NCBI GenBank assembly: GCA_035276365.1
Contig: DATELS010000330.1
Location: 1 to 53,310, forward strand
Source: Thermoanaerobaculia bacterium
GTDB lineage: Bacteria; Acidobacteriota; Thermoanaerobaculia; Gp7-AA8
DNA: 53,310 nt
Direction of reading: 5' to 3'
Shown: piece by piece, positions 1 through 53,310 of the stretch
How the letters are laid out: every line of letters begins with the position of its first letter
Numbering within the stretch: the stretch's first letter is position 1
Position numbers and translations under genes: made by a program
The notes under the pieces: model-generated
Database searches by the model: none
Seen by the model: the letters and a program-made list of their open reading frames with translations, nothing else
Told to the model about the DNA's origin: nothing

Positions 1-726
1 CACGCGGACCCGAGGATGCGTCGTGACGACGCGATTCAGAATCGCCTCGATGTTCTGCGTCGCCGACGTCGTCAGATCGGCAAACTCGAACCGATCAGGG
101 AGCTGCCCTCCGACGAGCAGTCGGATGATCCGTTCGGCTGCACCGCGTTGCAGCTCGAGTTGCTCCACGCGTTCCTCCGCCCGCAGGCGTTCCACCTGGA
201 TGCGCAGCCGATCAACTTCGCGCGTTTCACCGAGCTCCGCGCGGCGGTTCACGAGTTGCTCGAGCTGTCGCGCCACTTCGAGATCTTCCCGGGCCGCAGG
301 GAGGGAACGGTCCAGGGCGAGCAGCTCCACGTACGCGGATCGTAGCGTCGCGCGAAAGCCGAGCAGCACCAGGTCACGCGCGCTCTCCTCCGCCGCCACC
401 TGCGCCTCGAACGCCTCGCGGCGAGCACCGCGGCGGCCAAAGAGGTCGATCGGCTGCGTTACACGAAAAGCGGACTGCGTGCCGCTCTCGCCATCGCTTC
501 TGGCGGATGCCGCTTCGACCTCCACTTCGGTGTTGGGAAAGGCGCGGCTCTGCAGAAGCTCGCCGCGTGCCTGCGCGATCGCCGATTGCGCGGCGCGCAG
601 CCCCGGGTCGGCCGTCTGCGCCATCGTGACGAGCTGCTCGAACGTGAGGCGCTGAGCGGGCGCCGGTTCCTGTGCCGGCGCCGTGAGTGTCGCCGCAAGG
701 GCGACGCACAAAATGATGATTCTCAA
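1..726 (-). CDS. TolC/CzcC-family outer-membrane efflux protein, N-terminal 242 codons; the rest lies beyond the window start
   Basis: Frame is open from TTG at 726 (GGAGG 5 nt upstream) to base 1. It is absent from the ORF track because it has no stop. Translation begins (M)RIIILCVALAATLTAPAQE (signal peptide), then LTFEQLVTMAQTADPGLRAAQSAIAQARGELLQSRAFPNTEVEV. This parallels the N-terminus of the CzcC-like ORF at 21977. Confidence 0.7.
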   Translation of the reverse strand, partial: MRIIILCVALAATLTAPAQEPAPAQRLTFEQLVTMAQTADPGLRAAQSAIAQARGELLQSRAFPNTEVEVEAASARSDGESGTQSAFRVTQPIDLFGRRGARREAFEAQVAAEESARDLVLLGFRATLRSAYVELLALDRSLPAAREDLEVARQLEQLVNRRAELGETREVDRLRIQVERLRAEERVEQLELQRGAAERIIRLLVGGQLPDRFEFADLTTSATQNIEAILNRVVTTHPRVRV

Positions 727-769
727 ATGGACCTCCGAAAACGCGGTGAGCGGAGCGGCGAACGCAGCG

Positions 770-1084
770 TCAGCCGCGTTCGTCGGGCGGGATATCGACG
801 GCAGTGACCGCACTGAGCGGATTTCCGGCGGACGCCGTGGGCAGGACGGTAGCCTGCATAAGAGGCGTGTGGGGCGCTGTCGATTCGATCAACGCAGTGC
901 CCGAACAGATACAGGCGTGGCAGTCGAGCGAACCTGCATCATCGGAGCAGACATCGTTCGCCGTCATCGTCGATCCGGTTGCGCGAACTGCGACAACGAT
1001 GTCATCACAGCACCAGCTGGCGTCGATCGCGAGTAGCGCGATCAACACGAGCACTGCGCTCCGAAACATCGCTTTCGACCTCAT
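770..1084 (-). CDS. Small membrane-anchored Cys-rich protein (104 aa), distant relative of the CFCCCSH proteins at 18695 and 21541
   Basis: The internal ATG at 1084 overlaps the lspA stop (ATGA). Sequence is MRSKAMFRSAVLVLIALLAIDASWCCDD...LDCHACICSG...DIPPDERG, i.e. one TM helix followed by Cys clusters. It sits directly upstream of an outer-membrane factor gene, like its relatives. Confidence 0.5.
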   Translation of the reverse strand: MRSKAMFRSAVLVLIALLAIDASWCCDDIVVAVRATGSTMTANDVCSDDAGSLDCHACICSGTALIESTAPHTPLMQATVLPTASAGNPLSAVTAVDIPPDERG

Positions 1085-1575
1085 GTCCGCGCCTCGCTGG
1101 TCGCAGTGCGTCTGCTCGCGAGAAGGAGCGTGCCGATTCCGATACAGATCGCGACGTCGGCGAGATTGAACGCCGGCCAGTGATGCGCACCATTGGCCGT
1201 CCGCACGTAGAAGTCGAGAAAGTCCACCACCGGTCCGAGCGTCACCCGGTTCACGATGTTGCCGAGCGCTCCGCCGAGGACGAGATGCAATCCGACCTGC
1301 ATCCATCGGTCCGTAAGAGGAGTTCGCAGTGCGGTCAAGAACACGACGGCTGCAATGATCGCTGATGCGCCCGTGAGAAGCCATGGAAGGGCTCGCCCGA
1401 GATCAGCGCCGAGCCCGAATACGGCACCGGGGTTCCGCACATGCACGAGGTTGAACCAGCCGTCCACGACGGTGCGAACACTGCCGACGGGCAGCCATTC
1501 TCGGATGACCGCCTTCGTCGCCAGGCCGGCCGCCGCGACACCGAGCGCAATGAGAAGCAGCGTCAGGCGCGTCAT
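1081..1575 (-). CDS. lspA: Lipoprotein signal peptidase (signal peptidase II)
   Basis: MTRLTLLLIALGVAAAG...FNLVHVRNPGAVFGLG...LGGALGNIVNRV..VVDFLDF....WPAFNLADVAICIG contains the conserved LspA motifs. The start at 1575 overlaps the lgt stop by 4 nt. Confidence 0.9.
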   Translation of the reverse strand: MTRLTLLLIALGVAAAGLATKAVIREWLPVGSVRTVVDGWFNLVHVRNPGAVFGLGADLGRALPWLLTGASAIIAAVVFLTALRTPLTDRWMQVGLHLVLGGALGNIVNRVTLGPVVDFLDFYVRTANGAHHWPAFNLADVAICIGIGTLLLASRRTATSEART

Positions 1576-2375
1576 GTCGCTTCTCCTTGGATAGGAGGCG
1601 AGACTCGTCGCACCTGCAACCACGTGCCGATAGCGATCAAGATGACACTGATCAGTTGTGCGATGGTGAACGGCCCGAGGAAGCGATCATCCTTGACGCG
1701 TACGAACTCGACGAGAAATCGCTCCACACCGAGCAGGATCAGGAACATACCGAACTGAGATCCGCGCGCGGGCGCACGTCGCTGACGCCACATCAGGATG
1801 GCGAAGATCGCGAGACCCGCAGCGACTTCGTAAAGCTGCGTTGGATGAACGCGAAGCAGCGTTTCCGGTGCCAATGAAGGATCGACATGCGCCCCCGCCG
1901 CCCGCAGTGCTTCGGCGGTCGTCGGTGGACTTCCTTTCGGGAAGGCGACGCCGACGATGCTCGACGTCGGGCGGCCGTAGTCATCGCCCACGAAGAAGCA
2001 CGCCAGCCTTCCGACGCCATAGCCGATGGCCAGCGCAGGTGCGGCCGCATCCGCCACGGTAAGGTAGGGCAGCCTCCGCCGCCTCACCACGATCGTGCAG
2101 GCGATCCAGCCGCCGATCAGACCTCCGTACCAGACCAGCCCCGCGCGCGAGAACAGCGCTGAGAGATCGCGAAACAGGATCGCGTAGTAGATCTTCGCTC
2201 CGACGATCCCGCCGATCGCGGCCCATACCGTCAGCGTCGAGCCGAGCTCCGGATCGATTTCGGATCGGCGGAGACTCTTCGACAGCACCACCGACGCGAC
2301 CAGGAACGCGAGGAACATGAACAGACCGAAGGTCGTGATCTCGAAGTCGCCGATGCGGATGAGCGTGGGATACAT
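1572..2375 (-). CDS. lgt: Prolipoprotein diacylglyceryl transferase
   Basis: 267 aa, multi-TM. Contains MYPTLIRIGDFEITTFGLFMFLAF, LVWYGGLIGG, GRLACFFVGDDYGRPT and HPTQLYE, which are typical Lgt blocks. Confidence 0.9.
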   Translation of the reverse strand: MYPTLIRIGDFEITTFGLFMFLAFLVASVVLSKSLRRSEIDPELGSTLTVWAAIGGIVGAKIYYAILFRDLSALFSRAGLVWYGGLIGGWIACTIVVRRRRLPYLTVADAAAPALAIGYGVGRLACFFVGDDYGRPTSSIVGVAFPKGSPPTTAEALRAAGAHVDPSLAPETLLRVHPTQLYEVAAGLAIFAILMWRQRRAPARGSQFGMFLILLGVERFLVEFVRVKDDRFLGPFTIAQLISVILIAIGTWLQVRRVSPPIQGEAT

Positions 2376-2376
2376 G

Positions 2377-3651
2377 TCAGTGCCTTACCGATCGGCGACG
2401 CGTGGCTAAGCGCCGTAGTAATGCGGCCCTGTCGTGGGCGTCGATGGTTCCGTCTGCGTTCACGTCAGCGCCCCAGCTCGCGGCAACGTTGCCTCGTTGC
2501 GCATCGATCGTCCGCTGCACGGCGCCGTCGGTCAGCTCTCGATCGAGCGCCTCGAGGTCTGCCCGATCAACGGTGCCGTCGCCGTTCGCATCTCCTGCTT
2601 GCGGAAGGGTGACCTTGTAGATCGTGGTGGGCGTCGCGACGTAGATGCTTCCGTCGCGAGACTGCACGACATCGATCAGCGGGTCTTCGACCGGGTTCGC
2701 CGTGTGCTGCGGGACGGTCCGGCGTGCGCCGAACGATGAAACGCCTTCCGTATCGATCAGCGGAATCGGGTCCGGCATCGGCACCGCGTATGGATCGGGA
2801 ATGTAATAGAGCGTCTTCGTCACATACGCAGCGAGGAGCATTCCTCCGCGCGCGTAGCCGCCGAGGCTCGAGACTGAGATTGTGCCGGTCGGAGCCACAG
2901 TCGGTGCGAAGACGTAAGCGGGTGCGAGCATTCCATCGCGTGACGGCTTCGTCCCCTCGCCATACGGCCAGCCGCCGTTGTCGCCGAAGGAGACGATGTT
3001 GATCTCGTCCTGCCCACTCGAGCCGTTGTCGGGCACGATCAGTTTTCCAGTTGTCGCATCGACGACCAGGTCAAATGGATTACGGAAGCCGAGCGCGTAC
3101 ATGGTCGAAGTCCCGTCGCGCTGAACGCGGTGAATTTTCCCCGCGGGCCAGTCGGGCCGTTGCGCGTAGACGAAGGGAAGATCCCAGTCGCCGATCGGGA
3201 CATAGACGGAGTCGTCGGGCCCGACTACAGGATTCCCGCCGTGATGCTCCGGCAGGCAGCTCGACCAGTGCATGCAGTTGAACCGCGCCAACTCGCGCGT
3301 CGCGGCGCTGTTCGAGTCGATCTCCGCGAGCACATCCGCGCTGATCGTCGGCGTCACGTAATGCGCGACGATGCTGTCGTCACTTCGGAAAGCGATGCCG
3401 AGCAACGCTGCGTTCCCTTCGTTGGCCGTCTCGACTCGAGTCAGAAGGACGCTGTCCGTGCCTTCGATGCGGTAGATCCCGCCGTCCGTCGTCGAGTACC
3501 AGAGCCGGTTGCGCGAATCGATGGCGAGTGACGTCACGAACCCTGCTGTCGCCGCGACTCGCGTGAGCCTCATCCCTGGAACCGTGTCCGCACGCAACGC
3601 CGTGACGGCGAACAGCGTGAGGAGCACTGCGAAGGACGGCGCTCGGTTCAT
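2377..3651 (-). CDS. Secreted PQQ-dependent sugar (sorbosone/glucose) dehydrogenase-like beta-propeller with two C-terminal dockerin/EF-hand-like repeats
   Basis: Start taken at MNRAPSFAVLLTLFAVTALRA (signal peptide); its ATG overlaps the upstream stop. Contains HHGGNPVVGPDDSVYVPIGD and GFRNPFDLVVD...DEINIVSFGDNGGWP. C-terminal repeats are GDANGDGTVDRADLEAL and DVNADGTIDAHDRAALL. Confidence 0.7.
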   Translation of the reverse strand: MNRAPSFAVLLTLFAVTALRADTVPGMRLTRVAATAGFVTSLAIDSRNRLWYSTTDGGIYRIEGTDSVLLTRVETANEGNAALLGIAFRSDDSIVAHYVTPTISADVLAEIDSNSAATRELARFNCMHWSSCLPEHHGGNPVVGPDDSVYVPIGDWDLPFVYAQRPDWPAGKIHRVQRDGTSTMYALGFRNPFDLVVDATTGKLIVPDNGSSGQDEINIVSFGDNGGWPYGEGTKPSRDGMLAPAYVFAPTVAPTGTISVSSLGGYARGGMLLAAYVTKTLYYIPDPYAVPMPDPIPLIDTEGVSSFGARRTVPQHTANPVEDPLIDVVQSRDGSIYVATPTTIYKVTLPQAGDANGDGTVDRADLEALDRELTDGAVQRTIDAQRGNVAASWGADVNADGTIDAHDRAALLRRLATRRRSVRH

Positions 3652-4298
3652 GTCGGTTTGCGAGCCTTCATCAGTCCGAGCGTTCCGCCGATCGTCTGGA
3701 ACGTCAGCGTCTCGATTACCTCCACAAAACCCGCTGCGGCCACCATGCCCGGAATCCGTCCCTCGGCGTTGTCGCGCGTCGTCGGACCATCGAGCCATCG
3801 CACCGCACCGAACACGGTGCGCGCAAAGATCCCGGCCGGCTTCGCCCAATCGGCGACGTGCAGCTCCCCACCTGGCCGGAGCACGCGCAACATCTCGGCG
3901 AGGGTGCGCTCCTTGTCCGCGGTCGTGAGGTGATGCAGCACAAGACTCGTCAGGATCCGGTCGAAGGACGCGTCCGGATACGGCAGCGCGGTCGCGAACC
4001 CCTCATCGAACTGCACGCTCACGTGACCGGCTTTCGCACGGGCGATCGCAAGGATCTTCGGATCTCCGTCAATCCCGATCACCTCCGCGGTCGGCACGGC
4101 CTGCTTCGTCATCAGCGTGAGCGTCCCCGTTCCGCAGCCGACGTCGAGAACGCGATGTCGGGTCTGGATCTGCGCCTGCTTGATGAGCGCGCTCTTGAAC
4201 GTCGTCTCGCGTAGGAACCAGCGGATGAGCGGGTCGTAGAAGCGCGTGAGCGCGTCGTAGCCGAGGGCGGGGATGTAGCCGTGCTTCACCGTCATCAC
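3648..4298 (-). CDS. Class I SAM-dependent methyltransferase
   Basis: Motif I VLDVGCGTGTLT, then VIGIDGDP and LRPGGELHV. GTG at 4298 or ATG at 4295 overlaps the upstream stop. Confidence 0.85.
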   Translation of the reverse strand: MMTVKHGYIPALGYDALTRFYDPLIRWFLRETTFKSALIKQAQIQTRHRVLDVGCGTGTLTLMTKQAVPTAEVIGIDGDPKILAIARAKAGHVSVQFDEGFATALPYPDASFDRILTSLVLHHLTTADKERTLAEMLRVLRPGGELHVADWAKPAGIFARTVFGAVRWLDGPTTRDNAEGRIPGMVAAAGFVEVIETLTFQTIGGTLGLMKARKPT

Positions 4299-5677
4299 CG
4301 TTGCTCCGTTACCTTCAGCGGAATGACCTGGCGGAACTTTCCGCCCGTCGATTGTTCCGGCGGCTCGGATGCGCGTTCGATGCGCACGTGGGAAAGATCG
4401 TGCTCCGCGAGAAGCCGCGTCAGCGCGTCGGAGAGCGATCGCCAGATGCGGTCGGAGTCGCCGTCCGAAGTGAGCCGCAACCGCACGCGCAAAGCGGCCC
4501 GGCCGGTCTGCACGATCTGCGAAAGCTCTATGTCATCGACACGCTCCGTGACCGCGGCGAAAGCCAGCGGAGGAATGCTGACCTGCTGTCCATTCGCGCG
4601 CTCGAACGTCAGCACGTCGGCGGCGCGGCCCTGCACGCGAATCGCAGGCAGCGGATTGCCGCACGGACAGGGATCGGGGCGCTGCAGAACGCTGTCGCCC
4701 AGGTCGTAGCGAAGGATCGGCTGGACGCGGTTGGCGAGGTTGCTGATCAGCACCGTGTACGACTGCTCACCGGCCGGCACTGGCTGATATTCGGCATTGA
4801 CCGGCTCGACGACGACCCAGTCCGCATTGATGTGCAGCCATCGCTCCTCGCATCCGTAGCTGAGAAAGGTGCATTCCGTCGAGGCGTAGCTGTTGCCGAC
4901 CCTCGCGTCGAACGCCTTGGCGATCCGCGCGTATTCGTCAATCGGCAATCCCTCGGCTGACAGCGCGAGAAGAACCGGATGAATCGCCAGTCGCCCTGCT
5001 TCCTGCTCGCTGGCCAGCAACGCGGCCATGCTCGCGTAGGGCGCCATCACAGCCGGTTGGAAGCGATTGAGCTGCTCGACGAGCACTGGGAGCGGTGTCT
5101 GCGCCGGGAAGACGCCCACCCGTTTTCTGCCGCGCGGGCTCTTGCGCATGCGCGCCGCCGCGACCGCGGAGGCGAAGTGCCCGCCGCCCGCCATGATCAT
5201 CGCCATCCGTCCGCCGTGCGCGAAAATCCGCAGCACGTCACCGACGCCGAGCCACGACGTAATCATGCGAAAGGCGATCGCATTCGTCACGGCCATCGTT
5301 CGGTCGTCCAGGACGAACATGCCGCGCGCGCCGGTCGTGCCGGACGTCGTGGCCACGGTGTATTTGCCGAGGAAGCGCTCCGCGATTCGATCCGGATTTT
5401 CCGCCAGCGCGCGCACCTTCTCGAGCGTCACTTCCGGATCGGTGACCCAGTCGTCGAACCGCGCCATCAATCGCTTTTTGTCCGTTACCGGAAGCAGCGC
5501 GGCGTCATCGATTTCCCTCGGCAGATCGCGATAGAGCTCGCGGTAGTAGGGCGAATGGGCGCGCGCGAACGCCGCCATCTCCTCGAAGCGCGATCTCCGC
5601 CGCTGCGCGATCGCTGCCGGACCTTGCTTCATCGCACGCCGGCCGTCGCGAATCAGAGAAAGGAGGCTCTCGCTCAT
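4295..5677 (-). CDS. Adenylate-forming enzyme, phenylacetate-CoA ligase (PaaK)/F390-synthetase-like
   Basis: Start at MSESLLSL (ATG 5677 overlaps the upstream stop). AMP-binding loop is TTSGTTGARGMF. Size is 461 aa, with SYASTEC and RVQGRAADV blocks. The upstream 184 codons of ORF 4295..6229 are Arg/Gly-rich off-frame sequence. Confidence 0.7.
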   Translation of the reverse strand: MSESLLSLIRDGRRAMKQGPAAIAQRRRSRFEEMAAFARAHSPYYRELYRDLPREIDDAALLPVTDKKRLMARFDDWVTDPEVTLEKVRALAENPDRIAERFLGKYTVATTSGTTGARGMFVLDDRTMAVTNAIAFRMITSWLGVGDVLRIFAHGGRMAMIMAGGGHFASAVAAARMRKSPRGRKRVGVFPAQTPLPVLVEQLNRFQPAVMAPYASMAALLASEQEAGRLAIHPVLLALSAEGLPIDEYARIAKAFDARVGNSYASTECTFLSYGCEERWLHINADWVVVEPVNAEYQPVPAGEQSYTVLISNLANRVQPILRYDLGDSVLQRPDPCPCGNPLPAIRVQGRAADVLTFERANGQQVSIPPLAFAAVTERVDDIELSQIVQTGRAALRVRLRLTSDGDSDRIWRSLSDALTRLLAEHDLSHVRIERASEPPEQSTGGKFRQVIPLKVTEQR

Positions 5678-6279
5678 CCGCGTGCCTCGGTCCACGTGTG
5701 CCAGCCTGTCCAGAGCGAGAATGCCGCGATGACGGCTGCCGCGGCCGGATCGGCCCACCACCAGCCGAGGGCTGCGTTCAACGCCAGCCCGGAGAGGACA
5801 TTCAACGAAAGATAGTTCGACAGCCGCGTTTCCGCGGAGTCGGCGATCAGAACCTTGCTGCCGAGGCGCTCGCCGGTCGTCCGCTTCATCCGCGCAACGG
5901 GGATCATTACCGCCAGCGCGATCACGTTCATCGCGATGCCGACGATTGATGGCTCCGGACGTTCCTGCTGCAGCAGCCTGCTGATCGACTCGAACCCTAC
6001 ATAGAGGCCGAGGAGGCAGAACGTGCAGGCGATGAGACGCAGCGCCAGCCGGTGGCGCCTTAGCGAAGCCTGCCGCCGAAGCTGCCAGGCCACGATCATC
6101 GACGCGAACACTTCGATCGCCGAGTCCAGACCGAACCCGATCAGGACGATCGACTGCGCGATGACACCCGCTGTCACCGCCACCACCCCCTCCACGATGT
6201 CCCACGCAATCGTGAAGTACGCCAGCCACAGGCCGCGCCGCAGCAGAGCGTCGTGCGGCATCGCGGCGGCGGCGGTCAT
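5674..6279 (-). CDS. Cation-efflux (CDF-like) membrane protein, transmembrane domain only
   Basis: Start at MTAAAAMPHD (ATG 6279 overlaps the ATPase stop). About 6 TM helices. Contains FGLDSAIEVFAS and LIADSAETRLS, Asp/Glu pairs as in CDF TM2/TM5. There is no cytoplasmic C-terminal domain. Confidence 0.6.
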   Translation of the reverse strand: MTAAAAMPHDALLRRGLWLAYFTIAWDIVEGVVAVTAGVIAQSIVLIGFGLDSAIEVFASMIVAWQLRRQASLRRHRLALRLIACTFCLLGLYVGFESISRLLQQERPEPSIVGIAMNVIALAVMIPVARMKRTTGERLGSKVLIADSAETRLSNYLSLNVLSGLALNAALGWWWADPAAAAVIAAFSLWTGWHTWTEARG

Positions 6280-8387
6280 GACCTCAGCATCCGCAGTCCG
6301 CTGGCGATGACGATGAACTCGCTGAACTCGTGGCCGAGGACAGCCATCGGCAGCGTGAACTTGCCGAGCACGGCACCGGTGACGAAGACGAGAATGACGG
6401 CGATCGACAGCGCGAGGTTCTGCCGCACCACCGATTGATTTCGCTTGGCCAGCTTGATGGCGTAGACGAGCTTCTCGAGATCGTCGGCCATCAGCGCAAC
6501 GTCCGCAGTCTCCAGCGCCACGTCCGTCCCTGCGGCTCCCATGGCGATGCCGACAGTCGCTTCGGCGAGCGCGGGCGCGTCGTTCACGCCGTCGCCCACC
6601 ATGGCCACGTGTCCGTGCTCTTTCGAGAGCTCGCGCACCTTCACCGCTTTGTCTTCCGGCTTGAGGTTCGCGAAGATCCGGTCGATCCCGACCTCGGAGG
6701 CGATCGCTCGTGCCGTCGTTTCGTTGTCGCCGGTGAGCATGGCCACCTGCGTCACGCCGACTGCGTGCAGAGCGGCGATGGCCGCGCGTGCGTTCGGCCG
6801 GATGTTGTCGCGGATGGCGATCGCCGCCCATGCTTCGGTGGGGCTGCCGACGATCACCACGGTGTTCCCGCCGGCGCGCAGTCGCTCGATCTCGCCGCGC
6901 AATGCGTCGAGGCCGACGCGCAACTCGCCTTCGAAGAGCTCCGGACTTCCGATGTACACGTCGTCGTTGCCAATCCGGCCCACTGCGCCCGCTCCGATGA
7001 GCGAGCGGAACTCGTCGAGCGGCTTCGGCTCAACACCCTTCGCCGTCGCATGCGCCACGATCGCGCGCGCCAGCGGATGCTGGCTGCGACTCTCCACTGC
7101 AGCCGCTCGCGCCAGAATCTCTTCAACGGAAATCGCCGTGGTGGCAGTGACGACCTGCGTCACCTCGGGTTCGCCCCGCGTGATGGTGCCGGTCTTGTCC
7201 AGCGCGACGACGCGCACCTTCGCCAGCTCCTCCAGATACACGCCGCCTTTCAGCAGCACGCCTTTGCGCGCTGCCGTGCCGAGGGATGCCACGAGAGTGA
7301 TCGGGATGGCGATCACCAGCGCACATGGCGACGCCGCGACGATGAATACCGTCGCGCGCGTGATCCATGTCCGCCAGTCCGCATCGAACAGCAGCGGCGG
7401 CACGATCGCGACGAGCACGCCGATCGCCAGCACCGCGGGGCTGTAGCGGCGACCGAAGCGCTCGATGAAACGCTCGCTCGTCCCTTTCCGCTCCTGCGCC
7501 TCCTCGACCATCTCGATGATCCGCGCGATGGTGTTGTTGGCGAACGTCTTCGTGGCCCGCACCTCGAGCGAGCCTTCTTCGTTGATGCTGCCCGCGAAGA
7601 CCGGATCTCCTGTCGTCTTCTCGACGGGAACGCTTTCGCCCGTGACCGGTGCCTGATTGACGCTCGAGCGCCCGCCGATCACCTCGCCGTCCGTCGCCAG
7701 CGCCTCGCCCGGACGGACGATGAAGATGTCGCCGACCTGCAGCTCCTCCACCGGGATCTCGACTTCGCGTCCGTCGCGTCGCACCGTGGCGCGCTTCGGC
7801 GTGAGGTCCATCAGCTTCCGGATCGCCGAGCGCGTCTTCTCTTCCGTATACCCCTCGGCCGCTTCCGAGATGGAGTAGAGGAAGGCCAGCATCGCCCCCT
7901 CCATTGCCTCGCCCATGATGATGGCCACCGTCGCGCCGACCGTCATCAGCATCTCGATGCTGATGCGCCGCTCGAAGAGCAGGTCTTCGACTGCCTCGCG
8001 CGCGAAGTAGTACGCGCCAATGACGGCGGAGACGATGTAGATCGCCAGCGTGACCGTTTCGCTCGCGCCGGCGCGGCCGATCAGCCATCCGGCGAGCAGG
8101 AGAACTCCCGATGCGACCGAGGTGATGACCTTCGGGTTCTTCCACGGCTTCGGCGTCTCAGCCATGCCGGGTCCCTCATGCACGGGGAAGCCGAGGTCGC
8201 GCAGCGACGTCTTGATCGCATCCGCGGAGACGCGCTTTTCGTCGAACCGCAGTGCGACCTTCGCCGCCTTCGGGTAGACCTGCAGGTCGGAGATGCCTTC
8301 GACGCGCTCGAGACCGCGCCGGATTGCGGCGGCGTCGCTGTCGCAGTCGAGATGGGCTACGCGGAGCTGAAGTTCCTGATTCGGCAT
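6276..8387 (-). CDS. Heavy-metal P1B-type ATPase with SPC transmembrane motif
   Basis: Start at MPNQELQL. HMA-like N-domain (LRVAHLDCDSDAAAIRRGLERVEGI). Also TGESVPV, SPCALVIAIP, DKTGTIT, GDGVNDAPAL, and HEFSEFIVIASGLRML in the last TM. Confidence 0.9.
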   Translation of the reverse strand: MPNQELQLRVAHLDCDSDAAAIRRGLERVEGISDLQVYPKAAKVALRFDEKRVSADAIKTSLRDLGFPVHEGPGMAETPKPWKNPKVITSVASGVLLLAGWLIGRAGASETVTLAIYIVSAVIGAYYFAREAVEDLLFERRISIEMLMTVGATVAIIMGEAMEGAMLAFLYSISEAAEGYTEEKTRSAIRKLMDLTPKRATVRRDGREVEIPVEELQVGDIFIVRPGEALATDGEVIGGRSSVNQAPVTGESVPVEKTTGDPVFAGSINEEGSLEVRATKTFANNTIARIIEMVEEAQERKGTSERFIERFGRRYSPAVLAIGVLVAIVPPLLFDADWRTWITRATVFIVAASPCALVIAIPITLVASLGTAARKGVLLKGGVYLEELAKVRVVALDKTGTITRGEPEVTQVVTATTAISVEEILARAAAVESRSQHPLARAIVAHATAKGVEPKPLDEFRSLIGAGAVGRIGNDDVYIGSPELFEGELRVGLDALRGEIERLRAGGNTVVIVGSPTEAWAAIAIRDNIRPNARAAIAALHAVGVTQVAMLTGDNETTARAIASEVGIDRIFANLKPEDKAVKVRELSKEHGHVAMVGDGVNDAPALAEATVGIAMGAAGTDVALETADVALMADDLEKLVYAIKLAKRNQSVVRQNLALSIAVILVFVTGAVLGKFTLPMAVLGHEFSEFIVIASGLRMLRS

Positions 8388-8413
8388 CGGAGTGAATCCT
8401 CGGGTGTAATGCT

Positions 8414-8812
8414 TCAGACGAGCTCGCGCACGTGGTCGAATCCTTCGTCGATCAGGCGTCCGATATGCTCGTCGTCGAGCGAGTAGTAAGCGATTTTTCC
8501 CTGCTTGCGGTACCGCACGAGATCCATCTGCCGCAGCGCGCGGAGCGAGTGCGAGACCGCCGACTGCGACGCACCGACGATGGTGGCCAGATCGCAGACG
8601 CACAGCTCTTCCTTCGAGAGAGCGAAAACGATCTTCACGCGCGTGGCGTCGCCGAGGACGCGGAACGTCTCGGCGAGGAGCTGCACGGCGTCGGCGGAGT
8701 GCATCTTGCGGCGGACGCTCGTGACCTTCCGGGCATCGACGACGTTCACTTCACAGGCGTCGTCGTTCGTGTCGACCTTGCGATTCTTCTTCAGTTCGGT
8801 TCGTGCGCTCAT
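8414..8812 (-). CDS. ArsR/SmtB-family metal-sensing repressor (CadC-like Cys pattern)
   Basis: LGDATRVKIVFALSKEELCVCDLATIVGASQSAVSHSLRALRQMDLV is a winged HTH with the ELCVCDL alpha3 site. An N-terminal Cys is present (DDACEV). Confidence 0.9.
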   Translation of the reverse strand: MSARTELKKNRKVDTNDDACEVNVVDARKVTSVRRKMHSADAVQLLAETFRVLGDATRVKIVFALSKEELCVCDLATIVGASQSAVSHSLRALRQMDLVRYRKQGKIAYYSLDDEHIGRLIDEGFDHVRELV

Positions 8813-8832
8813 ATGAACAGTCGTTCATATGA
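8809..8832. promoter_or_regulatory. Perfect 10-4-10 inverted repeat TCATATGAAC-AGTC-GTTCATATGA; candidate ArsR/SmtB operator
   Basis: Read directly from the sequence. The left arm covers the repressor start codon (8810-8812). The TGAAC..GTTCA core resembles known SmtB/CzrA/CadC-type operators. Confidence 0.55.
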
Positions 8833-8901
8833 TATGCCCGGTCCGAGGTACGTCAAGTGTCTTGAACGATCGCGCTCCGAGCTCTCTCAGAACGCCGTGG
8901 A

Positions 8902-9684
8902 TTATCGCCCGCGTCCACGGCGTTCACGCCGATCTCGATCGGCACGGTCATCTTCGTCGTGCCGTTCCTCGTCGTCCCCTTCTTCGTCTGAGTCTTCCTC
9001 CTCACCTGCCTCGGCGAGGATGGAGGACAAATAGCGCGCTGCTGCGATGCGCTCCTCGTCCGAGATCGGGTCCTTTCCGGGGATCGTGCGAGAGAACCGC
9101 TGCATCTTCCGGGTGATGCGACTCCATTCCCGCGCGTCCTCTCGCTCTGAGGCGATGGTGGATGCCCCGTGGCATTGGTTGCATTTGCTGGAAAGCGCTT
9201 CCCGGCCGCGCGTCTGTTCCGGAGTGAGCTTTGCGAGCGGTTGCACGACGCGCCATGCTGGAACGACGCCGAGCGCCGCGGTGATGATCGTCGTGACCGC
9301 GAGCGTGCCGCCGATCCACGGGAGTCGGTGGCCGAACGAGTGGAAGCGTCGGATCACGGCGATCTTGACCGTCAGCAGCAGGCCGATGAACACGCCAAGA
9401 ATCCCGTGCACGATGCTCGTCGGAGTCGCAACGCGGAACTCCCAGGTCCGAGGCAGCATCTCGAACAGCAGCGCAGCGTAGAGGAGGATGAAGACATAGC
9501 CTAGCCCGCGGTGGAGAAGCACGCCTGCTCGCGGTGCCGTCGAGATCCCATGCGGACTCCGCCCCGATGGATCGGGCGCCATCGGGAACCGCCAGAGCCA
9601 TGCCATCAGGGTGGCGTTGATTACCGCGATGGTCGCCATCGCCAGACCGAACCAGATCGTCGTCTGCATGGTCATCGTGACCAT
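8902..9684 (-). CDS. Membrane protein (about 4 TM) with a C-terminal c-type haem motif and a charged tail
   Basis: TM segments are followed by SSKCNQCHG (CxxCH). The tail is EEEDSDEEGDDEERHDEDDRADRDRRERRGRGR. Confidence 0.55.
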   Translation of the reverse strand: MVTMTMQTTIWFGLAMATIAVINATLMAWLWRFPMAPDPSGRSPHGISTAPRAGVLLHRGLGYVFILLYAALLFEMLPRTWEFRVATPTSIVHGILGVFIGLLLTVKIAVIRRFHSFGHRLPWIGGTLAVTTIITAALGVVPAWRVVQPLAKLTPEQTRGREALSSKCNQCHGASTIASEREDAREWSRITRKMQRFSRTIPGKDPISDEERIAAARYLSSILAEAGEEEDSDEEGDDEERHDEDDRADRDRRERRGRGR

Positions 9685-9754
9685 GCGCTGCGGATTTCAA
9701 GCCCGGGAGTACGGCGGCCGTTTCGCGCTGCGCATGGCGGCTCAAGGTTGACTT

Positions 9755-9809
9755 TCAATTGAGACTGGACAAACATCGGTCTCCTCAGTTGAGATAGAGT
9801 CTCAATTAA
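9755..9809. promoter_or_regulatory. Three copies of a TCA(A/G)TTGAGA(C/T) half-site (two direct, one inverted) upstream of the TonB-dependent receptor
   Basis: TCAATTGAGAC at 9755-9765, TCAGTTGAGAT at 9785-9795, and the inverted GTCTCAATTAA at 9799-9809. All lie in the 149-bp divergent intergenic region. Confidence 0.3.
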
Positions 9810-9833
9810 ATCTCGCGATTTTCGGAGCTTTTC

Positions 9834-12155
9834 ATGCGCCATCTCTTCGCCTTTTTCTTCTACGCCGCGCTCGTGGTCGGCGCGTCGCCTGCGACTGCTG
9901 CGGATGGATCTTCGATCCGCGGCATGGTCGTCGATCCATCGGGACGCGCCATCATCGGCGCGCGCGTCGTTCTCCATTCGCCTGCGGCATCCGATCGCGT
10001 CACGATGACGGATCGCTCGGGCAGGTTCACCTTCGATGAGGTTCCGGCAGAGGCCTCGCTTCGTGTTGCCGCAGAGCGATTCAGAGACACGGCGGTTGCT
10101 CTCACAGAGGAGAGATCCGACCTTCGCATCGTCCTCGAGGCCGCAGCCGTGGCCGAGGAGATCACCGTCATCGCCCCGCCGCCACTTCCCGTGCGCAGCT
10201 CGACCGCCACGAAGACCGACACGCCCCTCCGCGACGTGCCGCAGTCCGTCACCGTCATCACACGCGACGTTATCGCCCAGCAGAGCATGCAAGGCGTCGC
10301 AGACGTCGTCCGCTACGTTCCCGGCATCGGCATCGCTCAGGGAGAAGGGAATCGCGACACGCCGATCTTCCGCGGCAACAGCTCCACCTCGGACTTCTTC
10401 GTCGACGGCGTTCGCGATGACGTGCAGTACTTCCGCGACCTCTATAACGTCGAGCGCGTGGAGGCGCTGAAAGGCCCGAACGCCATGATCTTCGGCCGCG
10501 GCGGGGTCGGCGGGGTGCTGAACCGCGTCACGCGGCAGGCGGAATGGACTCCCACGCGCGAGCTCGCTCTGCAGGGCGGCTCGTTCGGCGACCGTCGCGT
10601 CAGCGGCGATTTCGGTCAGCTCCTCACCGAAAGCGTTTCCGCGCGCGTCACCGGCGTCTATCAGCAGTCCGAGTCGTACCGCGATGGCGCGCGCCTGGAT
10701 CGCTATGGGATCAATCCAACCGTGGCAGTCGCGATCGGACCGAAGACGATGCTTCGCGCCGGCTTCGAATACTTCCACGACGACCGCACCGCCGATCGCG
10801 GCATCCCTTCGTTCGCAGGCCGGCCGGTGAGTACCGACGCATCGACGTTCTTCGGCAACGCGGACCTGAGCAACTCCCGCGCGAACGTCAAGGTCTGGTC
10901 GTCCACCGTCGATCACCGCTTCAGCGAGACGGTTTCGCTGCGCAGCCGCCTCTCGTACGGCGACTACGACAAGTTCTATCAGAACGTCTTCCCCGGTGCG
11001 GCCGACGCGTCTGGAACGAACGTCAGCATCTCCGCGTACAACCAGGCGACGCAGCGTCAGAACCTCTTCAGTCAGACCGATCTCGTGGTCACGCGACGCA
11101 CCGGCCGTTTCGGTCACACCATCCTGGCGGGCATGGAGCTGGGCCGGCAGATGACGGACAACTTCCGCGAGACCGGCTACTTCACCACGCTCGGCGCGGG
11201 CGTCACGACCGTCTCGGTTCCGATCTCGAGCCCGAAGACATCGCTGCCGCTGGAGTTCCGCCAGAGCGCATCGGATGCGGACAACCACGGCATCGCCCAG
11301 ATCGCCGCGCTGTACGTGCAGGACCAGATCACCCTCACGCCGCGGCTCCAGGCCCTCGCCGGAATCCGCTACGACCGCTTCCGCGTCGATTTCCGCAACA
11401 ACCGCAGCGGCGCGGCGTTCGAGAGCAGCGACGGCCTCGTTTCGCCGCGCCTCGGCCTCGTCTACAAGCCCATCGAGCCCGTTTCGCTGTACGCGAGCTA
11501 CAGCCTCTCCTATCTCCCGCGCGCCGGCGAACAACTGTCGTCGCTCACGCTCTCGAATCAGTCCCTCGATCCCGAGGAGTTCCGGAACTACGAGCTCGGC
11601 GCGAAGTGGGACGTGGCGAAGCGACTGGAGCTCGCGGCGTCGGTATACCGGCTCGACCGCGGCAACGTCGCCGTCCCCGACCCGATCAATCCCGCCGTCT
11701 CCACGCTCGTCGATGGACAGCGCAGCGAAGGCTTCGAGCTGAGCGCCGCCGGAAATCTCACCGGCGCCTGGAGCATCGTCGGCGCGTACGCGTTTCAGGA
11801 TGGCGAGATCCTGCAGTCGTTGTCCTCCACCGCCCGTGCCGGCGCGAAGCTCGCGCAGTTGCCGCGGCATTCCGCGTCGCTCTGGAACAAGCTCGATCTC
11901 TCATCCGCCTGGGGTGTCGGCCTCGGCGTCATCTACCGCGACGCCCTCTTCACCTCGACCGACAACAGCGTGACGCTCCCCGCATTCACTCGCGTCGATG
12001 CTGCGCTCTACTACACCTTCAGCCAGCGTCTGCGCGCGCAGGTGAACGTGGAGAACCTCTTCGACACCGAGTACTACGCCTACGCCCACAGCAACACGAA
12101 CATCACGCCCGGCTCGCCACGCGCGGTACGCGTCAGCTGGACGACGCGCTTCTGA
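9834..12155 (+). CDS. TonB-dependent outer-membrane receptor with N-terminal carboxypeptidase-regulatory-like domain
   Basis: Signal peptide, then SIRGMVVDPSGRAIIGARVVL. Plug motifs are DTPLRDVPQSVTVITRD, IFRGN and VERVEALKGPNAMIFGRGGVGGVLN. C-terminal beta-strand ends in ...VRVSWTTRF. Confidence 0.9.
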   Translation: MRHLFAFFFYAALVVGASPATAADGSSIRGMVVDPSGRAIIGARVVLHSPAASDRVTMTDRSGRFTFDEVPAEASLRVAAERFRDTAVALTEERSDLRIVLEAAAVAEEITVIAPPPLPVRSSTATKTDTPLRDVPQSVTVITRDVIAQQSMQGVADVVRYVPGIGIAQGEGNRDTPIFRGNSSTSDFFVDGVRDDVQYFRDLYNVERVEALKGPNAMIFGRGGVGGVLNRVTRQAEWTPTRELALQGGSFGDRRVSGDFGQLLTESVSARVTGVYQQSESYRDGARLDRYGINPTVAVAIGPKTMLRAGFEYFHDDRTADRGIPSFAGRPVSTDASTFFGNADLSNSRANVKVWSSTVDHRFSETVSLRSRLSYGDYDKFYQNVFPGAADASGTNVSISAYNQATQRQNLFSQTDLVVTRRTGRFGHTILAGMELGRQMTDNFRETGYFTTLGAGVTTVSVPISSPKTSLPLEFRQSASDADNHGIAQIAALYVQDQITLTPRLQALAGIRYDRFRVDFRNNRSGAAFESSDGLVSPRLGLVYKPIEPVSLYASYSLSYLPRAGEQLSSLTLSNQSLDPEEFRNYELGAKWDVAKRLELAASVYRLDRGNVAVPDPINPAVSTLVDGQRSEGFELSAAGNLTGAWSIVGAYAFQDGEILQSLSSTARAGAKLAQLPRHSASLWNKLDLSSAWGVGLGVIYRDALFTSTDNSVTLPAFTRVDAALYYTFSQRLRAQVNVENLFDTEYYAYAHSNTNITPGSPRAVRVSWTTRF

Positions 12156-12235
12156 CCAACTGCTTGCCGGAACGCATCCCGCTTACGAAAACGTGTAGGC
12201 GGGATGCAGTCGGCATCGTGCGGAGAGGAGGCTGG

Positions 12236-12478
12236 ATGACCAGCGATCGAGTAAGAATCCGAGTCTCGGTTGAAGAAGGGCACGTCGTCTTCGAACGCCT
12301 GAACGGTGCGGCACCACGCAACGACGGCGAGAGAAGGCTGAGAACGGAGATCAAGTCGCTCGACGCGTTCGAAGCGAACGTGGGAACGCCGTACTACCTG
12401 GTCCAGGAAGCGTGGGGCATCGAGCCGCAGCTCGTTACGTTCGTCGATGCGAACGGCAACGAGCTCCACCCCGACTGA
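12236..12478 (+). CDS. Hypothetical small protein (80 aa)
   Basis: The ATG is preceded by GGAGAGGAGG. The composition of MTSDRVRIRVSVEEGHVVFERLNG... is balanced, unlike the off-frame ORF 10544..12478 in which it is embedded. Confidence 0.4.
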   Translation: MTSDRVRIRVSVEEGHVVFERLNGAAPRNDGERRLRTEIKSLDAFEANVGTPYYLVQEAWGIEPQLVTFVDANGNELHPD

Positions 12479-12498
12479 GCCCCCACCTCGGCCGTCGC

Positions 12499-12870
12499 TT
12501 ACGACTGCTTCCTCGCGCCGTACTTCTTCAGATTCGCGTCGTTCTCGAAGTAGTAGACCTTCCCCTCGGCGTCCGCACCGATGACGGCCTTGGCCTTGTC
12601 TACCGTCTTACCCGACACCGGATCGACGGCGACGCGCTTGGACGCGTCGTTCGCCAGCCGCTCCTTACACATCTCGCAGCAGCCGTAGTACGTCTTCCCG
12701 TCCACGACCACCGGGATCTGGTCCTTGTCCATGAACCGCTCGTTGATCATGCAGACCTTTTTCGGTTCGACTTTCGTCAGCGGGGTCGGCTCGGTCGAGC
12801 TCGCGGCAAAGGCCGCGGCCGCCACGGCCAGGGCGAGGAAAGCAACGATCAGAAGCTGAAAGTTACGCAT
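12499..12870 (-). CDS. Secreted YHS/TRASH-like Cys-motif protein
   Basis: Start at MRNFQLLIVAFLALAVAAAAFA (GGAGG upstream). Contains VCMINERFMDKDQIPVVVDGKTYYGCCEMCKERL, which resembles the YHS/TRASH metal-binding pattern. Confidence 0.55.
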   Translation of the reverse strand: MRNFQLLIVAFLALAVAAAAFAASSTEPTPLTKVEPKKVCMINERFMDKDQIPVVVDGKTYYGCCEMCKERLANDASKRVAVDPVSGKTVDKAKAVIGADAEGKVYYFENDANLKKYGARKQS

Positions 12871-12995
12871 GGAGGCCTCCTTGATGGAGGACAGAACGCT
12901 GCTCGGCCGGTAACCATTTCTGTCCCTCGCCCGTCTGGACCAGCGCCGCAGCAGTTCGCGTACACAGCCTTGGGCGCCAGGTCGGCGGCCGGACT

Positions 12996-13496
12996 TCAGG
13001 AAGCGAGAGTGGCGGGAATCAGCGCCTCCGCGTCCGTGGCGCGGATCGGGGCCGGCCAATGGAACGCTTCGCGGAAGCCATCCAGGGTCTGTTGGAGTTC
13101 CGGCGCTTCGGCGGTCGTAAGCTCGACCAACTCCCGCGCCAGGATGTCGCTCACGGTCGTCTGTTCGCGGCTCGCAGCCGCTTCGAGCGCCGCAATCTGA
13201 TAGGCGGGCAAGCGAACGGTAAGCGTCTTCAGTCGGACCAGCGGCGGAAGAAGGGAGGCGTCAGTGCCCAACGCCCGCTCGATGGCTTCATAGGACCAGT
13301 CGGCAAACGCGAGCACCGCGATGGCGAACGAAGGAATTGGCCGAACCAGCCACTCATCACGGTCCGTGACGAACTGCGAGCTGAGCTCCGCCGCGAGTTC
13401 CTCCGTTGTCCAGCCGAGTAGGCTCGCCGCATCGTCGAGGGAGTAGGTCGCGTTCGTATCGAGGAAAAGCTGTTTGATCGCGTTCGGCTGGTTCAT
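12996..13496 (-). CDS. Hypothetical DNA-binding protein with a probable ribbon-helix-helix segment
   Basis: Start at MNQPNAIK (GGGAGG upstream). LKTLTVRLPAYQIAALEAAASREQTTVSDILAREL looks like a CopG/RHH motif. Divergent from the XRE gene. Confidence 0.45.
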   Translation of the reverse strand: MNQPNAIKQLFLDTNATYSLDDAASLLGWTTEELAAELSSQFVTDRDEWLVRPIPSFAIAVLAFADWSYEAIERALGTDASLLPPLVRLKTLTVRLPAYQIAALEAAASREQTTVSDILARELVELTTAEAPELQQTLDGFREAFHWPAPIRATDAEALIPATLAS

Positions 13497-13505
13497 GTCG
13501 CCTCC

Positions 13506-13540
13506 CACTATTGTTTGATGCAGGCTATCAAACAATAGTG
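13506..13540. promoter_or_regulatory. Perfect 14-bp inverted repeat CACTATTGTTTGAT-N7-ATCAAACAATAGTG in a divergent promoter region
   Basis: Read directly. It lies between the start codons at 13496 (minus) and 13557 (plus). Confidence 0.55.
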
Positions 13541-13556
13541 TGATAGTGCAACTACG

Positions 13557-13820
13557 ATGCGTCGACCGGAAGCGAAGATCTTCGGGGAGAGGCTGCGAGA
13601 GTATCGGATGCTCCGCGAAATGTCGCAGGCCGATCTCGCCGCGGCCGTAGCGGACCGTGGCGGGCGTCTGACTTCGAACTATGTGAGCGATCTCGAACGC
13701 GGCTTGAAGGCACCGACGCTGACCATGATCCTCAAGCTGAGCCGTGTGCTCAATGTTAGCGTTGCCGATCTCCTGCGCGACTTCACGCCCGAGGTCGTTC
13801 GCAAGCTCCGCCTCGAGTAA
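13557..13820 (+). CDS. XRE-family helix-turn-helix transcriptional regulator
   Basis: FGERLREYRMLREMSQADLAAAV...VSDLERGLKAPTLTMILKLSRVLNVSVADLL is a canonical Cro/C1 HTH. Confidence 0.85.
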   Translation: MRRPEAKIFGERLREYRMLREMSQADLAAAVADRGGRLTSNYVSDLERGLKAPTLTMILKLSRVLNVSVADLLRDFTPEVVRKLRLE

Positions 13821-14008
13821 CTCTATGGAGTGCCCGCGCTAGATCGATGAACGGGAACAAGCCCGTAACGAACGTCGAATTTCAACAATAGAGCCGGCGT
13901 CGAGAAGCCCATTCTGGTCTATCACCTCGCGTACATGATCAACTCGCCCGCTGCATCGAGGAGCGAGCGGCACGTTGCTACGGTGATCCCGCTCCGTTGG
14001 AGTCGTCG

Positions 14009-16432
14009 TCAGCTTCCGTGACACTTCTTGTACTTCTGGCCGCTGCCACAAGGGCACGGCGCATTCCTCCCGATCTTTCCCTCGGCTGCGACGCGCAGTC
14101 GGTAAGTAGCTTTGGCTAGCTCATCGATCCGGCCGCGGTCTGCGGGATCGATCGAGTCGGGTCGTACCCACTCGAAGGCAACCTCGACGAGCGAACCATG
14201 GGCGTCGAACATCAGCTCGAAGAGGAGCCGGCTCTCTTCGCTGGCGAGGGACGCCAGACCAAGCGTCATGTCATGCGCATAGTCGGAATTGCGCGCCACG
14301 ACGCCGTCTCGCCAGCAGAAGATCGTGACCGCAGTGTTTCCATAGACTGATGCCGGCGCCGGTGGTCCGCCGACGCGTTGTCGCTCGATGGCGTGGTCGA
14401 GCAGCATCGACAGCTGCTGTCTCGATGACGAATCGAGGTCGAGCAGCGCCGCCGCCGCGCTGGCCCGGCCGCGGGTTTGCTGCGTCGCGAGCCGATCGAG
14501 AACCTGCTGAAGAACGGGTGGCAATTTCTGACCGGGACGGGTGGCCGTACCGTCGAGCAGCATCGAGTGGTAGTACTGATCGATCGGCTCCTTGTATCCG
14601 CGCCACATCGTCGGTTCGCTGGAGCTGATCTTCAGCGCGGCCTGCAGGTAATCGTTGTGCGTGAAGTACAGCCCGAGATGATCCAACTCGTCGTCGATCC
14701 TGATCGCTGAAGTCTGTGCGACGGCGCGTCGGCGTTGCCGCAGATAGTGAACGAAGATCAGCGGGTTCGAAAACAAGTCGCGCATGACGCGCAGGTCATC
14801 GATGGAGACGGACCATCCCGGCATAGTGCCGACATCGACGCCCATCGGCTTCAGATGCTCCGCCTGCGCCGCAAGGTCGGTGAGCGCGTCCAGCGTCACG
14901 CCGCAAATTGTGACCACCTCAAATCGATCCCGGCGAAGGCGGGTGAGCTCGTGGTGTTCGCGGTCGAACATCGGCACCTCCTCCGCGCTGTTTAGATACT
15001 CGAGAAACCGTCGTCCTTGGCTGAGCGGCTTGTGGATGAGGCTCTTCGCAGAGGCAATGTGCGCGGGAAAGTCATTCGTCGGTGCCGTGTACGTGAAGGC
15101 ACCTGCTTTGACTTCGATGATGAAGAGATGTTCCTCCAGGTCGGCGACGACGACGCCGTCGCACTCGCACCAGTTCTTGGTGGATCTCTTCGTCGGCGGC
15201 CACTGGTAGTACGCAGGGGCGTATGCTTTTGCTCCGTTGACCAGACCGGAGATCAGCGATATCGCCACCGCTTCGGAGGCTTCTCGCTGCCGGTCTTCCC
15301 ACTGCTGTTTCAGATCGGGACGAAGCCTGAAAACTGCGCGCGAGATGATGCGGTACAGGTGATCGCGAACCGCGTAGACGTCGAAGCAGTAGAAACGGTC
15401 TCCGACATGAAGAAAAGGTCTGCGATGGATCGGCCACTCGCGCAGAGGCCATCCCTTCATCTCGTCACCGCTGAAGAACGAAGTCTCTTCGCCCGGTGCC
15501 CAGGCAAGTTCGCGTAGGAAAGCAGAGGGCAACTTCGTGATCTTCTGGAGGTCGAACAGGCCGAAGTGGTACAGCCGGTCGAAGACGTCATCGCGACGTT
15601 CAGTCCACCCGCGCTTCTCGACCGAATACTTTCCCAGTTCTTTCACGTCGGAGAACTCCACGCCCGCCGCGACGTCCTCCTCCATGGCTGCGAGGCAGTC
15701 TTTGTGGAACGCGACCAAATCGTCTTTCGCTTTGTTGATGCCGAGGGTGAGGCTGAATTCGATGTTCTCGACCGCGGAGATGATCTCTTCTGCCGAGACG
15801 CCGAATACCTCGCGCAGGATGCCGTCCTGCGGCGTCACGAAGTCGCGCAGTTGTTCGATGAGATGAACCGGATATCGATCGCCTCGGACGGTTGTCCAGT
15901 ACACCTGGGACTTGAAGTACAGCTCCTCGTGCTGTTCGTCGTAGGCAGGGTCGTTCAGCTTTCGCTCCGCCGTGCGTGCAGCCATGTATGGACCGTTCAC
16001 GAGCGTGAACAGCTCGTCTACATTCCTCTTCAGCCCTTCCCATACATCGTCGGCTAGCTTCGTTTGATCCGCCGCTGGAGGAACTGCCGCGATGACGCTC
16101 TGGACGTAATCGATCATCCGCATCGCCAGAACGTGGTCAGCACCGATCTCGCTCTCCGCCGTCACGGTGAGATGCTGGACGGCGAACATCCACCACGCTC
16201 GGAGAAGCAGTTCGTCTGGTTTGGTTGAACGGACGATCTCCGCGATCCGTGTCACGCGCGCGTCGATCTCGGCGGCTACGTTCGGGACCTGTTGGGCGAG
16301 GTGTTCGAGATGCTCGCGAAACTCCTCGGGCGTCATGAGGTTCCGGGCATAAGTCGTGCGGCCGAACCGCGCCAGCTCGAATGGACCCCACCGAAGTACG
16401 TCGTCGGGCAGCTTCTTTTTCTTGTGCTTCAT
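14009..16432 (-). CDS. Large (808 aa) SEC-C-motif protein with an internal PD-(D/E)xK/NERD-like nuclease core
   Basis: Start at MKHKKKKLPDD. Core is NWCECDGVVVADLEEHLFIIEVKAG (D...E-x-K). C-terminus is GRNAPCPCGSGQKYKKCHGS (SecA-type SEC-C zinc motif). The upstream 192 codons of the listed ORF are off-frame-like. Confidence 0.7.
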   Translation of the reverse strand: MKHKKKKLPDDVLRWGPFELARFGRTTYARNLMTPEEFREHLEHLAQQVPNVAAEIDARVTRIAEIVRSTKPDELLLRAWWMFAVQHLTVTAESEIGADHVLAMRMIDYVQSVIAAVPPAADQTKLADDVWEGLKRNVDELFTLVNGPYMAARTAERKLNDPAYDEQHEELYFKSQVYWTTVRGDRYPVHLIEQLRDFVTPQDGILREVFGVSAEEIISAVENIEFSLTLGINKAKDDLVAFHKDCLAAMEEDVAAGVEFSDVKELGKYSVEKRGWTERRDDVFDRLYHFGLFDLQKITKLPSAFLRELAWAPGEETSFFSGDEMKGWPLREWPIHRRPFLHVGDRFYCFDVYAVRDHLYRIISRAVFRLRPDLKQQWEDRQREASEAVAISLISGLVNGAKAYAPAYYQWPPTKRSTKNWCECDGVVVADLEEHLFIIEVKAGAFTYTAPTNDFPAHIASAKSLIHKPLSQGRRFLEYLNSAEEVPMFDREHHELTRLRRDRFEVVTICGVTLDALTDLAAQAEHLKPMGVDVGTMPGWSVSIDDLRVMRDLFSNPLIFVHYLRQRRRAVAQTSAIRIDDELDHLGLYFTHNDYLQAALKISSSEPTMWRGYKEPIDQYYHSMLLDGTATRPGQKLPPVLQQVLDRLATQQTRGRASAAAALLDLDSSSRQQLSMLLDHAIERQRVGGPPAPASVYGNTAVTIFCWRDGVVARNSDYAHDMTLGLASLASEESRLLFELMFDAHGSLVEVAFEWVRPDSIDPADRGRIDELAKATYRLRVAAEGKIGRNAPCPCGSGQKYKKCHGS

Positions 16433-16516
16433 CGCGCCGTGATGAACAGGTACGAGTGCTGATTTGGTTCCCTGTCTCCCGAGCCGTACGATCTGGCGTG
16501 ACCGTACCCCTGTGCG

Positions 16517-17005
16517 ATGATGCCGCACGTCGTGACGACCTCCGACATCCTCCTTCGCCTCACTGTCGCCACGCTCATCGGAGCGATCCTCGGTGTAGAC
16601 CGCGAGCTCCGCGCGAAGCCGGCCGGGCTGCGTACGCATGCCCTCGTGGCGCTCGGTGCGGCGCTGGTCACGCTGACCACGCTCGGCCTCGCAAACGGCG
16701 GCAGCGCGGATCCAGTGAGCCGCGCCATCCAAGGCATCATTGCGGGCGTCGGCTTTCTCGGTGCAGGCGCGATTCTGAAGGCGCGCGATCGCGACGAAGT
16801 GAGCGGTCTCACCACTGCCGCCTCCATCTGGCTCGTCGCCTCGCTCGGCATCGCCTGCGGCGCCGGTTACTGGCTCGCCGCGCTTGCCGCTCTCGTCCTC
16901 GCGTTGATCGTGCTCGTCCTCGGCGGTCCGGTGGAAGGATTGTTGCGCCGTCTCTTCGGTAGGGGCGAGCGGAACGAGCCGCCGCACGCACCGAACGAGC
17001 GGTGA
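16517..17005 (+). CDS. mgtC: MgtC/SapB-family membrane protein
   Basis: LLRLTVATLIGAILGVDRELRAKPAGLRTHALVALGAAL...GIIAGVGFLGAGAIL...GLTTAASIWLVASLGIACGAG are typical MgtC blocks. Confidence 0.85.
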   Translation: MMPHVVTTSDILLRLTVATLIGAILGVDRELRAKPAGLRTHALVALGAALVTLTTLGLANGGSADPVSRAIQGIIAGVGFLGAGAILKARDRDEVSGLTTAASIWLVASLGIACGAGYWLAALAALVLALIVLVLGGPVEGLLRRLFGRGERNEPPHAPNER

Positions 17006-17085
17006 CAATCGCGGCCGCAGTTACCCCATTCGACGACGTGAGGAGTATGATTTGTTCGTGCTGTCGTTACGAAAGGAGCGGCACG

Positions 17086-17547
17086 ATGAAACGAATCATC
17101 CTCCCTCTTCTCTCTTTCGTTCTTCTCTCCCTGATCGCACTTCCCACCTATGCGCTGCGCGACGTCGCCTCATCCGATGATGTGATTCGGCTGTGGAAGG
17201 CCGGGTGGCGCGAAGCGGACCTCGTCGATTTCATTCGCGAAAACGAGATCTGGATCGATCTCTCCGCATCCGAAGTCGCGGACATGGCCGAGGCAGGGAT
17301 TCCCCGCGAGACGATCGACAAGATCGTGGACGAGATTGACGCGAACGAACCGCGTCGTGCTCCGGTGCGGAGAACGTATCGGCCTCGCCGCGTCGATCCG
17401 ACGTACGGCTACTACGATCCGTACTATTACCCGCGTTATCCGCGCTGGTCAGCCCACATCGACTTCGGCCACTTCGGCTTCGGTCATCACGGCGGCCATT
17501 TCGGCGGCGGTCATCACGGCGGCGGCCATCACGGCGGCCATCACTGA
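17086..17547 (+). CDS. Secreted protein with a Tyr/Pro segment and a His/Gly-rich C-terminal tail; paralogue of 28404..28880
   Basis: AAAGGAG RBS. Signal peptide is MKRIILPLLSFVLLSLIALPTYA. The tail is YYDPYYYPRYPRWSAHIDFGHFGFGHHGGHFGGGHHGGGHHGGHH. Confidence 0.65.
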   Translation: MKRIILPLLSFVLLSLIALPTYALRDVASSDDVIRLWKAGWREADLVDFIRENEIWIDLSASEVADMAEAGIPRETIDKIVDEIDANEPRRAPVRRTYRPRRVDPTYGYYDPYYYPRYPRWSAHIDFGHFGFGHHGGHFGGGHHGGGHHGGHH

Positions 17548-17551
17548 ACCG

Positions 17552-18454
17552 TCAGTCGCGGTGCGGCAGCGGTTTGGGCGGGCCGACGTCGAGCACGAAA
17601 TCGGCTCGGATGGGATCTCCTCCGGCCAGGAACTCAACCCATAGCTTGTACTTGCCGGTGTGCGGAAACTGCGCGTGGAAGATCACCTCGGGGCCGGTGT
17701 CTCCGATGTGCCGCCGGTGATCCTTGTCGAGCTCGTTCGGAAGGGCCGGTAGATGCGCACGTCCGCGCATTCCACTGAGTGCTTCGCCATCCGTGGAGTG
17801 CGGATAAGAGACGAAGTCCTCTCCGCCTTCGCGGATGATCACCATGTGGCCGGGCCTTCCCGTGGGCGTGAGGTTCGTAACGGGCGCGCCGTCGCGTGAG
17901 ATCTCGAAGATCAGCGAGCTCCAGATCGTGGCTTCGGGCGGTTCCGGCTTTGTGCGCAGGCGGACGGTGTACCTCCCACTGGCTTTCTCGCGCGGGGACG
18001 CGGAGAGCGATTCGGCAGAAGGCGATTGGGTCTCCCCGCCAGCAATCACGATTTGTTTTTCAACGCGCTGTGGACCATTCGGCGGCCGGATGATCGCGTA
18101 GAGAATGTATCGGCCTGCGACGGAAAACGTGATGCCGCTCGTCCAGATGTTGCCTTTCCTTTGCGGGTGAAGATGCTGGTACCATCGCAGATCGCTGCTG
18201 ACGGCGACCAGATGCACCGGGTGCCCGGCGATCGGCTCGAGACGCGGCGGATCGCTTCCGTGTCCGACTTGCACCCGAATGTTCGACCGTGTGCCGACGA
18301 CCGGGCGCTCCGGATCGACCGCGATCGTCATTGCGAAAGCATCGGGAGCGGGAGTGGCGGCGTCGGGCTTGATGTCGGGTAGCTCCGGCTCTGGGCGCTC
18401 GCAGGCGATCACGAAGATGGCGAACAAGAGGAGCGGAGCCGCTGCTCTCGTCAT
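17552..18454 (-). CDS. Lipoprotein with two tandem beta-sandwich-like His-rich repeats (putative periplasmic metal-binding protein)
   Basis: Lipobox FVIAC. Two similar halves each carry H-x-V...H-x-HP...F..FP/F-x-x-GxY patterns (HPVHLVAVSSDLRWYQHLHP...GRYILY and PGHMVIIREGGEDFVSYPHS...FPHTGKYKLWVEF). Confidence 0.55.
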   Translation of the reverse strand: MTRAAAPLLLFAIFVIACERPEPELPDIKPDAATPAPDAFAMTIAVDPERPVVGTRSNIRVQVGHGSDPPRLEPIAGHPVHLVAVSSDLRWYQHLHPQRKGNIWTSGITFSVAGRYILYAIIRPPNGPQRVEKQIVIAGGETQSPSAESLSASPREKASGRYTVRLRTKPEPPEATIWSSLIFEISRDGAPVTNLTPTGRPGHMVIIREGGEDFVSYPHSTDGEALSGMRGRAHLPALPNELDKDHRRHIGDTGPEVIFHAQFPHTGKYKLWVEFLAGGDPIRADFVLDVGPPKPLPHRD

Positions 18455-18509
18455 CGGACTGCTCCATCCCGTCATCTCCGTCAGATGCTGCGCTCGGTGA
18501 TGACCGAGG

Positions 18510-18665
18510 TCAAGGTGTCAGCTTCGCCACGAGAATCTTGTCGATGCGGCGGCCGTCCATGTTCACGATCTGGAAACGAAAACCCGCGACTTCGATTCTG
18601 TCCGCGACCTTCGGCATCCTTTCGCCGAGGTGACTGATGCTGCGTCCACGTTGCAGTCCGTCGAG
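18510..18665 (-). pseudogene. Remnant of the C-terminal CorC_HlyC (transporter-associated) domain of a CBS-domain CorC/TlyC-type protein
   Basis: In-frame translation is LDGLQRGRSISHLGERMPKVADRIEVAGFRFQIVNMDGRRIDKILVAKLTP*. This matches the ...lGr.P.vGd.ve..g..f.V..mdgrRI.kv.v signature. No CBS or DUF21 part lies upstream, and the frame runs antisense into the gene at 18695. Confidence 0.45.
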
Positions 18666-18694
18666 GGAGCCGGGAGTACAATTGCCATCCGCCC

Positions 18695-19063
18695 ATGGGT
18701 CATTCGTTCCGCAGCCGACGTGACACGGCGAGACGCCGCTGGCGCTCCATCGTGCGTGTCGTGGCGCTCGTCTTCCTGGTGATCACGGCGGTGGACTTGA
18801 CGAGTCCGCAGTTCTGCGGTGAAGAGACCGCGCCGCTATTCCGGGCGCTGCATGCCGGCGCGACTATCGATGTCGATGCGCATCCGCAGCCGCCGGTGAG
18901 CTCGCGCGAAGACTGTTTCTGCTGCTGCTCGCACGTGGTGCACGTCGGGCTGACCGCGCGCGTCTCGTCTCCTGCGATGTCGGGAGCCATCGTGCGCGCC
19001 GCTGCGTCACAGGTCCCGTTCACCACGCCACGCGCGCTCTTCCACCCTCCGCGCCTGGTCTGA
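18695..19063 (+). CDS. Small membrane-anchored Cys-rich protein with a REDCFCCCSH motif; paralogue of 21541..21903
   Basis: WRSIVRVVALVFLVITAVDLTSPQFCGEE...REDCFCCCSHVVHV...LFHPPRLV. The same motif order appears in the czc-linked copy. Confidence 0.6.
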   Translation: MGHSFRSRRDTARRRWRSIVRVVALVFLVITAVDLTSPQFCGEETAPLFRALHAGATIDVDAHPQPPVSSREDCFCCCSHVVHVGLTARVSSPAMSGAIVRAAASQVPFTTPRALFHPPRLV

Positions 19064-19123
19064 CTCATCGCTCGAAATCGATTCACGGTGACGCGCCCGC
19101 GATGTTCGGGAGCGCGAGGAGTT

Positions 19124-19492
19124 ATGCCTGCCAAGATTCTCGTCGTAGACGACGACGGTTCGATTCGCCGTTTGATTGGACACTTGCTCCAACGACATGG
19201 TCTGCAGTTCGAGTTCGCCGAGAACGGAGCGGAGGCTCTGGAGCTCGTCCGTCGAACGGTGTTCGAAGCCGTTCTGCTGGACCTGATGATGCCCACGATG
19301 AATGGGTTTGATTTTCTCGATGTCGTGCGTTTGGAAAAACCGGAGCTCCTCGCCAGGACCATCGTCGTGACTGCGTTCAGCCGTCAAGGTCATCCGCCCG
19401 CGGTGGATGGCGTGTTCGCCGTCATTCGAAAGCCGTTCGATATCGACAATCTGCTGGACGTCGTAGACCTATGCCTCGAGAGCAAACAATGA
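19124..19492 (+). CDS. Single-domain response-regulator receiver (CheY-like)
   Basis: MPAKILVVDDDGSIRRLI...AVLLDLMMPTMNGFDFL...VVTAF...VIRKPFD has the acidic pocket, the phospho-Asp and the conserved Lys. No output domain is present. Confidence 0.85.
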   Translation: MPAKILVVDDDGSIRRLIGHLLQRHGLQFEFAENGAEALELVRRTVFEAVLLDLMMPTMNGFDFLDVVRLEKPELLARTIVVTAFSRQGHPPAVDGVFAVIRKPFDIDNLLDVVDLCLESKQ

Positions 19493-19701
19493 ACGACTGG
19501 AAGACGCGCGCGGCAGTCATCGCCGGACGGATCGCCCTCGGCATGAGCATCGTTTCCTTACTGGGAGCCTGGATCATTCAGTGGACGCAGCGTCCGATCT
19601 TCTCCCTCGACCAGCAGCACCTCTTTCTCGATTCGCTGGCGTTGGCGGCGATCGGAACGGGACTGCTCGTGAATGCGTTGTTGGTCGCGATACGCAAGTG
19701 A
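19489..19701 (+). CDS. Small two-TM membrane protein
   Basis: The ATG overlaps the receiver stop (ATGA). Sequence is MNDWKTRAAVIAGRIALGMSIVSLLGAWII...LALAAIGTGLLVNALLVAI. Confidence 0.45.
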   Translation: MNDWKTRAAVIAGRIALGMSIVSLLGAWIIQWTQRPIFSLDQQHLFLDSLALAAIGTGLLVNALLVAIRK

Positions 19702-19994
19702 GCCGCTCCATGTTGAACCGCTCGTTCTCGACCCCATCTCCCTCGCCTCGACGGCCTCGGTGTGCTTGGCTTTCTGAGCCATCAGGCCGAGCTGCTACGG
19801 CGCACCACGGTCATCAGCGGTTTGCCCTTGTTCGTCACCGCGCTCTGCCCGGTGTGCGGAACGATCCCTAAGCCGGTGAGCGCTCCAGGGCTGATCGAGC
19901 TCGTCAAAAAAGCGTCGGAATGGATGCCGCCGGGTGAGCACGCCCTTCGCATTGGCGGAGCCCGGCACTCATTCTTGCGAGGGAGGCAGCAACC

Positions 19995-21461
19995 ATGACC
20001 GGCGGCCGGTGGGTGGCGGTTTTGCTGTTGATGTGTGCGGCAGTGGAAGGTGCGGCGGGGTCGCTCGTCCGGCGTGAGAACGCAAAGGCCGGGACGAGTG
20101 CATGGAGACTCGCCGACATCGCCCGGGAAGGGGAGATCGAGGGATACGGATCGAAAGTTTCGGTCGAGCGCGGTGAGTCCATCGCGTTCTACGTTTCGAC
20201 AACGGACAGCAGCTACAGGCTCGAGGTGTTCCGCATGGGATGGTACGGCGGGAGCGGCGCACGGCGCGTGCATGGACCTGTCGAGCGCGCCGGCATCCGC
20301 CAGCCCGTTCCGCAGCCCGAGCCTGTGACCGGCTTGATCGAATGTGATTGGGTCGATCCGTACGTACTCTCCACCGTCGCCGCGGCGGATCCGACGGAGT
20401 GGATGAGCGGCGTCTATATCGTGAAGCTGACTGCCTCGAACACGAGGAAGGAATCACTCATCCATTTCGTCGTTCGTGAAGACCGGCGGTCCTCGGATGT
20501 GCTGTTTCAATGCGCCGTCACGCGCTACCAGGCCTACAACAACTGGGGCGGGAAGTCGTTGTACGACTTCAACAGCAGCGGCAGCCAAGCGGCGCGCAAG
20601 GTGTCTTTCGATCGGCCCTATACATTCCGGTCCGGGCCCTTCGAATTCATCCTGTCGTGGGAGTACAACATGGTGCGGTTCCTCGAGCGCGAGGGATACG
20701 ACGTGACCTACGCGACCAGCGTCGAAACGCATGCGTCTCCAGACATGCTGCTCACCCGCCGCGCGTTTCTGTCGGTCGGCCACGACGAGTATTGGACGTG
20801 GCAGATGCGGCGCAACGTCGAAGCGGCCCGCGACGCGGGCGTGGATCTCGGTTTTTTCTCGGCCAATACCTGCTACTGGCAGATGCGCTTCGAGGCCAGC
20901 CCTCGTACCGGCGAACCGCACCGGGTGATCGTCTCGTACAAGGAACGAGCGCTGAGCGAAGACCCTCTGGCCCGCGATGGGAATCCGTCCAACGATCATC
21001 TCGTGACCGCGAAGTTTCGGGACGTTCCGGTGAATGCTCCGGAGGAGACGCTGATCGGCGTGATGTACACGGCCAGCCCGGTGGACGGCGACATCGTCGT
21101 GGAGAAAGCGGATCACTGGGTCTTTGCCGGCACCGGGCTGCGGGAGGGAGATCGCCTTCCCGGGCTTCTCGGGTACGAGGTCGATCGCATGCATGGCCAC
21201 GCTCCGCCCGGCACGGTGCGTCTTGCCCATTCCCCGTTCGTCGCCACCGATGACGGCGAGACGGGGTTTTCGGACATGACCATCTACAAAGCAGCGAGCG
21301 GTGCCTACGTTTTCGCCACCGGCAGCATTCAATGGAGCTGGGGCCTGGACGAGTTCCGCGGCGGTACGCGGGCGAGCAACGCGGCGCACCAGATCACCCG
21401 AAACGTGCTGAACCGCTTCATCTACGGCGACCCTCGACCGAAACGGCGAGCTGTACGCTGA
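19995..21461 (+). CDS. Secreted N,N-dimethylformamidase-large-subunit-like (DUF6605-type) protein
   Basis: Signal peptide present. Contains VTRYQAYNNWGGKSLYDF, SVGHDEYWTWQMRRNVEAARDAGVDLGFFSANTCYWQMRFE and GYEVD. The family call is from memory of these blocks. Confidence 0.6.
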   Translation: MTGGRWVAVLLLMCAAVEGAAGSLVRRENAKAGTSAWRLADIAREGEIEGYGSKVSVERGESIAFYVSTTDSSYRLEVFRMGWYGGSGARRVHGPVERAGIRQPVPQPEPVTGLIECDWVDPYVLSTVAAADPTEWMSGVYIVKLTASNTRKESLIHFVVREDRRSSDVLFQCAVTRYQAYNNWGGKSLYDFNSSGSQAARKVSFDRPYTFRSGPFEFILSWEYNMVRFLEREGYDVTYATSVETHASPDMLLTRRAFLSVGHDEYWTWQMRRNVEAARDAGVDLGFFSANTCYWQMRFEASPRTGEPHRVIVSYKERALSEDPLARDGNPSNDHLVTAKFRDVPVNAPEETLIGVMYTASPVDGDIVVEKADHWVFAGTGLREGDRLPGLLGYEVDRMHGHAPPGTVRLAHSPFVATDDGETGFSDMTIYKAASGAYVFATGSIQWSWGLDEFRGGTRASNAAHQITRNVLNRFIYGDPRPKRRAVR

Positions 21462-21540
21462 AACACTCCCCTGGAATAGCGCTGCGCCTTCGCCCGCTTA
21501 CGATGCGTGTCTCTGGAGTAGAATCCCGCCCGCAAACGCT

Positions 21541-21903
21541 ATGACGCGAGCAGTTGCAAGTCGAGGTCCCACACACTGGCGCACGATCGCCCGCGCGGCG
21601 GCTGTGCTTCTCCTGATGCTCGCTGCCGCGGACTTGGCGTTTCCGCAGATCTGCCGGGAGAATGCATCTCGACTCCCGGCCGCCCCAGTGGCCGCGTCGC
21701 TTCAGGCGCAGCAGGCCGAAGGCAGCGGGAGCGATGAGACGCAGCGCGAGGATTGCTTCTGCTGCTGCTCGCACATCGTATCCGCGGAGCCGCAGACGCT
21801 TCAGACCAGTCTCCCGGGTACGCAGGGAGCTCTTGCCGCTCGCAATCTCCGCGAGCCGGCAGTGCCCGTGCTCTCGTTGTTCCGCCCTCCTCGGCTCGCG
21901 TAG
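21541..21903 (+). CDS. Small membrane-anchored Cys-rich protein with a REDCFCCCSH motif; first gene of the czc-like operon
   Basis: WRTIARAAAVLLLMLAAADLAFPQICREN...REDCFCCCSHIVSA...LFRPPRLA. It lies 73 nt upstream of czcC. Confidence 0.6.
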   Translation: MTRAVASRGPTHWRTIARAAAVLLLMLAAADLAFPQICRENASRLPAAPVAASLQAQQAEGSGSDETQREDCFCCCSHIVSAEPQTLQTSLPGTQGALAARNLREPAVPVLSLFRPPRLA

Positions 21904-21976
21904 TTCCTTCCTGAGCCGCTTCGTCCCTCGTTCGGTTTTCTGCTGAACGATCCGACTCCAATTCCTGAGGTTTTCG

Positions 21977-23314
21977 ATGATTGATCGATTTTCCATCGCG
22001 CGAGCGTGCTTGCTCTCGTTCGCGATGAGTGCCGTGGCCGCTGTGCCGGTCGCGGCTCAAGAAACCACGTCTACTACGACACAAGCGACGGCCCCCGCAA
22101 CGGCTGGCGGCGTCGAGGATCTCGTGCGCCGCGCGCTCACCGCGAACCGTGAGCTTGCCGCCGCGAGAATCGAGATCGCCCGCGCCCGCGCCCGTCGTCA
22201 GCAGGCCACCCTGCTTCCGAATCCGGTGCTCGAGTTCGAGCAAACCGGCGGTGCGCTCGGCATCTCCAAAGGAGAACGCGAACGCCGCGCCGAGATCTCC
22301 GTCCCGATCGAGTACGGCGGCAAGCGCGGCCGGCGCATCGACGTGGCTGAAGCCGAGTTGCGCGCCACCGAGGCATTCGTCGCCGATCGTGAACGGCGTC
22401 TCGCCGCAGAAGTACGGCGGCTCTATGCCGAAGCGGTCGCCGCGAACCGCGAGCTGTCGTTCACGAACGAGCTCACGCAGATCGACGCCGAGATCGGCAA
22501 CGTCCTGCAGGTGCGCGTGCGCGAAGGGGATGCGCCGCCGCTGGAGGAGAGCCTCCTGCGTGTCGAGATCGACCGCCTTCGTTCCCGCCGGGCCATGCTC
22601 GAGGGACGCCGCCGAGCGGCCGAACTGCAACTGGCGACGGTGATCGGGCTTCCCGCGAACGAGCGCATCGCCCTGGCCGACGGCTACAGCGAGGGCGTCA
22701 CCGTGCAGACGGTCGAGGAAGCCACGCGCCTGGCCTTACAGAACCGTCCCGATCTTCGTGCGGCCGAGCTGAACATCGCCGCCGCGGAAGCGGGCTTACG
22801 GCTCGCGAACGCCCAGGCACTGCCGGACATCAGCGTCTTCGCGGGCTACGCGAATGGCCGCAGCGGCTTCGATGACACGCCCGTCGGGCCGTTGGTCGAT
22901 CAGGACAAGCTGATCAACGCCGGTGTCGGCATCTCGATCCCGATCTTCAACCGCAATCAGGGAGCGAAGGCCGAAGCTGCCGCCGCGATCGAGCAGGCCA
23001 GACGCCTGCGCGAGCTGACGGAGCTGCAGATCCGCGCCGAGGTCGAGAGCGCGGTGGCCCGCTATCGCGCCGCCGACGCCGCCGTCGAGGTGTTCCGTCA
23101 GGGTGTCCTGGAGCGTTCGGAACAGAACGTCCGCACGATGCGCGCCGCCTACGAGGCCGGTGCGTTCACGATCAGCGAGTTTCTCGCCGAACGCCGCCGC
23201 CTCGTCGATGCTCAGCGCGAGCTGACCGAGGCGCTCACCGAGCGTGCGGTTGCTCTCATCGACCTGCAGGCTGCCGTCGCCGAGCCTATCGAAATCAATG
23301 AGGAGCCGAAGTAA
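21977..23314 (+). CDS. czcC: Outer-membrane efflux factor, TolC/CzcC family
   Basis: Signal peptide and two OEP repeats. Contains LVRRALTANRELAAARIEIARARARRQQATLLPNP and NRNQGAKAEAAAAIEQA. Confidence 0.85.
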   Translation: MIDRFSIARACLLSFAMSAVAAVPVAAQETTSTTTQATAPATAGGVEDLVRRALTANRELAAARIEIARARARRQQATLLPNPVLEFEQTGGALGISKGERERRAEISVPIEYGGKRGRRIDVAEAELRATEAFVADRERRLAAEVRRLYAEAVAANRELSFTNELTQIDAEIGNVLQVRVREGDAPPLEESLLRVEIDRLRSRRAMLEGRRRAAELQLATVIGLPANERIALADGYSEGVTVQTVEEATRLALQNRPDLRAAELNIAAAEAGLRLANAQALPDISVFAGYANGRSGFDDTPVGPLVDQDKLINAGVGISIPIFNRNQGAKAEAAAAIEQARRLRELTELQIRAEVESAVARYRAADAAVEVFRQGVLERSEQNVRTMRAAYEAGAFTISEFLAERRRLVDAQRELTEALTERAVALIDLQAAVAEPIEINEEPK

Positions 23315-24566
23315 TGAAACGGATCAACAACGAAGAAACTCAGGATACGACCGGCTCGCTGCGCAAGCGGATCGTGGCGATGGTCGTGGTGCTGCTCGTC
23401 GCTCTGGCCGCGCTTGCGTGCGGCGGCGGGGAAGACAAAGCAGCCGAGAAACCCGCCGCGGGAGCTGAAGCCGCCGAGGGCGAGAAACACGAGGAAGGCG
23501 AGGCCGAGGGGCTGGTCGAGCTCACGCCGGAGGCGGCGGCCGCGGCCGGCATTCAGTACGCGCAGGTGACGCAGCGCACCGCGATCGCGCCGCTCAAGGC
23601 CACCGGGACGATCGAGGCGAATCAGCAGCGGATGCAGCAGGTCACGCCGCTGGTCTCCGGACGTGTGGAGCGCGTGACCGCCGTGGCAGGGGATCGTGTC
23701 GGCGCCGGAGCCGTCCTGGCCATCCTCTCCAGCCCGGAGATTGCCGAGTTGCACGGCAAGGAGCTCGAAGCGCAGGCGCGCGTCAGTCTGGCGCAGTCGA
23801 ATCTTCGCCGCCTGCGCAAACTGAGCGAGCTCGGTGCCGCCGCGGGGAAGGACCTCGCCGCGGCTGAGAGCGAGGCCGCAACAGCCCAAGCCGAAGTGGC
23901 GCACATCCGCGCCAGCCTCGCGTCCCTCGGCTCCGACGAGCGGGTGAAAGGACACAGCATCTCCAGCGTCGCGCTGCGCGCCCCGATCTCCGGCACGATC
24001 ACCGAGCGGATGGTCAATGCGGGAGCTGGCGTCCAGGCGGGCACACCGCTCTTCTCCATCGCCGATCTCTCCACGGTCTGGGTCATCGCCAATGTTCCGG
24101 AAGCGCAGATCAGCAACATGCGCATCGGAACGGCGGCTGAGGTCCGTTCGCCGGCACTGGGGCAATCGATTGCCCGCGGGCGCGTCACTTACATCGATCC
24201 GGTGCTGAACGAACAAACGCGCACCGCGCGCGTCCGCCTCGAAGTGATGAATCCGAATCAGCAGCTGCGCATCGGCACCTTCGTCGAGGTCAACTTCGAG
24301 GCCGGCGCCGTCGCGCAGAGCGAAACCGCGACGGAGCTGGTCGTTCCGGACGAGGCGATCCAGACCGTCGAAAACAAGACGATCGTCTTTGTTCCCGACG
24401 CCAAGCCAAATCATTTCCAGATGCGTGAGATCCAGGTTGGTGGTCAGGCCGACGGCGTGCGCAAGGTCGTCGCCGGTCTCACGGCCGGTGAGCGCGTCGT
24501 GACCAAGGGCAGCTTCGTCCTCAAGACCCAGATGCTCAAGGGCGAGATGGGGGAGCACGGTCACTA

Positions 24567-24567
<1 letters not shown>
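23314..24567 (+). CDS. czcB: RND efflux periplasmic adaptor (membrane-fusion protein), lipoprotein-type
   Basis: Lipobox LAALAC, His/Glu-rich linker, then HlyD-like blocks (VSGRVERVTAVAGDRVGAGAVLAILSSPE and LRAPISGTITERMVNAGAGV). The start overlaps the czcC stop. Confidence 0.85.
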
Positions 24568-27659
<3,092 letters not shown>

Positions 27660-27669
27660 GGAGATAGTC

Positions 27670-28020
27670 ATGAAGATGATTGCAGCGGTGATCCAACCAT
27701 TCATGCTCACAAGGCTCACTCGGGCGCTTGAAGAGATTGAGGATTTTCCCGGCATGACCGTGATCGATGTACAGGGGTTCGGCCGCGAGAAGGCCCATCA
27801 CGATCCGGGTTCGCGCCATTCGCGCATCGAGGACGTCGTCGATTTCGTGAAGAAGGTGCGCGTCGAGATCGTCGCGCACAACTTCATGGTCGATCAGATC
27901 GTGAAGACGATCGCGGAGACCGCGCACACCGGGAATCGAGGCGATGGAAAGATCTTCGTGCTCTCCGTGGAGCATGCGGTGAGGATCAAGACAGGGGAAG
28001 CAGGAGACGCGGCAATCTGA
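27670..28020 (+). CDS. P-II (GlnB/GlnK)-like signal-transduction-fold protein
   Basis: MKMIAAVIQPFMLTRLTRALEEIEDFPGMTVIDVQGFGREK...KVRVEIVAHNFMVDQIVKTIAETAHTGNRGDGKIFVLSVEHAVRIKTGE shows the P-II fold pattern. It lies 10 nt after czcA. Confidence 0.8.
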   Translation: MKMIAAVIQPFMLTRLTRALEEIEDFPGMTVIDVQGFGREKAHHDPGSRHSRIEDVVDFVKKVRVEIVAHNFMVDQIVKTIAETAHTGNRGDGKIFVLSVEHAVRIKTGEAGDAAI

Positions 28021-28036
28021 ACAAAGGAGGTACCCC

Positions 28037-28366
28037 ATGGCTCTTCGAAGAATCGCAATGCTGACGTTCGTCGTGATCGCGGCCGGCTGCATCCATCACC
28101 AGGAGGCGGACAAGCTTCATCAGGCCTCGATGCGCAACCGTGAGCGGATCTCGGAGGTGACTCTCGGGCAGTCGTTCGCGGATGTTCAGGCCATCCTCGG
28201 CACACCTCAGAGTCGCGAAGCGGTGCGCACGTCGCGCGGCGACGAGGAGACGTGGGGGTATCTGATCGATTACGACCGCTCGATCATGTCGGCCGTGATC
28301 TTCGTCGATGGCAAGGTGGTCGAGATCCGGGAAGTGCCGTGGATTCGCGGTCATCACGGCCACTGA
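28037..28366 (+). CDS. Small lipoprotein, BamE/SmpA-OmlA (DUF3192)-like; paralogue of 28947..29255
   Basis: Lipobox VIAAGC. Contains VTLGQSFADVQAILGTPQSREAVRTSRGDEETWGYLIDY...FVDGKVVEIRE. Confidence 0.6.
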   Translation: MALRRIAMLTFVVIAAGCIHHQEADKLHQASMRNRERISEVTLGQSFADVQAILGTPQSREAVRTSRGDEETWGYLIDYDRSIMSAVIFVDGKVVEIREVPWIRGHHGH

Positions 28367-28403
28367 TGCAGTTCAACCGTTTCACCAACCGAGGGAGCTG
28401 TCC

Positions 28404-28880
28404 ATGAGAAGACGTTTGTTGGCTGTTTCGGTAATGGCAATCATGCTGTCGCTGCTCGCGCCGGCCGCGTTTGCGGTGCAAACCAGAGCGACGGCGGATG
28501 ACGTCATCAAGATGTACCAGGCGAACATGTCGGGCGCCGACATCGTGGCATTCATCGAGCGCGAAGGGGTCTACGCCGCGCTCTCGCAGGAAGACATCGC
28601 CCGGCTGGAGGAGGCAGGACTTCCGGCGCGCCTGATCGTGGCCGTCGATCGCACGTTCACGGAAATGGCCGCCGATGATCGTCAGCGCGCCGACTCCCGA
28701 ACGCGTGTCAGGCAGCCGCGCGCACGACGCCCTGTCGTCTACGGGTCGCCGTATTACGACCCGTTCTATCGTCCGTATTACTCCCCCTGGCACGCCGACA
28801 TCGGTTTCAGTTTCGGTCATGGCGGATTCGGTCACGGCGGCCGGCATGGAGGTTTCGGCGGCCATCGCGGCCATCACTAG
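28404..28880 (+). CDS. Secreted protein with a Tyr/Pro segment and a His/Gly-rich tail; paralogue of 17086..17547
   Basis: GAGGGAG RBS. Signal peptide is MRRRLLAVSVMAIMLSLLAPAAFA. The tail is YYDPFYRPYYSPWHADIGFSFGHGGFGHGGRHGGFGGHRGHH. Confidence 0.65.
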   Translation: MRRRLLAVSVMAIMLSLLAPAAFAVQTRATADDVIKMYQANMSGADIVAFIEREGVYAALSQEDIARLEEAGLPARLIVAVDRTFTEMAADDRQRADSRTRVRQPRARRPVVYGSPYYDPFYRPYYSPWHADIGFSFGHGGFGHGGRHGGFGGHRGHH

Positions 28881-28946
28881 GTACCCGGTTTCCGATTGGC
28901 CGCGCCTGCGCTGTGGGGCGCGGCCAATCGCGTCGAGGAGGCTGAC

Positions 28947-29255
28947 GTGAGATTGCGTGTTGCTCTCGCCCTCGTCTTGATCGCGGCGCTCGGCTGCATT
29001 CACAAGGAGCCGGAAGGCCTTCGTGAGGCAGCAACCCGCAATCGAGCCAACATTCAGAAGGTCACGCTGGGTCAGACGCCGAAAGACGTGGAGGCCTTTC
29101 TCGGTCCGCCGCAACGCCGGGAGGCGGTGCGTACGTCGCGCGGCGATGAGGACACGTGGAGTTACATCACCGACTACAACCGCCGGTTGATGACCGACGT
29201 GGTCTTCGTGAACGGCAAAGTGGCCGAAGTCCGAGAAGGCGACAAGTCCATCTGA
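28947..29255 (+). CDS. Small lipoprotein, BamE/SmpA-OmlA (DUF3192)-like; paralogue of 28037..28366
   Basis: GTG start with GAGGAGG upstream. Lipobox IAALGC. Contains VTLGQTPKDVEAFLGPPQRREAVRTSRGDEDTWSYITDY...FVNGKVAEVRE. Confidence 0.6.
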   Translation: MRLRVALALVLIAALGCIHKEPEGLREAATRNRANIQKVTLGQTPKDVEAFLGPPQRREAVRTSRGDEDTWSYITDYNRRLMTDVVFVNGKVAEVREGDKSI

Positions 29256-29285
29256 CCGCGGCGCACGGCAAGGAGAACTGGATTC

Positions 29286-30176
29286 ATGGGATCGGATCAC
29301 GCGCATAGCGCCGCCGGAGCGAACAAGCGGGCGCTTTCGCTCGTCTTCTGGTTTACCTCCGTCTATCTCGTGGCCGAGGTGGTTGGTGGCCTGCTTACAG
29401 GCAGCCTTGCCCTGCTCGCGGACGCCGGACACATGCTGACCGACGTCGCCGGAATCGGACTGGCGCTGCTGGCGATCCGCTTCGGAGAACGTCCCGCCAC
29501 AGCGTCACGAACGTACGGCTTCTATCGCGTGGAGATCCTCGCCGCCCTGGCGAATGCGATCGTTCTCATCGGCATCTCCATCTACATCCTCTACGAAGCG
29601 TACGAGCGCTTCAAAAACCCTCCGAAGATTTCGACCGGCCCGATGTTGATCGTCGCGGCGATCGGCCTCGGGGTGAACATCGCCGGAATGGTCCTTCTCA
29701 GGAAGGGCTCGAAGGAAAGCCTGAACATGAAGGGCGCCTACTTCGAGGTGCTCTCGGACATGCTCACGTCGGTCGGCGTCATCGTCGCCGCGGTGATCAT
29801 GTGGCTCACCGGCTGGTATTACGCCGACCCGCTGATCTCTGCCGGAATCGGCTTGTTCATCCTGCCGCGCACCTGGGTTCTTTTGCGAGAGGCGGTTGGT
29901 GTGCTGTTGGAAGGAACTCCGGCCGACATCAATCTCGCGGCCATCCGCGAGATGGTCGACCGTCTGCCCGGCGTGCGCGAGATGCACGATCTCCACGTCT
30001 GGACGCTCACCTCCGGCGTCAACGCGATGAGCGCGCATGTCGTGATCATGGACGACTCGCTTCATAACGAGGTGCTCTCGGCCTTGCACGACACCATCAC
30101 CAGTAACTTCAAGATCGCGCACGTGACGGTGCAGCTCGAAAGAGAAGGATGGAAAGAGTGCGAGGCGCATCTGTGA
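29286..30176 (+). CDS. czcD: Cation diffusion facilitator (CzcD/ZitB-type)
   Basis: LVAEVVGGLLTGSLALLADAGHMLTDV, FEVLSDMLTS, and a C-terminal domain with VREMHDLHVWTLTSG. Confidence 0.9.
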   Translation: MGSDHAHSAAGANKRALSLVFWFTSVYLVAEVVGGLLTGSLALLADAGHMLTDVAGIGLALLAIRFGERPATASRTYGFYRVEILAALANAIVLIGISIYILYEAYERFKNPPKISTGPMLIVAAIGLGVNIAGMVLLRKGSKESLNMKGAYFEVLSDMLTSVGVIVAAVIMWLTGWYYADPLISAGIGLFILPRTWVLLREAVGVLLEGTPADINLAAIREMVDRLPGVREMHDLHVWTLTSGVNAMSAHVVIMDDSLHNEVLSALHDTITSNFKIAHVTVQLEREGWKECEAHL

Positions 30177-30574
30177 AACACCGCCCTACCTTGTCGTTCG
30201 CTTGCCTGGCCGTGTTCCTCGCCGCCGTGACGCTGACGCGCTGCGCCGAGAAACTGCCGCCGGAAGGGCCGTCGGAGGAGGAGATCCTCAAGGCCATGCA
30301 CGACGATCTTTCCGTCTCCCACAAGGTCACCGATTTCATGATCAAGGACGACGATGGGATCGATCTGCTGGCCGAGCGCCTCAGCAAGGATCCTCGAGCC
30401 GCGGCGCAGCTTTTCGAGGCGATTGCCCGCAAAGGAGGCGGGCAGAAAGCCATCGCCGTGGCCTGTCTTCGCGTAGCGGAGTGGGAGCGGCAGCAGACTG
30501 CTCCACCTGTCCCGCCGGCCACTTCCTCTGGTGCGGAGGAATTGCAGAGACAGCCACCGGGAGGAAAGGAATGA
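30173..30574 (+). CDS. Hypothetical exported or membrane-anchored protein
   Basis: GTG overlaps the czcD stop (GTGA). Hydrophobic N-terminus TLSFACLAVFLAAVTLT is followed by a helical region. No recognised motifs. Confidence 0.4.
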   Translation: MKHRPTLSFACLAVFLAAVTLTRCAEKLPPEGPSEEEILKAMHDDLSVSHKVTDFMIKDDDGIDLLAERLSKDPRAAAQLFEAIARKGGGQKAIAVACLRVAEWERQQTAPPVPPATSSGAEELQRQPPGGKE

Positions 30575-30638
30575 AGAGAGCGATGCTGATCGCACTTCTG
30601 GCTCAAGACGGGCGAGCTCGGAGGCCGTCATCTGATGG

Positions 30639-33134
30639 GTGGCTGCCACGCGTTCCCCGAAGAGGCGCGACTTGAACAAGCACAAGCTGGATCTCGACCT
30701 CGGACTGCCGGCCGACGGCGCGGCATGCGATGCCTGCGTGACGAGACTGCTCGATACGGTTCGCCCGATGCGCGGCATCATCGAGGCCCACGTCGATACC
30801 GCGGATGCGAAGCACCCGAAACTGTGCCTTCACTACGATCCCGACTCGGTGCGACTGGAGGACATCCAGGCGCGCGTCGAGCGCGCAGGCGTGGAGCTGA
30901 AAGCGCGCTTCGATCACCTGTCCGTGCCGCTCGCCGGCTTGCGGCACGAGCGTCAGGCCAAGCTCGCCGAGGGCGTGTTTGCCGAGCAGCCGGGCGTTCT
31001 GCATGCGGCGGTGTCGTTCGGCGCGCGCCGCCTCTACGTGGAGTTCGATCCCGCGCAGACGACGCGCGAGGCGCTGCTGGCCGTCGCGGCGCAAGCAGGG
31101 GTCGCGACCTATGAGGAACCGGCGTCTCCCACGGCGGCGGCGGAGAAGCACGAGGAGCAGGAGCACGAGCACGGCGGTCCGTTCGGGGAGCGTTCGGAGC
31201 TCGTCTTCAGCCTCGCCTGCGGCGCTCTCACCGGCGCAGGCTGGGCGATCGGCAAGCTCGGCGCCGCGCCGGTCGTCTCGACGGTGTTGTTCATCCTCGC
31301 CTATGTCCTCGGCTCGTGGTTCACGCTCAAGGAGGTCGTGGTCGCGCTGCGCGCACGCCGTTTCGAGATCGACTTCCTGATGCTCGTCGCCGCGGCCGGC
31401 GCGGCGATCCTCGGCGAATGGTTCGAAGGAGCCTTGCTGCTGTTCCTGTTCACGTTCGGCCACGCGCTGGAGGGCTTTGCCATGGGTCGCGCGCGCAAGG
31501 CCATCGAGGCGCTGGCCAAGCTCGCACCGGAGACGGCACTGCGGCTCGATGCATCGGGCGCGACTTCCGAAGTTGCGGTCGGCGAGCTCGCCATCGGCGA
31601 TCGCCTGCTCGTGAAGCCGAACACGCGCATCCCCGCGGACGGCTTCGTCCTCTCCGGCACGAGCAGCGTCGATCAGGCACCGATCACTGGCGAGAGCGTT
31701 CCCGTCGAAAAGCGGCCGGTGCCGGATGGCGAGACGGCGGCGGTGAAGCCGGAGAGTCTCGCGGCGGAGCATCGACTATTTGCGGGCACCATCAACGGCC
31801 CGGCAGCTCTGACGATGAGCGTGACCAAACGCTCCGGCGACAGCACCCTCGCGCGGGTGGTGAAGATGGTCGCCGAGGCGGAGACCCAGAAGTCGCCGAC
31901 CCAGCAGTTCACGGATCGCTTCGAGCGCATCTTCGTGCCGGTCATCCTGGCCGCCGTCGGGTTGCTGCTGTTCGCATGGGTGGTCGTTGACGAGCCGTTC
32001 TCCCGCAGCTTCTATCGGGCCATGGCCGTTCTCGTCGCGGCCAGTCCATGTGCGCTGGCCATCGCTACGCCGAGTGCGGTACTGGCGGGCGTCGCGCGCG
32101 CCGCACGCGGCGGTGTGCTGGTCAAGGGAGGCGCGCACCTCGAATCCCTGGGCATGGTGAAGGCGATCGCCTTCGACAAGACCGGCACGGTGACGGAGGG
32201 AAAGCCGAAGCTGACCGACGTCGCCGCCATGCAGGGCGTTGCAGAACGCGAGCTGCTCGACGTCGCACTCGCGGTCGAAAAACACTCCGACCATCCGCTG
32301 GCCGGCGCGATCGTGTCCGGCGTGCTGGAGCGGTCGTCGGGCGCGTCCTCCGCGCCTGACGCCGAGGCGGTCGAGGCCATCATCGGCTTCGGCGTGAAGG
32401 GCCGCGTCAACGGGGAGACCATCCTCATGGGCAAGGTGGGCCTCTTCACGCGCGAGGCGCCTCTTCCCGCCGACGTGGCCGCCGCGGCAGATCGACTCCA
32501 GCAGAGCGGCAGGACGATCATGATCGTGAAAGCCGGGCAACGTTTCCTCGGCGTGCTCGGCGTGATGGACACGCCGCGCGAGGCCGCGCGCGAAGTCGTC
32601 GCCGGGCTGCACCGGCTCGGCGTGCAGAAGACGATCATGCTCACCGGCGACAACCAGCGCGTCGCCGACGAGGTTGCCCGGCAGATCGGCATCACCGAGG
32701 CGCGGGGCGACCTGTTGCCGGAGGACAAAGTCGCCGCCATCGCGGAGCTGGCGCGTTCGGCCACGCGCGTGGCCATGGTCGGAGACGGCGTGAACGACGC
32801 CCCCGCCATGGCCAACGCCACGGTCGGTGTGACGATGGGGGCGGGCGGCTCGGACGTGGCCCTCGAAACGGCGGATGTCGCGCTCATGGCGGACGATCTT
32901 CGCGCGCTCCCCTTTGCCGTGGGCCTCAGTCGCGCCACGCGCCGCATCATCCGCCAGAACCTCTGGGCCAGTCTGGGAATGGTGGCCTTTCTGATCCCGG
33001 CGACGATCTTCGGTTTCGCAGGGATCGGGATCGCCGTGGCACTGCATGAGGGATCGACGTTGATCGTGGTGGCGAATGCGCTGCGACTGCTGGCGTACGA
33101 CGACAAAACGCGTGCGAGCGAGGCACATCTGTGA
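30639..33134 (+). CDS. Heavy-metal P1B-type ATPase, P1B-4-like (SPC plus HEGST motifs) with an extended N-terminal metal-binding region
   Basis: HMA-like domain with GAACDACVTRL, a second Cys-less HMA-like domain, and a His/Glu linker EKHEEQEHEHG. Also TGESVPV, SPCALAIATP, DKTGTVT, GDGVNDAPAM and HEGSTLIVVANALRLL. The start codon is uncertain (GTG 30639). Confidence 0.9.
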   Translation: MAATRSPKRRDLNKHKLDLDLGLPADGAACDACVTRLLDTVRPMRGIIEAHVDTADAKHPKLCLHYDPDSVRLEDIQARVERAGVELKARFDHLSVPLAGLRHERQAKLAEGVFAEQPGVLHAAVSFGARRLYVEFDPAQTTREALLAVAAQAGVATYEEPASPTAAAEKHEEQEHEHGGPFGERSELVFSLACGALTGAGWAIGKLGAAPVVSTVLFILAYVLGSWFTLKEVVVALRARRFEIDFLMLVAAAGAAILGEWFEGALLLFLFTFGHALEGFAMGRARKAIEALAKLAPETALRLDASGATSEVAVGELAIGDRLLVKPNTRIPADGFVLSGTSSVDQAPITGESVPVEKRPVPDGETAAVKPESLAAEHRLFAGTINGPAALTMSVTKRSGDSTLARVVKMVAEAETQKSPTQQFTDRFERIFVPVILAAVGLLLFAWVVVDEPFSRSFYRAMAVLVAASPCALAIATPSAVLAGVARAARGGVLVKGGAHLESLGMVKAIAFDKTGTVTEGKPKLTDVAAMQGVAERELLDVALAVEKHSDHPLAGAIVSGVLERSSGASSAPDAEAVEAIIGFGVKGRVNGETILMGKVGLFTREAPLPADVAAAADRLQQSGRTIMIVKAGQRFLGVLGVMDTPREAAREVVAGLHRLGVQKTIMLTGDNQRVADEVARQIGITEARGDLLPEDKVAAIAELARSATRVAMVGDGVNDAPAMANATVGVTMGAGGSDVALETADVALMADDLRALPFAVGLSRATRRIIRQNLWASLGMVAFLIPATIFGFAGIGIAVALHEGSTLIVVANALRLLAYDDKTRASEAHL

Positions 33135-33181
33135 GCCGCGAAAGCAGAAGAATTGCAGAGCCCAGCAGTGGGAGGAATGTG

Positions 33182-34432
33182 ATGAAACGAGTTCTGACGG
33201 CGGCCGCTCTGGTGGCTGCGATGGCTTGCAGCAGGCAGGAAGTGGCCGAGAAGAAAGATGCGGCGGCAGAGAGCGCGAAAGCGGCCGTCGAGAAGGTCCA
33301 GGACGCGTTCGACGCCTCGACGCCGACCGGCACCGGACCGACGCCCGAGGAGATCGAGCGCGAACGGCGGAGCCAGGAATGGCGAAAGCTGCAGTCGTTC
33401 CGGGCGGCGCAGGCGCGTCAGGCCGCGGCGCAGCCTCCGGCAGCATCAGGCCCGGCGCTCACGTTCGTGAACGATCCGAAGTTCGGCGAGAAGCTGAGCG
33501 GCGCCGACGCGTCTACGTTCGAGACGCTTCCGATCCGCGTGCCGATCAAAGGCGATGTGAATGGGGCGTCCGTGCTGAGGGCGCAGATCCTGCTCGACCG
33601 GGCGAACTACTCGGTCGGTCCGATCGACGGCCACTGGGGAAAGAACTCCGAGATCGCCGTCTACTGGTTCCAGCAGCAGAACGGCATCGAGCCGACCGGC
33701 GACGTCGATGAAGCGACGTACCGCACGCTCGTCCGTGCGGCCGGCGGCGCGACGGCGCTCGTGCAGCACCAGCTCACCGCGGAGGATGTGCAGGGGCCGT
33801 TCGTCCGCATCCCCGAGGACGTGTACGAGCAGGCGAAGCTCGACTGTCTCTGCTACGAGTCGGTGGCCGAGAAGCTCGCGGAACGATTCCACACCACCGT
33901 CGAAACGCTGGAGCTGCTCAACCCGCAGGTGCGCCTCACCGAGCTGCAGGCGGGACAAGCCATCCTCGCTCCGAACGTGCGCGCAGGCGCGCCGGAGAAT
34001 GCGCCGAAGAACATCGCCCGCATCGCCATCTCGATCAAGGGCAACTACTTTCACGGCCACGACGCCAACGACAACATCGTCTTTCATGCGCCGACCACGC
34101 TCGGCTCGAAATACGACCCTTCCCCCACCGAGACGTTGAAGCTGGTCAAGACGGCGTTCGATCCGCACTTCAAGTACCAACCGAAGCTCTTCGCCGAGGT
34201 GCCGGACGACGAGCCGGAGGCCGACCTGCAGCCGGGGCCGAACTCGCCGGTCGGCGTGGTCTGGATGGCGCTCAGCAAACCGCACTACGGCATCCATGGC
34301 ACGAGCACGCCCGACACCATCGGCTACGCGTCGTCGCACGGCTGCGTGCGGCTGACGAATTGGGACGCGCTGGACGTGGCTCGGCGCACGCCGGAAGGGA
34401 CGCGCGTCGACTTCGTCGATACGCGCCACTGA
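33182..34432 (+). CDS. L,D-transpeptidase (YkuD family) lipoprotein with a peptidoglycan-binding domain
   Basis: Lipobox AAMAC. PG_binding-like VLRAQILLDRANYSVGPIDGHWGKNSEIAVYWFQQQNGI. Catalytic block is HYGIHGTSTPDTIGYASSHGCVRLTNWD. Confidence 0.85.
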   Translation: MKRVLTAAALVAAMACSRQEVAEKKDAAAESAKAAVEKVQDAFDASTPTGTGPTPEEIERERRSQEWRKLQSFRAAQARQAAAQPPAASGPALTFVNDPKFGEKLSGADASTFETLPIRVPIKGDVNGASVLRAQILLDRANYSVGPIDGHWGKNSEIAVYWFQQQNGIEPTGDVDEATYRTLVRAAGGATALVQHQLTAEDVQGPFVRIPEDVYEQAKLDCLCYESVAEKLAERFHTTVETLELLNPQVRLTELQAGQAILAPNVRAGAPENAPKNIARIAISIKGNYFHGHDANDNIVFHAPTTLGSKYDPSPTETLKLVKTAFDPHFKYQPKLFAEVPDDEPEADLQPGPNSPVGVVWMALSKPHYGIHGTSTPDTIGYASSHGCVRLTNWDALDVARRTPEGTRVDFVDTRH

Positions 34433-34448
34433 GGAGCAGGAGAACCAA

Positions 34449-34961
34449 TTGAGATCAACGTTCGCACTGTTCGCGGTCACACTGGTCCTCGGCTGCGGAA
34501 CCATGTCCGCTCCGACCACTCCAACGGCCGCTCCCGCAGCCGATGATCTCCGCTGGATCGATACGCTGCGAGCGCTCGATGAACGAGCGGATCGCGTGGT
34601 TGGCGCCGCGAATTTTCAGAGCTCGCGCAAGGAGTTGAGCGCCTTCGGCGACGAGGCTGCCCATGGGCACAGGAAGCGCAGCGAGGAGATCAAGAGCTGG
34701 CGCGACTCAGCGTTCCCGAAGGCGATCGAGCGCGTCGAGCTCCCGCCATGCGCGCAGCAGGAGTTCGATGTCGGCTCCAAACCTTCGGATCTGCAGATCC
34801 TCGACACATTCATCGCGCACCGGGAATGCGTATCGAGTTACGCAAGCCAGGCGCTCGCGAATGTCCGTTCCACCACCGCGCGACACGTGCTCGAGGAGGC
34901 GGCGCGCACCTTCGAGGCTGAGCTGAAACAGCTCCGGACGTGGAGGGAGACATGGCGTTGA
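34449..34961 (+). CDS. Helical lipoprotein, DUF305/ferritin-like; paralogue of 37141..37644
   Basis: TTG start. Lipobox LVLGC. FIAHRECVSSYASQAL...ARHVLEEAARTFEAELKQLRTW parallels LIETHECALDLL...ITRQYQRELVALR in the other copy. Confidence 0.45.
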   Translation: MRSTFALFAVTLVLGCGTMSAPTTPTAAPAADDLRWIDTLRALDERADRVVGAANFQSSRKELSAFGDEAAHGHRKRSEEIKSWRDSAFPKAIERVELPPCAQQEFDVGSKPSDLQILDTFIAHRECVSSYASQALANVRSTTARHVLEEAARTFEAELKQLRTWRETWR

Positions 34962-35566
34962 CGGCCGCTGTTCGCAGAGCCGCATCGGTCGGCGTTCTGC
35001 TGTTCATCGTCGCCGCGTGCGAGAGCCCGGATGTCACGGCACCGGCTCCCGACGACCACGTCCGCGGACCGTCGGACGCGAAGGTGACGCTCATCGAGTA
35101 CGGCGACTATCAATGTCCGCCATGCAGTAACTCTGCGCTGGCAGTCGAGCGTCTCCTGGCCGAACATCCGCGCGATCTCCGATTCGTTTACCGGCATTTC
35201 CCCACGCGACGCCATCGCAACGCAGTGCCCGCGGCCAAGGCTGCCGAGGCGGCGGAACAGCAGGGAAAATTCTGGGAGATGCACGCCATGCTGCTTGCGA
35301 AGCAGCAGGAGTGGTACGGCGCAGGCGCACCGAAGGAGACGTTCCTCCGCTACGCCCGCGAGCTCGGACTCGATGAGACGCGATTCCGCGCAGCGGCGGA
35401 CTCCGACCAGCTCGAGCGGCGCATCCGCGACAGTCACGAGCATGGCCGCACGATGGGCGTTCGCGGTGCACCGGCGTTCTTCCTGAACGGAAAGCGTCTG
35501 ATGCCGACACCGCTCAGTCACGAGGACCTGAAACGCCACGTCACCGCGGCACTTGCGGCGCAGTAA
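34952..35566 (+). CDS. DsbA-family thiol:disulfide oxidoreductase lipoprotein
   Basis: Lipobox IVAAC. Contains LIEYGDYQCPPCSNS (CPPC), FVYRHFP, GKFWEMH and GVRGAPAFFLNG. Confidence 0.85.
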   Translation: MALTAAVRRAASVGVLLFIVAACESPDVTAPAPDDHVRGPSDAKVTLIEYGDYQCPPCSNSALAVERLLAEHPRDLRFVYRHFPTRRHRNAVPAAKAAEAAEQQGKFWEMHAMLLAKQQEWYGAGAPKETFLRYARELGLDETRFRAAADSDQLERRIRDSHEHGRTMGVRGAPAFFLNGKRLMPTPLSHEDLKRHVTAALAAQ

Positions 35567-35576
35567 GGAGACGCCG

Positions 35577-35912
35577 ATGTCGAGAAACCTGTTTCCGATC
35601 GTTCTTCTGGTCGCCCTGGTCCTAGGCTGTCAACAGAAACAGGCCGCGCCGCCCACCGACACGCACGGCCTGGCGGAAGAGGTTCACCACAAGCCGGAGC
35701 TCGCGCGAAAGATCATCGCCGACGTCGTCGCCGAGCCGCACGGCGTGACCATGATCGCCGAGGAGTTGGCGAAGAACGAGATGGCGGCGGCCAGCGTCGT
35801 CGATGAGCTGATGAAGCAACCCGCGATCGCCGACGCGATCGCCGATCGATGTGCTGCCGCCGCGATCGCACGCCAGGTCGAGGGTGGCAAGTCGTCTTCG
35901 AAGAAGAGGTGA
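35577..35912 (+). CDS. Small helical lipoprotein, hypothetical
   Basis: TAAGGAG RBS. Lipobox LVLGC. The mature part is Ala/Glu-rich and helical, with His residues (THGLAEEVHHKPE). Confidence 0.5.
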   Translation: MSRNLFPIVLLVALVLGCQQKQAAPPTDTHGLAEEVHHKPELARKIIADVVAEPHGVTMIAEELAKNEMAAASVVDELMKQPAIADAIADRCAAAAIARQVEGGKSSSKKR

Positions 35913-35916
35913 TGTG

Positions 35917-36915
35917 ATGCGATCCGCACATCTGTTCCTGGTGCTCAGTTCGGTCTTAACCACGGTCGGCGCGAGCGCGCAACCGCAGGACGTGGCAACG
36001 CCTCGGGTCCTCGAAGCGGTCGGCACTCGTCCCGATGGCTCAGCGGGATTAGGCGACCGGCTGACTGTCCGCGTCCGCAATCTTGATGTTCTCCTCGAGA
36101 CCACACGCGGATGTCAGGGTGTCGTGCTCTTCCTCTCCGACATGTCCGTGCCCAATCTTCCGCCGGAAATGTGCGACACGCGGACAGGGGAGGTTCGATT
36201 CCTCCTCGACCGGAAGCCCGAAGACGACGCGAACAATCGAGCATGGCATCAGCTCCTCGGCCGGCCGCAGGCATCGCTGCGCCGAGTGAGCGTGACCCTC
36301 GGCACCACAAACCTCGCGGTCATTCCGACGAGCGTGCGCCGCTTCCCGCTCTTCATGATTCCTCGCGACGAGCTCGCGATCTTTGCGCTCCTACTGGTTG
36401 CGTTCGTCGGTGTTGCCGTGATGCTCAGTCGCCGCACCAGCCTCATTCGAAAAGGCGGATCCGTCCGCGGTGCTCTCGGTCCATACAGTTTCTCGAAGGC
36501 ACAGCAGATGTTTTGGTTCATCCTCTTCGCCGCCGCGTTCGTCTTTCTCTGGATGATGACCGGCGAGGTCGATACGCTCACCGAATCCGTCCTGGCGCTC
36601 CTCGGCGTCAGCGCCGGAACAGGCGTCGCCGCGTGGATGATCGATAGCTCCCGCGATGCCGGCACCGCAGAGTCCCGCGGTTTCCTGCTCGATATCCTCT
36701 CGGACGGCGGCGGCCTGGCCATTCATCGAGTGCAAGCCGCTGCATGGACGCTCGTCCTCGGCGTCGTCTTCTGCGTGACCGTCTACCGCACGCTGTTCAT
36801 GCCGCAGTTCAGCTTCACGCTGATCGCGCTCATGGGGATCAGCGCCGGAACGTATGTCGCCTTCAAGTTGCCTGAGGGCCGCGTGTCGCGGACCAATCCG
36901 GCGACAGCCGTTTGA
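35917..36915 (+). CDS. Membrane protein with a periplasmic N-domain and about 4 TM helices, hypothetical
   Basis: Start at MRSAHLFLVLSSVLTTVGASA. Later TM segments include IFALLLVAFVGVAVML, MFWFILFAAAFVFLWMM and AAAWTLVLGVVFCV. Confidence 0.5.
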   Translation: MRSAHLFLVLSSVLTTVGASAQPQDVATPRVLEAVGTRPDGSAGLGDRLTVRVRNLDVLLETTRGCQGVVLFLSDMSVPNLPPEMCDTRTGEVRFLLDRKPEDDANNRAWHQLLGRPQASLRRVSVTLGTTNLAVIPTSVRRFPLFMIPRDELAIFALLLVAFVGVAVMLSRRTSLIRKGGSVRGALGPYSFSKAQQMFWFILFAAAFVFLWMMTGEVDTLTESVLALLGVSAGTGVAAWMIDSSRDAGTAESRGFLLDILSDGGGLAIHRVQAAAWTLVLGVVFCVTVYRTLFMPQFSFTLIALMGISAGTYVAFKLPEGRVSRTNPATAV

Positions 36916-37129
36916 TCCAGACGCTGCCGACTACCTGCACGGCGATCAGGATCAGGTGAACGGATGCGAATAGCAGCGCCGGCAGGGGAACTGCCGCGGG
37001 CGGGAAGCAGAGCACGACCGCGCTCACAACCTCGGCGAAGCTGATGTGCCGCTTCGCGATGCGGTGATGCAGCAGATGCGCGGCCTGGACGACGAGGAGC
37101 GCGAAGTAGGTGGACTGCGGATCAATCAT
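36863..37129 (-). CDS. Small membrane protein (88 aa), hypothetical
   Basis: MIDPQSTYFALLVVQAAHLLHHRIAK...VVLCFPPAAVPLPALLFASVHLILIAVQVVG. It follows the gene at 37141 by 12 nt. Its 3' end overlaps the convergent gene by 53 nt. Confidence 0.4.
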   Translation of the reverse strand: MIDPQSTYFALLVVQAAHLLHHRIAKRHISFAEVVSAVVLCFPPAAVPLPALLFASVHLILIAVQVVGSVWIKRLSPDWSATRGPQAT

Positions 37130-37140
37130 CAGGTTGGAGC

Positions 37141-37644
37141 CTACCTCAGTGGAATGCTTCTCAGCGCGACGAGCTCCCGTTGGTACTGCCGGGTGATGTC
37201 CGCCACCAATCGGTGCTCGACGCTTTCGCGTTTCTCGCATCGGTCATCGCGAAGTAGATCGAGCGCGCATTCGTGCGTTTCGATCAGTGCCGCCACGATT
37301 GCAGCATCCCGCTGTCCACCGCGAGTGTTGATCGGCACGCCCATCGATGAGCAGCCGGATGCACGTGCGATTTCATGATCCGGCTCCGCGTGCTCTCGCC
37401 ACTGCTCGAGCATCGTGCGGCGGCGGCTGCGATCCGTCGCAAGCGTATCGGCGACGCGCCGCACGTCCATGTCGCCTGCGTTCCGCGCCTGCGAGATCAG
37501 GCGATCGGAACGGTTATCGAGCTCGGCGACCGCGTGAAGGATGCAGTGGTCATCGAGGTGCTGCCCGGTTGTCGGCTCGCCGATGAATCCCGCTGCGCAC
37601 GAAGCGACGACGAACGCCACCGCAATCGCACCGATGAATCGCAT
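37141..37644 (-). CDS. Helical lipoprotein, DUF305/ferritin-like; paralogue of 34449..34961
   Basis: Lipobox VVASC. Shares the H-x-E-C helix and the C-terminal Q..EL..LR helix with the other copy. Confidence 0.45.
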   Translation of the reverse strand: MRFIGAIAVAFVVASCAAGFIGEPTTGQHLDDHCILHAVAELDNRSDRLISQARNAGDMDVRRVADTLATDRSRRRTMLEQWREHAEPDHEIARASGCSSMGVPINTRGGQRDAAIVAALIETHECALDLLRDDRCEKRESVEHRLVADITRQYQRELVALRSIPLR

Positions 37645-37683
37645 GCGGCGGTTTTAGGACGCGATCATGGTCGATGTCAATCG

Positions 37684-37897
37684 GCGCCACTCAGATTCGC
37701 TGTCGTCCAGATGAGATTGATCCGACCGTGGATCACTTTTAAGTGACCGCGGGTCGGATTCACCGTCCTCAGGACGAGATTCATCCCATCGCGGATCACT
37801 TTTAAGTGACCGCGGATCGAGTTCAACTGTCCTCCAGGCGAGACTCATCCGACCGCGGCTCGAATAAAAGCGACCGCCGATCACATAAAAGTGATCC
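37684..37897. repeat. Three and a partial fourth tandem copies of a 63-64 bp unit, each ending in a GATCAC-N6-GTGA(T/C)C-type palindrome
   Basis: Units at 37684-37748, 37749-37811 and 37812-37875, plus a partial unit at 37876-37897. Palindromes are GATCACTTTTAAGTGACC (37731-37748 and 37794-37811), the degenerate GCTCGAATAAAAGCGACC (37858-37875), and GATCACATAAAAGTGATC (37879-37896). Confidence 0.8.
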
Positions 37898-37914
37898 TGC
37901 GTCGCATGAAAGTG

Positions 37915-38730
37915 TCAGCGCATCGCTTCGATGGCGTCCCACATCGCGGTGACCTCGGGCGGAAGCAGATCGCGGTCATTGCGTGCCGCCGCCCGCTGGT
38001 CGTGCTTCGACACCTCCACGCCCGGCGTTCCATCCGCCGACACCGTGACGGAGAGCCGGAAGCCGAAGCCGCCACCCACGGCCGCGCCACCCATGTCCGA
38101 GCACCAGCGACACGCGCCATCCGCTTCCGGTTCACTCGTGCCTCCGCCGAGGGACGTCGTGGGGCGGCCGCACTGCGGACAAATCATCATCCGCGTGGCT
38201 CGAATCGCTGCGTGGAGTGCACCACGCGCGGCGCTCAGCGTCTCGAGCGTCGCCGCATCAGCCCACGGCGGCAACGAGGAAATCACTGTCCAGAGAACGA
38301 GACCCACTTCGTACAGCAGATTTCCCGTCTGCACGCGACACGCCTCGCTCCAGATCGTGAAGTAGTTGTCGGCCCTGCGCGTACCAGGCGGCGTGTAGCA
38401 GAACACGCATGTTGCGTCATACCGGAGCGTCGAAGAGTCGCGACGGTCCAGATGAGAGACGAACTGCATGCGTGCGCGCCCGGTGAACGACTCGCTGGCG
38501 CTCCAGAACCGTTCGAGCTCGCGCTTCACCTTCTTCGTCGGCCAGCCGCCGGTGCGGTCGAAGACCTCGAGGAGCGCCGCGCTCGTGGTTTCGAGAAGGT
38601 CCGCCACCAGCGCCCGGTCCGCGACTCGCCATCCCTCGAGATACGAGCGGAGCGGCACAGCGCCGGGCGCGCTGCCGCACAACGGACAGCGGAAGTGAAA
38701 CATCCAGAGCTGCGCGCGTTCGCTGCTCAT
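37915..38730 (-). CDS. Hypothetical protein with three Cys pairs (zinc-ribbon-like)
   Basis: Contains FRCPLCGS, CVFC, and ICPQCG...ACRWCS. No family recognised. Confidence 0.5.
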   Translation of the reverse strand: MSSERAQLWMFHFRCPLCGSAPGAVPLRSYLEGWRVADRALVADLLETTSAALLEVFDRTGGWPTKKVKRELERFWSASESFTGRARMQFVSHLDRRDSSTLRYDATCVFCYTPPGTRRADNYFTIWSEACRVQTGNLLYEVGLVLWTVISSLPPWADAATLETLSAARGALHAAIRATRMMICPQCGRPTTSLGGGTSEPEADGACRWCSDMGGAAVGGGFGFRLSVTVSADGTPGVEVSKHDQRAAARNDRDLLPPEVTAMWDAIEAMR

Positions 38731-38791
38731 TGGTCTCAGTCTATCGAACTACTCGATGCGCCACGCGAACGGGCCGGGGTAATGTGTGGGG

Positions 38792-39461
38792 ATGCCACCC
38801 TTCGATGACGCCGCCCGACTCGCGCGCATGACGGAGTGGGCGAAGACGATTGCCTCCGAGGTTGCGGACGACCTGCAGCAACACCACATCTTCTGGCAGG
38901 TGCAGGACATCATCCGCGCCAACCCTCAGCTCACGAACGCACGCAGCCACTTCTTCCAATGGATGGGCGACGTCTTCGTCGCCTCGGCCGCCGTTGCCGT
39001 TCGCCGACAAACCGACAACTCAGACGACAGCGTTTGCCTGCGTCGTTTGTTGCGCGAAACCAAGGAGTATGTCCACATCGTCACGCGCGCGCACTACCTG
39101 TCGTTGTGCGGCGCTCCTGATGACGAGGTCGACTTCGACAACAGCTCGTTCGATCAGTGGGCAGGCGAAGGCGGTGATCATCTCGACCCGAACCTGGTGG
39201 ACGCCGATCTCCAGTCGCTGCTCGACGTCTCCGAGCGCATCCGCCACTACGCGAACAAGCGCGTCGCCCACTACGACCGTCGCGGCGTCACGCCCGGCAT
39301 GATGCCCACGTTCGACGCTTCTCGACGAAGCGTACAAAGTGATCGAGGCGCTCACGCAGAAGTACCACCTCATTTTCACGGGAGTGTGGATCGGGCAGCT
39401 GCGGCCGACGATCATCTATCCATGGACGGACGTGTTTCGGGTGCCGTGGATTCAGCAATGA
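38792..39461 (+). pseudogene. Hypothetical (possibly Abi/HEPN-like) gene interrupted by a single frameshift near 39313-39322
   Basis: The frame from ATG 38792 reads well up to ...HYANKRVAHYDRRGVTPGMMPTFDA, then becomes Arg/Ser/Ala-rich and runs antisense through the next gene. The +1 frame continues LLDEAYKVIEALTQKYHLIFTGVWIGQLRPTIIYPWTDVFRVPWIQQ*, ending at 39461. Confidence 0.5.
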
Positions 39462-39509
39462 AGTCGCGATTGCCGGAGCGAAGGCGCGCCCGAAGTCTTC
39501 GGCAGCAGA

Positions 39510-40355
39510 CTACTCCGCCGAACCGCGGGACCGTCGCTGCTTCAACTTCGAGATCGGAACAGAGACGAATGCCGAGTGGTGAACCATCGGCAGATGGAAC
39601 AACCCCCATCGCGGGAGGCCGTACTTCTTTTTCAGATACGTCAGCACGCCATGCTCATCGCGCCGGTCGATGTCGCAATCTGCAACGAACGCGATGCCAG
39701 CACTCTCGAGCGCGTAAGGGTCAACCACGCCGCCTTCGTCCGAATCGAACCAGCGAAACAGGGCTGTCTCGCGGAACTCGGCAAGCCGATCTGCGAACGG
39801 GTTGAGGAGCAGCGTAAACGTGCGGCCGGTGTCGAGAACCACAGCGCTCAGCTGCGGATACTTGAAGAAAACACTGCGGTGGAAGAAGTAGCACTGAACC
39901 GGAGCAGTCTCGCCGAGCCGTGGCATCCGGATCAGATTCGCGCTCCCGAACGCGGTATCGTGCACCTGCTTCATGAGCGTCGTGGCGTCGTTGAATTGCG
40001 GATCGATGTAGAACCAGATCAGCTTGAACGGATCGCCGGTCGCATCGATGGCGTCGAGTTGCTTGACCGCGTGCGCCATCGTCTTCTCCGTCGGTGCTGA
40101 GAAGCCCATCGGATGATGGAGCAGCTCGGTCTTGCCCTCCTTGCGAAGCGTCCGAGCGATGGACTCATCGCTGCGACGCCGCTTCACCTCGATCAGGTAC
40201 CGGTTGGCGTCGTCGGCAGCGAGCAGGTCACACGTCTTCCGTTCAGCCGTGCGCGCGAGCTTCTCCGCCCGAAACCCCATCTCGTCCAACCGACCGATGA
40301 CGTACTCCTCCTCGGCCGTGATCGCCGTGTCGATGACAGGGTCCTGGGAGGACAT
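39510..40355 (-). CDS. PD-(D/E)xK (restriction-endonuclease-fold)-like protein
   Basis: Start at MSSQDP. N-terminal EEEYVIGRLDEMGFRAEKL...TCDLLAADDANRYLIEVKRRR shows the E...D...E-V-K pattern. The C-terminal 180 aa are unassigned. Confidence 0.55.
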   Translation of the reverse strand: MSSQDPVIDTAITAEEEYVIGRLDEMGFRAEKLARTAERKTCDLLAADDANRYLIEVKRRRSDESIARTLRKEGKTELLHHPMGFSAPTEKTMAHAVKQLDAIDATGDPFKLIWFYIDPQFNDATTLMKQVHDTAFGSANLIRMPRLGETAPVQCYFFHRSVFFKYPQLSAVVLDTGRTFTLLLNPFADRLAEFRETALFRWFDSDEGGVVDPYALESAGIAFVADCDIDRRDEHGVLTYLKKKYGLPRWGLFHLPMVHHSAFVSVPISKLKQRRSRGSAE

Positions 40356-40434
40356 GACGTCGGATCCGAACAGCGTCTCACCGCTCGTTCTTTCTAGCGC
40401 GAGCCCACGCACGTACGTGACCTAGAATTCCTTC

Positions 40435-43400
40435 GTGAAGCGTCCCCGCTCCGGCGGCCCGGGCATGCACTACGGGCTGCTCTACCAGGTCTTCAGCAGT
40501 CTCGGCCGAGCGCTGACGGTATCGGTGCAGGAGGATCGTCGGACCGCCCAGTCGATCGTTCTGGTCGTCGAGCCTTCCGGTGGAGACCTCGTCGAGACTG
40601 GCCTAAAGCAGCGCGATGTCTATCAATACAAAGCGCGAAGCAGTCGGCGGCCTTGGTCTCTCAAGGACCTGATTGACAAAGTGTTGCCTGACCTCTACCG
40701 AGCCGTTCCTCCTGTGCCGGACCTCCCGACGCGGTACTGGCTCGTAACGGAAGGCGGCGCCGGTGAGTGGCAGGAAGCTCGTGCCCTGTTTGCGAAGCTC
40801 GCCACGATCCCGGCGGAACAGCTGCCTCGCGCGCTCGACGACGAGGCCAAACGAACGTATCTGCCGGGTCGCCGACATACAGAGCGCGAATTTTTTCTCG
40901 ACGTTGGGCGGCGCGTGACGAAGCGTAGTGGCGAGCTCGACGGCGAGACGTTGTCGCGAGTGCAGACGCTTCTCATCGACTTCGAGATCACAACGGTCGA
41001 CTTCCCCGCGGTTCAGGAGCAGGTCACGAACCTGCTCCTCGGCTTCGTTGAACATTACGAGAGCCTGCCGCACACCGTGGATGCCTTGGTCGGTCTACTG
41101 GTGCGTTGGGGTGCCGAGGGCAATCGGAGCTTCACCGTCGACGAGCTTCTTCGGTCCGCCGGCCTCGCACCGACCTCACTCTCTCTCCTGCCGCTGGCTC
41201 ACGACCGCCTCCGCGAACGCCTCGACTCACAGCTGGCCAAAACGACCTACGACCGCACGAAGCACGTTCACCGGCCGATCGCGTGGCCGGAAGGGAGAAG
41301 CGTCCTCTGCATCACCGGCGAAAGCGGCACGGGAAAGACCAGCCTCCTCGGGCAAGTAGCGGATGCGGGGGTCGAACACGGCCCGGTGGTGTTCTGGCGT
41401 CCACGTCGCAACGAGAAGGATGCTCTTCGCGGCGCAGCCGACGAGGTATGGCGTCAGATCCTCGGACACGACGCGAGCTTGCCGCTCGACGCGATCGCTC
41501 GCCGGGCCGACACACTCAAGCTCGGCGGGAGTGACTCTTGGCTGACCGTTTGTCTCGATGTGACTGCCGATCCCGCATACGCCGCAGAGCTCATCGGCGA
41601 AGACTGGAACAAGTGGCGGATTCGGATGGCGTTCACCGCCAACGCTTCGTCGGCCACGGTCTTGGCGGAGTCGAAGCATGGCAATGCCGTCGTTGTGACC
41701 GTGAATGAATTCACGCCACGGCAGATTCGCGAATTCTTCACGCGGCGTCAGATGGATTGGCGTCGCATTCCGCCGTTCGTGATCGAACCACTGCGTCGAC
41801 ATCCCATCCTCGCCTACGTGTACGCCGAGCTCGGGGATGGGGAGACGTGGCGCGATACGAACGAGTACGCACTCTTCCGACACTTCTGGCGGCGTCTCAC
41901 CGCTGCGCCCGGACAACATGAGTATCCGAACGATGCCGCTGCGTTGATCAGACTCGCCGACACGCTTCTGGAGGTGCCGGACAACACGCACTGGACAGCG
42001 ACGCAGATGGACGATCTTCGGATCGACGGCGCGACGAGAGTGCGATTGCAACGGCTCGGCTGGATTCGCAACGACGCGGACGGGCGTGCGGAATTCGTGC
42101 ATCAGCGATTGATGAACTGGGCGGTCGCCGAAGCAGCGATCGAGCGCTGTCGCGCAACGCGATGGAGCAGTCACGGGTTGGGCACGTACCTCGAGAAAAT
42201 TCTGTCTGGGAGCGATGACAATCACCGACGCTTCGGATTCGCGCCGATGGACGCGCTCTCCATTGCACTCTCGTCCGGGATGCAGGCAGGCGAAGTCGCG
42301 ACCGTTCTCGAGACGATGGAGAATCCGAGGTTTTACGAGAACCTCGTTCCTTCATTGGGTGCTGCGGTCGTCCCGGCGCTTCTCGAGCGCCTCAGGCGAG
42401 TCGGAAGCCGGCGTCGCTCGCCGAACAGTTACGTACGTGCCGCGATCCTCGCCATCGCCGCGCAGGAGTCGCTGCATTCGAGTGTCGTCGTTGAGATGCT
42501 CAATGATTCGCATACGAGTGTGCAACGCGCCGGTGCGGAGCTCTTGAAAGAACATCCTGCCGGAGAAGCACTCGATGCGCTCTGGCGCCTCCGTAACCAG
42601 CTGCGAACGACGGAGTCCGACGATCCGCTCATCAATCATCTCGATCTCGATGCTGTTGGAGACGCGCTCGAGGCGTGCGTTCGTGTGGATCCGCATTGGC
42701 TTGCCCGAACGGTTCGAGAGACGACGGAGCTCGAGAAGCTCGCTCGACTCGTGCGATTGCTCGCCACACTCGCGAACGAATCCGGCATGCAGATGTGGCA
42801 CGGATCGAAGGACGCGATTCTCGGGCTTGCGGATGATGATGCGATTGCCACCGCGGCCGCGCGCTGCATCGGGCGGTACCGGGACTCCCATGAGGTGCCG
42901 AGACTCGTCGCCTGGATCGCGGAACGATCTCGGGAGGTGGTGGAGGAGAGTTTCTCCGCTCTCGCGTTGGTCGAGCCCTCGAAGGCGCTCGAGCTGCTGC
43001 GGGACTCGCTACGCATTGCCGATGTGGCACATGTCTGGAGCGTGTGGTGGTCGCGCCTGTTTGTCTACGACCGATCTGCAATGAACGAGATCGTCATGCA
43101 GGCGTTGCGAGGGGGCGGTCTGCTGCGCAGGATCCGCATCGATGACATGGCGTGCAGCCGACTTGCGCCCGCCATCGTTGAGCGGCTGGATTATCTGGTC
43201 GAGACCGAGGGGGCAGACGAGGCCGAGGCGTTGCACAAAGAGATCGACCATTTGATGGGATTGCTCGCTCGAGCGCACACACCGGACGCGCTGCGTTTTC
43301 TCCGGGGTCTCGCCGCGACCGACGTCGGTCGACAGCTTGCCGCCTATGCTGCGAGACGTAGCGCCACGTCCAACATCCGGCCGGACAGCTTCCTCGAGCA

Positions 43401-44937
43401 TGCCGAGACAGTGCTGCTGAGGATCGGCGGTGAGCCGCTCCATACATTCCTTACGGCACAGATTGCGCGGCGGGATCATGGATGGTTCCCTGACAAGATC
43501 CGCGTGTTCCAGGCCGCGCCGTCAGCCGATGCACGTCGCATCATCGAGAACCTCCTCGAGGAGGTGTGGGACGCGAAGCGCGGCGAGGACGATGACTGGC
43601 CGGTCCGCTCGGCGTGCATCGAGACGCTCGCAGCGATGGGCGACCGCAGCGTCGTCATGCGCGCCGAGGAAAGTGGCCGCCTCTCTTACTCGGGTGACTT
43701 TCCGCGAGCCATACGGGATCTTCCGCCTGCAGACGATCGCGAGACGATGCGCCTTCTGCAGAAGGCAGCATCCGATGATGATGCGATACCCGCAATCCGC
43801 GCACTAGCATGGTCGCGGCGAACGGACGTCGTTGGACACCTTGTCGAGCAGGTAGTGTCTTCGCGTCCGGAAGAGGTCCGGAACGCAGCGCGCACTGCAT
43901 TGAAGTATCTGCCGACCGGCCCAATGGCGGCGAATCACCGTGAGCTACTCCGTGCGGCAGAAGAGCATTCAACGTACCTCGATGCACTCTTTCGGGATGG
44001 CGCACCGGAAGCGGTCGGCGACGCGGCGAACTATCTCGGTGCGATCGGAACGAAGAGTTGGACGTTCGACGACGCCCACTCCGCCGCATGGTTGGTCGTT
44101 TACCGCGAGCGTTTGGAGCTGGCTTCGCAGGTGTGGCAGTGGGCGAAGGGTCACACGCGTTTTTACTGGGAGAGCGACGACACGATCTGGCGAGCCCTCG
44201 GGTATGTGGAGAACGAAGATGCAGAAGAGTTCCTGCTCGCCGAGGCGTATAGCGGAAAACGTGGCGAGATCAATCCAGCAGCAATTGAAGCCCTCGCGCA
44301 TCGACAGCGCGATGAAGCATTCGCCGCGGCCATGCACTTGTTCGATGAGGGAAAGGGTGCGCGCGCATCCGCGCCCGACCTGCTCATGGAGATCGACAGC
44401 GCCCGAGCCGTAAAGGTGATCGCGGAACGTCTGCCCCGCGAGCGCAACGTTCTCATTCGCGCCAGTTCGTGTATCGCCTTGCGCGGAGTCGGCGATGACA
44501 TTCGGCGGATGGCGCATGACTGGATGAATCACGCTGATCCGTTCACGCGCGCGTCCGGATGCGAGTTGCTCGGATGGCTGCAGCCCGAGGATACGAGCCG
44601 ACTGCGCGACATAGCCCTCGCGGACATCGATCCGATGGTGCAGGTGTTCGCCTTGGATGCGTTCGCGCTCCACGAGTCGCAGCGCGTCACGGGCGAGCTC
44701 CTTGCGGAGCTGCGGAGCGCGGAAAGCACGACAGCTTGGGCAGTCACCGACGCTCTCATCACATCCGCGCACTGCTTTCTCCTCGATCGATTTGACGATC
44801 CGCTGGCGCTTTATCCGGCGCTGAAGGGAAAGCAAGGAGCTCTTCGTGTCAGCGCTGCAGAGCGGCTCAAGAAACGAGTCGAGGAAGTGCAGAAGAAGTA
44901 CGACGAGCCGATGCGTCGCGACTTCTATCGGCACTGA
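40435..44937 (+). CDS. Antiviral-STAND (Avs/NLR)-like protein: Cap4/DUF4297-like nuclease N-domain, P-loop NTPase, and a long HEAT-repeat C-terminus
   Basis: 1500 aa (alternative ATG at 40465). N-domain is GLLYQVF...VVEPSGGDLVE...DVYQYKARS. Walker A is ITGESGTGKTSLL. Multiple HEAT/PBS-lyase-like repeats are present (DSHTSVQRAGAELL, DPFTRASGCELLGWL, DPMVQVFALDAFA). Confidence 0.75.
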   Translation: MKRPRSGGPGMHYGLLYQVFSSLGRALTVSVQEDRRTAQSIVLVVEPSGGDLVETGLKQRDVYQYKARSSRRPWSLKDLIDKVLPDLYRAVPPVPDLPTRYWLVTEGGAGEWQEARALFAKLATIPAEQLPRALDDEAKRTYLPGRRHTEREFFLDVGRRVTKRSGELDGETLSRVQTLLIDFEITTVDFPAVQEQVTNLLLGFVEHYESLPHTVDALVGLLVRWGAEGNRSFTVDELLRSAGLAPTSLSLLPLAHDRLRERLDSQLAKTTYDRTKHVHRPIAWPEGRSVLCITGESGTGKTSLLGQVADAGVEHGPVVFWRPRRNEKDALRGAADEVWRQILGHDASLPLDAIARRADTLKLGGSDSWLTVCLDVTADPAYAAELIGEDWNKWRIRMAFTANASSATVLAESKHGNAVVVTVNEFTPRQIREFFTRRQMDWRRIPPFVIEPLRRHPILAYVYAELGDGETWRDTNEYALFRHFWRRLTAAPGQHEYPNDAAALIRLADTLLEVPDNTHWTATQMDDLRIDGATRVRLQRLGWIRNDADGRAEFVHQRLMNWAVAEAAIERCRATRWSSHGLGTYLEKILSGSDDNHRRFGFAPMDALSIALSSGMQAGEVATVLETMENPRFYENLVPSLGAAVVPALLERLRRVGSRRRSPNSYVRAAILAIAAQESLHSSVVVEMLNDSHTSVQRAGAELLKEHPAGEALDALWRLRNQLRTTESDDPLINHLDLDAVGDALEACVRVDPHWLARTVRETTELEKLARLVRLLATLANESGMQMWHGSKDAILGLADDDAIATAAARCIGRYRDSHEVPRLVAWIAERSREVVEESFSALALVEPSKALELLRDSLRIADVAHVWSVWWSRLFVYDRSAMNEIVMQALRGGGLLRRIRIDDMACSRLAPAIVERLDYLVETEGADEAEALHKEIDHLMGLLARAHTPDALRFLRGLAATDVGRQLAAYAARRSATSNIRPDSFLEHAETVLLRIGGEPLHTFLTAQIARRDHGWFPDKIRVFQAAPSADARRIIENLLEEVWDAKRGEDDDWPVRSACIETLAAMGDRSVVMRAEESGRLSYSGDFPRAIRDLPPADDRETMRLLQKAASDDDAIPAIRALAWSRRTDVVGHLVEQVVSSRPEEVRNAARTALKYLPTGPMAANHRELLRAAEEHSTYLDALFRDGAPEAVGDAANYLGAIGTKSWTFDDAHSAAWLVVYRERLELASQVWQWAKGHTRFYWESDDTIWRALGYVENEDAEEFLLAEAYSGKRGEINPAAIEALAHRQRDEAFAAAMHLFDEGKGARASAPDLLMEIDSARAVKVIAERLPRERNVLIRASSCIALRGVGDDIRRMAHDWMNHADPFTRASGCELLGWLQPEDTSRLRDIALADIDPMVQVFALDAFALHESQRVTGELLAELRSAESTTAWAVTDALITSAHCFLLDRFDDPLALYPALKGKQGALRVSAAERLKKRVEEVQKKYDEPMRRDFYRH

Positions 44938-44952
44938 GATACTGGAGAGCTG

Positions 44953-45540
44953 GTGAAGAAGCGCGCGGCCAGAGCGGACCCCGACCCACCCATAGGCGAG
45001 ACCGCAGTAGAGATTCTCGAACAGATCAGCCGCGCCTTCGGTGCACCACGGCTGACCGTGGAGCTTCTTCCCGCGACGACGTGGGGCTCGAACCTTCGGT
45101 CCGCCTTGCGCGTAAGCCACTGGGACAAGCTCCGCCGCGCCGCATATGCGGCTGCGAACTATCGCTGCGAAATCTGTGGCGGTGTTGGTCATCAGTATCG
45201 AGTCGCATGCCACGAGCGATGGGAGTTCGACGACGCGCAGAGCTACCAGCGGCTCGTCGGTCTCATCGCGGTCTGTCCCGAATGCCACGACGTGAAGCAC
45301 TTCGGCCGCGCAAACGAGAACGGCCGCGGGCCATACGCGAAGTTGCACCTCTGCGAAATCAACGACTGGTCGATCGCCGACGCTGATCGCTACCTGAAGC
45401 TCGCCTTCGCACTGTGGAAGCTACGCACGCGCAAAGAATGGCAGCTCGACCTGACGTGGCTCGAGCAGTTCGGGATTGTGCCGAAGGCGCAATCGATCAC
45501 CACTCCTCTTCGTCTTCGAAGTCCTCGTCTTCCGGCGTGA
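44953..45540 (+). CDS. Small HNH/treble-clef-like zinc-finger protein
   Basis: GTG start 5 nt after GGAGAG and 16 nt after the STAND stop. Contains YRCEICGG...VACHERWEFDD...IAVCPECHDVKHFG. Confidence 0.55.
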   Translation: MKKRAARADPDPPIGETAVEILEQISRAFGAPRLTVELLPATTWGSNLRSALRVSHWDKLRRAAYAAANYRCEICGGVGHQYRVACHERWEFDDAQSYQRLVGLIAVCPECHDVKHFGRANENGRGPYAKLHLCEINDWSIADADRYLKLAFALWKLRTRKEWQLDLTWLEQFGIVPKAQSITTPLRLRSPRLPA

Positions 45541-48500
45541 CATCGACCGTTCGCTTGATGCGTTGGATCTCAGCCGCGACGCTCTCATAAAAGTCTCGAG
45601 CCGGAGCCGAGATCGGTAACGCATCGCGCGCTGCGATTGCGCTCGTGAGGATCTGTCGCCGCAGGTCATCGGTCGTGGTCCGCGGCACGGCACATCTCAG
45701 CAGCGCATCGTGCATCGCATCGCGCAGCTCCGAATCAACTGCTGCCGCATCGGCGAGGAGCTGCGTGACGAACGCCGAGTCCTCCAGAATCAGGCGCCGG
45801 CACGCTTCGCCACGAACGCAGTTAGCGACGAACGTGACGGCCGAATCCGTTCGCTCCGCGCTCTTCCGCTTGAGGAATGCGACCGCTGCCGCATTCATCT
45901 TCCCTGATGCGAGTGTGAATAGCCGCGGCGCGTCGTACGCCATCCCGTTCGCGTACGCATCGGCGATCTTCGTGAGCAGCAATTCGTACTCCTCGGAGGT
46001 CGAAAGCGCTTCATCAATCACCACCTCCGGCGGATCCATCGGCAGAGCCGTGAAGCGCAGCATGCTCACGCGGTCCTCCCGCTGGATACGACGGAGCAGC
46101 AAGTCGATGATCGCAAGCGGGTCGCGGCGGCCGCACTCCTCGACGAAGTCGCCGAGATGAACGCCGTCGAGCTGCGGCACCGTTTCGAGCTTCGCAATGC
46201 AGCTTCGGAGCTCGTTGGCGGTCAACGCCGAAAACAGAGTCTGCTCCGGCTCGTCGAACATCTCCGCCATGCGTTCGACGTCCTTGTGATCGCCGCGCAA
46301 GTCGGTGCCCAGAAGAAGCGCAGCTGCAGTCCGTGGGTGGCGTTTCGCAAGGCGAGGTAGGCTACTCAGGCCGGCGACCGCTACTTCGCCGGCCATCGCG
46401 AAGAGGGCGGTGATGTTCTCGAGATCCCTCTCGTTCAGATCGTCTTCGCCGATCCACCATGCGTACGACGCAACCACCGTCGCCGCCATCTCACGCGCAT
46501 CGTTCCGCACGATCGTTGAGATCAGGACGTGGAACCGAAGCTCATCCGACGCGCGCAACGGCATCACGATCGAATTCGCGTAGCGTGCAAGCTCCGGCGC
46601 GTTCGCGGCCGTGAGCAGCTCCGCCATTTCAGCGGCGACCACGGGATTCGCGTTCGCAACGGCGGTGAGAAACGGCGCCGGATGTGGATGCAGATCGAGG
46701 ATTCGCAGCCCGCCGATGGTGTCGTCGAGGTGCCGAATGGCATCGCTGGCCTGAGTTGTCGCCGCAAACTCTTCAGCGGTTGCTCTGAGAAGACGCGCCG
46801 TCTCGTCTTGGTCGACCTCAACCGTGCGATGCGAGCCCAACGGGCTATTGATGAACCGCGCGACTCTGTCGATCAACGTCTCCGATAGCGAGGCGAGTAC
46901 CTGCTGCGCAGCCTCTCGCATGTCTTCGTCGCCGGTGTCCCGCTCCGCGTACCACTCAACAGTCTCGCGAATCTGAATGCCGATGACGGGATCGGCATTG
47001 CGCTCCGCAAGACGACGCAAGATGCTCATCGCTTCGAGGCGGTGCGGTTGCCATGCTGCGGCCTGTTCGTCCGTGACCAACAGGCCGCCGAGGCTGTGTG
47101 GCCGCTGCAACGCTTCGCCGAGCGCCTTCACCGCCGTCCCAACCACTTGTCGGTCGGAGTGATCCAGCGCTTTCACGACAATGGCTCTCGCTCTACTTCG
47201 CGTCCCTTTGAGGTATTCGGCGGGCACTAAGAACGATCGCGTGGTGATCGTCAGATCGTCAACAGTGTGGTCCATGCCGGTCTTCATGAACAGCGACTGC
47301 ACGACGCGAACGATGCTGATCCATTCCCCTGGTGTTTGTGTGATCTTCAACCACGTCTCGACACGGTTCATGAGCCGCCGATGAACCCACACAGGCTTCC
47401 GCAGACCGGGCGCCATGATCTCGCGCAGAACGCTGACGGGATCTTTGTCGTCACTGTTCTTCCGAGGCTTCGGAAGGCGCTCGTCGTTCGCCAGACGCCA
47501 GAGGAAGTCGCACGCCGCATCGAACGTCGACGGGTCGTACGCCGCGTATCGAACGACCTCGGGGAGGGCCGCGACGACGTCGCCGTGCGACGTCGTTACG
47601 AGCGCTGCATAGGGGCCGGTCTCTTCGGCCGCGGTCGGGAACTCGAGGGCGAGCTTCGCCAGCTCGAGCATCTTCCTCGGAAGGAAGTACCCCACTTCCT
47701 TCAAAGTGCCCAGCATCTGTCGTCGTTCGGAGTTCGGCGCGGCTTTGAACGTCGCGACGACTGAATCCCATACCGTTCCGAGTACGCGGAGCTCCTCGCC
47801 GGTCTTCCGGCCAACTCTCCAGTCGACCGCGGCCAGATTGCGAAGGAGAGCGTGATCGAGCGTGCCGACCGCGGCGACGATCTTCTCGACGAACGTGCTG
47901 CCGTTCACGCCCGGCCGCGTGCACGCTACGCCGAGGATGTAGTCGGAGAGCAAGTCGGGGACGATTCGGAGACCATCATGGCGCCGGGCGAGCACGCCGT
48001 GGCGATGGAGACGTTCGCACCACGATGCGGCGGCTTCTGCATCCATAGACGTCAGCGCCTGAACGGCTGCAATGAAGCGTTGAGACAACGGTTGGATCGG
48101 CGCGAGTGCCGCGATGATCTCCAGAAGTCCTCGCACCTCGGCCTCGTCAGACCCGGGCTTCGCGTTCTCCACGATCTCATCGAAGAATCGCGCGAGCGCG
48201 GTCTCGCGGAACAGCTCGTCGTTGGCCAGCAGCGACGGAGCGACACGATGCTCGCGCAGCAGGCGGCCTCCCACGATCGTGATGAGCGGACAGTCTCTCG
48301 TCGCTGCGGCAAGCTCGCGAGCGAGATGCCGGAACTCCGGCCCAAGCACTTCCGCTGCGAGCGCTTCCACTTCCGACAGCGTCATTTGCTCGAGCGGCTC
48401 GACGCTCGCCATCTCGCGCACGTCGATGTGGTGTCGTGAGGCGAGCGACGGCAGCTCATCGCGCAGCTGCGGGCGCGTCGCGAGAACGAGTTTTGTCCGT

Positions 48501-49345
48501 GTGCGCACAGCATGCTGGAAGAGCAGTCCGAGATCCTTGCGACGGTGCGCGTCATCGATGATGAGAATCGTGTTCGAGACGGGGAGCTCGCCGAGAGCGG
48601 GAGCCGTGATGTCGAAATCGAGCTGCGCGAAGTACACGTGGTGTGTCCGTTCCGCTCGTTGCGCGAATGCCTGCAGGAGTTTGCTCTTCCCGATGCCGCC
48701 GCGGCCGGGGAGGACGAAGATCAGCTGTTCCGGATTTGCGACGAACGTTTCGAGCTTCTGCAGATCTTCGCTGCGGCCGACCAGCGCGTAGGAATGATTG
48801 AAGATGCGGCTCGAATCGAGAAACGGCGCAAAGAAATCGTCCGGCTCGAGGAACGCGCCGAACGGCTCGATGCCGAGGAAGTCACGGCACAACTGGCCAC
48901 TAAAGTTCGTCCGGACGATGCGCCGGGCGACCTCGGTCGGCAGAGCGCGCACCTTCGCCGAGATGTCGTCCACGTCCCATACCGTCCAGAGCTGGTGCTT
49001 CTTTTCTTCGTCCCGCACACCTGCCGTCGCTGCGCAAGCGATCAGCGCGTAATAGCGGCTCGCCTGGTACGTCACGGTTTCCGCGAGGTTTCGAAGATCC
49101 GCAGGGCCGAACTTCTGCACGCGCCGGCATTGATGGCAGACGGTCTCGCCGCTCACGTCCGTCGAGACGAGGTCGATGCCTCCCTGCGGATCGCCGGGGA
49201 CGCCGTGCTGATGGCATTCGACGATCTCTGGAAGAGCACTCACAAGGTCGCGGCAGAACGACTGGAAGCGCTCGGGCGTGAGTGCCAGTAGAGGGAGTAG
49301 TTGCACCGTCGGGCGCACGGCGGCGGGTAGAAACGCATCAGGCAT
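45497..49345 (-). CDS. Antiviral-STAND (Avs/NLR)-like protein: Mrr-like restriction-endonuclease N-domain, NB-ARC-like P-loop NTPase, and a helical-repeat C-terminus
   Basis: 1282 aa. N-domain is LTPERFQSFCRDLVSALP...GDPQGGIDLVS...VCHQCRRVQKF (D-GID...QCK). Walker A is LPGRGGIGKSKLL and Walker B is ILIIDDAH. The remaining roughly 900 aa are helical ARM/HEAT-like sequence. Confidence 0.75.
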   Translation of the reverse strand: MPDAFLPAAVRPTVQLLPLLALTPERFQSFCRDLVSALPEIVECHQHGVPGDPQGGIDLVSTDVSGETVCHQCRRVQKFGPADLRNLAETVTYQASRYYALIACAATAGVRDEEKKHQLWTVWDVDDISAKVRALPTEVARRIVRTNFSGQLCRDFLGIEPFGAFLEPDDFFAPFLDSSRIFNHSYALVGRSEDLQKLETFVANPEQLIFVLPGRGGIGKSKLLQAFAQRAERTHHVYFAQLDFDITAPALGELPVSNTILIIDDAHRRKDLGLLFQHAVRTRTKLVLATRPQLRDELPSLASRHHIDVREMASVEPLEQMTLSEVEALAAEVLGPEFRHLARELAAATRDCPLITIVGGRLLREHRVAPSLLANDELFRETALARFFDEIVENAKPGSDEAEVRGLLEIIAALAPIQPLSQRFIAAVQALTSMDAEAAASWCERLHRHGVLARRHDGLRIVPDLLSDYILGVACTRPGVNGSTFVEKIVAAVGTLDHALLRNLAAVDWRVGRKTGEELRVLGTVWDSVVATFKAAPNSERRQMLGTLKEVGYFLPRKMLELAKLALEFPTAAEETGPYAALVTTSHGDVVAALPEVVRYAAYDPSTFDAACDFLWRLANDERLPKPRKNSDDKDPVSVLREIMAPGLRKPVWVHRRLMNRVETWLKITQTPGEWISIVRVVQSLFMKTGMDHTVDDLTITTRSFLVPAEYLKGTRSRARAIVVKALDHSDRQVVGTAVKALGEALQRPHSLGGLLVTDEQAAAWQPHRLEAMSILRRLAERNADPVIGIQIRETVEWYAERDTGDEDMREAAQQVLASLSETLIDRVARFINSPLGSHRTVEVDQDETARLLRATAEEFAATTQASDAIRHLDDTIGGLRILDLHPHPAPFLTAVANANPVVAAEMAELLTAANAPELARYANSIVMPLRASDELRFHVLISTIVRNDAREMAATVVASYAWWIGEDDLNERDLENITALFAMAGEVAVAGLSSLPRLAKRHPRTAAALLLGTDLRGDHKDVERMAEMFDEPEQTLFSALTANELRSCIAKLETVPQLDGVHLGDFVEECGRRDPLAIIDLLLRRIQREDRVSMLRFTALPMDPPEVVIDEALSTSEEYELLLTKIADAYANGMAYDAPRLFTLASGKMNAAAVAFLKRKSAERTDSAVTFVANCVRGEACRRLILEDSAFVTQLLADAAAVDSELRDAMHDALLRCAVPRTTTDDLRRQILTSAIAARDALPISAPARDFYESVAAEIQRIKRTVDVTPEDEDFEDEEEW

Positions 49346-49540
49346 GAGTCATCTCGCTCCGGTGTGGAAACATCCGGACTGCCGGGCTCTACTCCTGCCG
49401 AGTGGCTAGCTGCTGCGGCCACGAGCTGGCGAGCTACAGCCTCCACCGGTTTTCCGCGGCAAGCAGCCTCCCGGCAAAAGCTGCGGTTCGTCGTCTCGTG
49501 GCAGGTTCCCTGGCACACGTCACGAGCGGTAAGAAGCCCC

Positions 49541-50500
49541 TCAGGAAGTTTGTTGAGGAGCCAATCGGGGGCACGCATGGGGCAACACGAACATCTCGGC
49601 GTTGTAGAAGTTGAGGAAGCCGACCCCGAGACGGTTGTACTTCTGAGAGGCGGAGAGGCACTTCGTGCAGAACACTTCGGCCCGGTCGTTTAGATCGTCG
49701 AACAGAATGATGCCGTCGAAGACGGATCGCTCGAACGGATGGCGCACGAACACGAGCGCATCCTGCAGACCCGCCCGCGAGCCGGCTTGAAAATGAGGTA
49801 AGCGCCCGCTCTGCTGACCTCCGAGAACGAGGTAGTACTCGATGATAGACGCAGCCTGGATTCGCCGCTGCTGTTCGGACGTAAGGGTCGTCTTGCGGAG
49901 GATCGCCATCTCGAGCGATGCGGTGCTGGTGTTGAGCGCTCCCGCTTCCACGGCCGGCAAGTGAACATCCACCGCGACATTCAGTCGAGTGAATTCCGGG
50001 CGCCACACGACCTCAGCGCGACGTGTGTATCGATGGAGCACGCCGAACTCGGGAGTCTCAGGGAGCTCGACGTGTGTGGTGGCGTTCGAGTGACGATTGA
50101 AGGGCTCCGGCCGTCCGCTCATGATGGCGCGCAGGAGCTGACGAGCGAACGTCTGGTAGTCGCCGGGTTTCGGTAGGTTCCGGAGGTCGAACTCATCGCT
50201 CGACTGGCGATCCAGCCGCAGGTAGATGTCGCACTGATCGAGATTGGGGTGCTGCTGAAAGCGTCTCGAGGATCACGCGCTTCAGCGCGAGCCATTGCAC
50301 CTCGAACTGCAAGAAGGCGCTGCCGCGGTCATTCACTTGGCCGACTGAGAAGATATCGGTCAGCTCGAATCCCAGCCGAGCGCCTGCGACGGTGATGACG
50401 GCGTCAGGAGGATCGTTTGTGGGGGCGTCGACGGCTGCTCCCGCGAGCTGCGGTGCAATCGGGTGAGGCGCTCCAGTACCTGACGCTCGGAATCTCGCAT
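49541..50500 (-). pseudogene. Degraded gene readable only across three reading frames (at least two frameshifts), directly upstream of the STAND gene
   Basis: Frame 1 from ATG 50500 reads MRDSERQVLERLTRLHR... Frame 2 reads ...DAVITVAGARLGFELTDIFSVGQVNDRGSAFLQFEVQWLALKRVILETL. Frame 3 is ORF 49541..50122 extended upstream, reading FQQHPNLDQCDIYLRLDRQSSDEF...IILFDDLNDRAEVFCTKCL... The shifts lie near 50395-50405 and 50258-50268. Confidence 0.45.
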
Positions 50501-50530
50501 TGCACTCACATCAAAGTGTCGCGAACCGGC

Positions 50531-51226
50531 TCAGAATGGAGTGACGTCGGTCTTCCGCGTCTTCTGCGCTTCCTCACGCGCCGTGCGCCACGCGGCCGTC
50601 TCGATCGAACCGTTGGTCAAACGCCATGATTGATCCGATGCCAGGTAGATGTGCATCGTCTCGTTTTCCCACGCGACGACATAAGTTTTGTAATCGAAGG
50701 GGACAAACTCGGGTCGCGAGCCAGCGTAGCGGCCGCCGACGTAGCTCCGTAGAGTTTTCTTTTCAACGCCTGTATGGCGGAACGTTCGTTTGAATGTAGG
50801 TGTGCCGTATTTCTGCTCGAATGCTGTCGCGAGCTCGTGGTACGTGGGTGGAGCGTATTGCGCCATGCCGGCCATGAGCCCCTGAGTGAAGTCCACGGCG
50901 ACGAACATCCCCTGATGGAAGACGTAGTAGGTGTTGATCACCTCACCGGCGACCTTGAACGCCTTACTGCGGTCCTTCGTGTGACAGCGAGTCGCGTTCT
51001 TCGGGTAACCCTCCCATGTCGCTTCCTCGCATTTCATCGGCCCGAGGGTGGCTTGAGCTTCGTCGAGTGTCGCGCCGAACTTCACCCCGCGGAAGTCGGC
51101 CGGTGCCTGGGTCCACGGCTCGGGCGACTTCACCTCTTCTTCTTTGGTGACATTGTGAGACTGTGCGTGCGCAACGACCGCCGCGATGATCACAACCGCC
51201 AAACAGCGTCCAATTCGCATAGTCAT
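50531..51226 (-). CDS. Secreted hypothetical protein
   Basis: Start at MTMRIGRCLAVVIIAAVVAHAQS (signal peptide). Balanced composition and no recognised motif. Confidence 0.5.
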   Translation of the reverse strand: MTMRIGRCLAVVIIAAVVAHAQSHNVTKEEEVKSPEPWTQAPADFRGVKFGATLDEAQATLGPMKCEEATWEGYPKNATRCHTKDRSKAFKVAGEVINTYYVFHQGMFVAVDFTQGLMAGMAQYAPPTYHELATAFEQKYGTPTFKRTFRHTGVEKKTLRSYVGGRYAGSRPEFVPFDYKTYVVAWENETMHIYLASDQSWRLTNGSIETAAWRTAREEAQKTRKTDVTPF

Positions 51227-51255
51227 CTTCAAAGCTCCTGGTCGTTCTGATCGCG

Positions 51256-51999
51256 TCACCGCGTCTCCACCGAGATCTCTGCGCCTTCGTACACGAACGT
51301 GAAGAGATACTCCCTCCGTTCGTCGCCCATGCGAATCGGAATCAGATAGCGATACTTGTTGCCCTTCGCTGCGGCGACTTTCTCCTCGACCCGCGCGCGA
51401 ACATCAGCCGCCGACTCACCCGCGATCGGGCTCGCGGAGTCGCTGGTGGGGAAGAGGAACTTCTTCGATTCGCCGACCAGGTCCGCGGCGTGAACCCATT
51501 CGTCCAACTGCGTTCCGGCGACGATAATGGACGTCGGCGACGACGGCGGGAGCTCCTCCTCTTTGAGCAGCGACGATTCACCGCGGGCCAGCCGCCGCTT
51601 CATCTCCTCGAAGATGCGTTTTCCGCGTTCCTCCGAAGCCGCGCGAGACTCGTGACGAAGAGGATGGGAGGCATTCTGCTCATCGATGAACGCGCCGTCC
51701 TCCCAGAGCACCTTCGCACTCTCTCCGCCTTTGTTCTCCACGACGAGCAGGAGTCCGTGCGAATTCAGGTTCGCGGTGAACGCGAGCCGATCATCCGAAA
51801 ACGTCGTCACGCTCCCGAGGTACTTCGGATCGGCGGTGCCGAGCATGTCCGGCGTTGCCGTCGAAGTCTTCCCACCCGCGGTCACCTTCACCTCTACGAG
51901 ACGAACCTGCGGCGCAGGTCGAACGAACGTCAACGCACTGGCGCTCCAGGCGAGCAACACGACACTCACGACTGCGACGGATGCAGCTCTTGAATTCAC
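51256..51999 (-). CDS. Secreted or anchored hypothetical protein
   Basis: GTG start 5 nt after GGAGAA. N-terminus is VNSRAASVAVVSVVLLAWSASA. No recognised motif. Confidence 0.45.
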   Translation of the reverse strand: MNSRAASVAVVSVVLLAWSASALTFVRPAPQVRLVEVKVTAGGKTSTATPDMLGTADPKYLGSVTTFSDDRLAFTANLNSHGLLLVVENKGGESAKVLWEDGAFIDEQNASHPLRHESRAASEERGKRIFEEMKRRLARGESSLLKEEELPPSSPTSIIVAGTQLDEWVHAADLVGESKKFLFPTSDSASPIAGESAADVRARVEEKVAAAKGNKYRYLIPIRMGDERREYLFTFVYEGAEISVETR

Positions 52000-52085
52000 G
52001 CGGATTCTCCTCTGGACGATGGACTCACCGGGAAGCACGCGCGCTACCGTAAACGCGACCGGTTGTCGGCCTGAGATTTTGCGGG

Positions 52086-52991
52086 ATGTACTGCCTGGCG
52101 GCAAGGTCGTGCGCGCTTCCTCGAGTTACAATAACTCTCGTGACGATTCTGCGTCCCCCGGATCCAGCCAGCATCGCCTTGGCGAATGCCGTCCAGCGTC
52201 GGCTCCCGCGGCTCCTCGACGAAGCTCGTCGAGGCGAGCCGCTCCTGTCGCGCGCTCGCACCGTCAAGGCGGCGCGCGGTCCGGTTCGTGTCTCGGTCGA
52301 TCTGGGCGCAGGAGCCCTTTCGCAGGCGACGTACGACCTCGCCTTTCTCTGTTCGGGTGTTTCGACTCCAGCCGAGTTCGCGGCCTCGCTCGAGAACGAC
52401 GCGTACTTTGACGTGGTGGCAAACCGGATTGCGAGAGTCATCGCGGACGATCAAAGTGGTCGAACGGAGGACGCCTGGTATGCAGAGGACCGATCTCCAG
52501 GTTTCCTCGGTCTTCCCGCGTACGCTCCGACGGATCCAACGGACGAGTGGATCGGCGGCCTCGCGCCAGACACGGAGGGGTGGAGCCCCCGGGTTGCGCA
52601 CGTCGTAACAAACGACCCGCGATCAATCGCACAGGCATTGATCGACCTCTCGCTCGACTGCATGGACGATCTGACAGAGCCGACCTTGATTGCGGCCGGA
52701 CGACGCCTCGCCGCCCAGGTACGACGCGGCTTCCAGGTACAGCAACGGTTCTACTCGATTCGCGGCGGCGTTCACTACATGCACGTCGGCGCCGCGGAGA
52801 TGTTCTGCGCGCCTGCGGCCGACCCGAATGCCGCGTTTGTGCTTCATCCTGACGATTTCGCGCTGCACCATACGCCGCCGCTGGTCACGGCATCGGGTGG
52901 CTCCCTGCTGGCACGCGTCGATCAGCAACTCGTGTGTACGCGCCGATACCTTCTCGGCCGCCTCCAGCGGTATGACCGTCTTCAGCACTGA
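52086..52991 (+). CDS. Hypothetical cytoplasmic protein
   Basis: A 301-aa ORF with coding-like composition in its second half. The start is uncertain. Divergent from the gene at 51999. Confidence 0.4.
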   Translation: MYCLAARSCALPRVTITLVTILRPPDPASIALANAVQRRLPRLLDEARRGEPLLSRARTVKAARGPVRVSVDLGAGALSQATYDLAFLCSGVSTPAEFAASLENDAYFDVVANRIARVIADDQSGRTEDAWYAEDRSPGFLGLPAYAPTDPTDEWIGGLAPDTEGWSPRVAHVVTNDPRSIAQALIDLSLDCMDDLTEPTLIAAGRRLAAQVRRGFQVQQRFYSIRGGVHYMHVGAAEMFCAPAADPNAAFVLHPDDFALHHTPPLVTASGGSLLARVDQQLVCTRRYLLGRLQRYDRLQH

Positions 52992-53310
52992 CTACGTAAG
53001 TCGGATCGACACGACCTACAGTCGGATGCCGGTGCGCCTGCGGCCGCTCCTGTACAGAGTCGTCTGTGCACCGGAGAACGCGGCGCTGCGTGCGGAGATC
53101 GAAGAGTACGTTGCCGAGCTCCATCCGGACGATGCGCCGCGATACATCGATCGCCTGCAGAAGTCGCACGATCAGGGGCCCGCATTTCAGAACACCTACC
53201 ACGAACTGGTGGCCGGGCATCTTCTGCGCACTCTGGGTTTCTCCCCCCGGTACGACCCGACGATCATCATCGGCGGAAAACCTCGAACGCCCGACTGGGA
53301 CGTCCCTGCG
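52972..53310 (+). CDS. Hypothetical protein, N-terminal 113 codons (continues beyond the window end)
   Basis: Open frame from ATG 52972 to the window end. Reads MTVFSTDYVSRIDTTYSRMPVRLRPLLYRVV...YHELVAGHLLRTLGFSPRYDPTIIIGGKPRTPDWDV, which could be the start of a PD-(D/E)xK-like core. Not in the ORF track because it has no stop. Confidence 0.35.
   Translation, partial: MTVFSTDYVSRIDTTYSRMPVRLRPLLYRVVCAPENAALRAEIEEYVAELHPDDAPRYIDRLQKSHDQGPAFQNTYHELVAGHLLRTLGFSPRYDPTIIIGGKPRTPDWDVPA

Follow-up and report, generated by a model that had tools for sequence, protein, structure and literature searches.

The lead-resistance operon pbrTRABCD of Cupriavidus metallidurans CH34 brings together a P-type ATPase, the signal-peptidase-II homologue PbrC, and the small Cys-rich protein PbrD. 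In Mesorhizobium, an lspA paralog near cadA is Zn-induced and was likened to PbrC (PMC3668242); the pbr operon is referred to in that report and in another (PMC3431237). C. metallidurans also possesses a cadA-cdfX region, whose CdfX exports Zn (PMC11580412), and an alphaproteobacterial cluster is ordered MerR-ZntA-short CDF-PCuAC-Sco-CcdA-SPase II (PMC13707694). A further group of small proteins, termed CutF-like, is defined by a length below 150 aa, an N-terminal export signal, a Cys/His motif, a C-terminal proline motif, and a distance of less than 100 nt to the next gene (PMC9973294). CzcI, encoded upstream of czcCBA, is counted among them (PMC9973294).

The locus described here was found in a 53,310-nucleotide stretch from a Thermoanaerobaculia bacterium (contig DATELS010000330.1), referred to below as the window. 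It forms a genuine, densely packed operon that starts at an arsR gene, comprises at least 12 genes, and serves resistance to metals of the Zn/Cd/Co type. The operon resembles the cad/znt-type clusters (PMC11580412, PMC13707694, PMC3668242) in joining a P1B ATPase of the Zn/Cd type, governed by a metal-sensing regulator, to a CDF without cytoplasmic domain and an extra LspA, as well as in being compact, horizontally mobile, and rich in overlapping stop and start codons. However, its regulator belongs to the ArsR/SmtB rather than the MerR family, its ATPase carries SPC and HEFSE motifs rather than CPC, and the PCuAC, Sco, and CcdA genes are absent. Its additional genes encode a PaaK-like ligase, a methyltransferase, a GSDH/dockerin propeller, and Lgt, and czcCBA is joined on directly. 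By gene content, the likeness extends to pbrTRABCD, as a P-type ATPase, a signal-peptidase-II homologue, and a small Cys-rich protein occur together. Classification as a pbr operon was rejected since the regulator is ArsR-type and Pfam and NCBIfam models detected no phosphatase domain in the chain; there is thus no PbrB-type phosphatase, and PbrT and a MerR-type PbrR are likewise absent. The Cys-rich ORF is also much smaller than PbrD and leader-peptide-like, which sets it apart by size and appearance.

Architecture, control and conservation of the chain

Re-reading of the sequence reproduced to the nucleotide the junctions reported in an earlier note on this DNA, namely six 4-nt start/stop overlaps, a 1-nt gap, and a 43-nt gap. 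Five of the overlaps are ATGA on the minus strand (6276-6279, 5674-5677, 3648-3651, 1572-1575, and 1081-1084). The sixth, at 4295-4298, is GTGA with an in-frame ATG 3 nt beyond, so that coupling is kept whichever start is used. The 1-nt gap at 2376 reads TGA-C-ATG, the 43-nt gap separates the stop of the Cys-rich ORF (770-772) from the czcC start (726), and the ATPase ATG, preceded by GAGGA, lies 26 nt past the arsR stop. The nine-gene chain of that note therefore stands, but it proved longer than noted: it begins at arsR and extends into czcC-czcB-czcA on contig C385 of the same assembly, which carries czcC' (3-422), czcB (419-1639, overlapping czcC by ATGA), and czcA (1643-4765). The gene assignments also have Pfam or NCBIfam support throughout, with the 104-aa Cys-rich ORF alone matching no family (Table 1).

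Table 1. Features of the operon and its control region within the window, ordered by transcription
Feature	Position	Strand	Remarks
Promoter-like site, TTGACG-16 nt-TATCAT	8829..8856	-	consensus match only, 10/12 positions
Putative ArsR/SmtB operator, TCATATGAAC-N4-GTTCATATGA	8809..8832	.	perfect 10-4-10 palindrome, covers arsR start codon
ArsR/SmtB metalloregulator, 132 aa	8414..8812	-	HTH_5 1.5e-18; NF033788
P1B-type heavy-metal ATPase, 703 aa	6276..8387	-	TIGR01525
Short CDF transporter, 201 aa, CdfX-like	5674..6279	-	Cation_efflux PF01545, residues 32-196
PaaK-like / F390-synthetase-related adenylate-forming enzyme, 460 aa, cytoplasmic	4295..5677	-	TIGR02304 below cut-off
Class I SAM-dependent methyltransferase, 216 aa, UbiE/CpaM-like	3648..4298	-	below every equivalog cut-off
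Secreted GSDH-family (PQQ-type sugar dehydrogenase) beta-propeller with C-terminal dockerin-type Ca-binding module, 424 aa	2377..3651	-	
Second, island-borne Lgt (prolipoprotein diacylglyceryl transferase), 267 aa	1572..2375	-	PF01790
Second LspA (signal peptidase II), 164 aa	1081..1575	-	TIGR00077
Exported Cys-rich ORF, 104 aa, candidate CzcI/CutF-like leader peptide for czcCBA	770..1084	-	
czcC 5' part, outer-membrane factor (OEP)	1..726	-	TTG start behind GGAGG; cut by contig end

The overlaps had been taken as an argument for stoichiometric co-expression. According to crude gene calls over the whole assembly, 4-nt overlaps occur in 18.5% (exact) to 24% (possible) of 2341 same-strand neighbouring pairs, as against six of the nine chain junctions (binomial p = 0.002-0.016), and runs of at least 10 closely spaced genes are rare, with two in the genome. 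The pattern is enriched in the chain, though of a common kind. Since about one-fifth of the same-strand pairs in this genome overlap in this way, the overlaps support one operon and not stoichiometry; they represent operon compaction that permits translational coupling, and fixed stoichiometry is not established by them.

The view of the chain as one co-directional unit is upheld by the distribution of control signals. The only sigma-70-like match in positions 1-9800 precedes arsR, with its -10 box overlapping the putative operator, and no promoter-like site was detected inside the chain in this consensus scan, which internal promoters departing from the consensus would escape. Terminator-like matches over the same interval do not exceed those in shuffled sequence. 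From these sequence features, we infer a single transcript for the chain.

The metal-ligand motifs of ArsR/SmtB regulators are CVC in alpha3 and DxH-x10-H-x2-E in alpha5, and their operators are imperfect or perfect 12-2-12-type palindromes that overlap the promoter. The regulator of the chain scores 66.8 bits against PF01022 (HTH_5; cut-off 22) and 94.1 bits against NF033788 (cut-off 55), and its translation contains both ELCVCDL, of the alpha3 type, and DDEH-IGRLIDEGFD-H-VRE, which follows the alpha5-type pattern DxH-x10-H-x2-E. The palindrome that had been pointed out at 8809-8832 is an exact 10-4-10 repeat, the single match in the window where 0.04 would be expected by chance, and is kept upstream of arsR in two related metagenome contigs (L010 and L011). 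With its putative metal-ligand motifs and a promoter-overlapping palindrome, the protein is predicted to act as an ArsR/SmtB repressor.

These two contigs and a third, L009, share the gene order and the overlaps of the window, so the arrangement is not unique to this genome. In all three, the chain continues into czcC-czcB-czcA with further ATGA overlaps, and the encoded proteins are 45-90% identical to those of the window, with only the small Cys-rich ORF falling below 68%. The PaaK-like gene was found in none of 40 related genomes, which marks the region as an accessory island. Moreover, this is the only genome of its genus with a second Lgt (one copy in each same-genus genome, two here), and it also carries a second LspA. 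Base composition does not differ between the region and the genome (65.1% vs. 65.5% GC).

Pump, ligase, envelope proteins and candidate leader

The ATPase reaches 607.5 bits against TIGR01525 (cut-off 346) and contains the E1-E2 ATPase and HAD domains. Its N-terminal HMA-like domain has LDCDSDA where CxxC is expected, and SPC and HEFSE occur in TM6 and TM8, respectively. Placement in the P1B-2 (ZntA/CadA) subgroup was rejected, as CPC is absent from TM6, where the sequence is AASPCALVIAIP (AAPC in relatives); the ZntA exception model gave 479 bits against a cut-off of 1240. P1B-4 pumps of the CzcP/CoaT type combine SPC in TM6 with HEGxT in the final TM pair and usually lack a metal-binding domain at the N-terminus. 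The ATPase shares the SPC, yet has HEFSE in TM8 and the HMA-like N-terminal domain. It falls in a clade with the TM8 consensus HE[VIL]SE, most members of which carry APC in TM6, and canonical SPC/HEGST ATPases form a separate set within the same loci. The adjoining CDF showed no ZT_dimer (PF16916) in the Pfam scan and consists of the membrane domain only, without the cytoplasmic dimerisation domain, whereas the other CDF of the window (29286-30176) does carry ZT_dimer. In this form, and with a gene that overlaps the ATPase stop, the protein is of the CdfX type.

The ligase was rejected as an F390-synthetase-related or PaaK equivalog, with 110.9 bits against TIGR02304 (cut-off 251.9) and 29.5 bits against the haloarchaeal PaaK model (cut-off 700). 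PF00501 gave 17.3 bits (cut-off 29.9), and the protein is classed by sequence as a member of the superfamily only. It shares ANL fold signatures with PaaK/NatL2/AjiA1-type and F390-synthetase-related ligases (PDB 6wuq, 6siw, 4r1l; TIGR02304), and a TSGTTG P-loop, a YxxTE motif, and a C-terminal catalytic Lys are present in 17 diverse homologues. In contrast to those enzymes, only its central 200 residues align with solved PaaK-type structures (E 1e-17), the family has invariant Cys residues of its own (C276, C337, and C339), and no paa or natural-product genes lie nearby, the neighbourhood being one of metal pumps instead.

The propeller scores above the family cut-offs for both GSDH (PF07995, 2e-19, 70.4 bits, cut-off 25) and dockerin (Dockerin_1, PF00404, 4e-9, 37.1 bits, cut-off 22.9), and its putative PQQ-type character follows from the family assignment. 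The island Lgt, at 195.6 bits against PF01790 (cut-off 24.9) and 116.1 against TIGR00544, slightly below the cut-off of 118.9, shares 63% identity with its housekeeping counterpart on contig C442 and has the YGGL and GRxxxFxxGDDYGRPT blocks in common with it. The island LspA (104.4 bits against TIGR00077, cut-off 73.95) is 51% identical to the other copy of the genome. The catalytic Asp dyad of LspA is D124/D143 in P. aeruginosa and D118/D136 in S. aureus (PMC8048626, PMC6952399). This dyad is kept, with VVD-F and FNLAD falling at D124 and D143 when aligned with the 169-aa chain from P. aeruginosa, but the full set of 14 highly conserved residues (PMC6952399) is not. The equivalent of S. aureus Asp109 is Asn (GNIVNR) in the window and L009-L011 (4/4 orthologs) and Asp in the housekeeping LspA and 23/23 other island LspAs examined, while Gly replaces the Asp21 equivalent solely in the window copy. 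Given these two substitutions, peptidase activity of the island LspA is not assured.

The Cys-rich ORF matched no Pfam or NCBIfam model at E <= 0.01, DUF2946 included. Its family comprises 29 clusters, all from metagenomes and confined to close relatives, in which LLA-x-DASWC, DC[HY]xCICSG, and the C-terminal D[IV]PP[DN]xRx-stop are invariant. With an N-terminus that is hydrophobic by inspection, and so a putative export signal, an invariant CC and CxxCxC, the invariant PP-x-x-R two residues ahead of the stop, and the short spacer to czcC, it conforms to the rule-based definition of CutF-like proteins (PMC9973294). It resembles the CutF/CruR/CzcI leaders in its small size, putative export, Cys motif, C-terminal proline motif with a nearby Arg, and short spacer (PMC9973294), and CzcI in particular in sitting directly before czcCBA. 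It differs in lacking a DUF2946 or other family match, in having CxxCxC and a CC pair rather than CxxxC, and in being itself coupled to the upstream lspA2. The stem-loop that would hide the ribosome-binding site is not supported by folding: the minimum-free-energy structure, in which the GGAGG region is paired with the PPDERG codons, is no better than those of shuffled sequences (z = 0.59), and the four-sequence consensus held no covariation for a stem over the czcC ribosome-binding site. The earlier note had listed this gene as the last co-expressed function of the chain; the leader-peptide features before czcC make a regulatory leader the more likely role. Downstream, the OEP domain at 1-726 is followed on C385 by the rest of the outer-membrane factor, CzcB (HlyD_D23, 4e-49), and CzcA (sharing 95% identity with the L009 ACR_tran gene) in a row, as in HME-RND CzcCBA systems. 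The C385 czcB product has a canonical lipobox, ATVTAC|S; none was found in CzcC, the propeller, or the Cys-rich ORF.

Association of the ligase with metal pumps across phyla

Metal-resistance islands are usually seen as collections of pumps and sensors, and the functions of the chain had been described as not normally found in one operon. This description does not hold. LspA and the short CDF are recurrent neighbours of Zn/Cd/Pb ATPases that are already known and partly tested (PMC3668242, PMC11580412, PMC13707694), and in a range of phyla the ligase, the methyltransferase, and Lgt repeatedly accompany P1B ATPases. Within 10 kb of the best 80 ligase loci from different species, a P1B ATPase was found in 39, LspA in 24, a methyltransferase in 14, and ArsR in 13. 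Clustering of neighbours over 86 loci, which takes in six metagenome and reference-genome contexts too, recovered the ATPase in 44, LspA in 26, the methyltransferase, adjoining the PaaK-like gene, in 24, the short CDF in 21, ArsR in 20, and MerR in 13. No description of a link between the ligase or methyltransferase and metal pumps was found in the searchable literature.

The closest partner of the ligase is the [A/S]PC/HExSE ATPase clade. It adjoins such ATPases, 64-68% identical, in Acidobacteriota, Planctomycetota, Chloroflexota, and Alphaproteobacteria, and in Methanosarcina and Methanolobus the ligase gene has a 4-nt overlap with that of a more distant ATPase (47% identical) in which these motifs are also present. 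Gene orders include ArsR-ATPase-Lgt-ligase in a Nitrospiraceae MAG, ATPase-MT-Lgt-ligase in a Gemmatimonadaceae MAG, ArsR-ATPase-MT-ICMT-ligase-LspA-Zip on a Rubrobacter plasmid, and ArsR-ATPase-LspA-CcdA-CadD-ligase on plasmid 3 of Arthrobacter FB24, all three plasmids of which hold ligase matches. Reciprocally, a ligase lies near 5 of 18 ATPases of the clade and 1 of 26 other P1B ATPases (Fisher p = 0.034), so it is optional within the clade.

A recurring non-transport set of adenylating ligase, methyltransferase, and extra Lgt and LspA thus travels with one Zn/Cd/Co-type ATPase clade in many phyla. Tentatively, the unnamed PaaK-like clade may be a cross-domain functional partner of this pump clade, which is marked by TM6 [A/S]PC, TM8 HE[VIL]SE, and an N-terminal NLDCEHDA domain. 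A SAM methyltransferase usually accompanies the enzyme, and LspA or Lgt paralogs often do; the pair might make or modify a small molecule, or a lipid or lipoprotein modification, that cells require to withstand the metal leaving through the pump. If the ligase and methyltransferase do serve metal tolerance, new chemistry would be involved, for instance in the form of a ligand, a repair step, or a change to the envelope, and the ligase-pump partnership, if true, would add a biochemical layer to bacterial and archaeal metal resistance.

Proposed function and competing explanations

We consider it likely that the chain, of at least 12 genes, is a single resistance operon that is repressed by ArsR/SmtB, induced by metal, and carried on a horizontally acquired island, concatenating modules that each also occur beside P1B ATPases elsewhere. 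The metal group is probably Zn/Cd/Co/Pb. ArsR would bind the palindromic operator overlapping its own promoter and start codon, and would control the [A/S]PC/HExSE-type ATPase and the CdfX-like CDF. The cytoplasmic pair of ligase and SAM methyltransferase would, as a best guess, produce or alter either an envelope lipid or a small compound of the carboxylate or thiol type, and this product may help the cell tolerate the exported metal. An envelope module would comprise the secreted GSDH/dockerin propeller with the extra Lgt and LspA, the latter two sustaining thiol-dependent lipoprotein maturation under a periplasmic build-up of thiophilic metal; one lipoprotein client would be the CzcB adaptor encoded downstream. 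The Cys-rich ORF is probably a CzcI/CutF-type leader that senses periplasmic metal and gates czcC translation, ahead of the CzcCBA trans-envelope pump. This suggests two-level control, in which the repressor senses cytoplasmic metal and the leader peptide senses periplasmic metal before the pump genes are translated.

It is also conceivable, though rather unlikely, that the ligase, methyltransferase, propeller, lgt, and lspA are co-transcribed hitch-hikers of island rearrangement with no metal role, the overlaps merely reflecting deletion pressure in a mobile element. Module content and order do vary: in L009, L010, and L011, the CDF gene is variously kept, inverted, or missing, so the modules are loosely joined, and the methyltransferase appears disrupted in L010. 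The ligase is carried by only about 28% of the ATPase clade, its family also occurs in actinomycetes as a solitary gene behind a TetR regulator without metal genes, and transposases and integrases lie near several ligase loci. However, the ligase, methyltransferase, LspA, Lgt, and short CDF re-assort beside P1B ATPases in differing orders in at least eight phyla and in archaea, a pattern that would be difficult to account for if co-function were not selected. The ligase also stays 52-68% identical across bacterial phyla and archaea, and the Mesorhizobium lspA paralog is metal-induced (PMC3668242).

An explanation that we hold to be somewhat less probable still, by analogy with PbrC/PbrD of the lead-resistance operon, is that Lgt2, LspA2, the ligase, and the methyltransferase would act together on the Cys-rich protein, or on some comparable client, to yield a periplasmic metal binder that is lipid-anchored and further modified. 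Such a role would fit the ATGA overlap of lspA2 with the Cys-rich gene, the invariant LLA-x-DASWC(C)D immediately after the hydrophobic segment, the occurrence of the atypical LspA (D109N) only alongside this ORF family, the direct adjacency of LspA or Lgt to the ligase in several phyla, and the membrane methyltransferases of ICMT/PEMT type in actinobacterial versions. On the other hand, lipoboxes are not known to have Trp at -1, the Cys-rich family does not extend beyond close relatives whereas the ligase-LspA link crosses phyla, and lipoprotein processing is extracytoplasmic, while the ligase and methyltransferase have neither signal peptide nor membrane segment. The C-terminal PP-x-x-R, the spacer, and the GGAGG before czcC also suit a leader peptide better. 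Least probable of all, and by a low estimate, is a division of the chain into an arsR-lspA2 transcript and a second unit of Cys-rich ORF and czcCBA, the latter under control of its own, for instance through a two-component system or through a promoter within lspA2 that escaped recognition. The only real spacer of the chain, with its strong GGAGG, precedes czcC, czc operons elsewhere usually have their own regulators, and the second czc operon of the window likewise opens with its own small Cys-rich ORF. Nevertheless, the consensus scan placed no promoter-like site inside the chain, and the Cys-rich ORF overlaps lspA2 by ATGA in 4/4 contigs.

Organization and control of the minus-strand chain

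The earlier note described nine genes joined head to tail on the minus strand of positions 1-8832, and re-reading the sequence gives the same ORFs and junctions. ATGA overlaps occur at 6276-6279, 5674-5677, 3648-3651, 1572-1575, and 1081-1084, a GTGA overlap occurs at 4295-4298, and a 1-nt gap lies at 2376. Since an in-frame ATG is located 3 nt downstream of the GTGA, coupling is possible with either start. czcC is preceded by a 43-nt spacer and begins with TTG at 726, six bases behind GGAGG, and at most junctions a Shine-Dalgarno-like GGAG or GAGG lies within the 3′ end of the preceding gene. Every gene assignment of the chain is backed by Pfam and NCBIfam, except that of the 104-aa Cys-rich ORF, which belongs to no family in either collection.

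Features of the chain, the second metal module, and compared loci
Feature	Contig or locus	Position	Strand	Remark
ArsR/SmtB regulator	window		-	Pfam/NCBIfam
P1B ATPase	window	6276-8387	-	Pfam/NCBIfam
CDF, membrane domain only	window		-	Pfam/NCBIfam
PaaK/F390-synthetase-related ligase	window	4295-5677	-	Pfam/NCBIfam, score well under equivalog cut-offs
Class I SAM methyltransferase	window		-	Pfam/NCBIfam
GSDH propeller with dockerin module	window	2377-3651	-	Pfam/NCBIfam
Lgt	window		-	Pfam/NCBIfam
LspA	window	1081-1575	-	Pfam/NCBIfam; GNIVNR
Cys-rich ORF, 104 aa	window	770-1084	-	
Outer-membrane factor (czcC, 5′ part)	window	1-726	-	Pfam/NCBIfam
Small Cys-rich ORF (CFCCCSH ... RPPRLA-stop)	window	21541-21903	+	73 nt before second czcCBA
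Full-length CDF with dimerisation domain	window	29286-30176	+	
Second P1B ATPase	window	30672-33134	+	40% identical to first
LspA ortholog	L009	5077-5577		GNIVNR
LspA ortholog	L010	14110-14610		GNIVNR
LspA ortholog	L011	12105-12608		GNIVNR
Further clade ATPases	L011, L016, L017, L029, L033, L034, L047, L049, L052, others			
TetR-preceded ligase loci	L045, L059, L064, L066, L067, L074, L077, L079, L080, L082, L086, L087, L089-L091			
Methyltransferase region	L010	11386-12040		
Membrane methyltransferase, Rubrobacter	L007	8393-9004		ICMT/PEMT-type
Membrane methyltransferase, Mycolicibacterium	L095	6275-6901		ICMT/PEMT-type
NadE-like gene	C385 (L096)	5146-7682		after czcA
NadE-like gene	L010	20519-21386		after czcA
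NadE-like gene, Microvirga	L006	10559-12628		directly after ligase
Distant GSDH-plus-dockerin locus	L097	1326-8607		
Distant GSDH-plus-dockerin locus	L098	685-5527		
Distant GSDH-plus-dockerin locus	L099	1-9346		

The window is a complete contig of an assembly of 793 contigs (5.2 Mb, 65.5% GC), and its end cuts czcC, the missing C-terminal part of which opens another contig of the assembly, C385. Residues 1-242 of the outer-membrane factor are encoded in the window and residues 268-406 on C385 (positions 3-422), thus about 25 codons are absent from the assembly. On C385, the remainder of czcC is followed by czcB with an ATGA overlap and then by czcA after a 3-nt gap, which extends the unit to at least twelve genes. 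Beyond czcA, a 380-nt gap precedes a 221-aa ORF and a NadE-like gene.

The overlaps had also been taken as an argument for stoichiometric co-expression, which is not borne out, since 4-nt overlaps are ordinary in this assembly. Among 2341 same-strand neighboring pairs, 18.5% overlap in this way exactly and 24% possibly, rates that are approximate because the whole-assembly calls come from a simple codon-usage model that overlooked two small genes of the chain, those for the CDF and the Cys-rich protein, and set two starts in the wrong place. With 4-nt overlaps at six of its nine junctions, the chain is enriched (binomial p 0.002-0.016), and runs of at least ten closely spaced genes are rare, with two in the same crude calls. 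Continuous overlaps of this kind would indicate an operon rather than stoichiometry.

A single sigma-70-like site is found in 1-9800 (TTGACG-16-TATCAT, 8856-8829). Its -10 box overlaps the palindrome at 8809-8832 to which the earlier note had drawn attention, a perfect 10-4-10 repeat that covers the arsR start codon, occurs once in the window, and is conserved ahead of arsR in L010 and L011. The translated ArsR/SmtB regulator carries an ELCVCDL motif and a DxH-x10-H-x2-E motif, which in this family mark the alpha3(N) site for Cd/Pb/Zn and the alpha5 site for Zn/Co/Ni, respectively. Terminator-like matches within the chain region are fewer than in shuffled sequence, and an Rfam scan of 1-10000 matched no family.

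Conservation and accessory status

Three related metagenome contigs (L009-L011) reproduce the gene content, gene order, and overlaps of the chain, except for the CDF gene, which lies within the chain in L009, sits ahead of arsR in the opposite orientation in L010, and is absent from L011. Their ligases are 68-81% identical to that of the window and their other chain proteins up to 89%. All three share the +1 gap before lgt and a spacer before czcC, of 44-49 nt except in L011, where the gene call makes it 145 nt, and the chain runs into czcCBA in L009 and L010, while L011 stops within czcC. The methyltransferase of L010 is 85% identical by tblastn, yet the gene caller gives only an 84-aa ORF there, possibly a frameshifted copy.

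The ligase is found in none of 24 same-genus genomes and none of 16 wider relatives. Genomes of the genus have one Lgt copy each, this genome being the only one with two, and a second LspA in the assembly is 51% identical to the island copy. The absence of the ligase from these 40 relatives, together with the second Lgt and the second LspA, marks the chain as an accessory island. Base composition gives no sign of horizontal transfer, the chain having 65.1% GC and the genome 65.5%. The chain is judged to be a genuine composite operon for metal resistance that is conserved and was acquired horizontally, and its components for transport and sensing, the short CDF, and LspA belong to known kinds.

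PbrC of the pbr lead operon is reportedly a homolog of LspA. Zn induces an lspA paralog located close to cadA in two strains of Mesorhizobium (PMC3668242), and CdfX, a CDF protein without a cytoplasmic domain, is a Zn exporter whose gene lies in the neighborhood of cadA on a C. metallidurans genomic island (PMC11580412). A MerR-ZntA-short CDF-PCuAC-Sco-CcdA-signal peptidase II cluster with overlapping stop and start codons is widespread in alphaproteobacteria (PMC13707694). The window itself holds a second metal module on the plus strand (21541-33134), in which a small Cys-rich ORF and another czcCBA are followed by the full-length CDF and second P1B ATPase listed in the table.

The ligase and its ATPase partner

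Worth following up is how the PaaK-like ligase, as yet unnamed, recurs across domains beside a single P1B ATPase clade, often together with a methyltransferase and Lgt or LspA paralogs. Relatives 52-68% identical to the ligase are spread over many lineages, including Alpha- and Gammaproteobacteria, Acidobacteriota, Planctomycetota, Chloroflexota, Actinomycetota, Bacillota, Bacteroidota, Nitrospirota, Gemmatimonadota, Saccharibacteria, and methanogenic archaea. The number of relatives exceeds 591, since a scan limited to 600 candidate stretches gave 591 that encode one. Within 10 kb of the best 80 of these loci, a P1B ATPase is present at 39, LspA at 24, a related methyltransferase at 14, and ArsR at 13. 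Unsupervised clustering of neighboring ORFs at 86 ligase loci returned the ATPase at 44, LspA at 26, the methyltransferase at 24, a short CDF at 21, ArsR at 20, and MerR at 13. The NadE-like gene was rejected as a core member, being present at just six of the 86 loci. It resembles glutamine-dependent NAD synthetase (CN_hydrolase and NAD_synthase domains) and stands after czcA or directly after the ligase at the loci tabulated.

Gene order varies between lineages, with ArsR-ATPase-Lgt-ligase in Nitrospiraceae and ATPase-MT-Lgt-ligase in Gemmatimonadaceae (MT, methyltransferase). Plasmid 3 of Arthrobacter FB24 carries ArsR-ATPase-LspA-CcdA-CadD-ligase, and all three FB24 plasmids have ligase matches. 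A Rubrobacter plasmid has ArsR-ATPase-MT-ICMT-ligase-LspA-Zip, and a Mycolicibacterium plasmid has MT-ICMT-cyclase-ligase divergent from ArsR-ATPase; at both, the membrane methyltransferase lies between the soluble methyltransferase and the ligase.

The tightest partner of the ligase is an ATPase clade with A[A/S]PC in TM6, HE[VIL]SE in TM8, and (R)V(A)NLDCEHDAAAI in place of GMxCxxC in the N-terminal HMA-like domain. Judged by its motifs, this clade would match neither P1B-2, with its CPC signature, nor P1B-4, with SPC/HEGxT. Members from many phyla are 55-69% identical to the ATPase of the window, and those paired with the ligase are 64-68% identical across phyla and often directly adjacent to it. 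A more distant ATPase (47% identical), present in Methanosarcina and Methanolobus, has the same motifs, and its gene and that of the ligase overlap by 4 nt. In the reverse direction, the ligase is nearby for 5 of 18 clade ATPases (metagenomic, with enough flank), and of 26 P1B ATPases outside the clade one has it (p = 0.034), thus the ligase is an enriched yet optional companion. At actinomycete loci without a nearby ATPase, more distant ligase relatives stand alone, directly behind a same-strand TetR-type regulator gene. A literature search found no paper discussing the ligase in a metal context, and its link with the ATPase across phyla appears to be new.

An alignment of 17 diverse homologs from different phyla shows the ANL motifs, the C-terminal catalytic Lys447, C276, C337, and C339 to be invariant and C269 nearly so, and the invariant Cys residues could form a metal site. 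Among proteins of solved structure, the PaaK-like aryl-acid ligases AjiA1, NatL2, and PaaK match best, over about 200 aligned residues only. An AlphaFold2 model built from the 17-sequence alignment (mean pLDDT 63.8, pTM 0.49) is too low in confidence for a fold search or for judging Cys clustering. A small carboxylate, a thiol compound, or a lipid is proposed as the substrate, given the fold of the ligase, its pairing with a methyltransferase, and the membrane enzymes encoded nearby.

Lipoprotein enzymes, the Cys-rich ORF, and the propeller

The island Lgt is a duplicate, 63% identical to the lineage's own Lgt and with the same signature blocks. In the island LspA, GNIVNR takes the place of GNxxDR, a change that was considered as the loss of a catalytic Asp and thus as a dead peptidase. 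This reading was dropped, since alignment to the P. aeruginosa structure, in which D124 and D143 form the catalytic dyad (PMC8048626), shows the dyad to be intact, and the changed residue, now Asn, corresponds to Asp109 of S. aureus, which is among the 14 highly conserved LspA residues (PMC6952399). The substitution is present in all four chain orthologs, in none of 23 other island LspAs, and not in the housekeeping copy; in the LspA of the window, the residue equivalent to Asp21 is additionally replaced by Gly. The operon itself encodes a client of Lgt and LspA in CzcB, which bears a canonical lipobox (...ATVTAC|S). CzcC, the propeller, and the Cys-rich ORF lack one.

The family of the Cys-rich ORF is small, with 29 clusters, all from metagenomes. 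LLA-x-DASWC after the hydrophobic N-terminus, DC[HY]xCICSG, and D[IV]PP[DN]xRx-stop are invariant. The ORF occupies the same position before czcCBA as CzcI, which is explicitly included in the rule-based class of CutF-like leader proteins (PMC9973294), and the defining features of that class are found in it. A leader peptide is therefore the favored reading, with a probability close to even. It is held at that level because the ORF has no DUF2946 match in Pfam or NCBIfam and because a hairpin hiding the ribosome-binding site between the ORF and czcC scores no better than shuffled sequence and lacks covariation. Homology with the CFCCCSH ORF of the second module was rejected as not significant (E = 0.19), the two sharing architecture alone.

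The GSDH-plus-dockerin architecture of the propeller is common in Acidobacteriota, with named matches of 42-46% identity in Thermoanaerobaculia MAGs. Three more distant loci of this architecture (L097-L099) have as neighbors a CsoR-type repressor and a TonB-dependent receptor, or Cu/Zn superoxide dismutase, disulfide isomerase, and RND/Zip genes, which faintly hints at a metal-related periplasmic role for the propeller.

Follow-up and report, generated by a model that had tools for sequence, protein, structure and literature searches.

Cysteine-rich small ORFs ahead of metal-efflux genes in an acidobacterial contig: candidate metal-sensing arrest-peptide leaders

Three small ORFs and their neighbouring genes

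The stretch of DNA analysed here (the window, 53,310 nucleotides of a Thermoanaerobaculia contig) encodes three small proteins of similar layout, which we call ORFs A, B and C. A six-frame scan of the whole window gave no further copies, and a search of the whole window against Rfam returned no families. The features on which the analysis rests are listed by ORF.

ORF A and the genes behind it:
21541..21903, plus strand: ORF A, 120 aa (translation, hydropathy, homologues)
21748..21774, plus strand: Cys/His cluster codons of ORF A, E70 to H78, including a CxxC (C72-F-C-C75); columns invariant in both family alignments
21880..21891, plus strand: putative arrest tetrad of ORF A, F114-R115-P116-P117, with the PP invariant
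21886..21888, plus strand: first Pro codon of ORF A, CCU, the putative P-site codon by analogy with CruR
21904..21976, plus strand: intergenic region between ORF A and the outer-membrane factor (OMF) gene, 73 nt
21928..21950, plus strand: central hairpin in this intergenic region
21967..21970, plus strand: SD GAGG ahead of the OMF gene
21977..23314, plus strand: outer-membrane factor, 445 aa (PF02321 OEP, E 1.8e-49)
23314..24567, plus strand: CzcB/NccB-type periplasmic adaptor, 417 aa (TIGR00999, E 2.2e-59; HlyD_D23, E 5e-49)
24567..27659, plus strand: CusA/CzcA-family heavy-metal RND pump, 1030 aa (TIGR00914, 1364.9 bits against a cut-off of 701)

ORF B and the gene behind it:
18695..19063, plus strand: ORF B, 122 aa, paralogue of A
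18908..18934, plus strand: Cys cluster codons of ORF B
19040..19051, plus strand: FHPP codons of ORF B, then RLV and stop
19064..19123, plus strand: intergenic region between ORF B and the response regulator gene, 60 nt
19116..19121, plus strand: SD GAGGAG of the response regulator, predicted pairing partner of the H-P-P-R codons in B
19124..19492, plus strand: receiver-only response regulator directly behind B (PF00072, E 2.6e-19; no output domain)

ORF C and the gene behind it:
770..1084, minus strand: ORF C, 104 aa, a family of its own with a layout like that of A and B
905..925, minus strand: DCHACIC codons of ORF C
788..793, minus strand: PP codons of ORF C
727..769, minus strand: intergenic region between ORF C and the second OMF gene, 43 nt
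732..736, minus strand: SD GGAGG of the second OMF, predicted to pair with the D-I-P-P codons of C
724..726, minus strand: probable UUG start of the second OMF
1..726, minus strand: second OMF gene (frame translation), partial, extending past the window edge

The motif order that a sequence-only reading of this DNA had described for A and B was borne out by their translations and hydropathy. Both start with a basic N-terminus carrying W-R-(T/S)-I, continue with a single hydrophobic segment and DL-x-x-PQ-x-C, and share REDCFCCCSH(I/V)V and a terminal LF(R/H)PPRL(A/V)-stop. In ORF A, the basic N-terminus is followed by a membrane helix at residues 16-34, by PQIC (C38), by EDCFCCCSH at residues 70-78 and by a 38-residue spacer, after which come FRPP (residues 114-117), RLA and the stop. 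ORF C has a membrane helix, DASWCCDD, DCHACIC with C-H-A-C as its CxxC motif, a spacer of 38 residues as in A (counted on the sequence), DIPP, DERG and the stop, which leaves 4 residues between PP and stop. It lies on the minus strand, a point that the earlier reading did not give; the plus-strand reading of the same interval was rejected, as it contains many stops. DASWCCDD, LDCHACICSG and DIPPDERG are encoded, but the CFCCCSH block is absent, and of the proposed divergent kinship with A and B only the architecture is shared (hhalign E 0.0076, probability 5%).

Downstream of ORF A, the CusA/CzcA RND pump, the CzcB-type adaptor and the OEP-family OMF form one operon of CzcCBA type. The best NCBIfam match of the OMF is IhpA, a divalent metal exporter subunit, and the RND pump contains the TM4 motif DFGLIVDGAVVMVEN, which we take to be the divalent-cation signature of the Nies classification. 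All three ORFs had been placed immediately upstream of OMF genes; this holds for A and C, but B precedes the receiver-only response regulator, behind which lie a small membrane ORF and then a DMFA2_C-family gene, and its distance to the OMF is 2.9 kb. In two loci homologous to that of C (L171 and L173), OEP-MFP-RND genes occupy the position that the second OMF has here. The start of ORF C overlaps the stop of lspA; C is thus preceded by another gene in its operon, which counts against a leader function. Between positions 18300 and 22100 no sigma-70 promoter was found under a strict two-hexamer rule, and promoter-like motifs occur directly 5' of the leader ORFs. Two terminator-like sites in the same interval both fall within genes, and no intrinsic terminator was found between leader and pump.

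In the hydropathy profile, a single N-terminal window of 19 residues is hydrophobic (mean KD 1.9-2.2), and there is no second segment; 2-7 Lys/Arg precede the window and provide a positive N-flank. AlphaFold2 predicted a confident helix at residues 11-33 (pLDDT above 90), while the remainder scored pLDDT 44-69. Both results agree with the single TM helix proposed before. The segment looks like a signal anchor and not like an obviously cleaved signal peptide. A profile search of the PDB gave nothing (E 0.7).

Conservation, spacing and codon use of the family

The sequence-only reading had named lack of conservation as grounds for giving it up. The ORFs are conserved: 80 homologues of A were found at E<=0.01, the family defined by the CFCCC block (the CFCCC family) comprises 831 clusters at 50% identity in a profile search (E<=1e-3), and C has 28 homologues, the window's own protein excluded. 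Close relatives were obtained by an exact-protein look-up; a metagenome scan gave distant relatives only, and a tblastn search of plasmids gave only chance matches for A (E 5-6). All 80 genome loci of the CFCCC family come from MAGs, most of which are named Acidobacteriota. Invariant in the family alignments are E/D-D-C-F-C-C-C, H and P-P-R. A spurious ORF and a RiPP precursor were both rejected, given the strong conservation at the protein level, the association with efflux genes and the lack of modification enzymes in the vicinity.

Co-occurrence with HME-RND operons, a check proposed earlier, was found: OMF-MFP-RND genes stand directly behind the CFCCC ORF in 69 of the 81 informative loci. 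Rarer contexts are a P-type ATPase, an MFP-RND pair, DsbB/DsbA and a CDF gene, the last one gene further downstream. The suggested link to metal sensing and to a CzcCBA-type pump is well supported by the 69 loci and by others in which the ORF precedes a CDF gene or a P-type ATPase. A two-copy layout of the A/B type is also present in other loci (L001, L161, L162 and L168).

We assessed the distances between the conserved motifs in 154 distinct ORFs. The spacer from CxxC to xxPP measures 37 residues in 68 of them, 38 in 85 and 36 in one; its length is fixed in the CFCCC family, but its sequence is not conserved. The linker ahead of the Cys cluster ranges from 27 to 64 residues in the same ORFs. 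With a spacer of 37-38 residues, the Cys cluster comes to lie at the exit of the tunnel or within the translocon and not clearly in the periplasm, and this counts against a leader function. At the other end, among the 84 ORFs of the first survey, PP is followed by 3 residues in 72, by 2 in 6, by 5 in 5 and by 4 in 1. The C-terminal tetrads of these ORFs are YHPP (41), FHPP (20), YRPP (8), FRPP (6) and DHPP (6), and RAPP occurs in none of the 84. The tetrad being (F/Y)(H/R)PP and not RAPP is likewise a point against a leader. PP alone normally causes a weak pause, which is relieved by EF-P.

Codon choice is constrained at the same place. CCU serves as the first Pro codon in 82% of the 154 ORFs, compared with 17% in the background (p about 1e-71, a value that ignores the relatedness of the ORFs). 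The His before PP is encoded by CAC in 96% and the Arg by CGC in 95% of cases, whereas in the metal motif, which is equally conserved, the codons for Cys, Asp and His are used at background levels. The preference for CCU could stem from a tRNA effect and not from RNA pairing.

Predicted pairing of the ORF ends with the downstream initiation regions, and how it may be read

In the minimum free energy (MFE) folds of B and C, the PP codons are paired with the SD of the next gene. At B, CACCCUCCGCGC is paired with GCGCGAGGAGU in a structure of -28.2 kcal/mol. At ORF A, the predicted pairing with the SD covers 4-6 bp only. Against shuffled sequences, the fold of the A region does not clearly stand out (z -1.9), and that of the B region gave z +0.96. 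Masking the segment that a ribosome would cover raised the accessibility of the initiation region from 0.37 to 0.43, a small gain. Classical covariation is absent in close relatives because the paired columns are invariant there. The short pairing at A, the z-scores of the local folds, the small masking gain, the missing covariation and the curated models that were not passed all count against a leader function. The position of the hairpin seen behind ORF A is kept while the sequences differ, as judged by eye in L001, L002, L003, L025, L108, L165 and L168. A global alignment of all intergenic regions together contained too many gaps to be informative.

A simple anti-SD idea, CCUCC pairing with GGAGG, was rejected: the duplex reached -11.4 compared with -10.05 kcal/mol, and 39% of the control segments did no worse. 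Since CCUCC is complementary to any SD, this comparison was unconvincing, and we therefore compared cognate with non-cognate pairing instead, leaving out the PP codons. In 75 non-redundant loci, the predicted pairing of the tail at +6..+29 was stronger for the cognate initiation region than for non-cognate ones (-2.45 kcal/mol, p 3.4e-5). The adjoining window at -6..+17 showed a weaker shoulder of this advantage (p 0.013), and the other 15 sliding windows showed none. Similarly, across 118 loci the predicted partner of the downstream initiation region lay almost only at nt 0..+23 from the first Pro codon. The tails differ together with their SD regions, as in CGCCUUUCUUAG with CUAAGAAAGG and CGUCACUCCUAG with AGGAGUGGCG. 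The intergenic region behind the leader has a median length of 168 nt in the CFCCC family, and the long ones are predicted to fold on themselves.

A spacer of fixed length and unconserved sequence, a PP near the stop, constrained codons at the PP site, the complementarity of tail and SD and the lack of a predicted fold beyond the helix speak for a sensor that acts in cis as a nascent chain, in the manner of CutF and CruR. We consider it probable that A, B and C are cis-acting arrest-peptide leader ORFs which work like these two. The N-terminal hydrophobic segment would target the nascent chain to the membrane translocon. When the ribosome arrives at the invariant Pro-Pro, with three to four codons left to the stop, the Cys/His cluster would trail by exactly 37-38 residues, which places it either within the translocon or at the exit of the ribosomal tunnel. 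Binding of a metal, thiophilic or divalent, to this cluster may then lengthen the Pro-Pro pause; the conserved Cys that directly follows the helix may take part in the binding. The paused ribosome would cover the last ~25 nt of the ORF, which would otherwise be paired with the SD/start region of the next gene, and translation of that gene would thereby be switched on; this would be the CzcCBA-type OMF for A and C, and the receiver-only response regulator for B. The arrest itself, the binding of a metal, the metal's identity and the direction of the response are what we infer here. We chose the direction in which the metal prolongs the pause and does not relieve it, since induction by the exported substrate is to be expected of an efflux pump, and is the case with CutF.

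The periplasmic metal site of the sequence-only reading gives the main alternative, namely that the ORFs encode stable, membrane-anchored periplasmic metal-binding proteins which serve a CzcCBA-type pump in trans, be it as its sensor, chaperone or gatekeeper. In its favour are the conserved Cys4-His cluster and membrane anchor, and the place ahead of czcC-like genes, which is that of CzcI on pMOL30; CzcI also shares D-x-D-C-x-x-C-H and a spacer of ~35-37 residues, and is a proposed metal-sensing regulator (PMC9973294). Such a protein would moreover be compatible with a leader function. However, it would not be expected from a spacer fixed in length but not in sequence, from an invariant PP at an invariant distance to the stop, from synonymous constraint at the PP site only or from an ORF 3' end complementary to its cognate SD. 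The AlphaFold2 model without a fold beyond the helix also argues against it, as do the unrelated targets without a common partner (response regulator, P-type ATPase, CDF operons, DsbB). We regard a stable chaperone or gatekeeper as unlikely; the part of the earlier idea that survives is the link to metal sensing and to the pump.

Arrest could also act through transcription, as in CruR: a pause at Pro-Pro would shield the transcript from Rho, a metal would tune the pause, and premature termination would control read-through into the pump. Most of the family has long intergenic regions, and their median resembles the 162 nt of cruR-bfrG; that of A is rich in C (36%) and poor in G (19%), and an intrinsic terminator between leader and pump is absent. 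Yet the intergenic C/G ratio is only 1.14 family-wide, the predicted self-folding of the long regions disfavours Rho loading, and those of the window are short (43-73 nt). Complementarity at a specific position to the SD/start region is what a translational model predicts and a Rho model does not. A Rho-based control is, in our opinion, improbable. Simple translational coupling without sensing, in which a constitutively translated leader merely opens the downstream SD and any role that the Cys cluster and PP may have is a different one, is more doubtful still: tail:SD complementarity needs only a translating or terminating ribosome, and C is start-stop coupled to lspA, but the invariant Cys4-His cluster and PP, the exact ruler of 37-38 residues, the targeting to the membrane and the exclusive association with metal-efflux and thiol-redox genes are left unexplained.

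On the arrest-leader reading, which is the most likely one, the mechanism is already known from copper systems of other bacteria and would be present here in a large, unnamed acidobacterial version. To our knowledge, work on metal-sensing arrest-peptide leaders (CutF, CruR) has been confined to two proteobacteria and to copper. Acidobacteriota are a dominant and poorly characterised soil phylum. If the reading is correct, the principle would extend to this phylum and to CzcA-type pumps for divalent metals, and about 830 clusters of 'hypothetical proteins' would receive a name and a testable function. The distance from sensing motif to arrest site, the ruler, could also be compared between systems as a natural experiment (37-38 versus 45 residues). 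Both the codon-level signal, with CCU at the P-site position, and the match of tail and SD give concrete predictions for a reporter assay. In annotation, these ORFs should be labelled leader peptides, neither skipped nor called structural subunits of a pump.

More speculatively, the family may represent phylum-wide acidobacterial nascent-chain metal sensors in which the arrest site and the last codons are themselves the anti-SD strand and in which one module has many outputs; we hold this combined version only tentatively and would not expect all of it to stand. If it did, occupancy of Pro-Pro would directly gate initiation at the next gene across a self-folding intergenic region of up to ~200 nt. 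The outputs of a single sensor module would be RND pumps, CDF operons, P-type ATPases and DsbB/DsbA, to which copy B would add a receiver-only response regulator. In the case of copy B, a translational-arrest sensor would feed a phosphorelay, in place of or in addition to the histidine-kinase metal sensor that is usual, and would respond to divalent (Zn/Cd/Co) and not to copper stress.

Relation to described families and leader systems

A likeness to DUF2946 and CzcI had been noted in the sequence-only reading, which advised HMM searches. The likeness is real but subthreshold. PF11162 (DUF2946), with a gathering score of 23.7, was matched by A with 16.1 bits (E 0.02) and by B with 19.2 bits (E 0.002), and had no match to C. 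In a set of 37 family members, 14 matched PF11162 end to end, all below threshold (best E 1.7e-4), 8 matched CopL_fam (best E 1.9e-5) and 3 matched LpqS. NF033807 (CopL) gave 22.5 bits for A (E 1.4e-4), below its cut-off of 40 bits, in a weak match that reaches the C-terminal PP. The CzcI models (NF045614 / NF045615) returned nothing for A, B or C at E<=0.1-1, whereas CzcI itself scores 172.5 bits against the CzcI model. By hhalign, the probability of a match to CzcI was 8.5% for A/B and 20% for C. Registers were consistent in the alignments of A/B against C and against CzcI, but their probabilities of 5-20% leave homology unproven. CzcI is itself subthreshold to DUF2946 (E 0.026), with precomputed Pfam PF28244 matches on some homologues. 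No curated model was passed, in keeping with the sequence-only reading, which could not assign the CFCCCSH block to a described family, but the ORFs do appear to fit a published operational definition, that of CutF-like proteins.

CutF-like proteins are exported, shorter than 150 aa and contain a Cys-containing metal motif and a PP in the last 15 residues (Ozturk et al. 2023, PMC9973294). In size, position of PP and distance to the next gene, A, B and C agree with the definition, with 104-122 aa, PP 3-4 residues from the end and intergenic regions of 73, 60 and 43 nt. CutF of Rhodobacter capsulatus acts only in cis, directly upstream of a metal-homeostasis gene, and a stem-loop shields the SD of that gene until a stalled ribosome opens the structure (PMC9973294; bioRxiv 10.1101/2025.02.05.636593). 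The commonest neighbour of CutF-like proteins is an RND outer-membrane factor, PF02321 (PMC9973294), and an RND outer-membrane factor is also the commonest downstream gene of the CFCCC family. The two differ in the metal motif (CFCCCSH, four Cys and a His, versus CxxxC in CutF), in the arrest tetrad ((F/Y)(H/R)PP versus PPP), in the spacer (37-38 versus 45 residues) and in the N-terminus, which is signal-anchor-like here and not an obviously cleaved signal peptide. The anti-SD strand is apparently formed by the arrest-site codons and the ORF tail themselves in the CFCCC family, and the presumed target is a CzcA-type pump for divalent cations here and a copper enzyme there. The phylum differs too: Acidobacteriota are mentioned neither in PMC9973294 nor in the supplements searched.

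CruR and CutF have in common an export signal, a CxxC/CxxxC, a C-terminal PP, a fixed spacing of 45 residues and action only in cis (PMC9426467; PMC9973294). In CruR (Bp2923) of Bordetella pertussis, toeprint data show that the ribosome arrests while its P site holds the first Pro codon (PMC12992588). CruR controls an importer through Rho-dependent termination, copper relieves the arrest, and the cruR-bfrG intergenic region measures 162 nt (PMC9426467; PMC12992588). CruR/DUF2946 and the CFCCC family share the export signal, CxxC and a strictly conserved distance between motifs, and both CruR and the CFCCC ORFs lead metal-homeostasis operons. The spacing is just as rigid as the ~45 residues of CruR but amounts to 37-38 in the CFCCC family. 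The CruR/DUF2946 tetrad is RAPP, which the CFCCC family lacks and for which ORF C has DIPP. Moreover, CruR serves an importer through Rho termination, whereas the CFCCC family would serve an exporter and its evidence points towards SD unmasking.

CzcI of Cupriavidus metallidurans pMOL30 is, like A, a small exported protein directly upstream of czcC in the czcCBA operon. Its layout of D-x-D-C-x-x-C-H, a spacer of ~35-37 residues and a Pro-containing C-terminal block resembles that of A, B and C. Most CzcI homologues carry PPDRPQW, while CzcI of CH34 has AP and not PP; the PP of the CzcI family is 9 residues from the end, compared with 3-4 in A, B and C. The signal peptide of CzcI looks cleavable, and CzcI contains a His-rich block, HLGHHEH, that is missing from A, B and C. 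CopL of Xanthomonas/Stenotrophomonas, located upstream of copA, is required in cis for copper induction (cited in PMC9973294). It is small and rich in Cys/His like the CFCCC proteins, and differs from them in the multicopper oxidase gene downstream, in its motif and in its phylum.

Three cysteine-rich ORFs and their neighbours

The window (64% G+C) holds three small cysteine-rich ORFs, A, B and C, and a six-frame scan of its whole length found no further copy of their layout. The motif order claimed for A and its paralogue B by the sequence-only reading is present in both translations: WR(T/S)I in a basic N-terminus, then one hydrophobic segment, DL-x-x-PQ-x-C, REDCFCCCSH(I/V)V, LF(R/H)PPRL(A/V) and the stop. 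ORF C exists with its reported motifs (IDASWCCDD, LDCHACICSG, DIPPDERG-stop), but only the minus strand gives the reading frame. By hydropathy, each of the three has a single N-terminal hydrophobic window preceded by Lys/Arg and no second hydrophobic segment.

Features around A, B and C (OMF, outer-membrane factor; RND, efflux pump)
770..1084, minus: ORF C, 104 aa
18674..18682, plus: promoter-like motif before B, GAGTACAAT
18695..19063, plus: ORF B, 122 aa
19124..19492, plus: receiver-only response regulator, 60 nt after B
19995..21461, plus: DMFA2_C-family gene (N,N-dimethylformamidase beta-like C-terminal domain, E 4e-118)
21516..21524, plus: promoter-like motif before A, GAGTAGAAT
21541..21903, plus: ORF A, 120 aa
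21977..23314, plus: OMF gene (PF02321), 73 nt after A
23314..24567, plus: CzcB/NccB-type adaptor, next after the OMF of A
24567..27659, plus: CusA/CzcA-family RND pump (TIGR00914, 1364.9 bits)
27670..28020, plus: P-II family protein (PF00543, E 1e-25), starting 10 nt past the end of the pump gene

The RND pump has the motif DFGLIVDGAVVMVEN, which we take to be the divalent-cation (CzcA-type) signature of the Nies classification. The P-II gene is arranged in the same way in L002 (L numbers denote loci collected for comparison). A second OMF gene lies 43 nt behind C and continues beyond the window edge. The description of three copies immediately upstream of OMF genes thus holds for A and C and is only partly right, because B is not adjacent to an OMF gene: the response regulator comes next, then a small membrane ORF and the DMFA2_C-family gene. 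The latter stands behind B's response regulator and ahead of A, a place taken by a second receiver-only response regulator in the relatives L161, L166 and L168; in this genome it seems to be a replacement or an insertion. Elsewhere in the window, a 999-aa ORF (14009..17008, minus) has no Pfam match other than a SEC-C metal-binding motif in residues 981-998, at the very end of the protein.

Two conserved families with a fixed spacer

The families of A/B and of C are real and large. The ORFs are not spurious: at E<=0.01, A matches 80 homologues of about 100-140 aa each, which are 'hypothetical' where they are named, and a profile of 30 members retrieved 831 clusters (50% identity) at E<=1e-3 and 364 at E<=1e-10. 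C represents a family of its own, with 28 homologues besides the window's protein and invariant IDASWC, DCHACICSG and D(I/V)PPDKRG-stop; its description as a member alongside A and B needs correction, hhalign giving 5% probability for A/B against C. When one genome per species was scanned with the peptide EDCFCCC, 103 loci were confirmed and 80 kept, all from MAGs and the majority named Acidobacteriota (Pyrinomonadaceae, Blastocatellia, Thermoanaerobaculia, Terriglobales, Chloracidobacterium); a metagenome scan added 187 loci. The locus, otherwise confined to records named Acidobacteriota, also turns up in MAGs whose titles read Heliomicrobium, Heliobacteriaceae, Clostridia or Bifidobacterium (L010, L036, L049, L052, L064, L067, L068, L074 and L076); the organism names in these titles may be wrong.

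Context was counted for 84 ORFs (genome loci plus window), 81 of them with downstream sequence long enough to judge. The next gene is an OMF in 69 of the 81, with adaptor and RND pump following where the contig continues, which bears out the co-occurrence with heavy-metal RND operons; in five more a gap or a single additional ORF comes before the OMF. The remaining arrangements of note are listed below.

Recurrent and variant arrangements behind the putative leader ORFs
L001, L161/L162, L168: B-type order (ORF B, response regulator(s), ORF A, pump)
L036: P-type ATPase; variant copies 1496..1852 and 6613..6975 (DDCFCCCHH and EDCFCCCQH, tails (D/E)RPPRFA), one ahead of the P-type ATPase, the other ahead of an OMF
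L028, L062: SurA-like or ankyrin protein, then CDF transporter
L065: adaptor-RND pair
L078 (ORF ends at 1633): DsbB and DsbA-like thioredoxin
L011 3312..3764, L021 6452..6910, L069 6430..6894: protein of ~150 aa with the block FYxRWSPxVxxFCRLFLGN

The last of these, unannotated and giving no Pfam match, stands between the small ORF and the OMF in Terriglobales-type loci. In the C family the order is P-type ATPase, (CDF), an unknown protein of 450-461 aa, methyltransferase, GSDH/dockerin protein, Lgt, LspA, C, OMF, periplasmic adaptor and RND pump (relatives L171-L176). At 1081..1084 (minus) lspA (signal peptidase II) ends and C begins, the stop of the one overlapping the start codon of the other; L171-L176 share this overlap. 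C thus lies inside a long metal-resistance cluster, as a putative internal leader, and is not a first gene. C-type loci carry the genes for lipoprotein maturation right before the OMF.

GAGTA(G/C)AAT stands 16-24 nt ahead of the ATG in A, B and relatives; it is kept in L001, L161 and L168, and in L003 as GAGTAAGAT. No Shine-Dalgarno sequence (SD) was found near A or B, which, with the upstream motifs, points to a -10 element and to leader mRNAs that are nearly leaderless. In Pyrinomonadaceae loci the promoter-like motif is instead TTGAC(G/C), a gap of 17-18 nt and TACAA(G/C). The octamer UUCCUGAG occurs twice between A and the OMF gene (plus strand), right behind A's stop (21907..21914) and overlapping the SD (21961..21968).

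Anatomy was compared over 154-156 distinct ORFs. The invariant columns are E/D-D-C-F-C-C-C, a His and P-P-R. From the last Cys of C-F-C-C to the xxPP tetrad there are 38 residues in 85 ORFs, 37 in 68 and 36 in one, although the sequence of this stretch is barely conserved; the linker that separates the first Cys from the cluster can be anything from 27 to 64 residues long. Three residues and then the stop follow PP in 72/84 ORFs. C has a 38-residue spacer too, with four residues after PP. AlphaFold2 (30-sequence alignment) was confident for helix 11-33 only, with pLDDT 44-69 for the Cys cluster and spacer, and a PDB profile search found no related solved structure. Fixed length, free sequence and an invariant PP by the stop have the look of a molecular ruler, not of a folded domain.

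Codon and RNA signals at the Pro-Pro site

The long genes that follow the ORFs in the same loci served as background for synonymous codon usage. CCU encodes the first Pro of PP in 82% of 154 ORFs (background 17%; 22% at their other Pro positions). The residue before PP is encoded by CAC in 96% of cases when His (background 63%) and by CGC in 95% when Arg (background 41%), and Phe at PP+3 by UUC in 98%. The per-column G statistic peaks at the first Pro (2.14 per observation), whereas in the metal motif the columns of Asp, Cys, Phe and His, no less invariant, give 0.00-0.18. The binomial p for the CCU bias, about 1e-71, overstates independence, the sequences being related. At ~30% protein identity, however, synonymous sites should be saturated, and the bias therefore means that selection at precisely this PP site acts on something besides the amino acid.

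Partition-function folds of 118 loci (nucleotides numbered from the first Pro codon) predict that the OMF initiation region, from SD to AUG, pairs almost exclusively with nt 0 to +23, a stretch running from PP and Arg through two further codons and the stop into the next few bases. Pairing probability per nt is 0.11-0.19 there and 0.01-0.08 elsewhere in the ORF; with the intergenic region, predicted to fold on itself, it is about 0. Because CCUCC is trivially complementary to any SD, cognate and non-cognate pairs were compared. Segment +6..+30, with the PP codons excluded, gave a mean of -14.2 kcal/mol for cognate vs -11.7 for non-cognate pairs (p 6e-8), and a control ORF segment showed no difference. 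When a 24-nt window was slid from -114 to +101 over 75 loci (near-duplicates removed), cognate pairs were clearly favoured at +6..+29 alone (by -2.45 kcal/mol, p 3.4e-5), with a shoulder at -6..+17 and no advantage at the remaining 15 positions.

As examples of the predicted pairing, the tail CGCCUUUCUUAG pairs with CUAAGAAAGG in L031 and L091, and CGUCACUCCUAG with AGGAGUGGCG in L106. In the MFE fold of B (-28.2 kcal/mol), the response regulator's SD, GCGCGAGGAGU, is paired with the His-Pro-Pro-Arg codons, CACCCUCCGCGC; in that predicted for C, CCGCCCGACGAACGCGG pairs with CCGCGUUUUCGGAGG (-29.8 kcal/mol), and for four C-type loci RNAalifold places GAC-NUC-CC (Asp-Ile/Val-Pro) opposite GGAGGUC. 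Pairing is weaker in A, where CCUC(GG) and (CU)GAGG would close a multiloop around a hairpin at 21928..21950, kept in position in relatives with differing sequences. No compensatory changes were seen, the paired columns being invariant within close relatives; fold z-scores were unremarkable, and masking the ribosome-covered segment raised predicted accessibility only from 0.37 to 0.43.

Candidate arrest leaders and their relation to CutF, CruR and CzcI

The best-supported reading of this analysis is that A, B and C are cis-acting metal-sensing arrest leaders working like CutF. [quoted passage not shown] The arrest, the metal involved and the direction in which it acts are inferred. The product could also be a stable periplasmic sensor or chaperone, in line with the periplasmic metal site earlier proposed for the CzcCBA pump; this would be compatible with leader function, but it leaves the ruler, the codon constraint and the complementarity between tail and SD unaccounted for. 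The original observation is real, with strand, B's neighbour and C's membership in need of correction.

A likeness to CzcI/DUF2946 proteins had also been suggested. DUF2946 (PF11162) matches end-to-end at 16.1 (A) and 19.2 bits (B) against a gathering score of 23.7, and 14/37 members match it (best E 1.7e-4). NCBIfam CopL_fam (A 22.5 bits vs 40; family best E 1.9e-5) and LpqS also match, all weakly and below threshold, and CzcI models gave no match to A, B or C. Strict membership in DUF2946, CopL or CzcI fails on the model scores, on RAPP and on the spacing of 45 residues. The CzcI and SilD sequences compared came from pMOL30, whose CzcI (L169 15177..15521) is itself subthreshold for DUF2946 (E 0.026). 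The CzcI family has D-x-D-C-G-x-C-H and PPDRPQWxxLA, and its spacer of ~35-37 residues after DCGxCH is near the 37-38 of the A/B family; hhalign to the CzcI alignment gave consistent registers at a probability of only 8.5% (A/B) and 20% (C). PPDRPQW is found in most CzcI homologues and APDRPQW in the CH34 protein (alignment A5); judged from these sequences, the published remark that CzcI is without a Pro motif may be true only for CH34.

[quoted passage not shown] In CutF of Rhodobacter capsulatus, of the same family, copper prolongs the stall at the C-terminal Pro motif, which melts a stem-loop shielding the cutO SD; CutF acts in cis only and the protein is undetectable (PMC9973294; bioRxiv 10.1101/2025.02.05.636593). 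The 2023 survey listed 5,334 'CutF-like' proteins in 29 clusters (<150 aa, signal peptide, Cys/His motif, PP within the last 15 residues), mostly from Pseudomonadota and Bacteroidota, with CopL, SilD, CusD and CzcI in the same network and an RND OMF as the commonest downstream neighbour; Acidobacteria have no mention in its text or in the supplements consulted (PMC9973294). The arrest-leader principle, and even its association with RND OMFs, is thus already published. What is new is the size and phylum of an unannotated family with a differing motif, tetrad and ruler, the signals at codon and RNA level, and a version of the putative leader ahead of a receiver-only response regulator.

What the first reader, a model, noticed from the sequence alone, without database searches (positions are those of the whole stretch)
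37915..53310. Probable defence island with several nuclease-fold genes and two decayed genes, bounded on the left by a repeat array
Between the repeat array and the window end the genes change from envelope and metal functions to the following set.
- A triple Cys-pair zinc-ribbon protein (37915-38730).
- A frameshifted Abi-like ORF.
- A PD-(D/E)xK-like protein.
- Two nuclease-STAND giants.
- An HNH-like ORF.
- A multi-frameshift pseudogene.
- Two secreted unknowns.
- A terminal partial ORF with a possible PD-x-D/E-x-K start (TPDWDV).

Clustered, rapidly decaying nuclease and NTPase genes are typical of defence islands. No integrase was seen, so the acquisition mechanism is unclear.
Basis: inference. 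Interest (0 to 1): 0.6.

Follow-up and report, generated by a model that had tools for sequence, protein, structure and literature searches.

The report
Variable phage-defence island in an acidobacterium
The stretch is the left half of a roughly 29-kb chromosomal defence island, holding two large nuclease-tipped sensor proteins, several small nucleases, two broken genes and (just beyond the window) an Argonaute system; close relatives gain and lose its genes one at a time, which makes it an ordinary but well-documented example of a known kind.

Summary

**Gene content**
- Nearly every listed gene is real.
- The 300-aa ORF has a resolvase-like PD-(D/E)xK nuclease fold.
- The 1500-aa protein combines a Cap4-type nuclease, a STAND NTPase and HEAT repeats.
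- The 1282-aa protein combines an Mrr-like head with an nSTAND5-type NTPase.
- The 195-aa ORF belongs to a zinc-finger HNH-like family.
- The AbiU2-like gene has one frameshift. The 320-aa gene has two small deletions.
- Corrections: the zinc-ribbon protein has four Cys pairs, not three. A real gene at 52086-52991 was missed.

**Extent**
- The window is a whole contig. Contig C621 continues it through a unique 26-nt overlap, a colinear ORF and shared synteny.
- C621 adds a long-B Argonaute plus nuclease system. This is the only PADLOC-recognised system in the island.
- The island ends at core genes found in 35 of 35 congeners.

**Variability**
- Five related loci show gene-sized gains and losses.
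- The second giant is a clean 4.07-kb insertion.
- The HNH gene comes and goes on its own.
- One relative keeps only stumps of both giants.

**Limits**
- Island composition is atypical for the genome but resembles parts of the metal cluster on its left.
- No integrase or transposase was found across 72 kb.

Verdict: new member of a known kind, moderate interest.

The parts
37702..37891 (.). 63-bp tandem repeat (about 2.5-2.7 units) with imperfect GATCAC-N6-GTGAYC palindromes. It marks the left edge of homology with the island of relative G002.
   Evidence: TRF and sequence. Related copies occur in many congeners, including one unit about 90-130 bp upstream of the G002 giant1 orthologue. No other copy exists in this MAG.
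37915..38730 (-). 271-aa protein with four CxxC pairs (probably two zinc ribbons). Near-orphan of unknown function, absent from the related island versions.
   Evidence: GC3 0.79. CxxC at residues 15, 108, 184 and 207. No family match. Two weak partial hits in 401 genomes of the phylum.
38786..39461 (+). AbiU2-like HEPN gene broken by one frameshift near 39312-39322. The likely start is the MTEWAK codons at 38828.
   Evidence: PF18734 at 25.1 bits, E 1.4e-5, profile positions 34-139 of 193, cut-off 26.8. Six-frame reading shows the C-terminal 49 residues in another frame. The start region is conserved in G002, fused upstream of giant1.
39510..40355 (-). 281-aa protein with an N-terminal Hjc-like PD-(D/E)xK nuclease domain and a C-terminal domain of about 170 aa with unknown fold. 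It sits divergent to giant1.
   Evidence: 733 representative homologues. D43, E56, K58 and Q99 are invariant. AF2 pLDDT 93. Foldseek matches Hjc at probability 0.98-1.0. 7 of 46 members hit Pfam Hjc. The same position next to giant1 is kept in L043 (84%) and L053 (88%).
40435..44937 (+). Giant1, 1500 aa (likely start M11 at 40465). Cap4/DUF4297-type nuclease (about residues 1-250), STAND NTPase (Walker A near 295-302) and HEAT-repeat C-terminus. Avs-type architecture.
   Evidence: Pfam HEAT_2 above cut-off; nSTAND_NTPase5 and AAA_16 below cut-off. E46, D51, Q64 and K66 are invariant. Fold matches to HerA-DUF4297, HamA, Cap4, LmuA and Avs3 at probability 1.0. Present in 9 of 34 congeners. Orthologues are 67-91% identical.
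44953..45540 (+). 195-aa zinc-finger HNH-like protein. Stand-alone gene present or absent independently of its neighbours. Its 3' end overlaps the giant2 3' end by 44 nt.
   Evidence: Family of 75 proteins, some named HNH or McrA by their sources. C72, C75, H87, E88, C108, C111, H112 and H116 are conserved. Pfam HNH only E 0.33. Present in L044 (96%), L053 and G021; absent in L043 and G002. Distant members lie in unrelated contexts.
45497..49345 (-). Giant2, 1282 aa. Mrr-like PD-(D/E)xK head (residues 20-123, with QxR in place of QxK), STAND NTPase (P-loop near 211-235) and a helical C-terminus. It lies on a 4.07-kb insertion (about 45490-49558).
   Evidence: Mrr_cat at 19 bits, cut-off 21. 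AAA_16 and nSTAND5. Relatives carry PF04471 plus PF25199, or DUF4062 heads. K-to-R holds throughout the close clade. Insertion breakpoints relative to L044. No terminal repeats of 8 bp or more. Absent in 60 relatives.
49541..50500 (-). Pseudogene of a 312-329-aa protein of unknown function, carrying a 1-nt deletion (about 50448-50452) and a 2-nt deletion (about 50256-50258).
   Evidence: Intact homologues at 58-92% identity. DNA alignment with two intact copies. Segment coordinates. The copy is intact in L043, L044 and L053.
50531..51226 (-). Signal-peptide protein of about 231 aa, function unknown.
   Evidence: 91% identical to the L043 230-aa gene, with the start at MTMRIGR. No family match.
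51256..51999 (-). Protein of about 247 aa with an N-terminal hydrophobic segment, function unknown.
   Evidence: 94% identical to the L043 247-aa gene. No family match.
52086..52991 (+). Protein of about 282-301 aa, function unknown.
   Evidence: 77% identical to the L043 282-aa gene. No Pfam match.
53026..53310 (+). First 95 codons of a 298-aa protein that continues on contig C621. Its TPDWDV...FLCDVFT motif has no lysine.
   Evidence: Unique 26-nt overlap and open frame across the join. The joined protein aligns colinearly, at 82% identity, with the L043 319-aa protein. No Pfam match.

Best explanation
Window 37.7-53.3 kb is the left part of a chromosomal defence island of about 29 kb. It continues for about 13 kb on contig C621 and ends at core genes (a GSDH-dockerin protein and an M48 peptidase). 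The island is a set of independent modules.

1. **Giant1.** A single-protein sensor built like an antiviral STAND (Avs): Cap4-type nuclease, STAND NTPase and HEAT-repeat sensor. Inferred mechanism: the repeat domain binds a phage protein, ATP-dependent oligomerisation brings the nuclease heads together, and DNA is cut indiscriminately, aborting the infection.
2. **Giant2.** The same logic with an Mrr-like head. It was acquired as a 4.07-kb insertion.
3. **Three small nuclease-type genes:**
   - an Hjc-like PD-(D/E)xK protein that stays next to giant1;
   - a free-standing zinc-finger HNH-like gene;
   - a frameshifted AbiU2-type HEPN gene.
4. **A block of five genes of unknown function.** One of them is decayed here.
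5. **On C621:** a further four-gene block of unknown function, then a long-B Argonaute with its partner nuclease.

The content turns over by gene-sized insertions and deletions without a resident integrase. The most likely route is recombination between shared flanking genes after DNA uptake; this step is inferred.

**Shown:** the genes, folds, motifs, decay, boundaries and variability. **Inferred:** antiphage activity and its triggers.
For: **Architecture and folds**
- Giant1.
- Giant2.
- Hjc-like protein.
- HNH-like family.
- AbiU2-like gene.

**Known defence system on the same scaffold**
- pAgo_II matched over its full length at E 5.5e-144. Aga_Helical-REase matched at E 2.7e-15. The two genes overlap.
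- The pAgo resembles the long-B RsAgo at E 2.6e-60.
- Long-B pAgo-nuclease systems are experimentally shown defences (PMC10620215, PMC13535254).
- Cap4 and Mrr are recognised Avs effector heads, and at least 90 Avs families are described (bioRxiv 10.64898/2026.01.04.697583).

**Contig join.**

**Chromosomal location and right boundary**
- M48 is in 35 of 35 congeners. In G002 it lies on a 5.08-Mb contig, about 12 kb from that genome's version of the island.

**Variability.**
- G002 fills the same slots with a DUF4062-TPR protein and another 1349-aa STAND.

**Decay**
- Pseudogenes.
- Stumps of both giants in G021.
- G002 is a deletion derivative that keeps the AbiU2 start region.

**Composition.**
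Against: - No gene inside the window reaches a PADLOC or NCBIfam threshold.
- The AbiU2 and Mrr_cat matches are below Pfam cut-offs.
- The Cap4 head is seen only by fold, from a model with mean pLDDT 69 built on 8 sequences.
- Giant2 and its close clade have R in place of the catalytic K.
- About half of the genes have no recognisable function, and two of them are secreted, which is unusual for defence genes.
- Composition does not separate the island from the metal cluster.
- The left core flank could not be defined.
- No experiment supports antiphage activity.
Confidence: 0.8

Rival explanations
1. A generic flexible genomic region with no particular link to phage defence. On this view the STAND giants are signalling or transcription-type NTPases, and the small nucleases are remnants of restriction or repair genes.
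For: No PADLOC hit inside the window. Many genes lack any recognisable function. Secreted proteins lie in the middle of the region. The neighbouring cluster is an accessory metal-resistance region with similar composition.
Against: - The N-terminal heads are Cap4-type and Mrr-type nucleases, not DNA-binding output domains.
- Head swapping to DUF4062 occurs in relatives.
- A bona fide pAgo-nuclease system lies on the same scaffold.
- The equivalent slots in G002 hold further conflict-type genes.
Confidence: 0.1
2. The region belongs to a plasmid, an integrative element or a mis-binned contig, rather than to the chromosome of this organism.
For: The whole contig is compositionally atypical, at the 65th-98th percentile of tetranucleotide distance. 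It carries metal-resistance cargo typical of mobile elements. It is the longest contig of a fragmented MAG.
Against: - The continuing contig ends in core genes with typical composition.
- The same core genes flank the related island on a 5.08-Mb contig of G002.
- No integrase, transposase, relaxase or replication gene was found in 72 kb.
Confidence: 0.05
3. The module serves conflict between bacteria (polymorphic-toxin or immunity cassettes) rather than conflict with phages.
For: In G021 and a JGI contig, the HNH gene and the stumps of both giants lie directly downstream of a 1783-aa RHS toxin gene. A more distant HNH homologue also lies near an RHS/teneurin-type gene.
Against: - No RHS, secretion-system or toxin-delivery gene lies in the window or on C621.
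- The giants have intracellular sensor architecture.
- The RHS neighbourhood is not shared with this genome, where the best match is 33% identical on another contig.
Confidence: 0.05

Closest known systems
Antiviral STAND proteins with nuclease heads (Avs3 and Avs7 with a Cap4 nuclease; Avs families with Mrr heads)
   Same: Three-part build: an N-terminal PD-(D/E)xK nuclease, a central STAND NTPase with a P-loop, and a long C-terminal helical-repeat region. The giant1 head matches the Avs3 effector domain (8dgc) and Cap4 by fold. Patchy distribution and location in a variable island are also shared.
   Different: - No sequence-level match to the PADLOC defence models, which gave no hit at E <= 0.01, or to solved Avs structures.
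- The sensor is annotated as HEAT, not TPR.
- The NTPase is closest to nSTAND5, below cut-off.
- Giant2 has QxR instead of QxK.
- Trigger and activity are untested.
Long-B prokaryotic Argonaute with associated nuclease (BPAN; PADLOC pAgo class II with Aga_Helical-REase)
   Same: A 785-aa pAgo matches the class II model over its full length. An overlapping downstream gene matches the helical-REase partner with a DpnII-MboI-type domain. The pAgo is similar to RsAgo and EcAgo structures.
   Different: It lies on contig C621, outside the window. No activity or guide data exist. It is unique among 35 genomes of the genus.
Defence islands and hotspots as described for bacterial genomes (clustered, fast-turnover immune genes at a fixed chromosomal site)
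   Same: The site is fixed next to core genes in two species. Cargo differs in each relative. Turnover is gene-by-gene, decayed copies are present, and GC is atypical.
   Different: No integrase or other mobility gene was found, and the left core flank is undefined. Only one module is recognised by a 2023 defence-system catalogue.
AbiU2 (HEPN) abortive-infection proteins
   Same: Match to PF18734 over profile positions 34-139.
   Different: The score is 1.7 bits below the curated cut-off and the gene is frameshifted. The canonical arginine of the HEPN motif could not be assigned with confidence from the sequence.
Archaeal Holliday-junction resolvase Hjc (PD-(D/E)xK fold)
   Same: The N-terminal 110 residues have the Hjc fold and the D...ExK triad. 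Some family members hit Pfam Hjc.
   Different: It has an extra C-terminal domain of about 170 aa with no fold match. It is a bacterial family of 250-280-aa proteins kept next to a STAND gene, so a resolvase role is not implied.

Membership tests
Defence island | Two or more immune-type systems clustered within tens of kb | tested here: met
   One catalogued system (pAgo_II plus Aga nuclease), two Avs-architecture proteins and an AbiU2-like gene lie within about 29 kb of the joined scaffold.
Defence island | Content varies between close relatives while the flanks are conserved | tested here: met
   The right-flank M48 peptidase is in 35 of 35 congeners. Giant1 is in 9 of 34, giant2 in 0 of 60 and the pAgo in 0 of 34. 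Five haplotypes differ by whole genes. The left core flank was not defined.
Defence island | Composition departs from the genome | tested here: met
   GC is 0.61-0.64 against a genome median of 0.654. Tetranucleotide distance is at the 89th-98th percentile and returns to the 19th percentile over core genes. It is not distinct from the metal cluster.
Antiviral STAND (Avs) | Effector head, STAND NTPase with Walker A, and a C-terminal repeat sensor in one protein | tested here: met
   Giant1 has a Cap4-like fold, a P-loop with nSTAND5/AAA_16 matches, and HEAT_2. Giant2 has Mrr_cat and AAA_16/nSTAND5, and its relatives share the same Pfam set.
Antiviral STAND (Avs) | Match to a described Avs family model | tested here: not met
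   No PADLOC model, including the Avs models, matched at E <= 0.01. The only hit was PDC-S27 at E 0.0054 for giant2. No PDB sequence match to Avs3 or Avs4. The roughly 90 families of the 2026 preprint could not be searched.
Antiviral STAND (Avs) | Activation by a phage protein and protection from phage | not testable with these tools
   Needs experiments.
Cap4/DUF4297 nuclease domain | PD-(D/E)xK fold of the Cap4 type with acidic residues and QxK | tested here: met
   Foldseek probability 1.0 to 9c1m, 8zue, 6wam, 6vm6, 9nxx and 8dgc. E46, D51, Q64 and K66 are invariant in 8 homologues. Model quality is moderate, at pLDDT 69.
Cap4/DUF4297 nuclease domain | Sequence-profile match to the Pfam family | tested here: not met
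   No Pfam hit for residues 1-282 at E <= 10, nor for any of the 8 homologues at E <= 1.
Mrr_cat restriction-endonuclease domain | Profile match above cut-off and a D...(E/Q)xK triad | tested here: inconclusive
   19 bits against a cut-off of 21, covering profile positions 2-106 of 115. D and Q are conserved, but K is R in giant2 and all close relatives. More distant relatives keep K and hit PF04471.
HEPN_AbiU2 | Profile match above the curated cut-off | tested here: inconclusive
   25.1 and 23.6 bits against a cut-off of 26.8. Only the first fragment of the frameshifted gene matches.
HNH (beta-beta-alpha-Me) nuclease | Zinc-finger CxxC pairs with catalytic His | tested here: met
   C72, C75, H87, E88, C108, C111, H112 and H116 are conserved in at least 97% of 76 sequences. 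Some sources name members HNH or McrA.
HNH (beta-beta-alpha-Me) nuclease | Pfam HNH profile match | tested here: not met
   E 0.33, 11.6 bits against a cut-off of 21.4.
Long-B pAgo plus nuclease (PADLOC pAgo class II) | Full-length pAgo_II match with an adjacent Aga nuclease partner | tested here: met
   pAgo_II at E 5.5e-144 over model positions 2-724 of 724. Aga_Helical-REase at E 2.7e-15. The genes overlap at C621 8331-8343. Pfam finds Piwi and DpnII-MboI domains. The pair lies outside the window.
Integrase-borne genomic island, ICE or prophage | Integrase, recombinase or transposase, and att-type direct repeats at the ends | tested here: not met
   No such domain in any ORF scanned across C330 and C621. 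No tRNA gene. No repeats of 8 bp or more at the giant2 insertion ends.

The most novel reading that the evidence does not exclude
Two blocks of unknown function are kept together between the STAND genes and the Argonaute, and they could be undescribed multi-gene immune systems.

- **Five-gene block:** proteins of 298, 301, 247, 231 and 320 aa, two of them with signal peptides.
- **Four-gene block:** a 608-aa protein with a DALLDLGDVVIVFEIK nuclease-like motif, a 535-aa protein, a 157-aa protein, and a 307-aa protein that joins a zincin HEAGH motif to an RNA-polymerase alpha-CTD-like domain.

Separately, the free-standing HNH-like gene stays intact in one relative where both flanking giants have been reduced to stumps. 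It could be a selfish nuclease gene, or a part that is selected for on its own, and it may promote turnover at this site.
Probability: 0.25. Interest if true: 0.55.

Novelty: new member of a known kind. Interest (0 to 1): 0.38.

Why it matters
- **A natural series of island versions.** Six versions of one island exist in closely related uncultured soil Acidobacteriota. They show how defence islands change: a whole sensor gene inserted cleanly, a small nuclease gene gained and lost on its own, in-place decay by 1-2-nt deletions, and large deletions that leave stumps. All of this happens without a resident recombinase.
- **Candidates for phage-protein screens.** It adds two Avs-type sensors with HEAT-like repeat domains from a phylum with almost no experimental immune data. 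One of them has a conserved lysine-to-arginine change in its nuclease head.
- **A practical warning.** A 2023 catalogue search of the window alone would have returned nothing. The one recognised system lies on the next contig.

Tried and rejected
- **Family searches on the window's genes.** PADLOC and NCBIfam gave nothing significant.
- **PDB sequence searches.** Giant1, giant2 and the 608-aa, 535-aa and Aga proteins gave nothing useful.
- **Pfam on the giant1 head.** Neither the head nor its homologues gave a Cap4 match.
- **Paralogues.** No island gene has a paralogue in the MAG.
- **Left core flank, first attempt.** The membrane protein at 35851-36915 is itself patchy, at no more than 45% identity.
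- **Left core flank, second attempt.** The aminotransferase next to the G002 island is a G002-specific paralogue, 47-49% identical to the other genomes' copies. The left core flank therefore stays undefined.
- **Exact-sequence look-up of the 242-aa ORF.** This failed, probably because the called start is wrong.
- **G021 neighbours.** The P450, TetR, DUF5985 and RHS genes have no close counterpart in this genome. That locus shares only 1.7 kb with the window.
- **The repeat.** It has no other copy in this MAG. Rfam found nothing credible in 36.8-53.3 kb.
- **The 535-aa protein.** It occurs in only 1 of 400 other genomes of the phylum, and without the 608-aa partner. No conserved operon could be established that way.
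- **Earlier notes of the scan.** Nothing was held on relatives or on the 535-aa protein.

Full report
**Setting.** The window is a complete contig, C330, the longest of 793 in a 5.2-Mb MAG with 65.5% GC. Earlier notes of this scan call the organism an uncultured acidobacterium. Positions 1-37.6 kb carry three OEP/HlyD/AcrB efflux sets, two P1B-ATPases, a CDF transporter, Lgt, a TonB-dependent receptor, an L,D-transpeptidase and a DsbA-like protein. A weak DUF305-like gene lies at 37141-37644.

**The repeat.** TRF finds a 63-bp unit repeated 2.5-2.7 times at 37702-37891.
- It has no other copy in this MAG.
- Related sequences occur in many genomes of the genus.
- One unit lies about 90-130 bp upstream of the giant1 orthologue of relative G002. 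The repeat therefore marks the left end of homology between the two islands.

**Genes of the window, left to right**
1. **37915-38730(-).** Coding-like GC3 of 0.79, four CxxC pairs, no family match. Only two weak partial hits in 401 genomes of the phylum.
2. **38786-39461(+).**
   - It matches HEPN_AbiU2 at 25.1 bits (E 1.4e-5, cut-off 26.8) over profile positions 34-139.
   - The frame breaks near 39312-39322, and the last 49 codons read in another frame.
3. **39510-40355(-).** The true start is probably M20 of the 300-aa ORF.
   - The family has 733 representatives of 250-280 aa, with invariant D43, E56, K58 and Q99.
   - The AF2 model has pLDDT 93. Its first 110 residues match archaeal Hjc at probability 0.98-1.0.
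   - 7 of 46 members hit Pfam Hjc. The C-terminal domain has no match.
4. **Giant1, 40435-44937(+).**
   - It has a P-loop with sub-threshold nSTAND5 and AAA_16 matches, and HEAT_2 repeats above cut-off.
   - Eight homologues share invariant E46, P47, D51, Q64 and K66.
   - A model of residues 1-300 has pLDDT 69 overall, with a good core at 60-200.
   - It matches HerA-DUF4297, Hachiman HamA, Cap4, Lamassu LmuA and the Avs3 effector at probability 1.0.
   - No Pfam profile sees this head.
5. **HNH-like gene, 44953-45540(+).** It belongs to a family of 75 proteins, some named HNH or McrA. C72, C75, H87, E88, C108, C111, H112 and H116 are conserved. Pfam HNH reaches only E 0.33.
6. **Giant2, 45497-49345(-).**
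   - It matches Mrr_cat at 19 bits (cut-off 21) over nearly the whole profile, and also AAA_16 and nSTAND5.
   - Among its 113 relatives many carry PF04471 plus PF25199. Some add an HTH domain, and others have a DUF4062 head instead.
   - In giant2 and all relatives above 50% identity, the QxK lysine is arginine.
7. **Pseudogene, 49541-50500(-).** It is a broken copy of a 312-329-aa protein. Alignment with two intact copies shows a 1-nt and a 2-nt deletion, both in short C runs and about 195 nt apart, with a stop in the shifted stretch.
8. **Remaining genes.** Two signal-peptide proteins, an unlisted gene at 52086-52991 and the terminal ORF are all real. All lack a recognisable function.

**The island continues on another contig.**
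- The last 26 nt of the window are identical to the first 26 nt of contig C621, and to nothing else in the MAG.
- The terminal ORF reads across the join to 298 aa. It aligns colinearly, at 82% identity, with a 319-aa protein of a related metagenome contig.
- The genes that follow on C621 (608, 535, 157 and 307 aa) are 74-83% identical to four genes next to giant1 in G002.

Further along, C621 carries three things:
- a 406-aa protein with a DpnII-MboI nuclease domain, overlapping a 785-aa Piwi protein;
- PADLOC calls these two Aga_Helical-REase (E 2.7e-15) and pAgo_II (E 5.5e-144, full length), and the pAgo resembles the long-B RsAgo;
- from 13.5 kb onward, a GSDH-dockerin protein, an M48 peptidase and a disulphide isomerase.

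M48 is present at 70-81% identity in all 35 genomes of the genus. In G002 it sits with the GSDH gene about 12 kb from that genome's island, on a 5.08-Mb contig. The island is therefore chromosomal, about 29 kb long, and bounded on the right by core genes.

**Composition.** On the joined scaffold, 39-66 kb has GC 0.61-0.64 (2nd-17th percentile) and tetranucleotide distance at the 89th-98th percentile. At 69-72 kb the values are typical. Parts of the metal cluster (12-30 kb) are equally atypical. Composition supports foreign origin but does not separate the island from its left neighbour.

**Variability**
- Giant1 is in 9 of 34 congeners and in none of 26 genomes outside the genus.
- Giant2 is in none of 60 relatives, apart from a stump in G021.
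- The pAgo is in none of 34 congeners.

Related versions of the island:

| Version | Content |
|---|---|
| L053/L054 | Hjc-like (88%), giant1, HNH, giant2 (93%), an intact 318-aa gene and the unknown block |
| L044 | giant1 (91%), HNH (96%), intact 319-aa gene; no giant2 |
| L043 | Hjc-like (84%), giant1 (81%), intact 320-aa gene; no HNH, giant2 or 608-aa gene; DUF4238 in place of AbiU2; pAgo pair present |
| G002 | giant1 (67%), then a DUF4062-TPR gene, the four-gene block and a 1349-aa AAA_16 protein |
| G021, and a JGI contig with the same gene order | see below |

- G021 shares only 1.7 kb with the window, at 87% DNA identity. That stretch holds the last 325 codons of giant1 (broken), an intact HNH gene and the last 51 codons of giant2.
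- In G021 this stretch sits between an RHS toxin gene and TetR/P450 genes that this genome lacks.
- Relative to L044, giant2 lies on a 4.07-kb segment (about 45490-49558) that replaces about 58 bp. No direct or inverted repeats of 8 bp or more lie at its ends.
- G002 keeps one repeat unit and the first codons of the AbiU2 gene fused to a 5' extension of giant1. It is therefore a deletion derivative.
- More distant HNH homologues sit in unrelated variable contexts, so the HNH gene is not an obligate partner of the giants.

**Interpretation.**
- The anatomy fits a defence island at a fixed chromosomal site with rapid turnover of modules.
- The two giants have the build of antiviral STANDs. Cap4 and Mrr are recognised effector heads for these proteins, and at least 90 families are described. 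I infer sensing of a phage protein by the repeat domain, NTP-dependent oligomerisation and nuclease activation.
- The pAgo pair matches long-B pAgo-nuclease systems, which have been shown to act by abortive infection.
- Antiphage activity of the window's own genes is inferred, not shown.
- Rival readings are a non-immune flexible region, a plasmid or mis-binned contig, and inter-bacterial toxin cassettes. They are weakened by the nuclease heads, the core-gene flank and the absence of delivery genes.

**Limits**
- The left core flank is undefined.
- Half of the genes remain without a function.
- The Cap4 assignment rests on a moderate-confidence model.

Noticed in passing
window 14009-17020 (-): A 1003-aa protein whose only recognisable feature is a C-terminal SEC-C motif. 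It sits inside the low-GC 12-21 kb stretch of the metal cluster and may be another foreign insert.
   Followed up: no
window 36866-37129 (-): A small membrane-protein ORF of about 88 aa (MIDPQSTYFALL...HLLHH...) downstream of the DUF305-like gene. Its DNA is 74-81% identical in six congeners, so it is a real conserved small gene.
   Followed up: partly
L038 (contig C621) 625-5818: A four-gene block conserved at 74-83% with G002.
- A 608-aa protein with a DALLDLGDVVIVFEIK PD-(D/E)xK-like motif.
- A 535-aa protein found in only 1 of 400 other genomes of the phylum.
- A 157-aa protein with a weak mad1 hit.
- A 307-aa protein that joins a zincin HEAGH motif to an RNA-polymerase alpha-CTD-like domain, and also matches a segment of PglW.
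   Followed up: partly
L038 (contig C621) 7123-10688 (-): A long-B type Argonaute with its helical-REase partner, unique to this genome among 35 of the genus. The same pair is present in metagenome contig L043.
   Followed up: yes
L014 (G021:C72) 7612-9311 and L027: An intact HNH-like gene lies between a frameshifted 325-codon stump of giant1 and a 51-codon stump of giant2, directly downstream of a 1783-aa RHS toxin gene. The small nuclease gene has outlived both sensors.
   Followed up: partly
window 45497-49345 (-), residues about 100-106: The catalytic QxK of the Mrr-like head is QxR (HQCRRV) in giant2 and in every relative above 50% identity. More distant relatives keep QCKR. It is a conserved substitution, not decay.
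   Followed up: partly
L009/L010 (G002:C2 1,051,800-1,064,500): The G002 version of the island fills the variable slots with a DUF4062-TPR protein (639 aa) and a 1349-aa AAA_16 STAND-like protein. Its giant1 carries a 5' extension derived from the start of an AbiU2 gene.
   Followed up: partly
window 53285-53310 and C621 1-26: The two contigs overlap by exactly 26 nt. The assembly broke inside a single-copy gene, for no reason visible in the sequence.
   Followed up: partly
window 47854-47892: A 39-nt stretch inside giant2 has 86-89% matches at scattered places in several genomes, including another contig of this MAG. It is probably a chance GC-rich match.
   Followed up: no

Follow-up and report, generated by a model that had tools for sequence, protein, structure and literature searches.

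Do a giant gene with the features of a candidate nuclease-armed STAND protein and the small HNH-like gene that follows it form a new two-gene antiviral module, as an earlier note on this DNA proposed, or do they merely stand side by side? The locus belongs to a Thermoanaerobaculia bacterium (assembly GCA_035276365.1, contig DATELS010000330.1, positions 1 to 53,310, forward strand), and we refer to this whole stretch of 53,310 nucleotides as the window. The giant ORF (40435..44937, + strand) encodes 1500 aa (HKR64292.1, an NCBI 'hypothetical protein'), and the small ORF (44953..45540, + strand) encodes 195 aa (HKR64293.1, an NCBI 'HNH endonuclease'). The 3' end of the small ORF overlaps by 44 bp the 3' end of a convergent neighbour gene, whose 1282-aa product combines Mrr_cat, nSTAND5 and helical/HEAT repeats. 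This neighbour (Mrr-nSTAND5) is the second gene of nuclease-STAND type in the window, which also encodes an AbiU2-like protein.

Our main conclusion, to which we assign a probability of about 0.6, is that the locus holds two independent genes side by side: the giant would be a single-protein, Avs-type candidate antiviral sensor, and the small ORF a free-standing endonuclease gene of the HNH family. We present below the anatomy of the giant, the family to which it belongs, the nature of the small ORF, and the genomic evidence on whether the two genes go together.

The giant consists of three domains, and the effector-NTPase-sensor layout of antiviral STAND proteins that had been read in it is borne out, the nuclease by a structure search and the HEAT sensor by profile searches. 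The N-terminal domain (approximately aa 11-250; 40465..41184, + strand) carries GLLYQ at aa 14-18, E46-PSGG-D51 and Q64-Y-K66. The GxxYQ and Q-Y-K motifs announced for this region are thus present, and the third, given as E-x5-D, has in fact the spacing E-x4-D. E46, D51, Q64 and K66 are the candidate catalytic residues; they fit the catalytic pattern E...D...QxK of Cap4/DUF4297 nucleases and are invariant across the family. Indeed, all seven key positions of these motifs (E, P, G, G, D, Q, K) are unchanged in 32-36 members that are only 22-38% identical to the window protein, which speaks against chance. HMM searches did not detect a Cap4/DUF4297 domain in the window giant at any threshold (Pfam, PADLOC and NCBIfam, using the whole protein and N-terminal fragments), and the Pfam DUF4297 model missed three N-terminal fragments even at E<=10. 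The PADLOC LmuA model was reached by 3 of 32 giant-family members (up to 1.4e-5), and a profile of the N-domain gave only spurious matches against PDB sequences. It is therefore structure that identifies the domain. An AF2 model (pLDDT 90.2) compared with the PDB using Foldseek had 21 matches at E<=1e-3, all of Cap4 type (Cap4, LmuA, HamA, HerA-DUF4297 and SeAvs3). They include 9c1m_G, 8zue_A, 8dgc_A (SeAvs3), 9nxx, 6wam, 6vm6, 7yib and 9hr5, with a Foldseek probability of 1.00 for 6wam, 6vm6, 7yib, 9c1m_G, 9nxx and 9hr5. The proposal of a Cap4/DUF4297-like N-terminus, which found no HMM support, is confirmed by this search: the modelled domain has the Cap4-type PD-(D/E)xK fold.

The second domain (approximately aa 276-640; 41260..42354, + strand) is a P-loop NTPase with a helical and winged-helix-like extension. 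Its Walker A, GESGTGKTS (aa 295-303; 41317-41343, + strand), is present as first reported; Walker B is CLD375, and a conserved His, H556, lies in FVHQRL. The G, G and K of Walker A, the Walker B Asp and the His some 255 residues further on are invariant in the giant family, among members 22-38% identical. Matches of the giant to Pfam nSTAND_NTPase5, AAA_16, AAA_22 and NACHT are all sub-threshold. For nSTAND5, the window giant scores 23.5 against a Pfam cut-off of 34 bits and all giant-family scores lie below the cut-off; the sub-threshold match is found in 10 of 32 members, and that to AAA_22 in 16 of 32. A profile-profile alignment (hhalign) of the giant family with the nSTAND5-type family of the convergent neighbour covers 252 columns that begin at Walker A and reach into the winged-helix region, with a probability of 68% and an E-value of 4.8e-5. 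Against the PDB, three profiles (NTPase, N-terminal half and full-length protein) gave P-loop-level (KaiC, ArsA) and HEAT matches. There were also weak profile matches to NLRC4 and to SeAvs7 9n00_A (E 0.015, winged-helix region only), the latter not being reached by the full-length and N-terminal-half family profiles. The sub-threshold HMM matches and the 68%-probability alignment together point to a candidate STAND-like NTPase.

The remainder of the giant (approximately aa 641-1500; 42355..44934, + strand) is an alpha-solenoid of HEAT/PBS-type repeats and the presumed sensor. Pfam HEAT_2 matches the window protein in 4 stretches (E 1e-12) and also detects 31 of 32 family members. In the PDB, the family profile recognises alphaRep/HEAT chains with E-values from 1.4e-36 to 1e-10. 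The earlier note had described this long repeat region, which spans ~860 aa, as replacing the TPR-like sensors of described Avs families. Such a replacement has precedents: HEAT_2 also occurs in some members of the nSTAND5 family of the convergent neighbour, and a 2026 STAND census includes HEAT among the sensor annotations (Lee et al. 2026, PMC13581612).

The GTG start of the giant is favoured by a conserved N-terminal GG-x5-G-x-LYQ, which precedes an internal ATG. A -10-like box, TAGAAT (40423..40428, + strand), lies 6 nt before this start. It had been pointed out before, and it is kept as TAnAAT, with equal spacing to the start codon, in loci L001, L002, L003, L004/L006 and L087, with TACCAT in L088; this conservation reaches homologues down to 44% protein identity. 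A generic sigma-70 scan detected no full promoter. The box probably drives a leaderless or near-leaderless transcript of the giant. The perfect palindrome CACGTACGTG does lie at 40410-40419, where it had been noticed, but it is at chance level, the window containing 113 perfect 10-bp palindromes versus 76 +/- 7 in shuffles. Nor is it conserved: L004 and L006, at 90% identity, no longer have it intact. We do not regard it as meaningful.

The giant family is large: where a word-index search gave 12 proteins, an exhaustive search raised this to 492 clusters at 50% identity, mostly of 1500-1599 aa. The family as such is captured by neither PADLOC v2 nor Pfam: the PADLOC Avs models match neither the window protein nor family members, and PADLOC calls no defence system for the giant. 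The Walker A and winged-helix motifs of the family have no match in a portion of the supplementary tables of the STAND census (Lee et al. 2026, PMC13581612). No neighbour of giant-family genes is recurrent. At certain loci, genes linked to defence or to mobile elements lie nearby: DarT-Macro and DUF4062-TPR genes in one case, DUF4062-TPR and PIN genes or CHAT-TPR genes in others, and a plasmid-borne member adjoins AbiEii and a deoxyribosyltransferase gene, while several loci lie among plainly housekeeping or metabolic genes. Among 83 proteins neighbouring giant-family genes, PADLOC matches are only scattered.

These surroundings raise the question of whether the giant is an immune protein at all. 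A number of STAND clades, and not a small one, have no part in defence (Lee et al. 2026, PMC13581612). The giant might likewise be an ATPase of STAND type for signalling or regulation, or an enzyme of DNA transactions, its Cap4-like domain acting in housekeeping or on behalf of a selfish element. The loci amid ordinary metabolic genes, the sporadic nature of defence neighbours and the lack of any PADLOC system call would agree with such a role. We consider it unlikely, however, as all proteins that the N-domain matches significantly in structure are effectors from known defence systems. Moreover, a nuclease, an NTPase and a long repeat region joined in one protein of ~1500 aa are the hallmark of Avs, the giant gene moves among unrelated settings and is found on plasmids beside Abi genes, and the window itself holds the AbiU2-like gene together with the Mrr-nSTAND5 gene.

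For an Avs-type giant, SeAvs3 and SeAvs7 are the models from which we infer a trigger, oligomerization, nuclease activity and a role in defence. On binding a phage protein, the ~860-aa HEAT solenoid would relieve autoinhibition and so open the STAND-like NTPase to ADP/ATP exchange. Oligomerization would then bring the N-terminal Cap4-type nuclease domains together, and the assembled nucleases would cut dsDNA indiscriminately, resulting in abortive infection. More tentatively, and at odds that we place below even, the whole family of ~1500-aa Cap4-nuclease/STAND-like/HEAT proteins may constitute a widespread uncharacterised Avs family, with a HEAT sensor recognising a phage component other than those mapped for Avs1-21.

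The small ORF begins where it was said to, 16 nt downstream of the giant when the stop position is subtracted from the start, which leaves 15 nt between the TGA and the start codon. Its ribosome binding site was also correctly recognised: a Shine-Dalgarno-like GGAGAG (44944..44949, + strand) lies 3 nt upstream of the GTG, and reads GGAGGG in L004 and L006. The protein contains C72-x2-C75, C86-H87-E88-R-W90 and C108-P-E-C111-H112-x3-H116. Across 37 homologues, nine residues do not vary (W57, C72, C75, H87, E88, W90, C108, C111, H116), and at least 90% of family members share H112. Members of the HNH superfamily have a beta-beta-alpha-Me core with one His acting as general base and another binding metal, and two CxxC pairs of zinc ligands often flank it. 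The resulting spacing, CxxC-x11-H-x20-CxxCH-x3-H, is of a type typical of zinc-finger HNH proteins, and the predicted structure (pLDDT 92) has a beta-beta-alpha core (strands 85-93 and 98-107, helix 109-115). Family members lack the central Asn of the canonical HNH motif and have Gly or Asp instead (G103 in the window protein).

Searches with the small ORF gave no Pfam HNH match, weak matches to 5H0M (E 0.032) and, as the only PADLOC hit, to ZorE (E 0.014). Foldseek found no match of the model in the PDB (best E 0.7), and a structure search of BFVD matched it to phage HNH proteins with an E-value of 2e-9. These matches and the NCBI name agree with the HNH-type CxxC...H...CxxCH signature originally recognised in this ORF. 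Relatives at 37-50% identity come from 241 phage and 108 plasmid records, often annotated as HNH or homing endonucleases, and include 'HNH endonuclease' genes of Vequintavirinae and of Tunturiibacter phages; the phage homologues do not lie beside terminase genes. At 80 genomic loci of the family, distributed over many phyla, no neighbour is conserved and many of the genes around are those of plasmids or ICEs. Homologues thus reside mostly in phages and in plasmids or ICEs, near replication, relaxase and recombination genes, and such elements are the usual habitat of free-standing HNH genes. From its motifs and relatives, we regard the small ORF as a candidate HNH-like zinc-finger nuclease, encoded by a free-standing gene whose family is carried by phages, plasmids and islands.

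Whether the two genes constitute a pair can be decided by comparing loci. Of the 22 other loci of the giant family, just one has an HNH-family match, the ~90%-identical L004; L006, which also carries the small ORF, is a copy of this locus. The small ORF is absent beside giants 28-79% identical, those at 75% and 79% included. Reciprocally, the giant is present in none of the 80 HNH-family loci except L006, and homologues of the small ORF at 79-85% identity have other surroundings. Two candidate cases of association were considered and rejected. The first concerned a giant-like protein (P0087) and an HNH homologue (P0058) from 3843-bp contigs, suspected of being an independent co-occurrence; the contigs differ. 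The second was a 191-aa ORF located after a 44%-identical giant in L003, which is unrelated to the small ORF.

In this lineage, the 15-nt spacing, the Shine-Dalgarno sequence proper to the small ORF and the absence of a detectable terminator between the genes make it probable that the two are co-expressed, the small ORF being transcribed from the promoter of the giant. The same features would suit a lineage-specific module of two or three genes, in which the giant, and perhaps also the Mrr-nSTAND5 gene that takes part in the 44-bp overlap, would have recruited the HNH protein as accessory nuclease or regulator. The arrangement is preserved at ~90% identity in L004 and L006, and HNH homologues sometimes lie near STAND-TPR genes (L015) or large P-loop genes (L092). 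Nevertheless, such a module appears very improbable to us. The small ORF is missing at every other giant locus, those of the 75-79% identical giants included, and no neighbour family recurs over the 80 HNH loci. In L091, the HNH gene is intact although both flanking STAND genes are fragments, a frameshifted giant remnant (aa 1175-1500) on one side and a neighbour remnant of 38 codons on the other; a repeat search revealed no convincing terminal repeats around the 1.69-kb block shared with this locus. In L092, the HNH gene lies equally close (9 nt) to an unrelated upstream gene of 587 aa, for which no Pfam or PDB match was found. As the small ORF is mostly absent beside giants and its close homologues are found elsewhere, the two genes do not form a new paired system, and the two-gene module first proposed is not supported. 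The small ORF adjoins the giant but is not a conserved part of it; theirs is a lineage-specific juxtaposition.

We propose instead that an HNH gene landed between two convergent STAND genes in this Thermoanaerobaculia lineage, and that its product would not be functionally required by the giant. The gene might spread selfishly in the manner of homing elements, or its product might take part in another kind of DNA transaction. As a rider to the family hypothesis above, and more speculative than it, the gene might be a homing-type element that promotes the exchange of defence cassettes between these islands' gene contexts. A related view is that the small ORF is a stable island component, acting on its own as a defence gene of nuclease type, or promoting recombination so that large defence cassettes are exchanged around it. 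The same HNH core (86% nt identity) is indeed found in islands that share the AbiU2-like gene and have different large flanking genes (window/L004 versus L092/L007), and it stays intact in L091 while its neighbours decay. In addition, purifying selection is implied by the high-confidence predicted fold and by the nine residues, four Cys and two His among them, that are invariant across phyla. However, PADLOC gives the weak ZorE match only, and most homologues belong to phages, plasmids and ICEs, near replication, relaxase and recombination genes; a stable island function hence seems rather unlikely. Recurrence of the HNH gene in related islands with changing neighbours would fit an 'anchor' role too, and not only that of a hitch-hiker.

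If the giant family is made of working Avs proteins, it would represent a large clade, mostly from soil metagenomes, of NLR-like sensors that carry a nuclease and are built on HEAT instead of TPR repeats, a clade that current defence-finder models miss. The operon-like adjacency of the two genes resembled a new two-gene system, and the outcome of the comparative genomics calls for caution when defence islands are read from a single locus.

How do the two proteins compare with known systems? The small ORF shares its zinc-finger HNH-type spacing with phage HNH endonucleases such as that of Geobacillus virus E2 (PDB 5H0M). It departs from them in having G103 where the H-N-H motif has its central Asn, and in lacking a Pfam HNH match. 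For the giant, three comparisons are informative. Proteins with PF25199 nSTAND_NTPase5, such as the convergent neighbour, have an NTPase module homologous to that of the giant by the profile alignment given above, but their N-terminal effector is Mrr, DUF4062 or a metallophosphatase, whereas that of the giant is of Cap4 type. The winged-helix motif also differs, the giant family keeping a His (WHDRL) where the neighbour family has a Pro (IVPD). The Cap4/DUF4297 domains of CBASS Cap4, Lamassu LmuA, Hachiman HamA and HerA-DUF4297 have the same fold as the N-domain of the giant; the giant has no SAVED, SMC or HerA partner, and its nuclease domain is joined in one chain with an NTPase and the repeat sensor.

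The closest counterparts are SeAvs7 and SeAvs3 (PDB 9N00 and 8DGC), in which a Cap4-type nuclease, a STAND-type NTPase and a long alpha-helical repeat sensor follow one another in the same order within one protein. SeAvs7 has 1523 aa, with K292, D358 and H545 as key positions (Lee et al. 2026, PMC13581612). The giant is close in size, at 1500 aa, and very close in the placement of the corresponding residues, K301, D375 and H556 (K291, D365 and H546 when counted from Met11). Its N-domain superposes on the nuclease of SeAvs3 (8dgc_A, E 3.3e-5). Sequence similarity to either protein is not significant, the best E-value being the 0.015 obtained for the winged-helix region of SeAvs7, and their sensor is made of TPR whereas that of the giant is made of HEAT. 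The bilobed TPR sensor and the sequence relatedness that define Avs7 specifically are not found in the giant. A repeat sensor of at least 400 aa and an N-terminal defence-type effector, as in Avs proteins generally, are both present, in the form of ~860 aa of HEAT repeats and a Cap4-type nuclease. For the STAND core of Avs proteins, with Walker A and B and a winged-helix His, the giant offers the candidate module described above. By this analogy, the giant would best be read as a single-gene defence sensor of Avs type, with the layout of Avs3 and Avs7.

We consider the best explanation overall, at a probability of about 0.6, to be that two genes lie side by side in the window (53,310 bp, one contig of a Thermoanaerobaculia MAG, Acidobacteriota): the giant, an Avs-type candidate single-protein sensor, and the small ORF, an independent HNH-family gene. 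Both ORFs exist with the coordinates and lengths given in the earlier note. The giant (40435-44937, + strand; 1500 aa; HKR64292.1) bears the NCBI name 'hypothetical protein', and the small ORF (44953-45540, + strand; 195 aa; HKR64293.1), named 'HNH endonuclease', follows after a 15-nt spacer and is preceded by GGAGAG (44944-44949, + strand). The proposal that the small ORF is a conserved partner of the giant had to be abandoned: it is absent beside all but the closest giant homologues, and its own family occurs without the giant.

Giant homologues without the small ORF are 79% (locus L088), 75% (L087), 66-67% (L001, L002 and L005), 44% (L003) and 28% identical (the P0086 contig). When 37 diverse HNH-family queries were compared by tblastn with 21 giant-family loci and one plasmid locus, the only match was in L004, a syntenic relative at about 90% identity. 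The HNH family, for its part, comprised 75 clusters in a first search and was examined at 80 genomic loci from Chloroflexia, Cyanobacteria, Deinococcota, Acetobacteraceae, Actinomycetes, archaea and others; none of the 80 has a giant near the HNH gene except L006, the GTDB MAG version of the L004 locus. Neighbour clustering of the HNH loci revealed no recurrent partner, and the commonest neighbouring domains are TPR, TrwB/TraG, TrwC relaxase, RepC and SF1 helicase modules. Judged from these loci, the small ORF is not a partner of the giant, and the STAND-HNH pairing, the source of the apparent novelty, is a lineage-specific juxtaposition.

Close homologues of the HNH gene reside in other contexts. 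At two loci (L007 and L092) they are 79-81% identical, and only the HNH core is common to the window (45016-45490, 86% nucleotide identity). There (L092, 2599-6381; L007, 161-3309), the gene is flanked on one side by an unrelated 587-aa ORF, which stops 9 nt before it and matched nothing in Pfam or the PDB, and on the other by a 459-aa Mrr_N protein; next comes a convergent 1376-aa P-loop ORF. Islands of this type seem to retain the HNH gene (L092 also an AbiU2-like gene) while swapping large genes. At L091, where the HNH homologue is 85% identical, a 1693-bp block with sharp ends (7001-8695) matches window 43963-45650 at 87% nucleotide identity. Within it, the giant survives as a frameshifted 3' remnant (aa 1175-1500) and the convergent Mrr-like/nSTAND5 neighbour as its last 38 codons; the HNH gene is therefore still intact where both STAND genes are destroyed. 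The block directly follows an RHS toxin locus, and no terminal repeats were found around its 1.69 kb.

The cysteine and histidine motifs noticed earlier in the small ORF are real (C72-x2-C75, C86-H87-E88-x-W90 and C108-P-E-C111-H112-x3-H116). In its AF2 model (pLDDT 92), a beta-hairpin (85-93, 98-107) leads into a helix (109-115) bearing C108, C111, H112 and H116, and the spacing C-x2-C-x11-H-x20-C-x2-C-H is one we take to be that of zinc-finger HNH proteins. Gly103 replaces the central Asn of the HNH motif, as judged from the 5H0M alignment and the family search pattern [GD][LV][IV]ALCPxCH. Backing from searches is weak, though consistent: they gave no Pfam HNH match, weak matches to 5H0M (E 0.032) and to the PADLOC ZorE HNH model (E 0.014), and no Foldseek match of the model in the PDB (best E 0.7); against BFVD, the model matched phage members of the family at E 2e-9 and 8.5e-9. 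The family occurs in 241 phage records, including Vequintavirinae and a Tunturiibacter (Acidobacteriota) phage, where it lies in early or recombination regions and not beside terminase, and in 108 plasmid records. Phage and plasmid members are 37-50% identical and are often annotated as HNH or homing endonucleases. We read the small ORF as a divergent, free-standing HNH-family gene encoding a putative endonuclease.

As for the giant, the N-terminal motifs from which a Cap4-like nuclease had been proposed stand in part: GLLYQ (aa 14-18) and Q64-Y-K66 are present, and E46-PSGG-D51 has a spacing of x4, not x5 as claimed. The Cap4-like reading is borne out by structure search, although sequence models miss the domain: the first 270 residues have no match in the HMM libraries, and PADLOC gives the window giant no significant match. 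The AF2 model of aa 11-282 (pLDDT 90.2) had 21 Foldseek matches in the PDB at E<=1e-3, each with probability 1.00 and each to a Cap4-type nuclease, including HerA-DUF4297 (9c1m_G, E 4e-6), Hachiman HamA (8zue_A), SeAvs3 (8dgc_A, E 3e-5), Lamassu LmuA (9nxx, 9hqx, 9hr5) and CBASS Cap4 (6wam, 6vm6, 6vm5, 7yib). Together with the 3 of 32 giant-family members that reach the PADLOC LmuA model (up to E 1.4e-5), these matches confirm the reading. The C-terminal region, by its profile matches, is made of HEAT repeats, as had been suspected: Pfam HEAT_2 matches the window giant at E 1e-12 and 31/32 members of the family, and the family profile reaches alphaRep/HEAT chains in the PDB at E 1.4e-36.

The central NTPase likely belongs to STAND. 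Its Walker A, GESGTGKTS, was correctly recognised (aa 295-303). In the HMM libraries, the P-loop region of the window giant has sub-threshold nSTAND_NTPase5, AAA_16 and NACHT matches, and family-wide the Pfam matches, all under cut-off, are to nSTAND5 (10/32), AAA_22 (16/32) and AAA_16 (7/32). By hhalign, the domain aligns with the neighbour's family, a bona fide nSTAND5 one, over 252 columns, from Walker A to winged-helix (probability 68%, E 4.8e-5); PDB profile matches are weak (SeAvs7, 9n00_A, E 0.015, in the winged-helix region; NLRC4). SeAvs7, a 1523-aa Cap4-STAND-TPR protein, is reported to have K292, D358 and H545 (PMC13581612), and K301, D375 and H556 of the giant, which become K291, D365 and H546 when counted from Met11, have nearly equal spacing.

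A word-indexed search with the giant returned 12 relatives only, and an exhaustive profile search with its N-domain returned 492 clusters at 50% identity. Lengths are 1500-1599 aa in 91 of 148 newly retrieved representatives (among 150 listed); the family is therefore large and architecturally uniform. Members sharing only 22-38% identity with the window protein (32-36 compared) have the following residues invariant, numbered from the GTG start: N-domain E46, P47, G49, G50, D51, Q64 and K66; Walker A G298, G300 and K301; Walker B D375; and H556 within the consensus motif WHDRLLNWAVAE.

The TAGAAT box pointed out before the giant is real and conserved: homologues with identities as low as 44% have TAnAAT 6 nt ahead of their start codon. 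It lies exactly 6 nt 5' of GTG or ATG in the window (box and start, 40423-40437, + strand) and in L001, L002, L003, L004, L087 and L088, and no Shine-Dalgarno sequence was present upstream of these genes. The N-terminal motif GG-x5-G-x-LYQ is kept family-wide and is encoded 5' of the internal ATG. Conservation of box and motif together favours GTG 40435 as the true start and a leaderless or near-leaderless mRNA; the box pattern suggests leaderless transcription of the family in several lineages. The 10-bp palindrome CACGTACGTG (40410-40419) exists as described, yet has no significance: perfect 10-bp palindromes number 113 in the window versus 76 +/- 7 in shuffles, and this one is disrupted in 90%-identical loci.

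Genomic context offers moderate backing for a defence role of the giant. Upstream lies an AbiU2-like HEPN gene (ORF 38786-39805, + strand; Pfam HEPN_AbiU2 E 7.7e-5, below cut-off), whose 339-aa ORF continues across the next gene in antisense. Window 39001-39505 is 82.6% nucleotide-identical to a 221-aa L092 gene with a HEPN_AbiU2 match, and the real gene probably extends from 38786 to about 39450; its stop may have been lost, or the mechanical ORF call may be over-extended. A divergent 300-aa ORF (39510-40412, - strand) starts 22 bp ahead of the giant and is kept with it in L004 and L006 (90% identity); the end of L007 has a short match. No Pfam model matches this ORF, and PADLOC gives it only a weak match (HEC-02B, E 0.0027); its stretch LIEVKRRR, of D...EVK type, could be a PD-(D/E)xK motif. 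The convergent neighbour (45497-49345, - strand; 1282 aa), which shares 44 bp at its 3' end with the HNH ORF, is by domain content a second nuclease-STAND gene: a Mrr_cat-like domain (E 0.0018) lies at the N-terminus, Walker A reads GRGGIGKSK, and the C-terminus is helical. Among its homologues, the Pfam domains are Mrr_cat, nSTAND_NTPase5 and AAA_16, in some cases HEAT_2, and the N-terminal effectors interchange (Mrr, DUF4062, metallophosphatase, HTH).

Other giant loci have DarT-Macro, DUF4062-TPR, PIN, CHAT-TPR or AbiEii nearby, and some have housekeeping neighbours. A convergent DUF4062-TPR gene follows the 66-67% identical homologue in L001 (14543-16309, - strand) and L005 (14544-16439, - strand), and L001 has DarT-Macro 9 kb upstream; a 2026 preprint gives DUF4062 the new name NIR and treats it as a NADase domain in bacterial immunity. 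Plasmids seldom carry the giant (2 records), and none of the phage records searched has it. In L004, a gene of 110 aa with Trypco1/Pepco matches (22761-23093), about 4 kb past the 1282-aa gene, suggests that the island holds another conflict-system module; in the window, the equivalent region is close to the 3' end. Window 4295-27659 looks like ordinary chromosome, with an AcrB-type RND pump (24567-27659), a P-type heavy-metal ATPase (6276-8603) and a 999-aa protein ending in a SEC-C motif (14009-17008). G+C is flat across the window (61-69%), and no tRNA genes were found in it.

By analogy with SeAvs3 and SeAvs7 (PMC13581612), the HEAT solenoid would sense a phage protein, the NTPase would then exchange nucleotide and oligomerise, and the Cap4-type nucleases would assemble and degrade DNA. 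We infer this Avs-like mode of action, with a Cap4 effector, from those two proteins; our own results concern anatomy alone. Neighbourhood comparison of the family loci gave no conserved partner gene, in keeping with a single-gene system. STAND proteins with HEAT sensors have precedents: some members of the neighbour's nSTAND5 family carry HEAT_2, and HEAT (COG1413) appears among the sensor annotations of a 2026 STAND census of 589 STAND clades and 684 sensor clusters (PMC13581612); motifs of the giant family were not found in part of the census tables, which does not imply absence from the census. In PDB profile searches the giant is not a sequence member of SeAvs7 or SeAvs3, and nSTAND5 is nearest to its NTPase. 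These two proteins nevertheless have the layout closest to that of the giant.
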